Positions 1-64,000 of a stretch of 64,000 nucleotides of DNA are shown here, piece after piece (positions within the stretch are counted from its first letter, which is position 1; every line of letters starts with the position of its first letter). Source of the DNA: Hyphochytrium catenoides. Taxonomy: Eukaryota; Protista; Hyphochytriomycota. Position numbers and translations under genes: made by a program. The notes beneath the pieces were generated by a model. It searched no databases and was not told the origin of the DNA. It saw nothing but the letters and a program-made list of their open reading frames with translations. The stretch covers positions 1-64,000 of the forward strand of contig FLMG01002562.1 in NCBI GenBank assembly GCA_900088475.1, in the 5' to 3' direction.

Positions 1-1490
1 CTTTCTCTCTCTTCTTACGAAGATTTAGCCAGCTCACCCATAACCCTAGCCAAGAAGTGGCCGCCTTATTATTACCCTCCATCGGCTGAAGATTCTGATG
101 CCTTGCTTCATGGTCTCCTTACATCAAAAGAACGCCTGGATGAAGAAGCCGGTAACGGCCAAATGGTACTCCCTGATTGGCCGATATGTGAAACTCTCTA
201 CGAATCAGATTGAGGCATTGTAACTCTGTCCTTCCGATTGGCTGAGGTGTGAACCTCTCTACGAATCAGCTTGAGCCGATGAAGAGGGGACAGTCCTCTG
301 TACGAATCAGATTGCGGCATTGGAAAGTGGTGATGATGGCTTGGTAAGGGTTGTGATGACTGACTTTCTTCAGTAGTTGCTTTGATGCTTGATCGTGCCA
401 GGATGCCAGGACCGTCGTGGGGAAGACCGTGGAAGAGCTCTTCTGTTGCCTGTGTCTTTGTCTAACTTGCTGACCCTTGTTCCATACTGAAGCTTACTTT
501 CCTGATGGCAAGGTGTTAATTCTATGCTCTTGACAGTTGCGGTGGCCGGGTGCTGAAGGGAAAGCTGAGAAAGTAGGAGAAGATGAAGACAAGAGCGAGG
601 TTGTCGCGGACGATCATCTCGGAGGAAAGGAGAAGAGACAAAGCAATCGATGACTCTACGTCAAACTCTGTCTTGACGGTAAGAGCAGTTTGCCGACGCG
701 CTTGCAATGTTGTAGCATCGAGTCCCAGGCACAGGAGAGAAAGCGAGATAGAGTGACTAAATAGCGACATTGACTTTTCCCCCACAAGCTTGCGCCTTTG
801 TCTCCCTTGGATTAGAGTCCAAGGAGGTGGCCATGAAGAAGGTCAAGGAAGCTATCATCAATGGTGAACCAGTTCTTCTGGCCAGCCGCGCTGGACTTAT
901 TACTGCCAGAGAGAATTCGGCGACAGGACTAGGCCTCTCTCTTCGTGTCTGTCCTTCGGTTCCATAAGCTAACCTTCGCCTCTTCCGTTCGACAGACTCT
1001 TGGCTCTCGATCTCAAGTTCCGTCAAGACGAAAGGCGGGGCGGGGCCGCGTTGTTTAGGGGAGGAGGATACCAATTGATAGCGAGAATGTAACAGAAAGA
1101 AGGAAGAGGAGAGCTAGATAGAGAGAGAGAGAGGGAGCTATGAGAGGAGAGGAAAGAAGAGAAAGAATAGAAGCTATGGGAGAGAAAATAAGAAGAATGG
1201 AATAAGGTCCAAGCAGCAGAGCTCTCATCCCCCTCACCTGCAGTCTAGCAGATGCTGATGAGCCTGAACCAGCTGACGGACTGTCTAGAAGGTCTACAAC
1301 GTAACGAGATAGTGAAGGCAAAGGTGGAGTCTTATCTTTGTCGACGTAATAACAACTCCAATGTTGTCACGCTCCTCGCCAACCTGCCTCTTTCTTTGTC
1401 ACTGTGTAGAGAAGGAGAATCTCTCTCTGTCTTCTTAGCTGTTCAAAGGTTGAGATTGCTGTTGAAGAGCCCTAAGCTGATAACCTGAAG
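1..1490 (-). other. Possible decayed multi-exon gene of unknown identity, divergent from the kinase pseudogene
   Basis: Exon-like blocks with splice signals on the minus strand (e.g. ttgtag|ACCTTCTAGAC...CTGCAG|gtgag around 1240-1295) and Ser/Pro/Gln-rich reading frames interrupted by stops. No recognisable domain. Confidence 0.2.
172..322. repeat. Three degenerate tandem copies of a ~40-60 bp unit (core CTCTnTACGAATCAGnTTG)
   Basis: ctctctacgaatcagattgaggcattg (~194), ctctctacgaatcagcttgagccgatg (~255), ctctgtacgaatcagattgcggcattg (~296); the first two copies also share an upstream gattggcnga..tgtgaa. Confidence 0.75.
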
Positions 1491-1656
1491 TTTTGGGTGG
1501 AGGAGTTTGAGAAGGTATCAGAGAGAAGGAGTAAGCTGTATCGGGTGTCCTCTGACCCAATTCTCTATTTGTTCCTTTTTCTCTTTTTGCTCTTTATTTG
1601 CGGGTGCGTCCGGTTAACCTTCTCGCGCGCGTTTCTAAGGCACCATTGAAGGGCTG

Positions 1657-3160
1657 ACGACCATCAAGCACACCGCAGGAGAGAGAGCAAAGCCACTCGT
1701 CGTATTTGTGATGGGCGACCCAAAAGGTGGACCTTAGCTTCGCCGTCTTGTGACTCTCTCTCAGTTCTCTTTGCGCTCTCTCTCTCCTCCTTTTATCATC
1801 TCTCTCCCTATGGTCTCGCTCTTTATGCTACTCAATAGACTTCTCATTCCTCTAGTCTCCCTCTCCCTCTCTGTGAAAACTCTCTTCTTTGCCCTGTTTC
1901 CATGTGGTCCGATCCAGGCTCTGGTTAGGGAGCTCAATGTGAGAGGATAATCCAGAGGTCGGCTTCACGCACGTCTCTTTAGACTGCCTGAGGGCGAAGA
2001 GGAGAGACAGTGGATCTAAGGAGGGAGAGACGATCAATCAGGCAGGATGGCAGCCTCTCCTCTCTCCGTCTGGCTTCTGTTGTCCTGCTCTTTCTTTCCC
2101 GCACGCATAGAAATCACGTACTGGCTGCGTGCCTCTCTGTGCTCGTCTCGTCCTATTCTAGGCCTATCTTGACACTTCCCTAGCCAATTATCATCATATG
2201 CTTCACTTCCGAACTTCATCTCGCCTTCCCTACTTAACGTTTGCTCTACCGCCGTATCTGGTCATGTTTCTTGCCGCTATACTTTATGAAGGAGGGAGAG
2301 ATTGTGCCTGTTTCTGTCATAGTCAACCTTCTTCGCGAAGCTATGGCAAAAGAGAGCTTCGCTCCTTTTGGCGGTCTGCTACCGTTACTTTATTGACGTT
2401 TGATGGCGGAGCCTTTTGTCACTAGTTCTTTCTCCCTTTTCTCTCTCTCTCTTCCCTGATCTCTATTCTTCTCCTTCTTCATCAGCTTCCTATCCGGCTC
2501 TGCGTCGGTCTTCGCCTCCATATCTTCCTCATAGTGGTCGATCCATGTAAGGAGCTGATGTCCGGGCTCTTTTACAACTGCCCTCTGTCCCTCCCAGTGA
2601 TGAGCAAGCAGGCTCTGCTGATATTTCACTCTTTCCCTCTTCTTTTCTCTTCTCTCGTCTCTTTGGTAGAAGTCTTCTCTCTCTCTCTCGTTTCCTCTCT
2701 TCCTTCTTCTGCCGCTTCAAGGGAACACAAAGTTCCTGTCGGATGGCTTTCCCCGTAATAAACCTAGACAATCTTCAGGGCTTGGAAGGAAGTGACGGGC
2801 CACCACTCGGCTAGATTGGCCTTCGTTGTCTTCCCTGACTGCAAGACCGAGGTCATGGAGGTAGGCATGTCTCTCTAAATCTCCTCCTGTCTCGCTCTGC
2901 TTGTTTCGCTCTCTTTCTTCTTTGCTTTCTCTCTTGGATATTATCAAGGTTCTCTCCCCTCTCTTCAACCTCGTTCCCCGCTCTCAGTTTTAGAGACAAG
3001 CTTTTTCAAGTTATTGCGCTTTCGGTTTCTCTCTCTTCACTCTTTCTAACCCCTCCCCTTTGCTAGGGCACAGACTAGCGGGCGGCCGAAGGACAATTTG
3101 GAGACCATCAAGAAGCGCTTCTGGACCTACCAAGAAGACACCTTGCCAATTGTTCAGTAG
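1657..3160 (+). pseudogene. CMPK1: UMP-CMP kinase (adenylate kinase family) pseudogene, introns retained
   Basis: Spliced fragments read KPLVVFVMGDPK|GSG*GAQCERII..GFTHVS..RDSGSKEGETINQ, KFLSDGFPRN..DNLQ..LAFVVFPDCKTEVME and AQTSGRPKDNLETIKKRFWTYQEDTLPIVQ. These match UMP-CMP kinase motifs (VVFVLGGPGSGKGTQC, DGFPR, GRxDDNxExIKKRF). The P-loop Lys codon is TAG (1926-1928), there are several frameshifts, and an ACG sits where a start would be expected. Confidence 0.85.
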
Positions 3161-3809
3161 TGCTTCATCGTCAGATGACGCGATAGCGCAATTCTGACGC
3201 ATGACCTCTCCACCTCACTCCCATAAACTCTTTGCTACGGGCAGCAGCTCAGAGTGCCCCAACTCCGTTCTCTAAAGCACATCATCATACAAACGTTGCT
3301 GTTGTGCTCATCTTCACATTGTCTACTACTGTTTCTGCCGATGGCGCGTAGGTGGTTGTTGTCTGCTGAAAGAAGTGACCATTGAACATTCAAGGTGAAG
3401 GGGATTGTGCACTGCTTGAGTTCGATTACCTCACATTGCTTTTAGACGAACAACTTTCTGTGTGTGCCAAATTGAATAGGAGACGCTCTTTGTCAACACG
3501 TTGCTCACAATTAAATAGTGAGTAAGCAGCACCAAGAAGAGGAGAAGAGGAAGGGATGAGGACACAAGGTGCCACGACTATATCAATGCATAAGAACACA
3601 TCCGCGCCTACGGGAAGAGAAAAAAGAAGAAACGTACTACCTCTTAGTAGTGCTCAGCGACCTGTTGCTTGCACGACAGGCATATGTTGCTTCTTGTGAG
3701 TAGTAATGTGGTTTTGTGAGCGGGATAGGAGTGAAGTGTCCTCAAAACATCACATGGTGTCTGGCGCTACTTTTCGTCCTCTTTATCCGCGCAGTGATGA
3801 TGTTAGGGC

Positions 3810-6800
3810 TCACGTTATTTTACGGATGCGGTTGTTATTCATCTCTGCTAAGTAAAGAGTCCCAGTACTGGAGTTCACGGCAATGCCATAGAAGTGGTTG
3901 AACCTTGCAGCAGAACCAATGCCGTCGACATTACCCCCAAGGTTATATTGGCCTCCTAGAGTTGTCACAACGCCACGCGGAGTGATTCGAATGACGGTTT
4001 GTCCATTTCGCGTGTACACATTCCCATCCGTGTCGACTGCCACCCCAGTTGCCGATGAGGCTATAACATGAGCTCCGGTATGGTCTCGGAGGGTGGTAAC
4101 GTTGTTATCGGCGAGCCGAATTTTTCTGATCCTGCCATTACCATTGTCAGCCACGTAGAGAGTCTCTGCCTTGTTATCAAGGGCGAGGTCGCTAATGGTG
4201 GATAAGATCGCATCTTGTCCAATCCCATCCCTGAAAGTTACCGAAGCTGTTCTATTTCCCGCTATGGTCGTCACAGTTCTGTTGGGCGATATCTTACGTA
4301 TGAGCCTGTAGTCGGCCACATATACATTCCCGTCCTCATCTACCGCAATACCAGATATAGAGTTTGTGAACCTTGCTTCACTTCCGACGCCATCAGCGTA
4401 CCCAGCCCCAGCTCCATCTAACCCAGCGAGAGTGACCACGGTACCAGTCACCATTAGGACTTTCACGGTATATCCCACATGTCCATAGATGTTCCCTTGC
4501 TGATCCACGGTGATACTTCTGGGGCCTAAGAGCGCCTTAGCAAAAGTCGGAGTCCGAACGACACCATCGGTGCTCACTATCCGCAATTGGCTATTGCCCC
4601 ACTCGCTCACAACAAGCTCCCCGTTGCGTGGGTCGAAAGCGACAGATATAGGATCGTTAAACTGGGCTGCTGTCCCCCTGCCGTCCACTTTACCCATACC
4701 ACTTGCCCCTCCTAAACCAGCAATCGTCGTCACCGCTCCTGTTGAAGCCGACACTCGACGTAGATAATGATGGGTCAGCTGGAGAGTATAGAGCATCCCA
4801 AAGTCGAAATCTAGTGCGATCGCAGTGGGATTGTAGTGCTTCGCCGTGGTAGACGAACCATCCACGTTTCCCATGGCACCCGCTATACCGGATAGCGTAC
4901 TGACGCTACCATCCGGTGCAATGGCTCGGATAAGGTGCCTCATATGGTCTGCGATATAAAGTACGCCCGAGTACGGATCAACCGTAAGATCGTATGGACT
5001 ATAGAAGGTAGTCAAAGAAGAGTCATTGCCGTTGACGCTGCCGGTTGTCCCATTTCCGGCAAGGGTTGAGACGACGCCATTTACAATCTTCCGGATGCGA
5101 TGATTGCTTGTGTCCGCCACGTACACTGTACCAAAGGCATCTACTTCGACTCCCAGAGGACTATTTAGGAGGGCTTCGCTCGTGGCGAGACCATCCAGAA
5201 AGCCTGCAGTGCCCTTCCCGGCTAGCGTTGACACAACACCCCCAGCGGTTACCATGCGAATACGATGATTGGCTTTATCAGCGACATAAATAATTTCGTT
5301 TGCATCGACAGCGATACCCTGTGGAGTGTTAAAGCGAGCTGCTGACCCGACGCCATCAGCGAAACCTGGCACACCACTTCCGGCCAAAGTACTAACACTA
5401 CATGTCGGTGTGCGAGTAATCTTCCTTATCGCGCTGTTGCCACTATCAGCGATGTAGATGTTTCCTGACCCCGAGTGAACAGCTATGCCAACAGGATAAC
5501 CGAAGGCTGAGCTCAGACAGTCACCATTGACATGGCCTGCAAAGTAGGAGCCCGCATATGTAGAGAAAGTTCCATTCCGAGTTGCTTGGCGCACTAGGTA
5601 GTTCCCCGAATCCGCTATGAAAAGTGTGCCGGTTAATGAGTCATAAGCCAGCGCCTTTGCCATATAGAACCTTGCTATTGATGCGTTGCCATCTGTGGCC
5701 CATGGGCCACCTGCAAAGGTCGAAACATTACCTTGAATAGGTGGTACTGGAGCGGTAGTCAATGGAGGTGTGGTCGGCGGCGGCTCTGGTGTTGAGGTAG
5801 AGCTTGGTTCAACCGTCGGTGCAAGTGTCGTAGGGGATGCTGTTGTTGGAATAATAGGAGTGTTATCTGCTGCTGGTACCCCCACTGACTCTGTACCTGG
5901 CGTGGGAGTTGGCTCTGTGATGGCGTTGCAGTTGGCTGTGTAGTAGAGTCTATGCTTGGGTCTATGACAGGTTCGGTCGTTGGTTCTGTCGTTGTGGAAG
6001 GCGGCTCTTCTTGAGCTGCACTTGGAGTCGGTTGCTGCTCTTCTAGGTGGTGAACTGCTAAAGCCAATTCTTCGTCTAGAGTAAGAGGTACGTTGAACTC
6101 TTCTTCACGATAGCACGAACACACCGTAATCCCGTCTGGGTAACGAAGTGGCAACCTCCAAGAGGAGCTCGTTGCTCGGCTCAAGTCTCGGCATTGACAC
6201 ATTTTGATATTCTGAAGCCTATTTAAGATGATTGCCACTGGTGGGGTGGTATCTTCCAAGAAGCTCATATCAGTGCTGTCTGACCCCATCGTTCTGTCAA
6301 CTGAAGAAGCATCATCGCACAAGGCCGAATTTCTGTCTTCCCCGTCCAAGCAAGGGCTAGAAGAAAAACATGTAAGGCTTGCTAAGCTCTTGTTGTGGCA
6401 TGCCGAGGGAGCTGTAGACGAAGGTAAGGACGAAGAAGACGAGTTAGCGGTCCCGAGTGGCAGGGAACATGTGGAAGTCCTTATGACTGTCCCAGCGCAG
6501 TGCCGGCTTGCGAGGACGAGCAGCTGATGGACAGTTACCGGTTTGTTGTTGGCGCCATCGTATGGCCAGCTGTCGGTATTTATGAACGTCTCCTCGGCCG
6601 CAGTAGCGCTAAAAGTGGCCCCAACTTTCTGGCAGGCATGGCCCCAGTAGCCGGGAGGGCACTGGCAATTCCCAATCCTAGTGTCACAACGTCCGCGACC
6701 GCTGCATTCCTTAAGTGCTATGGGATGTAAAAGACTCTTGCTAGAAGAAGAGCCGTCGTCGGAGGTGCTGGTACGCCACCACACGGCGCCATAAGGGCAG

Positions 6801-7120
6801 GCACGCTGAGAGCAATCTTCCCCTTTCCACAGAGGAATGCGATTTGGACCGCGTTCACAAACACAATTTCCTGAGTGAGAGTCATATCCACCATGGCCAG
6901 AGCAGCCGTTCTTCGTGATGACGCCACCCTCCCAACCATTTTCCAATGCACTGTAGTGGCTGATGGATGGGTACTGGTGACCGAGAACTGCTCTACTGTT
7001 GATAATCTCCCCAGACAAGAACAAGAGGAAGGAAAAAACTACGAAGACAACGGGTCGCCAGTTAACGATGATCCTGGAGGACGGCGGAACAAGGAAGACT
7101 TGCGGCGACCCACGCATCAT
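3810..7120 (-). CDS. Intronless N-terminal TM/signal + EGF-like + Pro/Thr linker + NHL-repeat beta-propeller protein (~1,100 aa), split by one frameshift at ~5919
   Basis: ORF 5759..7120 has the hydrophobic VVFVVFSFLLFLS and tenascin-type EGFs (CSGHGG...CVC..., CSGRGRCDTRIGNCQCPPGYWGHAC). ORF 3810..5885 has ~12 NHL repeats (GFADGVGSAARFNTPQGIAVD...YVADKANHRIR). The two join through a P/T-rich linker if one base is restored. Confidence 0.8.
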
Positions 7121-7169
7121 ATCACTTAATAAATAGAAAGAAAGGCAGGCGACCTTTGCAAATACTACT

Positions 7170-9090
7170 ATAACAAAGAAGAGTTGTCGTGATCCTCCCG
7201 CAGCAGGGGTGCCGGCGCTATATGCCGTAAAGGCAAGTGCGGTGACAATCCAGCAGCCGCAGCCAGAGCAGCTACTACGAGGAGGAGGAGGTATAACCCT
7301 CGCTGCAAGAAATAAGAAATCAAAGCCAGATTGTTGTGCGCACTGCCCATCACCGACGACGAAGACGAGAGGAGGAGAAAATGCAAATGACGAGGAAGAA
7401 GCAGCAGCTACTTACTAACCTCTTGCTCTGGATGATACACCCCCATGCACACACGTTCCTTTGTTATTACACAGGTAAGCGCCAATCTTCCTTCACATTA
7501 TTGTGGTGGCTGGCAACAGCGAATGTGCTTGAAGAAGCTCGCTGTCCTCGCTCCGTGGGAGGCAAGGAAGGAGGGCCATTGTTCGCTCATCGAAGAGGAA
7601 TCAACTCTGCGTTCTTCTCGTTATCTATGGATGGCTTATATTATGGCTGCTAAGCCCAAGCGACGCAAGCAAGGGATGTATGTATCATGGGGGATTCTCT
7701 CCTTCAATCTCGGCGCCCGATCCTTGTACAAGAAACCCTCACTTTCCCCCCTCACCCCAAGTAACTGAAACTGCCACCACCTAATTCAAGCGATATAGTA
7801 AATATGGGGCAGCACTTGTTTTTTGCAGTCTTCTTATTCTCGGCACTGGCGCTTGAAGTCCTCCGGCAATAATTCATCAATTTCCAGAAGAAGAGATCCA
7901 GCGCCTCCTCCATCTTCAAAGTTGTTAGTTGGGCATCCCCGCCGCCAGCCGCCGAACGAGTGGTCACGCCTCCTCTTCTTTTTTTAGGATTTCTGAGCTT
8001 AATGACATCAGAAGACCACACTCAAACCGTCACCACTGACCTTCTTGTATTGTTGTATTACTTGTATCGTGCGTGAATGAAGAAGTGTGAAGAAGAGTAG
8101 TAGTCCCTTTATTGTTGGGCCTACTCTTCTCGCTCGTAGAAGAAGAACTCATTAATAATTGCTCCACCAAATCTCAACTAACTGTTGTTCTTGTTAGTGG
8201 CGCAGCTTGTAGCTTAGGTAGGTGCTACTACTAGGAACTACTTATTACTGCTTCTCTCTTCTTTCCTGCTTGCTTCTTCCTTTCTTCTGTCATTTTTCTT
8301 CCACATTGTCTCCTGAGCATCGCTCTTTTTTTCTGCTGCGATAAATGAGCCGGAAGCCCTTGTCGGTTGTGGTGCAGAGGAGATGGCTTAGTAGTCCTTG
8401 ACCGTTGTTGCTACTAGTATGGTAGTTCTGAACTACAATCGGCGGGAGGATCCTACTGCTGCTGCTGCTGCTGCTTCTTATTCTTCTTCGCTTCTTGCTT
8501 CTGTCCTTAACTTTTTTTCAGATTGTGTTTGTTCATCGCTCTCTCTGAGGCGGAATGCCGAGCCGTCAAGAACAACCACCCTTGCTTGTGCAAGAGGACG
8601 GTGATGGCTTAATAGTAAGAAGAGGACTTCATTGATGGCTCGCCGCTAGTAGCAGCTGAAGTGAATCTGGGATGATGAGAAGTCCTTCGTCGTCAGCGGT
8701 GGCTGTCATGAATGACGCTGGACTCCAATGAGTGCTTAATTACTAGTAGCAGGCTGCTGCTCCATGGATTGAAAAAGAAGAAGGTGATAGTGGCGGCGAT
8801 AGTTAGTGGCGGCAACAGGACTATAGAAGATAACGTTCCTGTGAGCCTTGGCCCAAGCTCCTAGCTCCTAGTAGCGAGCGCTCTGTTCCTGTAGGTAGAT
8901 GAGGAGGAGGAGGACAGCCAGGATGATGGATTGATGCTGCCTATTAATGCGATCACTGGTGGTGATGACATCATCAAAATGAAGAGAAGAGAACTGCTAG
9001 TTCCCACTGTTACAAGAGCGACCGTCAGGAAGACTCCCTCATCAGAAGTAGAAGTCAAAGTATAACTGAACCATTGTAAATAGACCACAT
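7170..9090. other. Trinucleotide-rich low-complexity region (GCA/GAA/AGT/GAG runs), possibly relic coding sequence
   Basis: Many short triplet runs (e.g. (GCT)n at ~8458-8475) but frequent stops in the frames I translated, no long ORF in the track and no recognisable domain. Confidence 0.3.
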
Positions 9091-10317
9091 CTTTTGTAAT
9101 CTACACAAGTTTATCATAACCTCACAAGCCTAACAGCTAGCCTAACACAACGGCCAAAATCCGCAACTTGCATTTTTGTGAAATATGCCCCTTAACTAAA
9201 CCACCGCACACACCCTGAATACCCTCATGCTCCGTTAAGAATAGGATGGCTTATCTGGCGGTTATTGGTAATAAAGAGGACCATTAGAGGCAGAATACGA
9301 AGAGGCATGATCAATCAACCGACGGGTGCATTACTATGCCGACCGGGAGGTCCGGCGCTAAAGAATAAGACTGCAAAAGCTGTATTACTGTTCCGCCAGT
9401 GAAGCTCCAGCCGTAGTAAGGATAATATTTAGATTATTCCTTTGCTAATTACCTGTCACGAGAAAATAGTACAAATAGAAGGAGCTACGCTTGTCGCTTG
9501 ATGATCGGACAACGAGGACCGTGGGACGAGGACATCTGCGGATCTTTCCTTCTCTGTCAACCTGACTCTCTCTCCTCTCCTCTCTCTCCTCCTCCCGCCT
9601 TCTCCGGTCTAACCCTTCCTCTTTCTCTCTCTCTCTCTCACCTCTACTTGTAGTCTCCCTATCTTTTCGCTCTCTCTCTCTCTCCTCTTTCCCTCTCGTT
9701 CCTGACAGTTTGTCTGTCTCTTCTCTTCTCTCTCTTTTCTGTCTTTTCCCTTGCATTGTTTCGGGTCAAGCTTCTGTCATCCATCCCAACTATTATTCTT
9801 TGTCTGTCTCACTTCTCTTCCCCTGCCTCCGCCAGGCCCGGCTATCCAGGAGTTCTATGTGCGCTCGATAGGGCTCAGGGCTCGCTTTCTGGTCGAAGCT
9901 GTACCACAAGGTGTATCTTTCTTTTCTCTCCTCCTGAGATGAGCCCAAGCAAGTTCACATGCATGTGACAGAGCGCGGCCTAAATGGCAAGGCAGGAGGT
10001 AAGAGGTAGGCTTTAGCACCAAGCAAGGAACATGCCCTGTCCATTGATGACTTCTGTGTTCACAATCTGCCCCACGCCAGGGCTAGTTCAGCCCAACAAA
10101 AGTCAAACTCAGATCACGCATCTCTGCTGGGGACTGACACTGTGAAGGACACGGGTTGTTCTCGCTCCGCACTCATTCTTCATTATAGGTTAATGATGGA
10201 CGTGCATGGATGGGCTTCTCTTTCACCCTGATGGTGGTCTCTTGATTATGCAAGATGCACTACTCACCTGAGGCAATCAGCTAGCTTCTCACCCATCGGC
10301 AGTCAAGGTCCGAGAGA

Positions 10318-13300
10318 ATGGCTACGACGGTTTCCAACCCTTCTAGCGGGATGGCAGCGAACTTGCTGTTCCTCGTTCTTGTCCTTCTCTTGTCAAATGG
10401 TTTGCTAATCCCAGCCATAGGTAAGCACCTTAGCTCCTTCACTTCGGTCCTGCGCTAGTTGGACTACAGGTGTCAATTCCTTACGTCAAACCTTTTCTTA
10501 GCAGGTGTAACCGCGGAGGTCACTCTTCAAGTACCGGAGACTCAGTGGCGGTCCTATATCACTGGCTCCCCTGCAGTCTCAGTTTCTCCTTCCTTGAACG
10601 TGACCGCAGCACAAGGGACGACACTTTTTGGGGCCGTAGTCTTCATAGAGTCCTCAGATGGGACAGAGAAGCCTGCTGGGGAGCTGCTGGAGCTCCTCCT
10701 CCCTCAATCCAGCGCCATGAGCGCCATTTTCTATACCTCAAACTCTTCCCTCGTCATTAGTGGTCAGGAGAGCACGGAAGTCTACAAGAAATATCTGAGG
10801 AACGTGACTTACTACTGCGCGGCCCGTGTAGAGCAGAGCCCACTTCTGCGCCGTGACATCGTCTTCCGTCTCTGGCAATCACCGTCCACAGCTAAGCGAA
10901 GTATAGCGCTGTATGGTTCCGGTAAAGCGCTTTCTCGCAAACTCTGCCTCCCTTAACCTTTCACAAGTTCTGGACAGCTGCCCCTTGTTGTTCTGACTTT
11001 CCCATTCTTTGCCTTGATTATCGAGGGAATGCGTTAGTGCTGAGTGTCTGACTCTTTCTTTCTTCACCGACATTGTCCAGGGAATGCTCTACTGCTGAGT
11101 AATCAGACAGTGTCTTCGGGGTCGTCCTTGACCTACACTGAGAATGAACCACCTCTCATGCCGTGGAGCTCGCTGGAACTTTCAAGTTATGCCGCCGAGA
11201 CAATTAGAGAGATTACCGTGCAGATTATGTCCAGTTGTGTCCAAGAGGCAGACGGCCTTCAACTTACCTCTGACTTTATGGGTAGCGCACGGTGGGAGAT
11301 TTCCAACTGCTCGCTCTCCATTACTCCGACAGCCTCTGCTCCCGGGGCACTCAGCTCTAGCAATGCACAGTCAACTCTGCGAGGACTGGTCTTTGTAAGC
11401 TTCCGTCCTGCTGCAACTTTCTCTTTGCTCAGCCGGAAACTCCGCCTCGTCATCTCGTATCAAGGTGTAAATGGCGTCGACCGTTTGAAAGAGGAGAGGC
11501 AGCTCGACTTTTTCCTAGTGCGAGGTAAGCCAATGGTCTTCCCGGCTGAGGAAGGAGTGTTGACCAAGAGTCCGTTCTCTCTCAATCCCCTGTCTCTCCT
11601 AACTTCCCGACCTGACGTTGCCTGTCCCCTCCACTGCAGCGACTGTGGTTGGTCTGAAATTTCTTACCCCAATGGCATCATCAACGTTTCGGGTCGGCCA
11701 ACCTTTCAACCTCACCCTCGCAGCGGTGGATCTTAAAGAGCAAGTCGTGAAGAGCTTCACTGAAGAAAGAGAAACGACTATTACGGGGGTTCTTGGGAAT
11801 GTCTCTCTACTTCGGACCATCGTCCCTGGACCCATAATTCGCTTTCCGTTTTCCGAAGGGTTAATGCATATTCCTGACATGTTCTTTAGCAGTGATGGAG
11901 ATAATGTTTCAGTGCGGGCAAGCTCTGCCGGCTTGAATCTGTCTACTTCACTTATTATACAGAAAGTGGAACGGGTTTCCCTGCAGTCTATAGACGCAGC
12001 GGTTAAATTTCCTTTTTGGGGGGCAGCGAGTCCAGCTAGGATCAACTTCACCTTTCCTGGTCATCTCTCAGACAACATTGTGCTGCAAGTTCGCTTGCCA
12101 GGCGTACTTTTCTCTGGAGAAGTCTCATTGACAGGTTTTCCCCAGGCCTCATACCTGCAGAATGCGACTGCCGCCAGTGATGAGCGTGTTTTACTAGCTA
12201 CCGCTAGCTCCGGCTTCGCATATTCCGCCCAAACTCTGAGTATACTGATTGAAACATTGCACCTTGGTACTCCAGTCGGAGGCAACGGTCACTATGAGGG
12301 AACTCTTGCATTGTTCTCGAGTGATCGGAGACCTGTCGCTGACGGTACCTTCGCGATAGAGACGTCCAGTCTCTCCATTTCACTTATCTATCGCAGCCAG
12401 GATAACAGTAAGCCTTTAGCTACCACAGGTGGTGAGAGCGTCATCCTGTTGCCCTCGCCACTACTCACTAAAGATGGCTACGGGGACATGATACATTATA
12501 TGGTACGCTACGGGCCCAGCACCCAAGCAGTTGGCAACATATCCAGCCTTTGGCCCTTCCAAGCTAGAGACTGCTTGGTAGCTGAAGGGACCGGTCTCTT
12601 TTGTACCACGGCGCCAGGAGTAGGTTCCTCCTTATATTGGACGCTTACCATTGACGGCTCCAATGCGTGGACGGAGCCCTTCCAAGCTTTACAGTACGCG
12701 GCCCCGGTCCTCGACGCATTGCACTTTCCTGACCCCGAGAGAAGCCACTTTGCCCTGAGTCCCATGGGTGGAGAGATTGTCAATCTTCGAGGAAGCGGCT
12801 TTGGGCCACGTGAGTACACGGGCGTTAGCAGTACCAGGGTGGGAGCTTTCTACTCAGAGGATGGCAGTCTTAGCGGCTTGAACGATGTCCCGATTTACTA
12901 CGCGGACTGCACTGTGCAATCTGATGTAGAGATGCAGTGCATAACAGCGCCAGGAGTGGGGACCAACTTATCGTGGATTGTAGCTGTGGGTGGGCAGAAC
13001 AGCTCTGTAGTGAGAAATGCTGCCGGCTATGCCAAGCCAGTTATCTGGAGCATCATTCCCTATCTTTTAAAGACCGAAGGTGGAGATGAGGTTATTATCA
13101 TAGGGGACAACTTCGGGCCAACTAATACTTCCAACGTCATCACGGCTGCGTACTATAACCTAGATATCTCCATCATGTACCCGGCTGGCCACACCTATGT
13201 CCTCGGACCAGTAACAGGCTGTGAAGACACAGCCTCTTGCGACCGTGACCGGTGTCGAGTGGTGATCCCGAACACGCACGTACTCTGCAGGTCAGCGCCT

Positions 13301-16300
13301 GGGGTTGGTTTGAACCAGACGTGGCGGCTGACGGTCGGCAACCAAAATTCATTCAACCACAGCAACCTCGTCAATACTTCGTACCTTCAGCCTGTCATCA
13401 CCGGTATTTCCCCGGACCCGCAAGGCTCGTTGCCTCCTCCACGGGCTCTTAAGACCACAGGGGGAGATCTCGTGTATCTTCATATGGATAACCTAGGCAA
13501 CCCAGGAGCGCTCAGTATGCCGTACGGCCTCACAGGCGAGATGAGCACCGTCAATCCTAGGAATGGCGAGACTGTACGAGTATCCCTGTCTGGGGCATGC
13601 AATGTCTCAGTTCCTTACGAACGCGTGGTCTGCAGAGTTCCACCCGGAGTGGGCATGAATCAAGTGTGGAAGATAGGGCTTATTGGCGGGCATGCCACAC
13701 CGGACTGGTCCACGGCTAACACGTCCTATCAGCCACCAGTCATCAGCAGCATTACGGCCTCAGCGAACCCTTTGTCTTCATTTGGCGGCGACAATGTCAC
13801 TGTGAATGGATACGGCTTTGGCCCTACTGACCAACAGAGCTCTGTAGCTCTATTTTGCAGTCCAGCGCAAGGACACGGTCCAGCAGAGGCCATCTTCACT
13901 TCGCCCTGTACTGTCATCAATAGCGACAAGACGCTGCTGTGCAAAGCTGCGGGCGGTCTGGGTCACCAGCTAAGGTGCCGGGTGGACGTCGGTGGACAGA
14001 CGTCAAACATGATTGACACCTCTCTCTCTTACTGCGACCCCGAGATCACGGGGCTCTCAACCACCCTACTGGAAACCAAGGGCGGATCTATTACGGTGTA
14101 TGGGAAACACTTTGGTTCGCATCCGGAACTCCTGAACTTTACATTCAGAAACCCTTTAGGTGCAAACCTGAGCGGGCGACTCTATCAACTACATTGCACT
14201 GGAACAGACGGCGTCTCCACCGCATCAATTGCTGAATGTTTTTATGGCCCTGGAGTGGGCATAGGTCACATATGGAGCTCTACCGTAGGCAATATCATCT
14301 CGACGTTCACATCTCTAATCTCTTCCTTCAAGCGTCCAGAAATTTTAGCGCTGCGAGAAGCAGGAGGAGGTATGTATTTTGACCCCATGGGGGGAACGGT
14401 CGATGTTGTTCTTGTGGACGGTGGGCCTCCCATCCAGGATAACGTTATTTTTCTGGAGTATGGCCGCCAGGACCTTACTGGACTGGCTCGCGGCCCTTTC
14501 ACTGTCTCCTCGTGCTGGTTTATCCCTGAGGCTATTCGTTGCAGTTATCCTGCAGGCGTGGGGTCTGGTCACACCTGGAGAGTTAATGTTGGGGGACAAT
14601 GGAGTACAAGCACAAATACCATCTCTACCAGCTACTACAGTCCTCTGGTAAACAACATACTCAACAGCACAATGAGCCCTCAAGGAGGATCAGAGGTGAT
14701 GCTGGAAGGTTACTATTTTGGCCCTGTTCAGAGCGATAACACGGTTTCTGCATATCTCATCAACAGCTTCGGCCAGCAGTACACAGCCACAAATTGTAGA
14801 GTCACCAGCCAAGACAACTACAACCACGGCATCATTTCTTGTAGAGCCCCCGCGGGTATCGGGACATTTTGCTACTGGTACGTCATGGTAGGCGGTCAGC
14901 TTAGTTGGAGTTCGGTATGGAATAAATACGCGGCACCACGCATCACGTCGATACAACCCAAATCGGGCCTTTCCGCGGAGGGTGCGAGAATCACCATCAG
15001 GGGTGAAGCCTTTGGTCTCCGTTCCATTATAGCACAAGCTACAGCCTCCCAGCCAACGTCTGGCTTGGCTGCCACTCTGGGAAACCGCTACCGCAGCAAC
15101 AAGACTGAGCTGCATATTACCATGTACAATTGCAACGTCACCGTAGACGATGTTGAGGCTGTTTGCGAGGTGAAAGGCGTTGGAAGGAATGTACCACTTG
15201 TTCTCTCCTTAGCAGACAATGATGACGATAGTCAAGGCGGTTTAGTCAGCTTCATTTCTCCAACCTTCGCTTCCTGGTCCTATTCTGGAGCGTTCCCTAC
15301 AAGTGGCCTTCGAGGCGCTTTTATTGTCACAGGAACGGGTTTTGGTAGCTCTTTTGATGGATCCTTCGATGCGCTTCTCCTGTACTATAAAACAAATACA
15401 CCGCTCTATTACACTTCCACGTGCGACATCTTGTCCTCGACGAAGCTCAGCTGCTCTGCTTCGGAAGGTTATGGTGTCGATTTGGAGTGGCATGTCTTTC
15501 TCAACGGCGAAGAAGTGGTGAAAGGCTCTCTGTGTCCTGTCCCTTGCACTGTCTCTTATAGGCTCCCTTCCGCCATTACTACCAGCCACTCCTCCGCAGG
15601 TAGTATACCGCGTTTCGCTGCATCGGGCGACGTCGTGTACATATACGGAAACAACCTCCCACCCTCTGGGGTCGTGCCGCTGCAATACAATAACTCTGCT
15701 CACTCCGGCTTGGGAGGGTCACCATTCTTCCCGTGGTGCTATGTTACGAGTTTCACAACTGCCTTGTATTGCAGCATTCCCTCAGGTGTAGGCGTGAATC
15801 AGTCTTGGTACATGGACCATGGCAACCTTCTGATCCCCTTGGGATCACTGGTGACGAGTTATGAAGTGCCACAAATCTACTCCTTCGACTCTCAGATGCA
15901 GCATCAGTTGTCAACTGCAGGTTCGCCACTTACTATTAGCGGTTCCGGTTTCGGGCCACCGGACCCCAATAACACCGTGCAGGGCTTATTCTATAGTAAC
16001 TCTACATCTTTGCCCATAGCGCGGATGGTACGGAATGCAAGTTGCAATGTCCTCTCTTCTTGGGTGATGGTGTGTCATGCAAGCCCAGGAGTAGGACGAG
16101 ATATGTCGTGGACCGTAAATGTTGGAGGACAATGGTCGCCGCTGTCGCCAATGAACACCTCATACGGACCTCCTCGTATTTTAAGTATTGACGGCGCCAC
16201 CGCCCTTAAAACACAAGGAAATGAAACGGTGACCCTGTACGGCCTTAACTTTGGCCCTGCTGAGCCTGGCAATGTTGTCACTGCCACTTATGTGAACATG

Positions 16301-19300
16301 GCCCTCAACGGCATGGCTGGAAGACTGTACAGTGCTGTGAACTGCACTGTGACGGTAGATCACACAATAATGCTTTGTAGAACTGTCCCAGGGGTTGGGA
16401 CGGGGCAACGGTGGACTGTCACGGTAGGTGAACAAGCTGGTCCTCAATCAGAAGCATATTCTTCATATGCACCTCCATACATTGAGGCTGTGAGAGCGAC
16501 AGCGGGTTTGGCCACTTTAGGCGGCAGCCGAATAACGATTTATGGGACTAACTTTGGGCCTGTCGAGAGGGAGAACTGGATCACTGCCTGGGTTCGGTCA
16601 CCCTCTAAGACCTTTGGCACTTCCAACTGCTCCCTAATTGTTGCAAGCTCGAGAATAGAGTGTACCACTAATCCTGGGTGCGGAGGTAATCTCACATGGA
16701 CCGTAGTCGTAGGCGGTCAAGAGAGCCCGCCAGCTAGTTCTAACGTAAGTTACGAGAAGCCTTTGCTGACGGCCATTTCTGAAATAAACTACGCAGCCGA
16801 TACGCCTCTCAACGTCTCCCTCACTGGCCAAAATTTCTACTATGACACTTCGGAGGTGTCCGTGCTAGTAGTAGACTCAGCAGGGCTGAGAACGTCTGCC
16901 AAGATTCTCGACACGAGCGATTCGCACATCAGCATAACCTTCCCACCCTCCTCACCTGGTCCTAAAGAGCTTTTCGTACGCGTCAGTAATCAGGAGAGTG
17001 CTCGCCTATCGGTGTCTGTCTATGCGTTAGAGTCGATGATACCGTCGGTGGGTCCGCTTAGGGGTAATACAACCCTTCTTGTCACAGGTAGGGGCTTCAA
17101 TACGTCTGGAATCGTAAGGTTAGATATGGAGCCAGATGGGGCGACAGGCAGTATGTTGACTATGAACGGCAAAGTGGCAAACAGTACGACCTGTGTATTC
17201 TTTACTCCGGTCCTCACCAGTGCGCGATCGTACCGAGTACTCTTCACACTAAACGGCAAGACTCGATCGGTAGCAGGTACATTTCAATTCTACGCCCCTC
17301 CGCAGCTACACTCTGTCTTCCCTGTCAGTGCCTTAGTTGCTGGTGGCAGCTCAATAAAGATTTCCACCGGGAGCCCTCTTCCTGCCACTGGTTACGCATC
17401 CGTAGTATTTGGTGAGTCAACTGCAGAAAGTCGCGCCGCTTGCACAGCACCAAAGCAAGGCAGCAATGAGGTCACCTGCCAGACTACCTCTCGAAACGGT
17501 TGGGCCCATGTACAAGCTTTCCTAACAGTGGACAACCCAGACTTTAATGCTGTGCAGGACTTCGTCCACGCCGACAATGTCACTTTCCGCTTCCTTAACC
17601 CTCCATTGGGAGGAGTACTGAACAGCGGCGGTGACGATGTGGTTAGGCTCAGTCTCATCCTTATCGGTGTTTCCCCTGCTAACTTTAGTCGTTCTGCGGT
17701 TGCGGCACTCATTGAGGTGCTGGTGGATACAATCAATGGTAACGTGCCGGACAGTCATCTTAACCTAACAACCAGCGACATCTTTTTAGAAGGGATTGAT
17801 TCAATCTCGGACAATCAGCTATCAGCCGCGAGGAGGTTGTCCGCCAGCGCCCCTCAGTCTCGAGTACTACTAAGTGTCAATGGCACCAAAACTTCTAAGA
17901 CTGCTCTGCTGGAAAGCATAGAAGCCAGTGCGGCTTCTTACTTAGTCTCTTCTTTGAATATGGCTGGCCTGGCGGTGGAGGGCGTGGAAAACATCCAAAC
18001 ACTTCCCAGCGTCCCTACGATCTCTCCTAGCTGGGGCACAGCTCTGGGGGGAACTAAGCTCGTAATCCGAGGCCCCAACCTGGTGTCCGACGGAACTGTC
18101 AATGTCATTAAAGTTAAGTTTCAGCTTGGTCCAAGCGTTTCTGTGGCCACTGACGGAACCTTTGAACTTCAAGACGGAGAGGTAGTGATCACTTGCACTA
18201 CACCTGACCTAAACGGGCTTGCCATGACAGAGATCACACCCATCTTTGTGGCACTTAATGGACAGGACTACGGAAACTTGGCTGTTCCCTTCGTATTCTT
18301 TACGGTTCAGCGCGTATACCAGCAGCATTATAGCGGCAATGGAAGTGTTATACTGAGTCCTGAGCGTGGCGGTGCTCTCACTTACGTTGAAGGACGCAAC
18401 TTCATTCAGGCGACGTCGCTCACGTCCTGGACGGTGAGAGACTCCAGTACGGGCCTTTTCTTCTTTCCTCGCTATCAGACCTGGGAACTGAACAAAACTC
18501 CTGTCAGTTCACTCTTTGTCAACATCAGTATTTCTTTTATAAACCAAACGACTCTCTCGTTCCGCACGGTGCCAGTTAACAGTCCGCTCGCCGCCGGAAC
18601 GCTCTATGAAAACTACACGATGCTGCTGGCGATAGATGGCAGTGGTAGGCCCTTGTTGCCCAGGGAGCCTGTCGCTTTGATCTATTATGGTATGTCGTAG
18701 GCTCTGGTTTAGTGTTCGCCTGCAGTCTCTCTTCACTGCTTTGTGTTCCTCATATCAATTTCTTTGTGTGAGAGCTAACCCCATGATTCTGTCCCTCGCC
18801 CTTCTGCACTTGATGGATGCTAGCCGCGCCCGTTATTTCCTCAATCTCCCCATTAAGTGGGCCGGTCACGGGAGGAACCTCTGTCACTGTTGCCGGACAA
18901 TTCTTTCGCAGCGGGCGCATGAAGGCGCGGATTGACGGGACAGAGTTTCCCTGTGACATACAGGCAAGCCCAGATTCACCCACCAGTTATCTGGTGTCCT
19001 CTCTCCGTTGCGAAGTGGCAGACTTGAGGTTTCCACTCCGCTTTAATGTGCTGCCGGAGAGATTTTCCTTTGGCATATCAGTGGACAACCTCGACCTGAG
19101 CAGTCAGGAGTTCTATGATAGCGATTCCACATATGTAGTGTACGGTATGTGTCTAGTACTGATGGCATCACATAGTCTGATTAGCTTACTGTTTGTTGCT
19201 TGCTGTTCTCTATTAACTTCGTTACGTATTAGACGTGCCGCAACTTAAGACAGGCTTTCCCTCGCTGGGCCTGATGGCTGGCGGAACTCTATACTCTATA

Positions 19301-22300
19301 TATGGGACCGGACTGCATGTGATCTGGCAGTATGGAAGCAGCCTAGACGTACAATGTAAATTCGGAGCAACTGTGGCGCCTGCTTCGTATCTAGAGACGC
19401 CATTGAAAGGTCAGCAACGCTGGCGTCTTCCTTTTCGTAGTGTGGATTTCCCTCATTGTCATGTCTCATTTGGCCTTGAACTGATGTTAATGTAAAGCGG
19501 TCGTGCTGCTGTACAGCTTTATGGACTTCCAACTGACTCTCTTACCTTGAAGACCAATGGCTCGAGATCCTAAATCCAACTGCCGAAGACCATAGTGACG
19601 TCTTGATTTCGGCTACAGTGGATGCAACCGACTGGGGAGATGCTTGTGAAACAGTGCGGCTCTTGGTGGTAGACCCCCTCCAGTCTTCTTACGTTAGCTA
19701 TTGGCTAGAGACAGATGGATGTGCTCTGGGTATCGGTAGGAGAGATGACCGAAATAGTCGATCGGGCTAAGCATTTCTGACCTGCTATGCTAACCCTTCC
19801 TTCATTTCTGTTTCCATCTAATTCCATGTAGCCATGCTATGGATCCAGGTCCCACTTCTACGAGCAGCTTCCATAACGGAACTGCATCTTATTTCCACTG
19901 ATGATAACACTTTTAAGGTGGTCTCAAGTGCCCTCTGTGGGCCTAAACAGCCTCTTATAGTTCTTTGCTGTCTGTCCTACTTACCCTTTTATTGCCTTCG
20001 TGGACCTCTTTTGAAGGACATCCCGCTTTGTTCTACATCCTTGAATCTACAGGCTTGTTACTTACCACCAACCTGCGTTTACCTCTAGCTCCAAACCGCG
20101 GGCTGGGATATCGCCCTGCCGAGGGCTTCCGCCGTCTTTGATGTTTTTGACACATTTGAGCTCGCTGATGCTTTCCGCTGGGTGTATGCGCCCGCGTACC
20201 TGCTAGCAGACCCGCTAGTATCTAGTGGCATGCTCACTTTCTCTATGACAAGCACGGAGAAGAATTACATCCGTAGCGTTGACAAGCTTCAGGGATCAGT
20301 GCAGATTGAGCTTAGTGTGAAGGCGGAGGTAAGCTGCATATGCATGACCTTGTTCTGTCTTCCATGATATCGCTCAGGCTGCCACATCTCACGCGCGACT
20401 TTCATCTTTTAATACACAGGATGGCTGCCATCAGCCTACTATCTATCTATCTTCTCGAGAAACGGACTTGGCCTCCTCATCTTCCTTTGGGTTTGCTCTT
20501 CAGCATACATGCGGTTCCCTCTGCTTTTTCTCTCGGGGTTTGACTGAGCCTTCCTGCTCAACGTGCACCATCCTAAGCGGCGGTGATTTGCGCATATCCA
20601 TGGTCATCACTAGCGAGAAAGTTACGGCGCATCTTTCCTCATACAATCCTTATTCCATTTGCCAAGAAGACAGTGTCTTTTCTTTCTCTTTACCCTCTTC
20701 TCTTAACCTCACCTCTCAGTACCTATTCATTGGCCATAAACCGGGCACAATTCCATCCAAAGTCAGCCTCAATTGGTTCGGCCTCAGCAGGCATTATAAC
20801 TCTGACTTAAAGGTGAGTGCATAGAGAGAATCGAAACCGCTCAGCGGCTCACCAGTAAATGATATGCAGGTTTCCGTTCTTCCTCGAGAGCCTTCTAGCT
20901 CCATGCTTTTCTGCCCCACGCCGCCACGCCAGAATGACGAGGTCGTAAGCGTGAGTCTCGCAATCAACGGACAGCAGTTTCACATGGTTGCAGGCGGCAG
21001 CTACAGGGGACTCAATCTCTCCCTCTGTCCATCACAACGTGTCTCGACCGCGTACGACATTGGATCCTCCTTTGAACTTGGTAGGTGCTACGGAAGAATT
21101 TTATGATTGGCACATCCTTAATTCCTTTTGCTAGAGCTCTGTGGTGGGAACCTACCGTCGCTTCTGAGTGGCGCTCGCGTATGGCTGGAGGGATCACCTC
21201 GACAGGCAACGGTGCCTGTCACACGTTCCCCTTTACCTGCTAGATCGGTCCATGGCACCTTTCCTTTGCGCTTAAACAAATTGACAGAGCGGGACGAGGA
21301 TGATAGCGCCTCTTTAAAGTTCACCTTTAATAACGGACAAGAGTGGGTCAGTGGGAATCCCCCGGCAGTTGCATTGTACGAGAAGAATGAGCTGTGCGAG
21401 ATGGTGGCCGACCATTTTGACTTCTTGCAAAGGTTAGCGGTTTCTGCTACCTTCGTCCCATAATTTTCTCCGTCCTATAACTTTCTCCGTCCTTGACTGC
21501 TTCGAACCCCCATCTTGTCATCTTTTCGCTTGTGCTGGGTTTACCTTCGTGTGTTTGTCATGTAACCATCCTTTTTGGCAAATTTCCGTTGCTTGTGGCT
21601 GTCCCTCTACACATTCTCGTCCTTTCGTCTTTCTCTCTCTCATCAATGACCGTGTATCTTAGCGGGTTGGGCCCTGATGGTCTGAGAGGCTTCCATGCTG
21701 GACAATGGGTGGGCCCACCCACCAACGGGGAGGTCGCCTCCGCGTGTACGGAGGCCACTCTTGCAAACCTTGAAGGAGGGTTGCATTCCCAAAGTCTGGT
21801 CTTCAGTGGTGTCGGGGAGCGCAAAGTGCAGACAAGATACATCGACACCCGCCTCGCAGCAGCGGGAGGGGGAGGAATTACCTTTTCCTTCCGCTTTGGC
21901 ACGCGCTCTGACACCCTCTTGTGTGGAGAATGGAGCGGGCAGCTCCTTAATCTTGTACACCCTCTCCTTCTTCAGGTGGGTTTGACGAACTGGCTGTAGA
22001 TCGCCACCTAATCGCAATAATAGCATGTACAAGAAGCGCTCTATCTCCCCGCTATCTTAATTCCTTCTAATCACCACGTCTTCTTACTGCAAGCTCTTTC
22101 GGTTTCCTATGCTGACTCGCTTGACAAGTCGTAATTCCGATATTGCTGCTGCGTTCTTACTTACTCATGCACTCGCTTTGTCGATGAAAGGCCTCCATTG
22201 ATGAGGGTCAGTCCTGGATCGTTTTGGATTCCATTCCTCCGACTACCATGAACTTCAGATGGACAGAGAGGAGCGTGGTGCTGAATTTGGGAGCGGCATC

Positions 22301-25300
22301 CCCTCGGACTACGTTCAGATGGTATCAGGAGGCGACAACGCAGACGCGCGGGGTTATCTGGGCCATCGATAACGTCAAAATTTCTCTTTTCCCCGTAAGA
22401 GACAAAACTGAAGGCATGACAGTCACCGGGCTGTCCCCTAATAGTGGGCCATTGGGGTAAGACGCCGGTTCAGGCTTCCATAGACACGCTCCTTCAAGCT
22501 GACATCCTTTTCTGCACCATACTCACAGCGGAGGTACGATTGTCACTCTGACCGGCATATTTCCCTCTTCGGGTCCGCCACTTCGCTGCCTCTTTGGAAC
22601 TGAAGAAAGCAAAGAGGAAGCCTTCGCCGCCGAGAACCTTGGTGATGGACGAATCCGATGCACAGCGCCTTCATATCTCCCTTTGCCCTCTTGTAAAATG
22701 CCTGATTGCGCTACATGTTGCCGTGTCAAAGTCACCATAACCACCTGCGGAGCTGCGACGAAGTACGCCGTGAACACGGACTTTATCTACTATGCGGAGC
22801 CTACCATTGGGAAGATATTCCCTTCTATCGGTCCAGTGGCCGTACCGAGCACTATCAGAATAACAGAAGGCGCAGATTCAGGCTCGTTCTTCGACTCTAA
22901 GGAAGTAACAGTCCGGTTTAACAACCACCAAGTACTGCCTTGTACCATGAGAATGGGGGACGGACTGCTTTCCAGCTACACAGCAATCGGGGACTCCTAC
23001 GGTGAGACTGGTTACCCGCTTTCAGGCAGTGCTCCAGACTATCGCTATCAGGCCATATACCTGTGGGAAGAAGTCCAACCTCTGTATGACACCAGTATCA
23101 ATTCAAACATCCCCCCAGTCGTAGACAGAATAATGTTCAAGTTCAAGCGTATTCCCGCCCAACCGCCTCAGAACCTGCGCATTAGACTAGATAATAACGT
23201 CGGAGCGACTGCGCAGACGGTATACTCCGTACCTACCGACAATGGGGGACTCTTCAAATATATGGGTAACCCTCAGGACGAGGATAATGGGGACTTACAA
23301 TGGCTCTCTTCCGCTACTTTCCGCTCTCCAGACTTATCCGGAGAAACGGACTGGGTAGAGTTCGCCCTCTCCGTCCCAATGCTGCTTCGAAGTGGTGCGA
23401 ACATAATACTGGAGCTCTCTGAAGAGGGCGGAACTCTAAACTCTTCTCTGTCAACGGGAGATCTGTATTATCACCATGTTTTCTCACCGCGATCTGTCCT
23501 CTGGTATGGGGACACAGCTGACCCTTATCCATTCTCTTCTGCCACGGAGAGCGCTGCAGCCACCATGACAGTGCTTCAGAAGGTCCCAATGATCCAACTG
23601 TGCCTTGCAGGGCAGCCGTGCATAGTGGACAGGATTGCTGAGTGTTCACTCTCCCAGTTTGACACATCAACTTTTCACCTTCCTGAAGCCTGTCCACCAG
23701 GCACAACCAGTGCTACAGGCACTACCGTCCCACACTGGTGCTCGAAGAAGCTGGAGTTTGCTCTTAACGGTCAGAATTACGTGGACACAGGACTGACTTA
23801 TGTGCTCTACGACGAGCAGGACGTAACCTACACCTCTATGACGCCAAAGCTTGGCCCCAAAACAGGAAATACAATTGTCACCATTGGGACTGACCCCTCA
23901 TTCCCTCTGTCCTTAGCCAATGCTGCAGACATTCTGCTTCTTTTCACCATATCAGGAGAGACTTACAAGGAGTATACACGCGTGGCTCTCAGCTCTTTGA
24001 CTTCAGGGACTGGCGTTGCCTCAAATAGACTGGTCTTCAATACTCCATCCATTTCCTTCGCTGGAGAGTTTTCGGTAACGTATCCTTTCTCTTGTCGCCC
24101 TCCTTTAGCTCATATACGATCCTGCCCAGTGCTCTTGCTCTCTAAGGTCGGCCCATCTGATCGTAGTTTTCCTGACACCTGTGCTAAGTTGTTCCCTTTC
24201 TAATCTCCAGAAACACGTCTATGCTTTCCCTTTCCCCAACTTTCCCCATAACCACCCTTTTGCTCTAATTGGCTGTTATGCCAGGTCCTCATTTCCATCG
24301 ACGCTGTAAACTTCTTCCCGGTCTCCAGTACTTCAAACTCGTTTGAGGTAGACAACGGCCTCTTCAACATCTATGAGCCTCTCTTTCTGCTTGAAGTCTC
24401 GCCATTGAGCCAACTAGCTCGTAGCGCTGGAATCATCAAGACTGAAACTGAGAGTCCGTCCAGCGGTGGTGCTTTTCTTACAATAACGGGTACTTCGTTC
24501 CCAAAGCCGTCTCGCAGTGAAGACGTCTGCTGTGCTTTTATCGCTCCACGGCTGGATGTGTATCCGTATTCTAAAGTCAATCAGGAATGGGAGGACAGGA
24601 TTCCAAGTACCACGTGGGTCACAGATGAAGTCCGCCCGAGCTCGGAGTTTGATTCTCTATTGTGCGGACGAGGGAACGCTGAATGGCTCTCCTATTTTGC
24701 AGTTCGCTGCAGAACACCGCCTCTACAGGTCTCAAACACCAAAGATGACTCTGGGCTATGGAGCGTCAGGGTAAGTAGAGGCTCTGAGCTAATTGCTGAG
24801 GCATGAGGCGAACTTTGTAGATCTTGATGGAGATAGATTCCCTGTATATATGGCTGCTCAAGTTTCCTCGAATCCTGTTTAGCACGTTATTATCTCTTTG
24901 TAAGTTGTCTTCTACTTCATCATATGTACTTGTGTAGGTCTCGCTCAATGCCCAGAACTTTCATGCGGGTATGCAAGGGTCGCCTATAACTGTGCGTTCC
25001 CTATCGTGCCCTGGAGGATCTTACGCAGCAGATTATACTTTACCATGCCAACAATGTCAGCCTGGAACTAAGGACTCACGCCCTGCCACCGACTATCTCA
25101 TCGCGGAGCTTACTACCTGCACAGAATGCCCCCCAGGTAGAGGATGCATGGGCGATGTATGGATTAGGATGGAATCTTGTTATCAGTGGAAGGGATTGTG
25201 TTTCCGGAATGCAAGAACTAAATACCTGGCGCGGATGACTTACAAAATTGATGCTGGCTGCAGGTACATATGCGGATTCTCCTGGCGCGCTCGAGTGCAA

Positions 25301-28300
25301 AAGCTGCCCTCGTTCCTTCGCAGAGAGTGATTCTAGCACATACTCTAGCACATTCGCGAGAAACAGTTCGACTGGCACTCTTTATGAGATCGGCGGTCAA
25401 CGCTCCTTGGAAGCTTGCTCCTGCAGAGAGGGTCACTGGCTGAATCCCAGCGTCCCCAAATGTGATGTACCTGGTCACTGCTGTGCACCCTGCCCCACCG
25501 GCGGTGTCTGTCCTGGAGGATTTACAGAGATCTCTGTGGCCTCGAGCCTTGGTTTCTCTACAACGAGCAGCCTCGTAACCATTACGAAGTCCTCTATGGA
25601 CAATATCTCGCTGGGTATCAGCCAAGAAATGTACGTTAGCATCAACAAAAGTGACTCTACCTCTGGTTCTATCTTTTATCCTCTCTCGTGAACGTCAACT
25701 ATTTCTTTCTAGTTTGTCGGATGCCTTGAGATTCCGTCATGACAGTAATCTGCCTTTATACCTCTTCAATCAGTGTACTCCTTATAGGTTGTTGCCTGGT
25801 TTGACGTCCATTGCTATGGTTTCAGTCTATTGACATACATATTCTGTGTGTTATACACATCCCAGTCCCTAACCCTCTGTCTGACAGGGGTGTCCAGAAC
25901 ATGCCCTATGCCAAGCGCGGCTTCTGGCAGATTCAGGGATCAAACGGGCTGTTTGAAAAGTGCGTGCCAGAACCCCGCTCATCGGACCCAACCAGCGAAC
26001 CTGGAGCTTGTAACGGCTCCCACATTGACAACGGAGTCTGGAAGACTCGCTGTGCTAAAGGATATGCAGGCTATCTTTGCGCGTCCTGCGAGCAGGGTTA
26101 CTACCACGATATGGAGTTTTGCAAGGAGTGCCCCACAAAGTCGCCCATAATTCTTTTCGTAGGGTTCTGCTGCTTGGTTTTCTTTCTCTATCTCTTCGCC
26201 CGCTACGCTCGGCATCTGCGAGGTTTAGGATCTCCACGGATCTTTGTGAACTTCGTTACCATCTCTTCAAATTTCATCTATTTCAACATCAATTGGCCAC
26301 CTGAGTTGATTGACTTTTTCAATCGTCTTAAGTTCTTCAGCATCAACATCGATGTGATTCATGCAGAGTGCGAATGGAAAGTGACTTACGAACAGAAGTT
26401 CTTTATAATGATGTTCACTCCGGTACTTGTTGGGGAGATCTTCCTGGTCCTGTACTTAGGTATGAGAAGCAATCGTTCCTAGTTTGTTGCTCAATTTCTG
26501 ATATCCAACTCTTCCGCTGGGGTCTCATCCAGCCTCTCTTCCATACTTGAGCTTTCATCTTAGAATACTTGCGTCCATTGCCGCTCTTATGCTCCATTCA
26601 AGATGATATATTTAGGGTTAGTAATCCAGCCACGTTGCTTGTCCATCCGTCTGCTTGCTGCTCCCTCTTCGCTGAAGTGGAATGCGCATATCACTGGCTG
26701 CAAGTGCATGTGAAGGCGGCCCCCTGTCCCAATAGCGTCGCTTGTAATGGACAAGCCAAGATCCTTATCTTCCCTTGTATGCACCTTCTCTGTGAGGACT
26801 GCGCAATTTTCGCCACCGGAACAGAGCAACAGTGCCTAGTCTGTTCCTCCAAAATCTTCGCCTCTAAAAAGGTGCCGCAGATGTGGGATGAGCTCGATCA
26901 GGAAGAAAAATGGGTTGTTGCTCGAGCTGTCGTGCGGACCGCCCTCCCTAATCAGGTTGGACATACTCTGAAGCGACAATTTGAGCAATTTGTAGGAGCT
27001 CTTTGGGGCAAGCGTGCAGATGAAGATGGAGGAAGAGGAGGGAGGCAAACAGTGCATTCGCCATTATCCTCCCTTCTTCTAGGATTTTATGATCCCAGGA
27101 GTCACTGGACGAGCGGCAGGATCCCATTCTCTTCTCACCGAGGGTGGCGCAACGGACTTATCCTCAGCGGGCTATGCATATTGGTTTCTCCAATCTGGTA
27201 CCTCAAAGGCCTATTGGGCGTCCTCTACAGGAGGCTCTTTTTTGGACGATCGCCCAGTAAATCCCACGACACGGAGACCACAGCAAAGAGCAAGACGTGC
27301 GCTTTTCAAGGGAGAAAGTTTGACTGCCGACGACCCCAATGTGGTTCTTACCCGTACTGCAACAAGCACTTGATGCCCGAAAGATTGCGAATTCGCTACG
27401 AGTTCAGAAATTTTTTGCTCTCTCTCAAAACAATTGGAAAGTTTTGCTTCGTCGCGGGTGTTATGATCCCTCTCGGTGTGGCTCCTGTCTCGGTGTTGCT
27501 TGGCTTTATCTATGGGTGCTTTCTACTATGGAGCCGTCTAAGGTTGCAAAGTGGGGCCAAAAAGGGCAAGCGCAGGTAACCTGTAGGTCGTGTTCGGTTG
27601 TTGTGCCTTGTGATGACCTGCAAAGAGCCTTGATCTCATCCCATTCACTCTTGGTCCTTTGCCTATCCAGCCTGCTGGATGGTTGATGTATGTTTCCTCT
27701 GCGTCGTATTGATAGTACTATGCTACTTTGGCAAACATCTTTCTCCTGCAGCTCGTTGAATGCCTTTATTTATAATGGTCTTATATTGATGTTCTAGTCT
27801 CTGCATTTGACCTTTTTGCTATATATCCTGGGTGTTACCCCATTTCAACGCTGGGCTACAAGCTGGTTACCTTGGACTGCATCGCCTAACTTCCGTGTGA
27901 TAATTCTTTCAACTATGCAGTGAATATCTGGAAGGAATGCTGCAGACCGTGACAGAAAAGAGACTGGTCACGATGTTAGGCAGTGGATTTCCCTTTGTTC
28001 GGCAAAACTCTCTTCGTTTACTTCTTCAGTACCTTACCTGTGCCATTATCTTCTGTCTCTTATTCCCTCTGGACTTACTCATTATAATTTCTTCCCGAGC
28101 AATTCGAATCATAAAGGACTTGGGACACGCGTACACTATCAGCTGGCACAGCCTTGATGCAGAGCTGCAGAGGGCCTTGAGCCGGCATCTTATAGAGAAG
28201 ATGATGATGAACGTCGATGCCAACAGCCATACATTGGTTTTGATGAATGATGGAACTCTGGCACAGCTAACAGTATTAGAGAATACTAGTCCTGCCAAGG

Positions 28301-31300
28301 AGCACTCGAACCTTGGCCATAGAGAAGCAAGGAAGGAGGAGGGCCACAAGATCGACGAGGTTCAGCGACAGACAGAAACTTTGGAACGGGCACGATGGCG
28401 GGAGGTAGCAAAGACCGTCGAGCCTATAGGAAAGACGATCAGGATGATTGGCTTTAGCAGTGCCCTTCTCCTGTTCAGCGTTCTCTCCATTCCGCTCACT
28501 CTGCTAATCCGCGGGGCGCTAGCTTGGAACTGGATGATGACGCCAGGTAGAAACTGCTCGTTTGGAGAAGAGAAAGATGATTAGTGAGATCGATGAAATG
28601 GGAATCTGTGAAAGGGACGGGATGGCTGGGACGGGGAACAGGAGCTAAGTGGGGACCAGTCGAATCATTTGGCGATGACGCCATTGTCTAGTTGTTGACT
28701 CATCTTTGCACGACTTAGGAGAGATCTAAACCGAGTCTTCTAGGGTCCTGCTGTCCTCCCTAACCTCCCTTATTTCCGTGAACCCAGGCAAGGGCAAGCG
28801 CGTACAGAAATGTGAGACACAGTTCACCTCCCTCAACGCTGGAGATTCCATACGAATCTTGGTCGGAGATCTGGGCGAACGCATTTGGGAGGAAAGAAAA
28901 ATTATACAAATCCTAGGAGATGGCGCGCTGTCTGTTGACATGGAGTTTGCCCCCTACGAGATTCTTAATGTCCATTACCAGACTCTCAACTGGACAGAAG
29001 CAGAGAACTTAGCCCTCAAGTGTCATCTTACGCGAGAAGAAGAGCAGCAAGCCTTTGACAGTGGCAGTCCTCTCGCTCGTCCTTCGCGGGGTGTTATGTT
29101 AGCAAAGCTTAAAGCTAAGGGGACTACACATCTGCAAGGCTTGAGACTCGAAGAGGTGCCCGAAGAGCAGCTGTGGGTGCAGTATGTGAGAGAAGTTGGC
29201 AAATGGAATCGAGGGCTGAGTCGCCTGTCTGCCTACCCTGTAGAGGACGGCTCCCGAGCTGAGGTACTCGGCAGCATCCGCAAAGGTGCATACGTTTGGA
29301 TGGGTAAAGGAGGCGCTATCAACAACATTCTAGGCGTGTATCGAGATTTCCCGACCTGGTGTCAACATCTATGGGTCTCAGGAAGGAATAAGGATGATCC
29401 TGCGCAGGAGAGCACAATGGAGTCCGGGTCAAAAAGAAGAAGCTGCAATGACCGCCATGCTGCAAGAGCTGTCAGGGTCTTTTCCCACTTCTTAGCATTG
29501 TTGGTGCTTGCCCCTCCCGCGCTATTGGCGGTTGTGCTGGGTCTTCTTTCCCCCATATTTCCGAATGCTGAATCCGTCTGGGTTCCTCGATTAACTAGTC
29601 GTCGCTTCGAGTTAACCATGGTTCGGGTGGGGTCGGATCACAAGCAGGATGATGATGATGGCCAGAGTGTCGTGCAAGAGAGAAAGCGCGCTGGATCTAT
29701 TGGTACGTATCGTCGTTAGATAGTATATAGTATAGAAAAGAAAGGGCTAGGGGCTGGGCGGGGTAGGGTGTATACGACATATAACTGCTTCGAATAACTT
29801 TCTCACTGGGCGATCTTACCTGCAGACGATGCGATGCAGGATGTGCGAAAGGCAAAGTGGATGCATGAGAATGAGAGAAGAAGAACAGAGGAATTTGACT
29901 GGCTCTCCGATCGTGGATTCTCGTCATACATCCCATGGAATGAGGATAACACCCAACAGAACTTTGCTATGGAGAAGTGGGGCTGCATGTGCCGCTTTAA
30001 TCCGCTCTCCATAAGTAAAACTGAAGCAGATTCTAGGGTCCGCACAAAGTCCAGGCGACCTTCCTTTTCGAAGCTTGCAAAACGAAGATCAAAGACTGGA
30101 CAAGCAGCCCTGCGGTCCGACAGTCGAAGCGACATCCGAGCTCTGAAGAATGTAGGTTCTTCAGCTTCCGTACAGTTACAGCGGGATGTCAACGCACAGC
30201 TGTGCAGTGACCTTGTCAACCCCTGGAAGTACTTTGACGGTGGATGTGTGGGAGAGGGAAAGAGAACTAAAGGGGCAAGGAAAGGAAGTTAAGTCATGAG
30301 CGATACCCTAACCTCCCACTCTGTGTGCTTTTCAACCCATAGGCTGATGAGATTATAGCCACCGACATTCGCATCATCAGAAATGTGCAAACGTCAGGGC
30401 AAGAGAGCGAAGACCATGTCCAGGTCGCCAAGATTATCTTCAGCGATGAGGAAGTGGCATCATTATGGAAGTCACATGTGGACGAGGTACAGTTCGCGCC
30501 AAAGCAAGAGCTTTTCCGTCGAATTTTTGCACTACTTTCCTATCTGAATCGTCCCTTATAGGGAATCCGCAAGAGTGGTACGGTGCCGAAGTACCGCATC
30601 CAATGGACGGAGACACTAGTGATCCACTACCTGCGGTTTCTTCTTCTATCTATCCTCTACTTTTTTCTCTTCCTTGCGTTCTGGGCCATTATGATCACAA
30701 TCCGACTCTGGCAAATCTGCAAGTCCCTGGTCACGGGGTCCGTGCAGTCCTGGCAGCGCGATCTGCAGCAGAGGTTCGACCGGTTGACTTTCAAGTACAA
30801 AAAACTTCAGGTGTTCCTCACAGACATAGAGAGCAGAAACAGTGGAGTAGGACGACTGGCCTGGTTAAAGTACCTGGTGCTGAAATGGATACTTCATGAA
30901 CCTGCGGAACTCTTCTCGTCACATTATCGCAGTCATTTCGCGCCCCAGACAAGGGTCTTTGACATTGTAACTGAGGCAGAAGGTGCTCTGACGGGCGCCT
31001 TCACAGTCAGCTATGACGGGAAAAAGTCCTTACCTCTTGGCTATGATGTTAGTGCCCTTGAGCTCGAACGAACTCTGGAGCAGAAGGCTAGGAAAGTTCC
31101 TTTACGTGGGATGGCACAGCTTACACCTGGAACAAATGTGGTCTCCTTAACAGCCAACATGCAGGGCAGGATTAATCTCAATGACGTGGTAGAGCTGTCT
31201 ACTGCTACTTTGGAGTTTTTGGCTGAACCTCTGGCGCGAAAGAAAGGGAAGTCTCTTGTGGCTGGCCGACCGTTCGATATTCAACCAATCTTGCGACTAA

Positions 31301-34300
31301 CTGACAATCAAGGGGTCAGCACTATCTCGGCTGGGGTCATGTGCTCTTTACCCGTCGTGTTATCGGCGATTGGACCTGGAGAGCTGAGAGGGAAGACAAC
31401 AAAAGTTATGAGCAAGGGCGTGGCCAATTTCAAGGTGAGAACACCCGTAGCAAGATAAGGAGAAGAGTCGTTATGCTGCAGCTTCCCGGTCCACCTAGTA
31501 CACCAAGAGTGGGTCATTCAATGCGGCTTTCCAATACCCGTCATAGTTGCTTCTCTACTCTCTTCCTATCGTGGTGTTTCTCTCGTGACGACCCTACTCA
31601 CTTTCCACTCACCAAGTTGACCATTTTTGTAAGGGCAGTCTGTAGCGTCCTTTATTTCGTCTGCCGGTGATAGTTCATGCTTCCCCAGAGTTCTGTTCTT
31701 TCCAAAAGTTCTGGTTGGTCATTACCACTTACCACACGCACACGAACAGAAGTGCAAGCTCGCCCTTACCGCCCCAGGCAAATATATCTTGGTGGCTCGA
31801 GTGGATGCTGCAGAGCTCTCTCCTGACCATTGGCTGAACAAGATGAACGTCCACTCAAAGCCGTTCGTCGTAGGAGGTTTGACAATTCCATGCACGACTT
31901 CGTCTTTAATCCACCATCGTCACCGAATCCCTACTTTTTGCCTTCATTTTGCAGAGGAGGTGCCTTTCACCTCAACGGGTAGAAAAGCTTCCATGTTCAC
32001 GAGAAAGAGGTTTAGCGTCTCCCTTCCCAAAGACGCAACATTGGAGGTCCCTCCAAGACGTCTTCCTATTCTTTCCCAATCCAAGGAAAGTGTGATCCAC
32101 TACCCAAATGGAGCCATTGCTATCCGAACAGTAGTGCAGAAGGTCATGGACGATGCCCTCTGGGTTGCTAGAACCTTTGATGGAGAACCTGTGGAGGGCC
32201 TTGCTGTGTTCAAGGTAAGGACATGGTCAGGATCGAACCGTTGTGACAATTAGGGTTGGAGGTATAGATGAGGAAGAGTAACAGCATGTTCAGGTCCGAG
32301 ATCACTTCACGGTCTCCCGTTTTGCCCAAGACAAGCACGGAGCCTGCCGCTGGAGTGTCAACATTTCGACTCGAGAGCCCTTTGGAGAGGTTGATAACCT
32401 TGATCTCAGAGTAGATGGTACAGAGCTACGAGGGCCAGGAAATGCGATAAGGTAAAAACGAAATATCCAGATAGTTTACTTCCTAAACCCCACTTTATGT
32501 GACGCCCTCATCACTCTCTCTTAGTGTGGAGCTCGTTTCATCTTCCCATAGTGCCCAGTATCGCAATGATCGGCTCATTGAGCAGCTGCGGCTTGGAGAG
32601 CAGCAGATCGCAGAGAATGATATTTCAGATTTCCGTACGTAACTCTTGCCAAGTCTCCATCGTTTACGCTTGGGTAGCTGTAGGGTAGCGATCTCTATTT
32701 GCTGTTAGTGGCAATTAACTCAGTCGTGGGTCTTTTCTGTTTGCCTGGTATGAACATGGTGACAGTCCTTGGTACCCACTGAGTAGGGATGTGACAGTCA
32801 CCGCTTTTCCTGTCCTTCTGTGGTTGCTTACATCCCTTCGCATACTTGATAGAGATCGCGATGCGGGTCTTTAGAGTATCCGTCCCCCGAGGTCTGCTCT
32901 GTCTCCTCCTACTATTCACGAAGTGGCCGGCGATCTTCCTGGCGTGCTTCCTGATGGTGTTCTCGCTCTCGCTCATCATATTCGTCTCAACGGTGTGGGA
33001 CGTCTTCCGGCTCTTCACGCAAAGCTTTGTTCCTGCCGAGAAGGAGCACAGAAGCTCGACTTTTGCCATCAAGGTCATACGCACTTCCTTTCGCACTGAT
33101 AACTCCTTTGGTTGTTGCTTTAGCTCTGTCTTTAGTTGTCTTTGGTCAATTTTAGTGCCAGCCCCCGGCCAAAGCTCGCAACTGGTGCTGTCTCCTGAAT
33201 AATCCTTGTTGTCATGGCCTATGGCTAATACCAACCGTCACTCCATTCACACGGCCCTTTGTCCTATGGTTGTTTTGGTCATTCCTGAACTTTCAACCAG
33301 GATGCCCTATCCCATGAGGTCTTCCATCGCTCATGGTATCATAGTAAGAGGACCAGGCAGCCAGGGACTACGACGGAAAGTGAAGAAAAGGATGATGGAA
33401 TAGAGGACCAGGGGGGCCAGCACACAAAGGCCACTAGAGTAGCGCCAATGGAACGCAAGGCCCCCTTTGGCAAAGGTAAACTTTCAGCTCAGCATCAGGA
33501 ACGTTAGGCTCCAACTCCCCTCTGGGTACACGGCTCATCAGCCTTAAGGACTTGAATTTGTGTTATGGAGTTTTCCTTTTTTAATTGCTGCAATTCAGGC
33601 TGTTCGATTGTTGGCACCTGGTTAGGCTGATCAAGGGATTGTTTCATCGGTGGACCTCTTCTTTCTCCTTTGAGCGCACTTGTTTTCGCCATATCCGACC
33701 TCGTGTGTCCTCTCTCCAAGGCATAGGCGGTCGTCAGGGCAACGTGAGTCGGAAGCTCTCCTCCGTCCTTCGACAGAAGTCTGTCAAGGACGTGGACAGC
33801 GTACTACAAGACGCTCGTCTAAAGAGCGCGTTTGGCTCCTCGTGGCTTTATGAAGAAGACCTGCAGACTTCATTGTTGCTCTATCTTTTAACGAGACAGG
33901 ATATTCAGCATGTTCTGGACTTCCATAGAAGTCTCTCTGCCCAGGTCAGGGAGACGACAGAGACAGAGAGAAGCGCTAAAGAGTTGATAGGGTGCATGGT
34001 TGATTCAGCCGCTTCCTCTGCGCCTGTTGTATCTTCTTGCTTTTTCTACTCTAAAGCCGACCTCTTCATAGGTAGAAGACTCTTATTTCGCTAATAAGGA
34101 CAAGATAGAGGGTCGGGACCAACGAGCTGCGGAACTCTTCAAAGGGTTTTTGCAAAAGCAAAACTTTCGGACTTTGAACCCTCTCAAGAGGTTTCAAAGC
34201 CCAGAAGGACCGGAAAGGGGCGAGACGACGAAAGTAAAGGAGGGAATCATGGTAGATCAAGCAAGGGTGGACAGTCTGCAAAGAGACTTCGTCCAGCGGT

Positions 34301-37300
34301 ATGACGACTTCAGGCGCATTGGACTCAAGAACGAGCAGCCGGTACGTTCAGCGCAGCCTTTCTTCGTCTTTACCGCACTGATTGACTATTCCACCTACTT
34401 CCACCAAGTAAGAAGTCTGAGCAGTTACTCATCCCTAATCTACTGCCATGCTCTCTTATGTCCCTAGTCCTTGCGTATCGTAGAGGCAACGGCTCTGAAC
34501 TGTGACTACATCGCCCATGGAACCCAGATTGTCAAGAGCCAGGATGTGCGGGCCAACAATGCACCGGAGGATGTCATGGATTACTTCCCACTTTTCGTTG
34601 AAAGCGAGGATTGGAAACAGGAGAAGGATCTTTCTGTCTTCGGGGGCACTTTAGAGTATGACACGTATGCAGACAAGTACGTTGTGGGCTTTATCATCAT
34701 TCTCTCCTTTTCTCACGTGGTCCTCTGTGGAAAAATTGTGGAGCTTTTCAACTGTATGACGCAGACCTCCACGGGAAAGACTATCCTCAGCGCTAATCCG
34801 GAGATTGGTGAGCACTCCTCCCCGATGCCTTTGCATGTTCGTCTTCTTGCATTTTTTTCTTCACTGCTACTAGGTCTGTTCGCACCCCGGACCGCGCATC
34901 CTTACTCATATCACTCTTCTTCGCCAAAACATGTGACCTTGTGTTTTGAGCTGCTCTTCATCGCTGTTGTAGCGATTTAGCTATTTTCGTTGGGTTTGCG
35001 TTTAATCATCATCGACAATGTCTGCCATCTAGTATGTTGGGAATCCGAGCACTGGAGGCTCATCTGGCCCGGAGTCATCTTTACCTTCGTGTGGGCACTG
35101 GGAATTCCAGTAACACTGTTGGGACTGGTCTATGTCAATGTCATCCTTCCCAACAAGCGCCACTGCAGGCAGGAGAAGGCACGATACGGGTACCTCTTCC
35201 TCCGGTACACCAACAAAGCCTGGTGGTGGGAAGGGATGCTCATGTCAAGGAAGTTCTTCGTGACGGTTTTTCGCATGTTGACGAGCAACGGGCAGAAGCT
35301 AGTACAAGCAAGGTAAGTTGAATTAAGAGGTCTTTAAAACCGAGAAGGAGAAGAAAGAGCACCAATTGTCCCGCTGACTTGTACGCTCCACTTATCCCGG
35401 TCTTTGCTGCGCTGGCAGTGGCGGATTCTTCTTCTTTCTGTTTCTGTGGTTTATGCAGATGCTCTTCAACCCTTACATCGAGCTTTCCCTCAATCGGCTC
35501 GACGCCGTGGCCCTGACTTCTCACGTCTTTGTCATGTACGCCGGAGCGATCTTCCTGACAAACAAGCTCTCCACAGCCCTCACCACCCTCTACGCTATAC
35601 TCGTTGTTCTTGTTAACTTCTTCGTCTTCGTTTGGATGTTCGGGTAAGTAACATTGTACCAATAGGAAAAAGGCAATGGTAAATTTTGCAATACCGCGCT
35701 TGGGGATGAGAAAGATATCATAGATAGAAGGACGTTTGATAGCGCGGACCATTAGTTCAGCAATGACAGGGACACTAACGCCTCTATTCCCCGCTTCTCC
35801 GCGCTCTATTGTTTATTCTGTTGTCTCCAAAACCTGTCTTGACGTTTCCTGTCGCCTCCTCTGCCACTCATCAATGGCTTCACCTATCAACACCTCAATG
35901 GCTCACCTTTATGACCCTTTACGATAAGTGCCGTCGTCACCGAAGTTTGCGAGCAGATTCCTGCCGTCTCCTACATGATCCAGGGAGAGTTTTGGATTGA
36001 CTACCTATACCCCACGTTCCTAGCCCACGTCGAAATGACTTTCTTTGGAGCTAGAGCGAAAGCAAAGTACGACAGGATCTTGAAGAGACTAAGTAAGGAT
36101 AACATGGCCTCGCAGGACGGGAGGCTGGATAATTTCTTTTCTAATCACCATTTCCTGTTTGCTTTGTTACCAAGCCGATTCTGCACACTGCTGCGCCGTC
36201 TTTAATACCGTCCTTGCGCTGAATCGCTGCTTTCTCATGTCTTTCTTCGATCGCTGTCTTCAGTGGACTATCTCCAACCTTCTTCGGAGGTTGTTAAGCG
36301 CGCAGAGCTGACTCGCCGGCTGAAACAAACTCATGTCTTCAGTCCGGAGGGTATATTCTGGGCGAACTACTGGATGAGGGATATGGGAACCTCGATGAGG
36401 GAGGGCGAGAGCTATGTACGTCTCTTTGAGGACTATATGGTGGTGATGGATAGAGTCAGCTTTGATCAATTCATCCAATATAACTGGAAAGACCCCAAGG
36501 CTAGATTGACAAAGGCAGAGGTAAGCCTTTGCACTGCATTACTATAGATTATCGTCGTGTTCCCCTCGTGTATCTCTCATGACACAGTCTTTGGCTCCAT
36601 TAGACCAAAAGTTGACCGTGATCGCAGCTAGCATTGGTTGTAACGAAGGAAAGAGATTATCTCAGGGGGACCTCGTTCCCTACCGTCTGACTCACATCGC
36701 GCATGGTTCTTCTCTGCGCTTGGCTTTGCTTTCAACTCTGTTGCATCTTAGGAGGAGCTATGGATGTTGGCCATGGCTCGAGCACTACGAGTAATGTCTC
36801 ACCATGAGGGACGGGTTTTCGAATTTACTGAGAACGAGGGTATCTACTACTCCGCAGGGAGTACTCTCTTGGAGGCAGCTTTGCCCAACCACTTCCTCTA
36901 CGTTGATGTGGAGAAGAGCGGAACTTTCCTGCCCGCTGAGGTACTAGCACTTCTTCTGGCGGCCTAGGGTTTCCTTCGGTCCGGTCTTGGCTCTTCTTTC
37001 CTTCACGTTCCTCTTTCCGTACACTCCTAACTTTGGGTATCAGAATGAGTTACTACTTTTTGGCGCTTATTGATAGCTACCCTTCCTACCATCGCCTTTC
37101 AGATCGAGGAAATTATATCAGACCACACTTTCCGCGTGTCCCTTGGGGAGGACGCAAGGATAGAGTACGAGGATATGACTTCGTCTTCCTCCTGTCCCGA
37201 TTCTTTCCTTGTTGATTCCGCATACATCAAAGTTTACTCGAGGATCGAGGTCAAGCAGGTCTGACACTTGGCCACTGTCCGCTTGCTTATTGCCCACCTA

Positions 37301-40300
37301 TCATTACTTAATTGTCTTCTTTCTTCTTTCCTTCTTCTCTTTGGTATCAATCTCTTCTTTCGATGCTGGTGCTTGGTATCCTTCATGAGTCCTTGTCTTT
37401 CCTTGTCGTGTTAGCTTCCAATGTCTCCGCCGATGAACAAGCTTTCGACAGTCAAGACCTTTTTACTTTTTTGTTCTGTCCTCAGATACTACATGACGTA
37501 CACAATCTTAACCCGTTGGCTGGTCTTTCCGCGTGGTGTCTGTATCCCAATTTAGGTGGATGGCTCTTGGTGGCCTGGGAAAGTCTTTAGGGTTAATAAC
37601 GGTGCACCAATCACCTACGATGCTCGCTTTGACAATGGGATACTGCAGCGGTAAGCTCCGATCTTCCGATGGGCACTATTTTCTTTTCAACTCGGCCTTC
37701 ACCCCACCTTTCTTCAGCCCTTTCCTTCCAGTCCTACTCGCTTCTGGCTACTTCATTTATCTGTGTTGTTCTCTGCTCACTGCTTTTAGCCCGACGTTCA
37801 ATTGGATCTCCATGGCTCACTCCTGCCTATTACAGAGAGATATCGCGTGACCGTATACGACGATTTGGCAGCGCGGAGTTCACTGATTCTGGCCTTGATG
37901 TTCCCGTGGTGACCGCCTGGACCAGAAACTTGTCAGGGGAGTCGGAAGAGGAGTTGACAGAGTACCGGAGGACCGATGTCTCCAATAAAGTCGTCGAAGA
38001 GGGTGAAGAGGTGCTGGTTACGCAGATCGAGTGGCATCTCTCTCGGAAAATTACGGCTCCTATTACCGTGGGAGGTGCCGGAGATAGCTCCTGGCTCTTA
38101 ACAGGTGAGTCCGTGCTGCGAGCGAAAAGGCTGAGAAGAGAGTGAGAGCAGTAAGCCAGAGCCAAGGAGAGAGTAAAGAGACAGTAAAAGGGACGCGAAG
38201 CGGGATACTAAATTGTATATCAGACATTCCCCATCGCTCTCTCACTTCTCCTATCCTTTCTCTCTGCATGAATCCTCCTTACCAGCTTTTGCGGACGGAT
38301 CGTGCGACGTTTGGACTGTGATTCGCAACGAGCATGTGCACCGTCTGATGCATGGAGAGATCATTCGCTTCATTTTCCTCTCGCCTGACGGCAGTTACGC
38401 GATTACATTCTCCGAAAAAGACGCAGTTATCTGGCATGTTCCCGAGGACAGCGAAGATAAGCCTCGAAGGATCTGTGCTGGGTGTGAGGGATGTCCCGGT
38501 GTTCGAGTTAGTGCACACAACGTAAGCAGTGGGTGCGTGGGGTGCCCATCCTGCTGCAGCGGATGCCTAGAGAAGCCGCTGAAGGCAGTGTCGCAGGATG
38601 CAGGTAGTCGTCGTTTTACTGAACCAGAAAGAAACCCTTCTCTGTCGTAGTAAAGGGATTTGCTCCTCCTTCTGGTTATTACCATGTGTAGGAGTTGTCC
38701 AGGTGCGTGAGTCTTCCCATCTCTTCCCTCGCTCAATGCTGCTGGATGAGAAGACGGGGGAGTGGGTTCCTTATGTCGAAAGACGTATACTTGCGGTTGC
38801 AGCTTCCCAGCATCATCTGCATGGGAACCACGACGTCGCCAGCACAGATCCAACACAGGTACGAAATAGACCACGCACTGCTGCCTACTTCCTTCGTCCA
38901 GGCCTTTCTAGGCTCTGATCCGTGTGCCGATACCCTTTCTACCTGTCTGTATAGGCTTCAATTATCATTAGCACGGCTGAGTATCTAGAGCTGCTTTTGA
39001 TTGACTGGAAGCGTGGCATAGTGCCAGGCAGGCAGTGGTCTCGAAGAGTCTTAGGAGGACGAAGGGCTGTTCAGGCACGATTTCAACATGGAGTCGGCGG
39101 AAAGTGCTTTAGTGCGGAAACACCCTCCGTTCTGCTGGTGGCCACTGATTTGGAGGTGAGGACGGAAGAACCGTCGTTGAGTTGATATCATCGGAGGACA
39201 TTGAACAGCCACCTCGGAGGACATTGAACAGCCACTATGATGAGGCTGAGCTTTCAACCGCAGTCCCTTGAACGGCTGAACTTCCTTCAAATGATGGGGC
39301 CGGGTCGGGCCTTGCGGACAGATGCTAAAGAGAGGCATAGAGTGCATTTACGTTCAGTCAGCTCATCGAACTCTCTCCAATCCAATCCCAGGTCTTCCTC
39401 ATGAAGTGCGAGACCGACATCCGCGGCCCAGCCCATCTCGGACTGCAGATTATGCAGCGTTTTACGTTCCCTGCTTCATCTCCTTCATCATTCTGCTTTA
39501 TGTCAGGAGAGAGAATCGTCGCAATATCTCCATGTTCCGACAGCCCAAGCTCGCTGATCACTAGCACAGTGACGACAGTAGAGTCTACGTCTGCCGACAG
39601 CAAAGGCAAAGGTTTGGAAGTCACGGTAAGAATTAAATACGTCTATCAGCTTCTCTGCGGGGGCTTAGCTCCCTCTTCCGTCCAATCTGGAATGCATTGT
39701 CCTAATGTGTTGGCTGTGCTGACCCTGCTTTCGCTAGTTGACCTTAGAGGGCCAGAACCTCTTGATGCCAGCTGGCCAACCTTGGTCATCTCCTGGCTTT
39801 CAGGCAGTTCTCGGCTGCGTCCTTCACGACAGCCGCGGCTCCTTTGTCAAGCAGCGGAAGGGCAGTGCGCAGAAGCTTGGTCAAGGCTCGATGTGGGAAG
39901 AGCTGTGCAGTTCCGTTTGGTTCAAGAGGATGATGATCTGGCTGAAAGACGTCAAAGATGGGGAGATCTCACAGGTGAATAGCAAAACACTTCCCTCAAT
40001 TTCTTTCTCTTTTGATTTCTACTGTCTCTCTCTCTCTCCATTTGCTAACCACTATCCTTCATCTTCTTGCTTCCTGCCCCAAAGACTACTCTTGCTCCGG
40101 AGGACTTTTCTTCTCAGTACTTATTAGCTATCTCGGGACGAACCTGAAGCTTAACCCTCCCACACCAACATGGCGCTTCCTTTCTCTTGCATCTATCTTA
40201 GGACACTCACTTCACGTCAAGCTCAACGCTGAGCCAGGCACTGAGAAGACAAGACGAGAATCACCGTCTGAAAATGCAGAAATTGACTGACAATATAGAA

Positions 40301-40399
40301 CATCAGCATCGCATTGAACAGCTCGTGCAGGAAATGCTGTGTGAAGAGCTCGAAAACGAACTCATGAGAGGGGTTGCCGAAGAGTTGCTTGCTCTCTAG
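10318..40399 (+). CDS. Giant (~7,400 aa, ~48 exons) IPT/TIG-repeat, multi-pass membrane receptor/TRP-like protein with RING, Tudor-like and WD40-like modules
   Basis: ATG at 10318 with a signal peptide (MAANLLFLVLVLLLSNGLLIPAI|G). Phase-compatible GT-AG junctions can be traced by hand through all + strand ORFs: exon 1 10318-10420, exon 2 10505-10921, exon 3 11081-11524, exon 4 11640-18689, and so on to the last exon 40202-40399 ending ...RGVAEELLAL*. The summed exon length is ~22.4 kb. The Cys-rich juxtamembrane region (CAKGYAGYLCASCEQGYY..CKECP) and TM motifs (INWP, YGYLFLRY...WWWE..RK, NPY...NRLD) are typical of protist TRP-like / 'GPCR-related' multi-TM proteins. Confidence 0.75.
12390..16760 (+). 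repeat. 14 tandem ~105-aa IPT/TIG-like coding repeats (GGxxxxxxGxNFGP...C...C...PGVG....W.V.VGGQ.S...SY..P)
   Basis: Counted motifs in ORF 11618..18700: TAPGVG, TAPGVG, SAPGVG, VPPGVG, AAGGLG, YGPGVG, YPAGVG, APAGIG, VKGVG, ASEGYG, IPSGVG, ASPGVG, TVPGVG, TNPGCG. Confidence 0.8.
39191..39235. repeat. Perfect 22-bp tandem duplication inside an intron
   Basis: TCGGAGGACATTGAACAGCCAC at 39191-39212 and 39214-39235. Confidence 0.9.
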
Positions 40400-40809
40400 A
40401 AGGAGAACAAACGACGTCGGTCTCTATTATAAAAAGCACCCTTCCATGGCTTTTATGAGAGACCAAGGGCCAAAGCCAGAGCATGGATGATATGCCTCTC
40501 TATTCTTAAGCTCCAGCTCCCTTGTCCTAAGGAGCTATTAATAACAGCAATAATCTTAGACCAATGCACGCCCACTGTACATCCTATAATACCTCCCTCG
40601 CCGCGGAGTTGAGATTCTTGGGCATTGACAGCAGCGAAGGGACTGAGGTATGGAAAGGTAGGTTTGCATTATAGAACAACATAACGGAAGTACTATAAAC
40701 ATTGAATGGTGTGGCCTCCATCTGACTCTGTGGGCTGGAGACCTCTTGTGCCTCCTGGCTGTTGGCTTGCCCATCTCTATGGCGCACCATCTCTCTGTGG
40801 CATGAACTT

Positions 40810-43030
40810 TCAATTGTTGCCACCATAGCCAAAGAAGTCCATCGCGACAGCCAAAGCTCGGTTATCTCTAACATTTTCTGGGTTCATTGTCTGCGGGTTG
40901 TTGCGCAACCTCCTATCTTTAGGCCTCCTTAGAGGTTGAATTCTTTCTTTCTGTATGCTCTTCGCCATCTGACTCTCCTGTCTGATTCTCTCGCTCTCGT
41001 CTCTCCTCGCTGCCTTCTCAATGTCATACTTTCGCTGGTGCATGCGATACAGCTCCTTCTCAGCTCTTCGCAAACGCTCCTCGTACATTTCTACAGAAAA
41101 CCTATGTTAAGCCTGAGCGCGCTGAGTTACTTCATAGGTCTGTCTTCTGTCACCTCTTTTCTTTACTTCCTCTTGGACTGTCTGCTTCCAGCTCTCAAGC
41201 TCCTCCTGAAGCTCCTTATGTTTCATACGCCATACTCTGAGACGCGACGGCCAAAGGAGAAGAATTTAGAGGGTGAGCTACTGGCAGCTGACGAGGACAA
41301 TCAGCCTATCAAAAGCACCGGGACACTTAGATCAGGAGGAAGCAAAGCATGAGGCCCGCACTGTCAGGAACAGCAGGTCAATGGAAGGCCCACCTCTCAT
41401 CTTCGGCTCGCTGGGACTCGATCAGCAAGCGCTCCCTGGCTTCATGCTCCAACCTTAAGGAGATAAACTTAGATATTACTGGCTATGCTATCAACAGTGA
41501 GGGCCTCAGGACGACCACTGCCATAGGGAGCAACTGGTGCCAAAAGGTATACAAGCAGGGAAACCACTAACGGGTAGAAAACAATAGGGCGAAGAAAGCC
41601 ATGATGGATAAAGAAAAAAAGAAGAAGCTCGGGTGTGATAAGGTGGCTGCCTAGTGCTTACCGCCTCTCGAGGTCTTCATTGACGTACTCAAGCTCATTC
41701 TGACGTTTAGCCTGAGCTTCCAGCAGCCGTTTGCACTCGTGGAGCTCATTTTGATAGCGCTGAGAGGAGAGCGTGGCCCGGTCAGAAACAAGATCTAAGC
41801 GGATAGCAACTGGCCAGAGGGAAAAGTAGACGGAGAGAGCAAGGGATAGATAGAGAAGACACAACGAGGATGGAATCGAGAAAGAAGTAGAAAAGGACAG
41901 AGCTGAAGGTAATCAGACCTGTATGCCAGTGGACTCTTCTCGCCTTCGTTCCCTATCAAATAAGGGCATATCGGCAGATCCACCCTCCTAAGCGGAGTTA
42001 GATACTAAGCAGTAAAGATTCCTTCCGCATTCTCTTACTCCTTTTCTCTTTCTCTGGTTCTCGCCTGTGCCTTCACTCCCCTGTTTGATCTTCTCTTCAT
42101 CTCATCTCTGCCTCTTCTTTCTTAGTCTTTTGCTTCACGTGTCTGAATCTCTCAATTCCTTTCTCTTTCTTTTTCTTGAGCTATTACCTGCCGCAGACCA
42201 TGGCTACCGAAAGTTGTCCCGTTGTACATCTCATGCGTCATCTTGGCCAGCATGCTCAGGCAGCTGTTACTGCCCCAGCATCCAGGGCGATCTTTCGGCC
42301 CGGGATGCTGCTTGTTTCTCAGCCGTCTGCCCTTCTGGGGTTGTTGTTTTCTTTCTGATAATAATCTGACTGCCGCCCTTTGTTCTCACTGTTCCGTTCC
42401 GTTTCCTCTACGGCATGGGTGACCCATGGATATTCCTTGCTAAGCAAGAGCTAGTTTAGCAATCGATAGGGCCGGTGAGCAGCGAACTCAAGCCCTGCGG
42501 GGGTTGAGAAAATTAAGGGAGGGTTTAGGGACCGAGGAAAAAAGGAAAGAGAGAGGGAGACCTCGTAGAACTCACGCAAGGCAAAGGAGCGGGTAGAGGA
42601 AGAATAGATTAGGGAGGCAGATCCGCGGAATCGTACCTCTCTTTTGCGTCTTCGACGGCAAGCGCTGTATGTCGGAGGATCTCAGCTCTCTCTCTCTCTC
42701 TCGGTATGATGAAGATTCGTCTGGCTAACCTCTATCTCTCTACCGCTGTGCCTTCCAGCTCTGCTCGCAGTTTATCGCTCGTAAGAGCTGCCGAAGCTCA
42801 AGGCCCTTCAAGGAGTTGGCGAGTGATGTCACAGCGGTGGCAATAACGTCAGAAGAAGTGAGAACGGCATGAGCCTCCGCCTTGACATCATGAGAGCGGG
42901 GCAGGTGATGAGGGAGGACAGGGAGAGGAGATGAGAGTCTTGAACTTGGTGCTACAGCGTTGCATCAAGGCGGCAGGAGAGAAAGACAGAGAGGAACTCT
43001 CACAGAATAAACCACGTGACCTCCCTGGGC

Positions 43031-43079
<49 letters not shown>

Positions 43080-43430
43080 GATTTGAAGCAATAGAGGGGA
43101 GGGGTGGGAAACAGAGAGTGGGAGAGAGAAAGGTAAAGTCCGAGAGAGAATGAGAAAGAGAGAGTGAGAGGAAAGAATGACAGAAAGAAAGAGTGAGTGA
43201 GAGAGAGAGAGACAGACAGATAGAGAGAAAGGCAATAGAGACAGAGAACATTTATTATCACAGGAAGAACCACCTTCTTTTTTTATGTCACCGTTATTTC
43301 CTAGAAGAGACAGAGACACCAAGAGATATCAAGCCAGTCACCCCTTTAACAGGTTAGAAGCCTAAGAAACCACAAGAGTCAACACACAGACAGAGTCAGA
43401 ATTTTCGGTCTTTCAACCTTGGTCATCAAA
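40810..43430 (-). CDS. Multi-exon coiled-coil protein of unknown function (5' exons unresolved)
   Basis: The 3' exons splice to ...EESTGIQ|RYQNELHECKRLLEAQAKRQNELEYVNEDLERR|LEHEARERLLIESQRAEDES|MRMKHKELQEELESWKQTVQEEVKKR|EMYEERLRRAEKELYRMHQRK...GYGGNN*; one junction needs a weak GAG acceptor. Small candidate exons lie upstream to ~43430, but their phases could not be fully reconciled, so the start coordinate is tentative. Confidence 0.5.
43034..43075. repeat. (GA)21 microsatellite within a GA-rich tract (~43030-43250)
   Basis: Direct reading of the sequence. Confidence 0.95.
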
Positions 43431-44073
43431 CGAATTGCCGAGTTTACGGGCGGTATTCGTCAGGTTGCTACCCTTTTTGTCAGATGATAATCGCATGCAG
43501 GATGCCAAGCACCAAAACAAAGTTCTACTTGACGATTCAAGCCGAATATAAAGCTTCAATGCCTAGAACATTCTACTTGCTTTGATTTGAGTTCAGATAC
43601 AGCTGTGTGCTTCATTTATCACACAGATGCAAAGATCCTGGATATATAGGGATTAGATCGCCAATTCAGTTGCTCGCTTCACTCTAAATGCAGAATGTTG
43701 AGAACCCTTGCTCAGCTGCTAGGACATACCCTTTCACTGTTCCGTGGTTCGTGACCTTTTGGCACCTTCGTCCTCCAACACAGCCGCGGCCATCATCAAC
43801 CTCATCGCGCCACGCCGCTGGCTGCTTACTTACTTAGCCATGGATTATTGCTCTGATGCACTACGCTTGACGCCGGGCTGGCTACTTGGACCATCCTTCC
43901 TGGCAGAGAGGCGGAGAGTGCGGTCATAGGTTGCCAGTCAGCGACTGTCCCATGACGCGCTCCCAACAAAGACGGATGCTCTGAAGGAAATACTGAGAAA
44001 CAGTCTGCTATCCTTCATCTGCTACAGTATCTTTGCTTTCACTAGCCGAGTGAAAGCTCAATGAAAGCGCATC

Positions 44074-47000
44074 ATGTCCGTGAAGGCGGTTAGGAGACAG
44101 ATAGCGGAAGGAGAGATGGGGAGGCAAAGCGAAGGTAAAAAGACTGCCTCTTTCTCTTCCAAGTTCGTCGCCCCGCCTTCTCGGGATGTGTGGGAGCTGA
44201 TGAACCAGGCGCAGTCCACCGGCTCTCTTTATCTTAGCATGAGAGGGTTGGAAGAGATCCCGTCCGCTATTTTTGAGCTCAAGAACCTGGTAGGTGTAAG
44301 ATGTGTACTTTCCTCGTCTGTGCTCCCAGATTCTGCATTATCTTGCTCTCCTTCGCTTTTGTTTGCTCTCGCACCACGCTTGGGCTCTGCTGCTGCAAGG
44401 TACTCACCGCAGCACCCTTGCTTCTGGCCGTCATCATCCTTCGTGAGTGATTGGCGTCTATCGCCTATTTTGCAGATGACACGTCTCCTCAGTATCACTT
44501 GCGGTGTTTGCACTGCACTCTCTCTCTCTATCTCTTTGCTTATCTGTCTTCTCAGACCATCAGACCCCTGTCTCGCTGCCGTTACCTTCCCTTCCGATAC
44601 TGACCACGTATCCGTAGCTATAAGTTCTGTTGTCGCTCTTACAACATCTCCTCTGCGTCTCTTCCCTTTATATGATCTGTACGACCGAAGTCCCAGCATG
44701 GACTATCCACTCATCCCCCCTTGCCGCTTTCTTATCCACGCTTCTTCCTCTCAAGCCTTATGTCAATACGTCTCTGATAGATATTTTACTCCTAGCGAAT
44801 CTTGGACTTAGGCTTCAATGATATCAAGAGCATTCCCTCCTCTATCAAAGAGCTCAAGCAGCTCGAGCAGCTCTGGCTGAATGACAATCCCCTGCAGGAG
44901 CTCCCAACACAGCTTGCAGAATGCCGCGCTCTGCTCTTTCTGGACCTGAGAAACACAGATATTAAAACGTTACCTGCCGAATTGGGAAGGTCTCCTGTTC
45001 CCACCTAGCTCTCCGTCAGGACTTTTCCTTATCGTTATAGACTCTTTCCTTTAGTTATCCTAGTTTTGGAGCTGTCCTGCTATGCAGCTTCATCCTTGCA
45101 CCATGGTCTTGCCAAGGCTTGGGCGTAGCTCTCCTCCTCGTGGTGTTGCCACATTCCGTGCTCTGCCGCCTTCCTCTACAAGGAGCAATAGCTCATTTTT
45201 GCAACAATCAATAGGCTGAAGGCTCAGAATTTGGTGGCTATCGATGTGCGGAGTACTCAGCTCGACTCAGAAGTCTTTGAACACGTTAAGGCGACCGACC
45301 ACAGGCCTGACGCCATCGAGGTTTATCACTAGTTCTCTTTCATATCTTGAGCCTTTTCCGTTTCCTTTCTCTCATATGTACATGCGGGAGAGGATGCGCA
45401 GTATCGGCCCTTTGCGTCATTGTGCTTGTTAATGTTCTTGCTCCACCGTCCTGAATGAGCCTAGATACCCTTTGTGCTCTGTATAGGTTAACGTCATAAT
45501 CCCTTCTGTTTCTCTTCTTGTGACGCCTTACACCAACGCAGGAAGTTTCCCTGCTGAACTATCTTGCAGAGTTAGATGGTCGGCTCCAGCTTCGGCTCCA
45601 GCTTATCCATGGTCTTTGCGATGAGGTGGGCATATCGCTAGCCGTTGACAGATTTCCTGACCGCTGACATAGGCGCTTCTCATGAGTCCTTCATCTGAAT
45701 ACCCTTGGGGTCTGGGATCCTTGCTCGCTTAATATACCGCAGCCTTACACGTTTTGGCCCTTTCCATCAATGGACCTACACACTGGTTATTCGGAGTGCA
45801 TTCTCCAAATTTCTGAGCCGCCTGTTCATCTTTCCACAGGTCTACCGAGACATTGCCGCCACCGAACCTGGACGAACAGAGGTGGAAGATCTTGCAGACA
45901 GAGTTCTGCGGCTATTTAACGTAAGAAACGGCAGGAAAACGGGTTGCAAAGTAGTTCGTCCTCTTCTCCCTATTTCAATCTATTCTCCCTACTTCTAATT
46001 AAGCTCTCCGCAAGAGATAAGGATACACTTTCTCTCAATGCCTTGTCTCACACTCTAGGATCAAGAAGAGGTGAAGAGTATCATCAGAAACGTATCCAGA
46101 CTTTTCTCTTCCTCTCTATCTCCCTCCCAACTGTCCGAAGAAAGTGTCAGAGAGCGCTTTGTCTCTCTCCGAAGAGACATTGAGCGCCAACAACTCGCTG
46201 CCGAGCTAGAGTTAAAGATCAGGGCGGTGTACTATGACAGAATAGAACCCAGCACGGTGCCAGACATGGTCATGGTCTGTCATTTGCTTCTCAATTCTAT
46301 AGAAGTACCTTCCGTTTTTCACCCGTTGGTTCTGCTTCTTTGACGTCCACCTTCGTCCTGGCTTCGATATCTCGCCCTATATAAACTAGTCTTGGCTTTG
46401 GTATTAAGTGCTCTTCCCTCGCTCTTCTGCTGTGACAGTCGATCTACCAGCACATGCACAAGCTGGAGGACGTGAAGTTCTTGATCCGCCACGCTGCAGA
46501 CCTCTTTCCTGAGACACCGCAAGAGGTGGAAGGGAAGTTGATTTTGGAAAGGGTTCAGGCACTTCAGGAAAAACTCGCCAGGTCGTCATCCACTAGTCGG
46601 TCTTGTTGCCGGCCTTCTCCTCTTACTTCCGCTCTGGCGTCGGTGTTAAACAAAGTCAAAGAGCCACGTGTCAACTAACTCGTAGCGGCTTTCATTAGAG
46701 GACAGGCCTCCTTTCTTGGGTTATGCGAATTATGGCCCTACCGCTGTCTCCTTCGCCTACTTCGAGTCGTCGTGGCTGACCATTGCCTTCTTGTTCCAGA
46801 GAAAGAAGGGCAGCAATAGAGCAAGTGCGCAAGGCTGCAAGTTCACTTTACTCGGATGTTAATCCGCAGGATATTCTAAAGGCTGTGGAGACGATTTGCA
46901 GCTACTTTAAGGTGGATCTCTGCTTGAGTGCTCTTCGTATCACACCCCACTTCCCGAGCTTCGGATTTGCTTTTTTAACCTTCCTGACCGGCTCATTATT

Positions 47001-47151
47001 CCCCCTACTCTTTATGTTCTATCAGAGCACTGAGGATATCAAGAGTCTCGCGGCGGATGCTGCAAGCTTCTTCCCTACAGAGTTCACAGCCATAAAGCCG
47101 CAAGCGATGCGAAGCAAGTTTGTCCAGAAAAAGCAACAGCTCTTGACTTGA
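44074..47151 (+). CDS. Leucine-rich repeat protein with three C-terminal helical repeats (9 exons)
   Basis: Spliced LRRs: LYLSMRGLEEIPSAIFELKNL|RILDLGFNDIKSIPSSIKELKQLEQLWLNDNPLQELPTQLAECRALLFLDLRNTDIKTLPAELGR|LK. All junctions are GT-AG and phase-compatible; stop TGA ends at 47151. Confidence 0.85.
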
Positions 47152-47322
47152 GTACGTTATCAATCAACAGCGCTTTAGGCTGACCTGAGCGGAGCTTATA
47201 TACATATATATATGTACACATCTGCCGAGGCAAATGATCACCTATCTTTGCTATCTTGATCTACCTCCGAGCCGTTCATATACCTTGGCGGCCCTCTAGA
47301 GTACATAGATAGTAGTGACTGC

Positions 47323-50300
47323 TTATGACCTATCGCCTGTTGAAAGTAGTTCGTGGATGCTGGTCGCCATAGCCGCTCGGAGACGAGACCTACCGCTGGA
47401 AAGTTCATCAGGCTCACATCGGATAAAAGTTTTCACAGAGGAATATATACATAAATGCTTTATTCACACTGCCAAGGCTCGCCGGCTATGACTTACCAAT
47501 CAATCTTATGTTTCACATCCTGCGCCGCATCTCCAGAGTCGAACAAAAGGCTGAGCTCCCATAACTGAGCAGCCCCAGGTCTTGAAATATCGGGGTTCAC
47601 CGATCTGCATGACCAGGAAGCAGAATTTTTTCAATTGACGGTGCAAGGTCTAGGAGCGTAAGCGCTTTCGACAGACAAAGTATATGAGCCCTTTCCGCCC
47701 CTCCTTCCCTACCTACCTTGCACCTTTCAGAGGCAGATAGGAGCGGATAGTGATGTGCAGCACTCTCCGATCACTTTTGTCCTCTACAACCTCAGCTTGT
47801 TGAAGCGGCGCAGAACACTGGAGCTGAAGAGAGGAAGGGGATGACCTCAGCCTCAAGCCAAGGAGGAAGAAAGTGTCGTCGTCGACGACCACCATTTCTC
47901 TGTCCCTTCGCCCAATGTAGCTTCCATTCTCGGCTACTATGCACCATTGACTTTTCCTTGACGTAAGAGGCACGCCATTCTCATTGAAGGCCTAGAGAAA
48001 AAGTGGATAAACACAGGGGCCTACACAGATTGTTCTGATTGTGCGCTAGATACCTGGGGCCCAAGATCGACCTCTAGCCGCTCAACCTCATTCAAGATCT
48101 TCTGCTCTAGAAGCTTTAGAATGAGGAAAGTTTGAATGGCTTTTCGTGCTTCCTCAACCTATGATGGACCAAGGTACGTTAAAAACTCTAGGCTTGGTAG
48201 ACCAATTGTACTGGGTAAGAAGAAGCAAGTCGATAGTCCTCACCATGCCTTGCGGGAAACAGTAGTCAAAGTCCACCTTCCCTCTATTATTTTGAAGCGC
48301 ATCAATGGTAAAAAGTTGCAGAGAGTTGGACGCAACCCTAGCACCAGCGCCGGTAGGAGAGGATGACGCGAGAAAAGACGCAGCAAAGGACTTTAGTATC
48401 AGGGAGCACCACTGTTAAAGGTTCAAGAGCAAAGCAGGAGACTATGAGAGATGCCGGAGACTGCACAAATGACAGGTAGAGACGAGTGCTCAATGGGGAA
48501 AGAAGTAGTCCCAACAGATGTCAATAAACCCATCGGCATCGTAAGAGCAACCGTAAGGAAAACGTACATGTCAAGATGGCAAGGGAAGGAAGACATTCGC
48601 AATGCTCTGAGCTCATCCTCAAAAAGGTTCATGATGAAGTCACGGTCTGATGACTGAAGAAGCTCCTTCACAGCTCTACCGGCTTCCAAACAAATCTGTA
48701 AGGGCAGAAGAATCATGCCGACAAATTATCGATAGAATGCCCTTCTTTTAACGAGATCAATCCGATCTGTGGTTGTACCTGACTAAGTGTGCTAGAATGT
48801 GAGGAAATGACTATCTCTCTAAAGCTGAACTTCGACATTGTCTCCAGGAAGAACGCCACCACTAGCTGTAGAAAGACCGAAGAGATGAAGAGGACAGAAC
48901 AGACGAAACGGTATGAGGGAAAGGCAGGACCAAAATAGAGCTGAACGATTTTGGACCTCAGCTAAAAGGAGGTGTAACGGAAACGGACCAATTGGAAGAA
49001 GCAAAGCAGAGGTTGAATATGTCATGGACAAGCCCTAGGCGCACTGAGCTTACTACTGTTCATTCAGAGTATTTAGCTGTCCCAGGTACTCACCCTAAGT
49101 GTGATTGTTCGCATTGTGCGAGCTTTACCCAGCAGATAGAGCTGAGAGCGCAGAACAGAGTCAACCAGCTCATCCTGGATGAATTGTATGCTTTAAGTTG
49201 GCATGGCGAAGGCCAGCAATGCAATCACCGCAGCTGCAGCCCATACCTTTATCGGGCTCTCCCCATGTCCACCGATACTACGGAAGATCATATCAGGAGA
49301 CACAGCCTGACTACGACAGACCGCTGCCCCAACGAGCTAGAGAGAGGACAGCACATCAAGGATTAGAGCCATGTAATCAAACTTTTCGTCCAGCTTCTTT
49401 TTACTCGCTGTCTTTTTTCCTCTCTCTCTATGTGTTCTGTCTCCCATTCGTCCAGCTTCTTTTGACTCGCTGTCCTTCCTTTTTCTCTCTCCCTCTCTAT
49501 GTGTTCTGTCTCCCCTTCAGTAGGAAAGTAGGACAACAATCGTACCACAAACATCGGTCGCAGCTCCTCAGGCACATGGACAAAATGCTCACTCATCTCT
49601 AAAAAGAAAGAGGGAGTGGCTGCTTGATCCTGCATGCATACCTCTGATCATCAAGAGCAATGATGGGAAACGTGAGCAATTATAGTGATGGCTGAGCGGG
49701 GGAATGATCATTGTGGAGGGGTGCACATTGTACCTGAGATAATTGAGAGGCAGCTCTCCAAGACTGATGCATCGCCCACGATCATAAAGAGATGAGATAG
49801 GAGGAAGAGAGAAACTCTCCACTTTGCCAGGCTGCGTTTCATATCTGGATGCTCTGCAAGCTGGGGATGGAAGAATAGAGGACTGCATCAGTTTGAGAAC
49901 GGGGGTTTGACAGTGAGAAGGTAGGAGAGCTGCAACAACCTAACGCACAGTAAACAAGCTTGAGATGAATGACGGGGAAGCAGCAATCGGTTCTCATCTT
50001 TCTCTATATGATCATCTGCGGTGCACACCCTACATACTGGAAGTCCTGCTTTTAGAACTGGCAGTATGAACTGGTCTATCAGGGTTTCTTTAATTTGTTG
50101 GCGGATGGAACAATTTAGATCCTCGACTCGCTGGGCCATCACGTCTGAGAAAAAGTAGAAGTCATCAACTATTTCATGGACCAAATTCTCCATCGCCGAG
50201 TGCTGCTTTACGCTGGGATTGGACCAATATGCAAGGTTAGAGAAGAGGCGGAAGCATTCAAGCCGTATAAGTATAGCAAGAGAGTCTCTGTTAGAGCAAA

Positions 50301-52255
50301 TCGAGGGAGAAAAGGAGGCCAGGCAGCATAGACGTCTAACAATTCAGCTAAGTGATCGGCTCTGACGTAAGAGACTATAAGAAGAAGGGGCAAGCAAAAG
50401 GNNNNNNNNNNNNNNNNNNNNNNNNNNNNNNNNNNNNNNNNGCTGAGAGCTTGCTCAAAGTCTCAGCTTCCTGCAATAGAGCTATAGCACTAGCCCGAAA
50501 GGGTTGCACGTCCTGTGCCCGCGCAATAAAGGTACGTACAGACGCATCATCCACTGCATTGCGGTAAGATACGTTAGAACTGCACTAACAGCCTCTTCTT
50601 CGCCCAACTTTTTCTTTCCTGCTTATGTCATCATCGCTCAAACCGAGTCCTGAACAACATGTAAGCCTTTCCGACCGTGAAAGTCTTTCTTTTCTACTTC
50701 TTCACTCACTCTGCATGAGTGAGTCGGTATTGTTTGGCAGCAGCTCCCATCTTCCTTTTGAAATTTACCTTTCAGAACATTCAGAACTAAGCTTCGCGCT
50801 GCTGTTCTTACCATACTGTCGGGATGGTCCAAGAAGAGAAGGGCTCGGCTGTACAGAGGAAAAGCACCCGACGCCTGTCATGCCAAAGAGTGCATTTGAG
50901 TATTTAGCACACAAGAGAATAGCTTTCGCATTTAACATAGAATGTACCAGCAGTACAGAGAAGCATGCAATGGATGCACAGACGCATACAAAGGCGAACC
51001 GGATGAGATGACGAAGTTGCTGGCAGATTGAGAAGACCCATCGCAAGGAACCTATTCGTAACAAACCAAAAGAGGGCTAACTTACCTCATTGAAGAAGAA
51101 TTGCACAGTGTCTTTGTTAAGACGCAGGCTAAGCGCCTTTAAAAAGTTGATGTACCAGTCACGCAGCTCCTCCTCCTTCGAGAAGTCGAAGTGGAAGTCA
51201 ATGAGCTGGTTGATGTGATTGTTGGAAAGAAGATAGTCTGAGGTACATTGTGTCGTCAGAGAGAGTGAGAGCCAAAGGACGGGAGTCAGAAAGAGAGAAA
51301 GGATGCAGTAGAGAGCATGAGAAGAGTGAGAAAGAAGAGAGTATAGTGGTGGCGTGAGGATGGTGAGGAGAGAAGGAGGGAGCAGTGTGAGCGGGAATGA
51401 GAAGGCAGCGGAGGTGAAAGTAGGAAACGAGAAGTGAGAAGGCCTGCGAGGAAAGAGAGTGAAAAGGACCAGGTGCGACTGGGCAAGCGAGGTCACTAGA
51501 GAACAGAACACTAAAAACAACAGAGAAAGCAGCCAGGACAGCTGTTATCACTCTTTAGGGGCGGGGGAAGTCACCCGATGAACTTACAGAGCGTCGTAGG
51601 CGTCTCAATGTTCTGGATAAATATGCTAAGCGTCTGGATAATTTGGATTCGAACGGAGCTGGGCCCGCGCCGCATCTTATCCATCAGCATGGCGAGCATG
51701 TTCCTCTCACAAAAGTAGCTAAGCGATAAAGGACGCCATAGAGAATGAGTACAGCCAATCCGCCAACAGGGACGACAAAGTGGTTTGCTATGGGCATGGA
51801 TAGAAGACATGGATAGAGGATAAAAAAGCAGAATAAAAAGAAGAGAGAGGAGAGGAGGATGGTCCGGAGACAGCTAAGGCACGTTGACGCAGCTGAAGAG
51901 TAAGCATCAGGGCATGGTATTTGGTCCAGGAGCCTGAGGGGGCTGGACTACTTACTCAAAGATCATCTCATCGTTGTTTTGATCTCCATAAAGAAGTATC
52001 TCGCCCAGCAAGCGGATGCTCTCGATTACAGCGGTAGGAGAAGCGGCAGCATTCTGGCGGACCAGGGACTCCTCCAGCTCCCTATATCGCAATTGTGAAA
52101 GGTAAGTTCCCAGCGCCTAAAATTCATAAGAGCGCGCATTTTTGGACCTACCTCAGGCTATCAACGCTATGCCGAGAGCGAGGCTGTCCACCTCTATGGG
52201 AGGGAGAGGACTGATGATGATGCCCTGAGCCACCGCCACCGAGCCAGTGGAACAT
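47323..52255 (-). CDS. CLEC16A: CLEC16A / TT9-GFS9 / GOP-1 family FPL-domain protein (endolysosomal trafficking)
   Basis: Spliced motifs: [25 protein letters not shown]|YFCERNML...[95 protein letters not shown]. The gene spans the N-gap at 50402-50441, and its middle exons were not fully traced. Confidence 0.9.
49385..49515. repeat. Two tandem ~62-69 bp imperfect copies in a CLEC16A intron
   Basis: ttcgtccagcttctttt(t/g)actcgctgtc...ctctctatgtgttctgtctccc at 49385 and 49447. Confidence 0.85.
50402..50441. other. Assembly gap (40 N)
   Basis: Run of N. Confidence 1.
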
Positions 52256-52942
52256 CCTCCTCCGCCGGCCTTGTTGGCCGTTCTTCCCCTTCCGCCACGG
52301 CGTGGTGTCTTCGGGTCTTAGGGCCCGCTTCTCCAATGCCTAATTAGCAATCTGCAAAACAGAAGAAATGCGGTTCCTCGCGGATTCAGGTTGTTTATCT
52401 ATCTTTCTCTCTTGAGCTTCGCCTCTCTTGCTCCGCATCGGACCCTTAGCTCTGCAGACTGAGCAATGGAACTCCAACTTGGCCGTGTCTTTGGTGAGTA
52501 AAACGAAGAGTACAGAAACCCAATAAACCTTGCCTTTCGTAATTTTAAAGTCGGCCAGGGACTGACCAATGTAGAGAAATTCAACTAAATATGACTTAAG
52601 GTGAAGGAAGCTGTGTAAGTTTTCTTGAGCTCTTTTTCGGGTGTAATTGGGGCTTCCTTCTTATATCCGGGTATCATGGTAAGATCGGTTATTACTTGCG
52701 GTTACCGGATGGTGGAGGTCTGGCGGAGAGATTTAGTGAAGACTTATTACCCGTAGGCAGGCCGAGCTTCATCTGAGGATGCAGACGGTGCCCAAGTGGA
52801 GATTGCTGGGTCTTGGCTAAGCAGCCGATGTACCCTTCAGCTGCGTATCAAATACTTGGCCTCTATCTGGCGTGAAGTGGTGTCCACTATCTAGGGCCAG
52901 CTTAATTTAAACCAGTGCGCTTGCACGGCCTACCTTCCTGCA
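52256..52942. promoter_or_regulatory. Probable bidirectional promoter / 5' UTR region between head-to-head CLEC16A and ATP11
   Basis: Inferred only from divergent start codons ~690 bp apart; no specific element identified. Confidence 0.45.
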
Positions 52943-54218
52943 ATGTCATCTAGGCGAGTATTGAGTGGCCTGAGGGCCCAAACTGCCCTCACGTCACGGT
53001 ATAGGTCAGCGCTAGCTCCAGGGCTCAACATATGCAGACGCAGGCCAAGGCTGTTCCTCCAGCAGGCAGTTTCAGAGAGTTCTATGAGTCGAACTGCAGC
53101 GCCGCCTGGGGTAAAGAATCCGCATGTCCCTATTATTCGGCCACTTAAGGACATCGTTAAGCTCTCGCTTTTAGAAAAGGAGCCGATGTTTAACGTAAGT
53201 ACCGCCCCGGACTCTGTTGCAGGTGCCTTGGGATGCCTCTACTGAAATCAGTGTATTTATTAGGTGATAGAGATCTGGGAAGAGCACCACAAGACGAAAA
53301 AGAGCGCAAGCGGCTTAGTTATGACCAGAGAAGAGTTTAGCGCACTGCGCCCTCGGACGCAGCAGTGGTGAGATAATCACTCGACTGGAAGCCCTTCTTA
53401 TGGCTAAAGCACTGGTTTCTACTACTTCCAAACCCTTGTTTCTCTCACCGCTAGCTCCGCTCGGTCCCCTGTTTGCTACTTATACTGCTAGATTTTCCGC
53501 GGACCCAGGTCTACTGTCTGCATGTCTGAAGTCTCTCCTTCTGTCGCACTCCTGTCCTTGTCTTTAGAATGAGCCCAAACATCTCTTAGAAGCGAGTACC
53601 CCTAATTGTGCTGCTGTCTTTTCCTTTTCGTGCTGTCAAGCCCCTTCTTTATCATTCCAGTACGCAGAGAAGGCGGCTTCTTCAACCTTCTTAGCCAGTT
53701 CCTGGACGGACGCTGCTTGCTAACCTTCCTGGAAGACTATAAGACCAAAGGTCCCTGGGCATCTGAGCCCTATCTCACCGTCAGCTTCTATCAGGAACTC
53801 GCGGAGACGAAGGGCCTCGTCCTGGTTCGAGGAGACTTCTCGCCTCTTTTGAGGAAAGAGGTAAAGAAGTCCTCTGGTTTCCTATTTCTGCCACTATTTG
53901 CTATGCCTCGCTGCTTCTGGCGTTTGCTTTGACCGCAAGGGTTGAGTAGCAATTTTACCTGGCTTCTTCCGGCCGACCTTTTTGTCCCTGAAGTTGCCGC
54001 GACATCCCGATCTTGCTACTTTGTCTCCTTGTTGGCCACATCCTTTCTCTCTTCCATCCTTGGCTCTAATGCAATGGCTGTGTCTCCAGGAGGCAGACAA
54101 GGTCTTATCAATCCTTAAGAATTACTACGTCATTCCAGAGCTGTATGAGACGGTCTACACCTTTAACAAGAATCCAAGGGAGTTCAACTTCAACGACTAC
54201 ATGCGCAAAGTATCATAA
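52943..54218 (+). CDS. ATP11: Mitochondrial F1-ATPase assembly factor ATP11 (ATPAF1), 4 exons
   Basis: Arg/Ser-rich presequence, then LKDIVKLSLLEKEPMFN|VIEIWEEHHK...C|PFFIIPVRREGGFFNLLSQF...LLTFLEDYK...PYLTVSFYQELAETKGLVLVRGD...|...YY...VYTFNKNPREFNFND. Confidence 0.9.
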
Positions 54219-54834
54219 TGGCCAAAGAACGTACTTCTTTCACTCTTACGGGCCCGCTAGGAATCAGAGTCATCTTTCTAACACAGGCATTAATGAGAGC
54301 CGTGTCAAGTTGTGGCAGTGACGTCTTCCGTTCTTCTTGCCATAGGCCAGTGGCTTATGCAAGACTTCGTTAGGGTATCTGGTCCTCTCTTCTTTAGGAG
54401 AGTTGGGTCTTGATTTTAAATTTTCCCCATGTCTTCTGCGGTGCACCGTCGGTTGGGTTACCACTTGACTCTGTAGTGGGAGGGCGGTGCTCCAGTAGGT
54501 GCAAGAGCCCGAGGAATCAGCAGCATATGGGAGGATACGGTCTCTGAGTAGTGTGCCACTGCGACGTTGTAGTGGCTACCCAAGAACGAAACCACACCAA
54601 AGGATCGTCTCCGCCTTTTCTTTATAAAAAGCTCTTCCCTTTCTCCCCGTATCTATGGTCCTCGTGGAGCAGTACCATTTCAGATAGAATAGTTGATTGA
54701 GGAGAAGATAATAGAGGGTCAGTCTCGCGGTACAGCTGTCCCATAGCAGTGGATTCGGAGCTTTACATTAACAATACTTAGAAAGGTATGCGTCAAGCGC
54801 TGCCAATGCAATAAATTTCGATACCTACACCCTC

Positions 54835-57256
54835 CTACTTGACTGCGTCGTCCATGAGGGACAGAAGATCTTTCTCGTCCTTGTCTTCCGCACCTTTGTC
54901 TGTCCAGAAGTGTTGAGTTAGACGAGGTCGAGCAGGTGTGACCTATTAGGGTCCCAGTCGCGTTAAGGAACATGGACACCAGCACATTTGCAGATAAGGC
55001 CATTGCCATGCTGAAAAGTGCTACGGGATTCTAGCAAACTTTGAGAAGAGAGAGACCCTGGAAGATGGACAAGGACCAATAGTTTACTTCAGAAGTCAAA
55101 CCAACGATCGTACCGTCCTTTTTGTCGTCCAGTTCGAGGTCTTTCATGAGCTTTGCCACTGTCTTATGGTCATTTTTGCCGTCGATCACGATGACATCAG
55201 TAGTTGGGGAATACTCAGCGTCATTGTCACTATACGTCCATCCCGGTCGGGCCACAATTTAGGAGGAGGAAGCAAGATAGCAGCGAGTAAGCGCAGGATA
55301 CGCCATTCAAATATGGGCACATATTACAGAGATGCAGCAGTACAATAGCACTTACGGGACTTAGCCAGGAATGCCCATAAAGAAGACCAGACAGGAGGCA
55401 AAAAGGGTAGGGAGCTGCTCTTACAAGTCAAACGGGTCCGCTGCAAAAAGGTTGATCTTCATTTGTCCTTTCTCATCTGCGTCACGATGAAGAGGTCCCA
55501 AAAGATCTGCCAGAAGGTTAAGTTCCGCCTTCATGGATGTTGTGCCGCTCTCCTCTCCTCCCTTGTATCCTTTCTTCTCTGCCTACATCATGACGCTGCC
55601 TTAGAATGGAGGAGGTAACGTCAAGAACTGTGTTCAGATCGCTTCTCCCTGTCCATAGCAGGTCCAACTCTCGCTTGCTCTTCTCTCGTTTAGTTCAGTG
55701 GTGTCTCTTTGCTTATTCTCTTTCGGACTGATGACGCACCTTATCATCTATACCCTTCTTAGCATCTTTGCTGCTCGTAGCAGACTTGCTTTCTGCCGTT
55801 GAGGAAGATGGTGTGGGCTGATTATAGAGGTTGGCACCGGCTGTGAATGGAGCGTCCGGGTCATACTTAGAAAAAAGCTTGGCACTCTCGATTTTGAAGC
55901 TCTTCTCCTTGATCTCCTTGCCTGCTGGATCGAAATACCTACCATTTGTATGTTGGCGCGGGAGATTGAGATTGAGATGAAGAAAGAGGCATTGGAGAGG
56001 ATATTGAAAAAAATAGTATCAATGGACTAGCTCTCACAGCGCTGATGACGGGGAGGTATTCTCTAGATCATACGAGCGAAGATGAGGAGGTGCTGCATCA
56101 CCTGATGGTTCCGGGGACCACGCAGTTCTTGCCAACTGGTCCAGAATTCTTAAGCACGAGTGTACCGTCATTGTGTTGAGCCCCGCTCTGCAGGGGGCAG
56201 GGATAGTTAGATGGTACAGCTAACAAAGGGTAACATAACAGCTAAGGCAGGCCACCGCCTTCCGGTTTGACAATGAGAGAGTGGCAAGGTATACATCTCG
56301 GAGCGAATGGCTCCAAGACTGACTCAGCTTGAGAAGAGAGGGGAATAAAGGCAAAAGAGAGATGTCACGGTTATCGTCTCACCTGGAGAAAGAGAGAGAC
56401 TTTGATCTTCTTCGCTTGGAAGAAGCTCGCCAGTGCACCATCAAGCAGCTGCATGTCTCCCTCTGAGAGGTCTTCATAAAATGAAAGAATCTGTTCTGAG
56501 GCTTTAGAGAGCAAGTCTTTGCAGNNNNNNNNNNNNNNNNNNNNNNNNNNNNNNNNNNNNNNNNNNNNNNNNNNNNNNNNNNNNNNNNNNNNNNNNNNNN
56601 NNNNNNNNNNNNNNNNCAGCTGCAGAAGTGAAAATGGCGTGAGAAGAGAACTAGAGAAGGAAGCACAACCCGAATGGGGCTAAAATCAGTGCTCTGACAG
56701 GAGAAAGAGCAACCGCGAGCTCGTCATAAGAGGAGGAGTGTCCTGGCTTAAGGAGACAGTGGAGGAGAAAAGGAGCCAATCATTTGGTGCAGAGAGAGTA
56801 GAAACAAGAAGAACGAAAGTAGAAAATGCAGCTGAACCTTGTCCATACTGCTTTGGTTGAGGCGCATGATGGAGGAATGCGCGAGGCGGTCAAAGATCTG
56901 CTTCGTTGAGCTATTAGAGTACAGCTCTTGGGGCCGCAGCAGCTCAGCAATAAACTTCTTGGCAAACATCGCTTTGAGAATATCGGCAAGCACTAGGGAA
57001 CAACAACAGGTACGAAGATAAAGATGGAGTGAGGTTAAGATGAAGGTGCGGTACAGGACAGAGCAGCATCATGACACTCAGGTAGAGCTACAGCCGAGAC
57101 CGATATAGACTTCAAGCAGACAGCCTTCAAACCCGTACCCTTAGAGCTCTTCTCCAGCGGAATTTTCTGCGCTTCGAGCCTTTGCTGAAGGATATAAATC
57201 ATTTCTCCGCCCATGTTGAGGACGATCAACGGCATTGCCGACAGTGACCCGGCCAT
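54835..57256 (-). CDS. OSCP1: OSCP1 (organic solute carrier partner 1) homolog, multi-exon
   Basis: MPLIVLNMGGEMIYILQQRLEAQKIPLEKSSK|VLADILKAMF...ELLRPQELYS...IFDRLAHSSIMRLNQSSMDK, ...KIKVSLFLQ, AELNLLADLLG, and C-terminal DLLSLMDDAVK*. One or more exons fall in the N-gap at 56525-56616. Confidence 0.92.
56525..56616. other. Assembly gap (92 N)
   Basis: Run of N. Confidence 1.
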
Positions 57257-57818
57257 TGCTCCAAATTTGGCTATCGCTCAGTCGAGCACTCCCGAATGAA
57301 AAGCCCACACAGTAATAACCAACTTCTGTCTCTCAGTTGCGCTCCGTGCGACCTGACTATCCCTGGGCTTGACAAGCAGATGGCTATTTCAGACGAGCTT
57401 CAGCTGCAGACGACGGAGATGAAGGTTCATCGCCTAGTGACGCTTCATCTTTCTCTGTCCTCTCAGCCACAGTCTCATCGTGTCTCTCACACTGGAGAAA
57501 AGGCCCCGATCTTTCGCTGCCATGCCGCTTCGCATCACAGATAACCCGGTTAACTAAAGTTGGGGTGGTCGGGCAAAATGACATCATTATTTGGCCCTTC
57601 GTAGAGTGGGTCTACCCATAAAGAAATCTGGGTCGATTCCCAAACTCTCTCAGCATCTTCACAGATTTTTTCTTGTCAGCCCCAAGATCTCTCAAGAAAC
57701 TCTTTGTTGGTTAGCCGTCTGCAGATTGAGCTTCTTGCGATGCAATAGTGAGGTCATAAGCCTCTCCGCCTGTGAACGTAGAAGAGTAGAGGTCTAGCAG
57801 AGCTGTTAGGAAGTGAAG
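57257..57818. promoter_or_regulatory. Probable bidirectional promoter / 5' UTR region between OSCP1 and the SDR gene
   Basis: Inferred from divergent ATGs ~560 bp apart. Confidence 0.45.
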
Positions 57819-58962
57819 ATGGCTATGCGTGGCGCTTTTTGGGTGGTCCTGCTCGCTGTGGGTGTCTATGCAGCGCAATATTTGAGCGTAAAGGAGTTCC
57901 CAGTGCATAAAAAGGGGGCGGTTCTGATTACAGGCTGCAGCTCAGGCATTGGCCGAGACGCAGCCTTCGCTATTGCTAAAGAGGGGTGAGTAGAGCCGTT
58001 CTCTGTTTCGTCTACCCTGTCTCTCTGTTACTTGTGGCGTTCTCTTATAAAACAGTGTTGGACCCATTCTTATCGAGTAGAGGTGGACAGACTTCAGCAC
58101 TACCGCTCCTCCTTCTTCGTCGCACAACGTGGTGGCCCATGATCCTCCTGGGCTGACTGTCCTCTCCAGATATTCCGTCTTTGCTGGCGTTCGGTCAGAC
58201 TCCCAGGCTACCGAGCTGAAAGAGGAAGCCACAGCATCCAAGATAGACCTAAGGCCCCTCATTCTGGATGTCACCAAGCACGATCAGGTCCTAAACTCCG
58301 TCAAAAGCGTTGAAGACTTCCTCTCCAAGAGCGGCCTGCCCTTGGTGGCAGTGATCAATAATGCAGGGATTAATGTCAAGATAGGGCTGCCGGTGGAGTA
58401 CTCAGACGTCGACGAAGCCCGTCATCTCTACGAAGTCAATTACTTCGGCGCTCTCGATGTGACCAAGCAGTTCATCCCTCTTCTCCGACAGCACAAGGGC
58501 CGCATAGTGAACGTCGGCTCTATTGCTGGGATGATCAGTAGGCCGTACGCCGCCATTTACTCGAGCTCAAAGTACGCTTTGAAAGCGCTAACTATCTCGC
58601 TTAGGAGAGAGCTGAGGCAGTTTGACGTGGCTGTGTCTCTCCTATCTCCGGGATATATTGAGTCGCGGATGCTGCCCAAGAAAGTAGACGGCAACAGAAG
58701 ACTGAAGGAGCATCTTTCTCCTTCTCAGTACAAGCTGTACCAGAAGTACTTTGACGCTTATCATGAGAAGCAGCTCGCCCCAGCCAAATTCATCGGCCCC
58801 ACAAGCTTGACATCTGAGGCCATCCTGGACGCCATCAGAAGCCCACGTCCACGTCCGAACTATGTAGTCGGACCAGTTCATCCATTGATACCTACAGCTC
58901 TAGTGGACTGGCTGTTTTGGATCCTGCCTGAGTCTCTTCAGGATCTCCTCTTAGTCGACTAG
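57819..58962 (+). CDS. Membrane-anchored classical short-chain dehydrogenase/reductase (retinol / 17-beta-HSD-like), 2 exons
   Basis: Exon 1 57819-57985 (MAMRGAFWVVLLAVGVYAA...AVLITGCSSGIGRDAA), intron 57986-58169, exon 2 with INNAG, GRIVNVGS and the catalytic YSSSK. Confidence 0.92.
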
Positions 58963-59431
58963 CCTGACGTTACCGGAGGGACATGAAGGAAAGGATGACC
59001 CGATAGACCTTGAGACGGTTCTGCTAAGCCAACCAGGACGCTTAATCTTCCTTTTTGGTCAAGACCTTGCTCAATAAATCACCGGACCCTGTCCTCTCTG
59101 TATGTTCTTCTCTCTCATACTGACAGCAGCTCATGGCGCATCTGTCTTCAGATGGGTCATAGGCCCCACGCCAGCTGTCTGGCTGTCTTTCCCTACAATT
59201 CCTGTCACCCTTAGTGCTGCTACCTTCTCTCCACCTCCACCACCTGAGCCGCCCATGGTCGCTATGGTTCCTTACTACCACTCTGCGCGACCCCTCAGTC
59301 TATCTATCTATTCAGCGATAGTAGGGACCAAAGGATAAAGACGAACACTGGTTGCTTATGGACAATTACCTACATACCGCCTACTACTCAATGTCTCCGT
59401 CCTTCGCTGTTCTAATAGCCTCCTCCACCCG

Positions 59432-62400
59432 CTATAGCGTCGTTATATTGCTACTGCCGCAGCCCATAGCCACTAGCAAAGTCTCCACATGCTCATTGAA
59501 AGCTCGAGGGCCGCAGATCACCACGTGAACCTTTAATTCGGCACCTTTGGACGTGTTATCGTCAAGACTGTTGGACGGGGATGTCAATAGCGGAGTCGGA
59601 ACTTCATCCCTTCCTCTGGGATGGATCATTGCGCCTCTCGCATGAAGCTCTCTCAGCTTAGGAGGCACTCTCCTTACTCCTTCTCCGCCTCGGGCCTCTG
59701 TCTCTCCTCGCTTGCTGCTCAATTCATCTTCTGCAACAGGAGCTAAGAGTTTGCTAAAGGAGGCGCCAAAGAGACTCTTACTCGCTTTTGGCGGAGGGAA
59801 GTCGTGCGGCAGAAAGCCTCTCATTAGACCTTGATTTACACGGCCAAAGAAGGTCTCCGCGAAAGGCTCCTTGTTTTCTGCTCTCTCTCCCGTGAATGTT
59901 CGACAGATCCGTATCTTCAATCTCCGTCCTCGTGCTTTCTTCACAAATTGCAGAAGCTCCTCTTCTAAGAAAGCTGAACTAGTTGAGCGCTGAGAGACGA
60001 GGATGTCGATGTGAATAGGATGAGAGGAGTCCTCTCTGTGGGCGTAGTAGTAGTCTAGCACACAGAGCATTGGGGCGAGGCCTGTCCCGCCTGCAATGAG
60101 GACAAGGCGATTGAGAAGCCCGTCGCGCAAGATGTGGGAAGGGAGCAAAGAGTTCTGAGGGCCCTTCAGGTAAAGCTTAGGGACGGGCCTGCCTTCTCCC
60201 TCTTCGCTGTTCTTAGTCTTTTCCTCTCTCTCTTCGCCCTTCTTCTCTTTTGCTCCGTCGCCGCGAGGAGAGGAGGGAGAGTCCGTGGCAATCCAGATAT
60301 CCTCATCGTTAGTCACTGACGCAGCAGCAGCTTGTTGATCGCGGATCTCAGACGCTTTTTCTCCTGTCCTTGCCTCTACTCTCTCCGAGTCAGTCGCCTT
60401 CTTGTCTTGTCCCACCTCAAGGTGGGATAGAGTACTCAAAAGCTCTTGGAGGCGGGAGGTGAAGGCTCCTTGCGCATAGATCTTGATATAAAGCACCAGT
60501 TCTCCGTCTGACTTCCACTGAATGGGAGAGTACGGCCGAGCCACCCGAGCAAGACCTGACCCAGGACTAGCTAACTCGAGCATCACGTGTCCTCCAATCT
60601 CACACTGGAGAAGCTTCTTCGAAGGCGGAAGAGAGAGAACGATGCGATAGACCTTCGACTCCGAGGCTGTCGTCACTCGTTGAAGTTCTTTGATCTCCAC
60701 AGGGACGAAGCCTCTGTCTTCGCTCTCCTCGCGAGGAGTGATCGGGGCGCTCTTACCGTCTAGGCCCCTCTTGTGGTTGTTATTTGACGTGAACCGCGCC
60801 AGTTGTGCTGCGTCATCTGCGACCTTTCCAATCTGCATAGGATTTAGCATCGACAGCGCGAGCTTACTGTGTCGGTGACGTATCAGCTCTCCACTGTGCT
60901 CTTCCACGGGTTCTTCGCCTGTAAATTCGCTGGTTACATCTTTGCCGATGCTCTGAGTCATCAAGGCCTCTCCTCCTGGATGGTCCTGGATAAAGCCGCC
61001 AATGTCATAGACACAACCCTGAATGACGATCCACTTGGCTCCTTGTGCCACCCGCTTGGCAAACTCCGCCGCAGTGAACTCTGCAGAAGCCTTCGTAGAC
61101 AGTGGCTTCCCATTCGGATTCATCTTCTTCTCCCTTCTCTCTCTCCAGCGACAGAAGCGGCGGTACCAGTAGGGCCGCCACCGGAGCTGCCCCACTACAA
61201 TGAAGAAGAACAGAATTATGGCATTCCACGCCCCATACACTGCCAACGCAACCATCTCCTTAGGATCACCCGCGAACATCAACCTGAGCCCGAAAAAGCA
61301 GGTGACAGCGCCCANNNNNNNNNNNNNNNNNNNNNNNNNNNNNNNNNNNNCAGTCGTGCCCATGCCCATGACCACTCTATGCAGCTCCACCCAGTTCTCT
61401 TTCGAGTTCTGATAGCGGGCGACATACACGCCGTAAGGAAAGAGGATCCCAAAGGATGAAAGCATGACGAAGGCGTGGAAGACTATGATGGAGTTGATAT
61501 GGTTGGTGTTAGGAGTGAAGGGGTAGGTAGAAGAGTTCGGTACAGAGCTTCCACCGCCTGCAGCTCCTCCTCCGCCTACCGTTGAAAAAGAGGCTTGCGT
61601 AGCTCCTTTGGAGGCCATCCCATGATATCCAAAGGACAATGAGGACTTTGAGTAGGCGTAGATGAGGTAAGGTGTGGATCCTCCTGTTCCGCTCAAGAGA
61701 GAAACATGTGCGGTGTCCCCAGAGGGCGCGTTAGCAGGGCGACGAAAGCGCACACCGCTGGTGCTATGACAGGCTTGACTGGCATCTAAACGAGCAGCAT
61801 CCACGGGTACAATCAAAGCGGCTGAGACAGCATCAGGCGTAGAATAGCCCGAGGCATGATACTCCTTCACGGTCCAGGGCTGGTCCTTGGCATCCTTGTA
61901 TGCTACGATCATCTCCGCGCCTGCCATTAGTCCTTCCTCGGCGTTGAATCCGATACCCATCCAGCCAGAGAAGTTAGCACACATCGTGAACTCAATGATT
62001 TTATCCGCTGCTGTTGTTCCTTCCGCCGCCGCCCACTCTAAGCGGAAATCTGACGCCAACTGGAGAAAGCTGGAGGCGATGCCTCCTCCACCAGAGCTCC
62101 CGAGGCTTCCTCCTTCGCCAGTCTCAACGCCCCCCGATCCCCCAGAACCACTGTGGCTCTTGTAGGCCGTAGCGGTGCTGACTTTCATGGGCTGGCTGGG
62201 GAACCAGGGCATGTCGCAGTTCATAGTGACAACCTTGGACAAGCTCCAGCTCGTTATTTCTCGAGTGTCATTGGCACTAAGGACACCAGATCGCTGGTAC
62301 CAGAACCGATCTCCGTCTCTAAGCCTAACGAACTGCTCTAGAATGGAACGCGTGAAGAGGGGACCCAAATGCGCTGGCTCGCCGTCTGCACCCACTTCAC

Positions 62401-63859
62401 GTGCCTCGGCGAGTCCTCCAACCCAACCGTCCACATCCTCTACAGAACGGTAAACAGAGCTCAACCTCTCAGAGACAATGGATTCGCCTGTGAGGTTTTG
62501 GAAGTCCTTAGCAGCACGCAGGCCAAACATCTTTCGTGCCACATTGTACGAGGGAAGACCATAATCTCTTCCACGCTGAATGTTCATAGCTGCCAAGTCG
62601 TAGGGTGCATCTACGAAGTGGTTGCGCAGATCATCAATCAGTAGCGTGTCTATGGCCTGGTCGACCTTTATGGTCAGCCCCCTAAGAATGGACTCAATGT
62701 CGCCTCCGGACTCCAAGATTGCCTTTGTTCTGAAGAAGTTGTCCCTAAGGATCAAGTGCTGGGACGGGCTCTCACTTCCATCTTCTGCTATCCGCAAGAT
62801 CAGTGACCCAATGGCGCTATGTCCATATCGGAACGCTGCCCCAACGAAGAAGAGGTCTATATCGGCCGATACCCCGCTATCATACCCTTGATAGGTCGGT
62901 AATGGCCTCCCAAGAAGGAGAGGCAGGTACTCCTCATAAGTAATTTTCTGCATCAGAGCCGTAACCCATGCCCGAGCTCGCTGGAAGAGCTTCTCGTCAT
63001 CCCAAGTCTTTCCGACAGTCACTGCCAACTCCATGGCTTTCCGGTTGTGCTCCCTGACTAACAAAGTATGCAACGCTTGCAGGGCAGGATGAACGTTTGC
63101 TCTGGGATCTCCCGCTAGAAAGAGCTTATCAGTGGTATGGGGATCATAGGCAGTGTCCATCAGTGCAGCCGCCTCAGGGCTGTCCACCAGAGGAAGTAGG
63201 ATTGCCTCAGTCTCTGGGTGGATGTACACCTTCAGCTTTCCATCCTGAAAGGAGCGGACAGCATTCATGGTGGCCTCAGAAGCGCCATAGACTACGGAAC
63301 CGTCAATATATGCAGTCTGACTATTCTCTGGGCGTCGCTGCGTGAGCGGCGTATCGTCATCCATCGGTTTTGCCCGTGGAAAGGGAATTGTCACATTTCC
63401 ACTGCAGCTTTCTCTGAACTGCCTGAGCTCACACTGAGAGAAACTCATAGGAATGGCCTCTCCAGTCTTGGACTTGGTGGTGAGCGCGATGTCATGAGCT
63501 ATGAGCTGGCCCCAGTAGGGCAGCAGGTCGCTTACTTGAGCGTGATTTTGCTTGCTGGATTCAGCTCCAAAAACAACGTTTGAGATGAGCCGCGGTGCTG
63601 GCCTTTCTGTGCCACTGGGAGCGCTAATGTTATCGCTGTACGCTGCGGGCATGGAGAGACGTACAAAGGCGCTCTTATAGGCTCCCCATTGTGGGTTAGC
63701 GAGGTTGTTTCCATGTCCTGTCAGCGGCCGGTAGCCAACGGCTGCCGGGCTAATGTCCTCAACTGCCTGCACAACGCTAGCCAATGGGTAGACGACAGAG
63801 ATAGAGATAAAGACTAGAGGTAACATGGCGAAAGAGGAAGGCCATGAAGAGTGGCGCAT
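59432..63859 (-). CDS. Secreted heme peroxidase - DOMON - cytochrome b561 - cytochrome b5 - FAD/NAD(P)H reductase fusion (>=1,475 aa, no introns seen)
   Basis: Signal peptide. Peroxidase-cyclooxygenase motifs YRPLTGHGNN, WGQLIAHDI, TAYIDGSVVYG, GDPRAN...REHN, AFRYGHS, DLAAMNIQRGRD. DOMON WMGIGF..LMAGAEM...FGYHG. b561 IVFHAFVMLSSFGILFPYGVYVARY...WVELHR. Cyt b5 HPGG...HS. Reductase RPYSP, IKIYAQGAFT, LIAGGTGLAP, ICGP. Confidence 0.92.
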   Translation of the reverse strand: MRHSSWPSSFAMLPLVFISISVVYPLASVVQAVEDISPAAVGYRPLTGHGNNLANPQWGAYKSAFVRLSMPAAYSDNISAPSGTERPAPRLISNVVFGAESSKQNHAQVSDLLPYWGQLIAHDIALTTKSKTGEAIPMSFSQCELRQFRESCSGNVTIPFPRAKPMDDDTPLTQRRPENSQTAYIDGSVVYGASEATMNAVRSFQDGKLKVYIHPETEAILLPLVDSPEAAALMDTAYDPHTTDKLFLAGDPRANVHPALQALHTLLVREHNRKAMELAVTVGKTWDDEKLFQRARAWVTALMQKITYEEYLPLLLGRPLPTYQGYDSGVSADIDLFFVGAAFRYGHSAIGSLILRIAEDGSESPSQHLILRDNFFRTKAILESGGDIESILRGLTIKVDQAIDTLLIDDLRNHFVDAPYDLAAMNIQRGRDYGLPSYNVARKMFGLRAAKDFQNLTGESIVSERLSSVYRSVEDVDGWVGGLAEAREVGADGEPAHLGPLFTRSILEQFVRLRDGDRFWYQRSGVLSANDTREITSWSLSKVVTMNCDMPWFPSQPMKVSTATAYKSHSGSGGSGGVETGEGGSLGSSGGGGIASSFLQLASDFRLEWAAAEGTTAADKIIEFTMCANFSGWMGIGFNAEEGLMAGAEMIVAYKDAKDQPWTVKEYHASGYSTPDAVSAALIVPVDAARLDASQACHSTSGVRFRRPANAPSGDTAHVSLLSGTGGSTPYLIYAYSKSSLSFGYHGMASKGATQASFSTVGGGGAAGGGSSVPNSSTYPFTPNTNHINSIIVFHAFVMLSSFGILFPYGVYVARYQNSKENWVELHRVVMGMGTTXXXXXXXXXXXXXGAVTCFFGLRLMFAGDPKEMVALAVYGAWNAIILFFFIVVGQLRWRPYWYRRFCRWRERREKKMNPNGKPLSTKASAEFTAAEFAKRVAQGAKWIVIQGCVYDIGGFIQDHPGGEALMTQSIGKDVTSEFTGEEPVEEHSGELIRHRHSKLALSMLNPMQIGKVADDAAQLARFTSNNNHKRGLDGKSAPITPREESEDRGFVPVEIKELQRVTTASESKVYRIVLSLPPSKKLLQCEIGGHVMLELASPGSGLARVARPYSPIQWKSDGELVLYIKIYAQGAFTSRLQELLSTLSHLEVGQDKKATDSERVEARTGEKASEIRDQQAAAASVTNDEDIWIATDSPSSPRGDGAKEKKGEEREEKTKNSEEGEGRPVPKLYLKGPQNSLLPSHILRDGLLNRLVLIAGGTGLAPMLCVLDYYYAHREDSSHPIHIDILVSQRSTSSAFLEEELLQFVKKARGRRLKIRICRTFTGERAENKEPFAETFFGRVNQGLMRGFLPHDFPPPKASKSLFGASFSKLLAPVAEDELSSKRGETEARGGEGVRRVPPKLRELHARGAMIHPRGRDEVPTPLLTSPSNSLDDNTSKGAELKVHVVICGPRAFNEHVETLLVAMGCGSSNITTL
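61315..61350. other. Assembly gap (36 N) inside the b561 domain
   Basis: Run of N. Confidence 1.
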
Positions 63860-64000
63860 TTTTCTCTCTTCTAGAGTTCCCTCTTGAAGAAGAAAGCAGA
63901 GGTATTAGGAGAGCTCGCTAGTAATAAAGGTCGCTGGTGGTTAGCGGGTCGCTTTCGTTCACTTCTTATTTGCTTCTTGTTCTTTCTTGTTCGCTGCTCG

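Follow-up and report, generated by a model that had tools for sequence, protein, structure and literature searches.

Gene model and collinear relatives

The forward strand of the window, by which is meant the whole 64,000-nucleotide stretch analysed (Hyphochytrium catenoides contig FLMG01002562.1, positions 1 to 64,000), carries one stop-free chain of exons from 10318 to 40399, which opens with an ATG at 10318 and closes with a TAG at 40397-40399. The chain was obtained by an exon-chaining DP that was self-trained and weighs a 3-periodic Markov coding model against an intron model. A first pass gave 45 exons and 7,238 amino acids. After intron length had been capped at 400 nt and two junctions had been set by homology, the final model comprises 48 exons separated by 47 GT-AG introns of 57-345 nt, with a 22,188-nt coding sequence for 7,395 amino acids; within this model, the precise gene ends are tentative, as are the exons at 32452-33475 and at 37259-37835. 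Three related loci were found to be collinear with approximately 12.0-39.95 kb of the window, two of them on metagenome contigs (L001 and L002) and the third in Chrysoparadoxa australica (L003, on CAXMZZ020000049.1). The features of the coding region are as follows.

10318-40399, forward strand: whole coding region (DP model; collinear with the spliced L001 ORF over amino acids 456-7182)
10318-10420, forward strand: exon 1, with the start codon and a signal peptide whose hydrophobic core spans amino acids 16-34 (predicted start)
10505-11524, forward strand: exons 2-3, two N-terminal units of unassigned fold (sequence)
11640-18644, forward strand: exon 4 (7,005 nt), IPT/TIG array (PF01833, E=1.5e-45; collinear with L001 g1)
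12455-16774, forward strand: 14 tandem Cys-IPT repeats of 88-116 amino acids each, amino acids 594-2033 (iterative HMM)
18824-21432, forward strand: exons 5-12, more IPT/TIG domains and unassigned ectodomain modules (Pfam TIG)
21663-22456, forward strand: exons 13-14, Reelin subrepeat-B domain (PF21471)
22529-24770, forward strand: exons 15-16, IPT domains into which a conserved domain bearing a DYRYQ..Y.W motif is inserted (homology, TIG)
24938-26125, forward strand: exons 17-19 (first part), Cys-rich repeats of the ephrin-receptor-like type next to the membrane, DUF7631 and DUF7630 (Pfam)
26126-26459, forward strand: first helix block, TM1, TM2 and TM3 (alignment, hydropathy)
26678-34407, forward strand: exons 20-33, insert of about 1,850 amino acids between the helix blocks (collinear with L001 g2/g3 and L002 g1/g2)
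26743-26862, forward strand: RING-HC-like finger directly 3' of TM3 (C-x5-C ... C-x-H-x2-C-x2-C ... C-x2-C)
34528-35643, forward strand: exons 34-36, second helix block of five or six helices (best conserved part; alignment)
35929-36520, forward strand: exons 37-38, conserved helical cytoplasmic region with a GTSMREGE.Y.R motif (alignments A2 and A3)
37836-39974, forward strand: exons 42-47, beta-rich cytoplasmic region, possibly a beta-propeller (collinear with L001 g3 922-1458 and the C-terminal end of L002 g2)
40202-40399, forward strand: exon 48, acidic helical tail and TAG stop (DP model alone)

The best chain scored 1,630 on the forward strand; the minus strand reached 379 and a shuffled copy 74. 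In the 45-exon model the coding score was positive for every exon. The great length of the gene, together with the exons that are not fixed, could be taken to indicate a decaying or unexpressed pseudogene. This is very improbable, however, as the 22-kb frame runs over 48 exons without an internal stop, the splice sites are consensus-like, and the conserved motifs are intact in all blocks. Judged by its sequence, the gene is intact, and its predicted product of about 7,400 amino acids is a multipass membrane protein.

Exon chaining can bridge neighbouring genes, and when given a free start the DP runs slightly beyond both of the proposed gene ends. Furthermore, the NCBI annotation of the Chrysoparadoxa locus holds, in the 22 kb viewed, only fragments of 413 and 637 amino acids. 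These observations would suit an arrangement of two or more adjacent independent genes, such as a TIG receptor followed by a RING/beta-propeller protein. The collinear loci argue against such an arrangement. Once two small GT-AG introns are taken out, L001 reads open over 8,003 codons, and a single L002 ORF of 3,088 amino acids covers window positions 32282-38473; L002 ends a few residues past a motif that aligns with window 39882-39950. The break in L002 is bridged by L001 g2, the break in L001 is bridged by L002 g2, and at the position of the first L001 intron, exon 15 of the window reads unbroken. The gaps between the called ORFs in the relatives measure only 6-86 nt, which leaves no room for promoters or UTRs; two of them hold GT-AG introns (88 and 78 nt) and the third consists of two in-frame stops. 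From 12.0 to 39.95 kb, no candidate boundary is left that an uninterrupted ORF of L001 or L002 does not span. Wherever one locus has a boundary, the coding sequence of another reads through it, and on this decisive evidence the interval 10318-40399 very probably has a single-gene architecture and separate genes are extremely improbable.

This agrees with the original prediction, which had joined the open reading frames into one 30-kb gene running from a signal peptide to the TAG at 40399, with approximately 47 introns, and had proposed a search for orthologues in related protists. Of the two junctions that it singled out, 26459|26678 (donor GTATGA, acceptor AG) was placed exactly: in the homologous proteins P0001 and P0003, the stretch LY..EC..W..V.AAPCPNS reads across the position of the junction, and TM3 continues into the RING within one polypeptide. 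The second junction likewise exists, being crossed by the 3,088-residue ORF of L002, but its donor (G|GTAAGT) had been placed one base off, at 35644, and the junction is 35643|35929.

P0001 and P0003 were found by searching representative proteins with exon 20. A third protein from that search, P0002, is a spurious match, as it is a tandem-repeat protein aligned over 20 short stretches. Profile searches with TM1-3, with the C-terminal helix block and with the TM1-3 region of P0004 returned only further fragments of the same family (P0004 and P0005), and three profiles run against viral and metagenome contigs gave no match. The predicted layout is conserved in at least four stramenopile-type genomes.

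A long ectodomain of IPT/TIG and Cys-rich modules

The ectodomain comprises about 4,390 amino acids, or about 60% of the protein, in line with the predicted 4,400. Pfam matches, collinearity and hydropathy also recover the predicted order of domains, in which a signal peptide is followed by an IPT/TIG array, a reelin-like module, IPT domains with guest domains, ephrin-receptor-like Cys repeats and, finally, the split set of helices. An exception is the two units encoded by exons 2-3, which had been described as cadherin-like. No Pfam family matches these exons at E<=0.1, and so there is no cadherin repeat match to sustain that description.

Exon 4 matches the TIG family PF01833 with 153.5 bits, well above the cut-off of 20.9, and the iterative HMM reproduces exactly the predicted count of 14 Cys-IPT repeats, with domain E-values from 6e-19 to 1.8e-35. 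The IPT/TIG rod as a whole consists of these 14 repeats, which are nearly identical in length, and about ten divergent domains; further TIG matches fall in exon 5 (3.1e-08), exon 6 (6.4e-04) and exon 16 (E=0.0086). The Reelin subrepeat-B match to exon 14 (30.2 bits, E=4.4e-07) lies above the cut-off of 27, and the collinear position in L001 matches the same family with 54.9 bits (E=9.5e-15). Among the juxtamembrane repeats, DUF7630 scores 27.9 bits, just above its cut-off of 27, DUF7631 scores 24.1 bits, below a cut-off of 27, and Ephrin_rec_like in P0003 reaches 20.1 bits, below a cut-off of 23.1.

With adhesion-type modules (TIG, Reelin-B and Cys-rich repeats) making up about 60% of its length, the protein could have a chiefly structural role as a surface adhesin or in the cell coat, its membrane and cytoplasmic parts serving for anchoring and for the control of trafficking and turnover, the latter through self-ubiquitination by the RING. 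Yet conservation between species is highest in the helix blocks and the adjoining cytoplasmic region: identity to L001 and L002 is 45-62% in the second helix block, whereas identity to the relatives is about 26% in the rod. Such conservation of the helices is unexpected for a mere anchor, for which a single helix would be enough, and a mainly structural role is therefore unlikely.

Helix blocks, the insert with a RING-like finger and the cytoplasmic region

In line with the predicted split, the helices fall into two blocks that are separated by a large insert and collinear in the relatives. In an alignment of four sequences (A7), the first block has 38 invariant columns, among them the motifs GLGSPRI and NID..H.ECE. 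In the window, the hydrophobicity of its TM2 candidate is weak, and an outward-facing RING would result if this segment did not cross the membrane.

The RING-like finger falls just below the cut-off for zf-C3HC4_3 (26.4 bits versus 27). The window, P0001 and P0003 each have the full set of eight zinc ligands, while in P0004 they are clear up to the sixth only. The first ligand pair is unusual, with a C-x5-C spacing (C-x4-C in P0004) in place of the canonical C-x2-C, and sequence searches of the PDB gave weak similarity to the MAT1 RING and nothing else. The ubiquitination and scaffolding outputs proposed for the protein may be entertained from this RING-like Cys/His pattern only. Besides the RING-like finger, the insert, which is predicted to be largely cytoplasmic, contains several long hydrophobic segments, as judged by hydropathy, and soluble domains that have no Pfam match. 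A Tudor-like module had also been predicted, but no profile for a Tudor or SH3-like barrel matched exons 20-25, P0001, P0003, L001 g3 or L002 g2, and this assignment is not retained.

The second helix block resembles, below threshold, the last part of the 'TRP-like' domain of PF06011, the Pfam 'TRP' family that we take to be the one holding the fungal Pkd2 and Flc proteins. The homologous stretches of L001 (3.1e-04), L002 (3.5e-04) and P0005 (0.09) all match the profile, always at positions 272-400/426. These matches score 12-20 bits, below the curated cut-off of 28.5, and span the last three helices only. The nearest ESM Atlas clusters are also PF06011 (0.94, 0.93 and 0.91, with 199-209 of 256 features shared), and the structural neighbours of one of these look-alike clusters include an 818-residue cluster of Ephrin_rec_like and TRP composition. 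The AlphaFold model of the block has a pLDDT of 51, which is too poor for use. PF06011 has no match on the split exons of the window or on the first helix block, and it is for the latter reason that we infer, rather than observe, the two blocks to be halves of one domain. The word-indexed searches with TM1-3 and the helix block likewise yielded no contiguous PF06011 proteins. In Pfam scans of the window's exons and the contiguous homologues, PKD_channel, PLAT, REJ, GAIN/GPS and 7TM_2 were absent. The earlier description of the protein as polycystin/adhesion-receptor-like thus holds in a narrow sense, through the sub-threshold likeness of the C-terminal block to PF06011, and fails in its wider one, as there is no match to animal PKD proteins or adhesion GPCRs.

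Beyond the second block, exons 37-38 share 44% identity with L001 g3 (tblastn). The beta-rich region further downstream had been called WD40-like and is a tentative beta-propeller. No WD40 family in Pfam matches the window's exons, and a search of the C-terminal 2,900 amino acids gave no internal repeats. What points to a propeller is a weak match of Beta-prop_NWD2_C to L001 g3 (E=0.046), a set of weak ESM Atlas look-alikes that all belong to propeller families (0.78-0.81), and an AlphaFold model that is beta-rich but poor (pLDDT 47).

Possible function and relation to known receptors

Together, these features raise the possibility that the protein is an adhesion or force sensor at the cell surface, a mechanism that, taken as a whole, we regard as plausible though somewhat short of probable. 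The protein would be located in the plasma membrane, or in a flagellar or other surface domain, where its long rod would bind the substrate, the cell wall or another cell. A pull on the rod, or the binding of a ligand, would then be relayed to the TRP-like helix bundle by the stalk, which is rigid and rich in Cys, while the cytoplasmic RING and C-terminal domain would recruit E2 enzymes or partners, leading to receptor turnover or downstream signalling. A precedent for the membrane step is S. pombe Pkd2, in which a 'TRP-like' membrane domain is associated with calcium permeability activated by membrane stretch (PMC9727806, PMC6727746); the cytoplasmic tail of Pkd2 includes a coiled coil (PMC6727746).

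The protein resembles members of the PF06011 family (S. pombe Pkd2, S. cerevisiae Flc1-3 and protist proteins of Ephrin_rec_like and TRP composition) in having a signal peptide, an extracellular domain, a multi-helix module and a cytoplasmic tail. It differs from them in several respects. It is about ten times longer, and its profile scores lie below the family cut-off. Its ectodomain has about 4,400 amino acids of TIG and other modules where the PF06011 proteins have an ML-like domain or a few Cys repeats, and its helix domain appears to be interrupted by an insert of 1,850-2,900 amino acids with a RING. A more specific proposal would be an undescribed class of stramenopile receptor, in which a PF06011-like core is split between helices 3 and 4 by this insert and the whole forms a self-contained mechanosensor. 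The insert would be conserved and cytoplasmic, with a RING E3 finger and membrane-dipping hairpins, so that one polypeptide would combine a ubiquitin ligase and a force-gated calcium pathway with a rod of about 25 Ig-like domains that reaches far out from the membrane. In this complete form the proposal is doubtful. In our literature searches, no paper describing the family was found, which is consistent with the earlier remark that no described protein has this combination.

The helix bundle of the same single gene might instead act not as a channel but as an anchor or assembly platform, in the manner of the apicomplexan CRMPs (CRMPA/CRMPB and PfCRMP1-4), with the rod sensing contact and the cytoplasmic insert and tail bringing about exocytosis or a cytoskeletal change. 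The CRMPs are large proteins with long insertions, some having been predicted as two fragments, and carry Cys-rich repeats of the ephrin-receptor-like/EGF-like type before a core of nine transmembrane domains (PMC9815656); they act in a membrane complex and in regulated secretion that is triggered on contact. In the present protein, Cys-rich repeats directly precede TM1, the helix count is about 3 + 6, and channel activity for the family is only inferred. This likeness, however, is one of described architecture, and both the Pfam matches and the feature look-alikes favour PF06011, for one member of which calcium permeability has been shown. The TIG array, Reelin-B domain and RING present here are unreported in CRMPs, and the lineage and cell biology differ. 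We know of no CRMPs with TIG arrays or RING fingers, nor, to our knowledge, do stramenopiles have rhoptries, which counts further against this reading. A CRMP-like platform is hence rather unlikely.

A further comparison is offered by fibrocystin (PKHD1) and PKHD1L1, membrane proteins linked to sensing, whose very long ectodomains consist mostly of IPT/TIG domains and have other modules inserted among them. Fibrocystin carries G8/PbH1 modules, and its one transmembrane helix is followed by a short tail. The multi-helix core and RING found here are both missing from it, and the only relation in sequence that was noted lies in the TIG domains.

If the proposed sensor is correct, free-living stramenopiles would have cell-surface sensing wired very differently from that of animals, with one chain that joins a rod of tens of Ig-like domains directly to a TRP-like module and a RING finger. 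The protein would then be a conserved and concrete candidate for a contact or force sensor in a group from which no receptor of this kind is known. It would also show that a membrane domain can, in nature, accommodate about 2,000 inserted residues. Since standard annotation misses or fragments such genes, as the Chrysoparadoxa locus illustrates, giant receptor families of protists are likely to be undercounted.

Gene model and homologous loci

The window has about 50% G+C and T/C-rich GT-AG introns, and is by this composition eukaryotic. On its forward strand, dozens of stop-free pieces, one of them 2,365 codons long, lie between 10.3 and 40.4 kb. These were joined by a custom exon-chaining program, which sets a 3-periodic Markov model of coding sequence against a model of introns and uses iteratively trained splice-site weight matrices, into a single stop-free chain from ATG 10318 to TAG 40397-40399. 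The top chain scored 1,630 on the forward strand, compared with scores of 379 for the minus strand and 74 for a shuffled copy. Initially the chain comprised 45 exons (7,238 aa); with introns capped at 400 nt there were 48 exons, and the junctions 27575|27921 and 34807|35033 were set by homology. The final model (48 exons separated by 47 introns, each 57-345 nt long, and a coding sequence of 22,188 nt for 7,395 aa) essentially matches the roughly 47 introns and 7,400 aa of the original prediction. Its parts referred to below are:

10318-40399, forward strand: proposed giant membrane-protein gene
26126-26459, forward strand: first helix block
27148-30735, forward strand: long hydrophobic segments in exons 20-25, within the insert between the helix blocks
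34528-35643, forward strand: second helix block (exons 34-36)
32452-33475 and 37259-37835, forward strand: poorly conserved stretches

No N runs occur inside 10318-40399; three assembly gaps (50402-50441, 56525-56616 and 61315-61350) lie 3' of the gene. The start (exon 1, with the signal peptide), the last exon and a few exons in the two poorly conserved stretches are predicted. At 32795-33199, which is poorly modelled, a second reading frame encodes a very hydrophobic segment (GLLCLLLLFTKWPAIFLACFLMVFSLSLIIFVSTVW); exon chaining took another frame for 32892-33073, and a 179-aa minus-strand ORF in the same stretch (32695-33234) has the appearance of antisense noise.

The continuity of the gene can be judged from homologous loci. 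On the 36.5-kb JGI metagenome contig L001, three ORFs abut on one strand: 3,630 aa (truncated where the locus ends), 2,898 aa and 1,822 aa. The gaps between them hold introns of 88 nt (GTGAGT..CAG) and 78 nt (GTTAGT..CAG), and once these are removed a single frame stays open for 8,003 codons. On a second metagenome contig, L002 (14.4 kb), ORFs of 1,703 and 3,088 aa share one frame, divided only by TGA-TCT-TAA. By tblastn, the L001 ORFs map to window positions 12041-23051, 23352-31122 and 34576-38476, and those of L002 to 24938-29350 and 32282-38473. The three loci break at different positions, and every break is covered in one of the others: window exon 15 bridges the position of the first L001 intron unbroken, both L002 ORFs align to L001 ORF 2, and L002 ORF 2 aligns to L001 ORF 3 together with the end of L001 ORF 2. 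Residues 456-7182 of the window model are collinear with residues 25-7422 of the spliced L001 protein, and the last window exons align weakly, with order kept, to the L001 and L002 tails as far as about 39950. A fourth collinear locus, with introns, is found in the ochrophyte alga Chrysoparadoxa australica (GCA_964200425.2).

Over 12.0-39.95 kb, these collinear loci bear out the original proposal of one gene, which is very probably correct. Separate genes and a pseudogene are both disfavoured as highly improbable.

The interruption in L002 (L002:5112-5120) is the only one in an otherwise open contig. A 24-nt GT..AG stretch (GTGTGATCTTAAGTGATCTTGAAG) would take out both stops in frame; a tiny intron, read-through or an assembly error may each account for the interruption. 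The orthologous giant gene of Chrysoparadoxa (CAXMZZ020000049.1:55448-77698) keeps its collinearity for 16 kb or more and is badly under-annotated: public NCBI annotation holds only a 413-aa partial and a 637-aa protein, with the 10 kb upstream empty.

When exon 20, which carries the RING, was used for an exhaustive HMMER search against 1.84 billion representative proteins, only two true relatives emerged, P0001 (2,898 aa) and P0003 (1,703 aa), which lie on the contigs L001 and L002, respectively. Database relatives are very rare, comprising these two and two fragments, all unnamed. The repeat protein P0002 (1,929 aa), in which a 55-aa unit (MGNKLRTLFHKISKNYPLLH...) recurs about 35 times, gave 20 matches to a short exon 20 stretch and is probably spurious, its match inflated by repeats. 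Since P0001 and P0003 both continue without a break from the third helix to the RING finger, the junction 26459|26678, which had been predicted exactly, is confirmed at the protein level. The junction predicted near 35644 also exists, spanned by L002 ORF 2, but its true position is 35643|35929, one base off; the donor, G|GTAAGT, overlaps an in-frame TAA.

Ectodomain and membrane core

IPT/TIG domains were matched in Pfam at 1.5e-45, and an iterative HMM reproduced the exact count of 14 tandem Cys-IPT repeats originally noted (residues 594-2033). Above their cut-offs of 27 bits were Reelin subrepeat B, with 30.2 bits for exon 14 (9.5e-15 in L001), and DUF7630, with 27.9 bits; DUF7631 and Ephrin_rec_like fell slightly below their cut-offs. 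The N-terminal units described as cadherin-like had no Pfam match. The L001 ectodomain (L001:1-9912) also carries DUF2341 (9.9e-10) and fn3 in a precomputed list; neither matched at E<=0.1 among the scanned window exons, and the decorations of the rod therefore differ between species.

The first helix block, of about three helices, bears invariant GLGSPRI and NID..H.ECE motifs and directly follows the ephrin-receptor-like repeats. Nowhere is the protein better conserved than in the second, of five or six helices, which is 45-62% identical to its counterparts in L001 and L002. On this second block, three contiguous homologues gave independent, sub-threshold matches to the Pfam 'TRP' family PF06011 (3.1e-4, 3.5e-4 and 0.09), all at profile positions 272-400 of 426; the Pfam scan gave no PF06011 match on the first block. 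We take PF06011 to be the family of the fungal Pkd2 and Flc proteins. The ESM Atlas clusters closest to the second block are likewise PF06011 (0.94, 0.93 and 0.91; 199-209 shared features), and 818-aa Ephrin_rec_like+TRP proteins are among the structural neighbours of one such cluster. The AlphaFold model of the helix block was poor (pLDDT 51). Because the first block adjoins the ephrin-receptor-like repeats and the two blocks total about nine helices, we infer that together they form one TRP-like core, into which an insert (about 1,850 aa) has come to lie. Animal PKD, PLAT, REJ, GAIN and 7TM_2 were never matched in any Pfam scan; only in the sense of fungal Pkd2, therefore, can the protein be called 'polycystin/adhesion-GPCR-like'.

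Insert, RING-like finger and tail

The insert measures about 1,850 aa in the window, 2,300 aa in L001 and 2,900 aa in L002. All eight Cys/His ligands of a RING-like finger are present in the window, P0001 and P0003, the first pair spaced C-x5-C; in P0004, a fragment, it can be followed clearly only as far as the sixth ligand. The match to zf-C3HC4_3, at 26.4 bits, is slightly below the cut-off of 27. After the RING, at 27310-27400 (exon 20), lies a second Cys/His knuckle (CAFQGRKFDCRRPQCGSYPYCNKH; weak WRC-like match, E=0.07), which is lineage-specific, as it is missing from P0001 and P0003. The insert, which is presumably cytoplasmic, also has several hydrophobic segments of unusual length (28-47 aa) in exons 20-25. 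Many of them have Pro/Gly at the centre (IPLGVAP, LAPPALL), and by their appearance they are better read as helix pairs or hairpins dipping into the membrane than as single spans.

Two further domain assignments were not supported. The 'Tudor-like' stretch had no Pfam match, and the 'WD40-like' tail gave only one beta-propeller match (E=0.046), feature look-alikes that were all propeller families at scores of only 0.78-0.81, and a beta-rich but unreliable AlphaFold model (pLDDT 47).

Possible function

A literature search found no paper for this architecture, and the protein is provisionally placed among the protist Cys-repeat and TRP-like membrane proteins, as a giant form that carries an insert. 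Fission-yeast Pkd2 combines a signal peptide, an extracellular domain, a membrane domain termed "TRP-like" and a cytoplasmic coiled coil, and its calcium permeability is activated by membrane stretch (PMC6727746, PMC9727806). A close rival to a Pkd2-like role, though the less likely of the two, is a non-channel contact sensor like the apicomplexan CRMPs, which join ephrin-receptor-like/EGF repeats to a nine-helix core with long insertions (PMC9815656); a mainly structural adhesin is less likely again. By analogy with Pkd2, the favoured though tentative reading of the giant protein is a surface adhesion or force sensor, in which the TIG rod would bind something extracellular, load would pass through the Cys-rich stalk to the TRP-like bundle, and the cytoplasmic RING finger and tail would provide turnover or signalling outputs.
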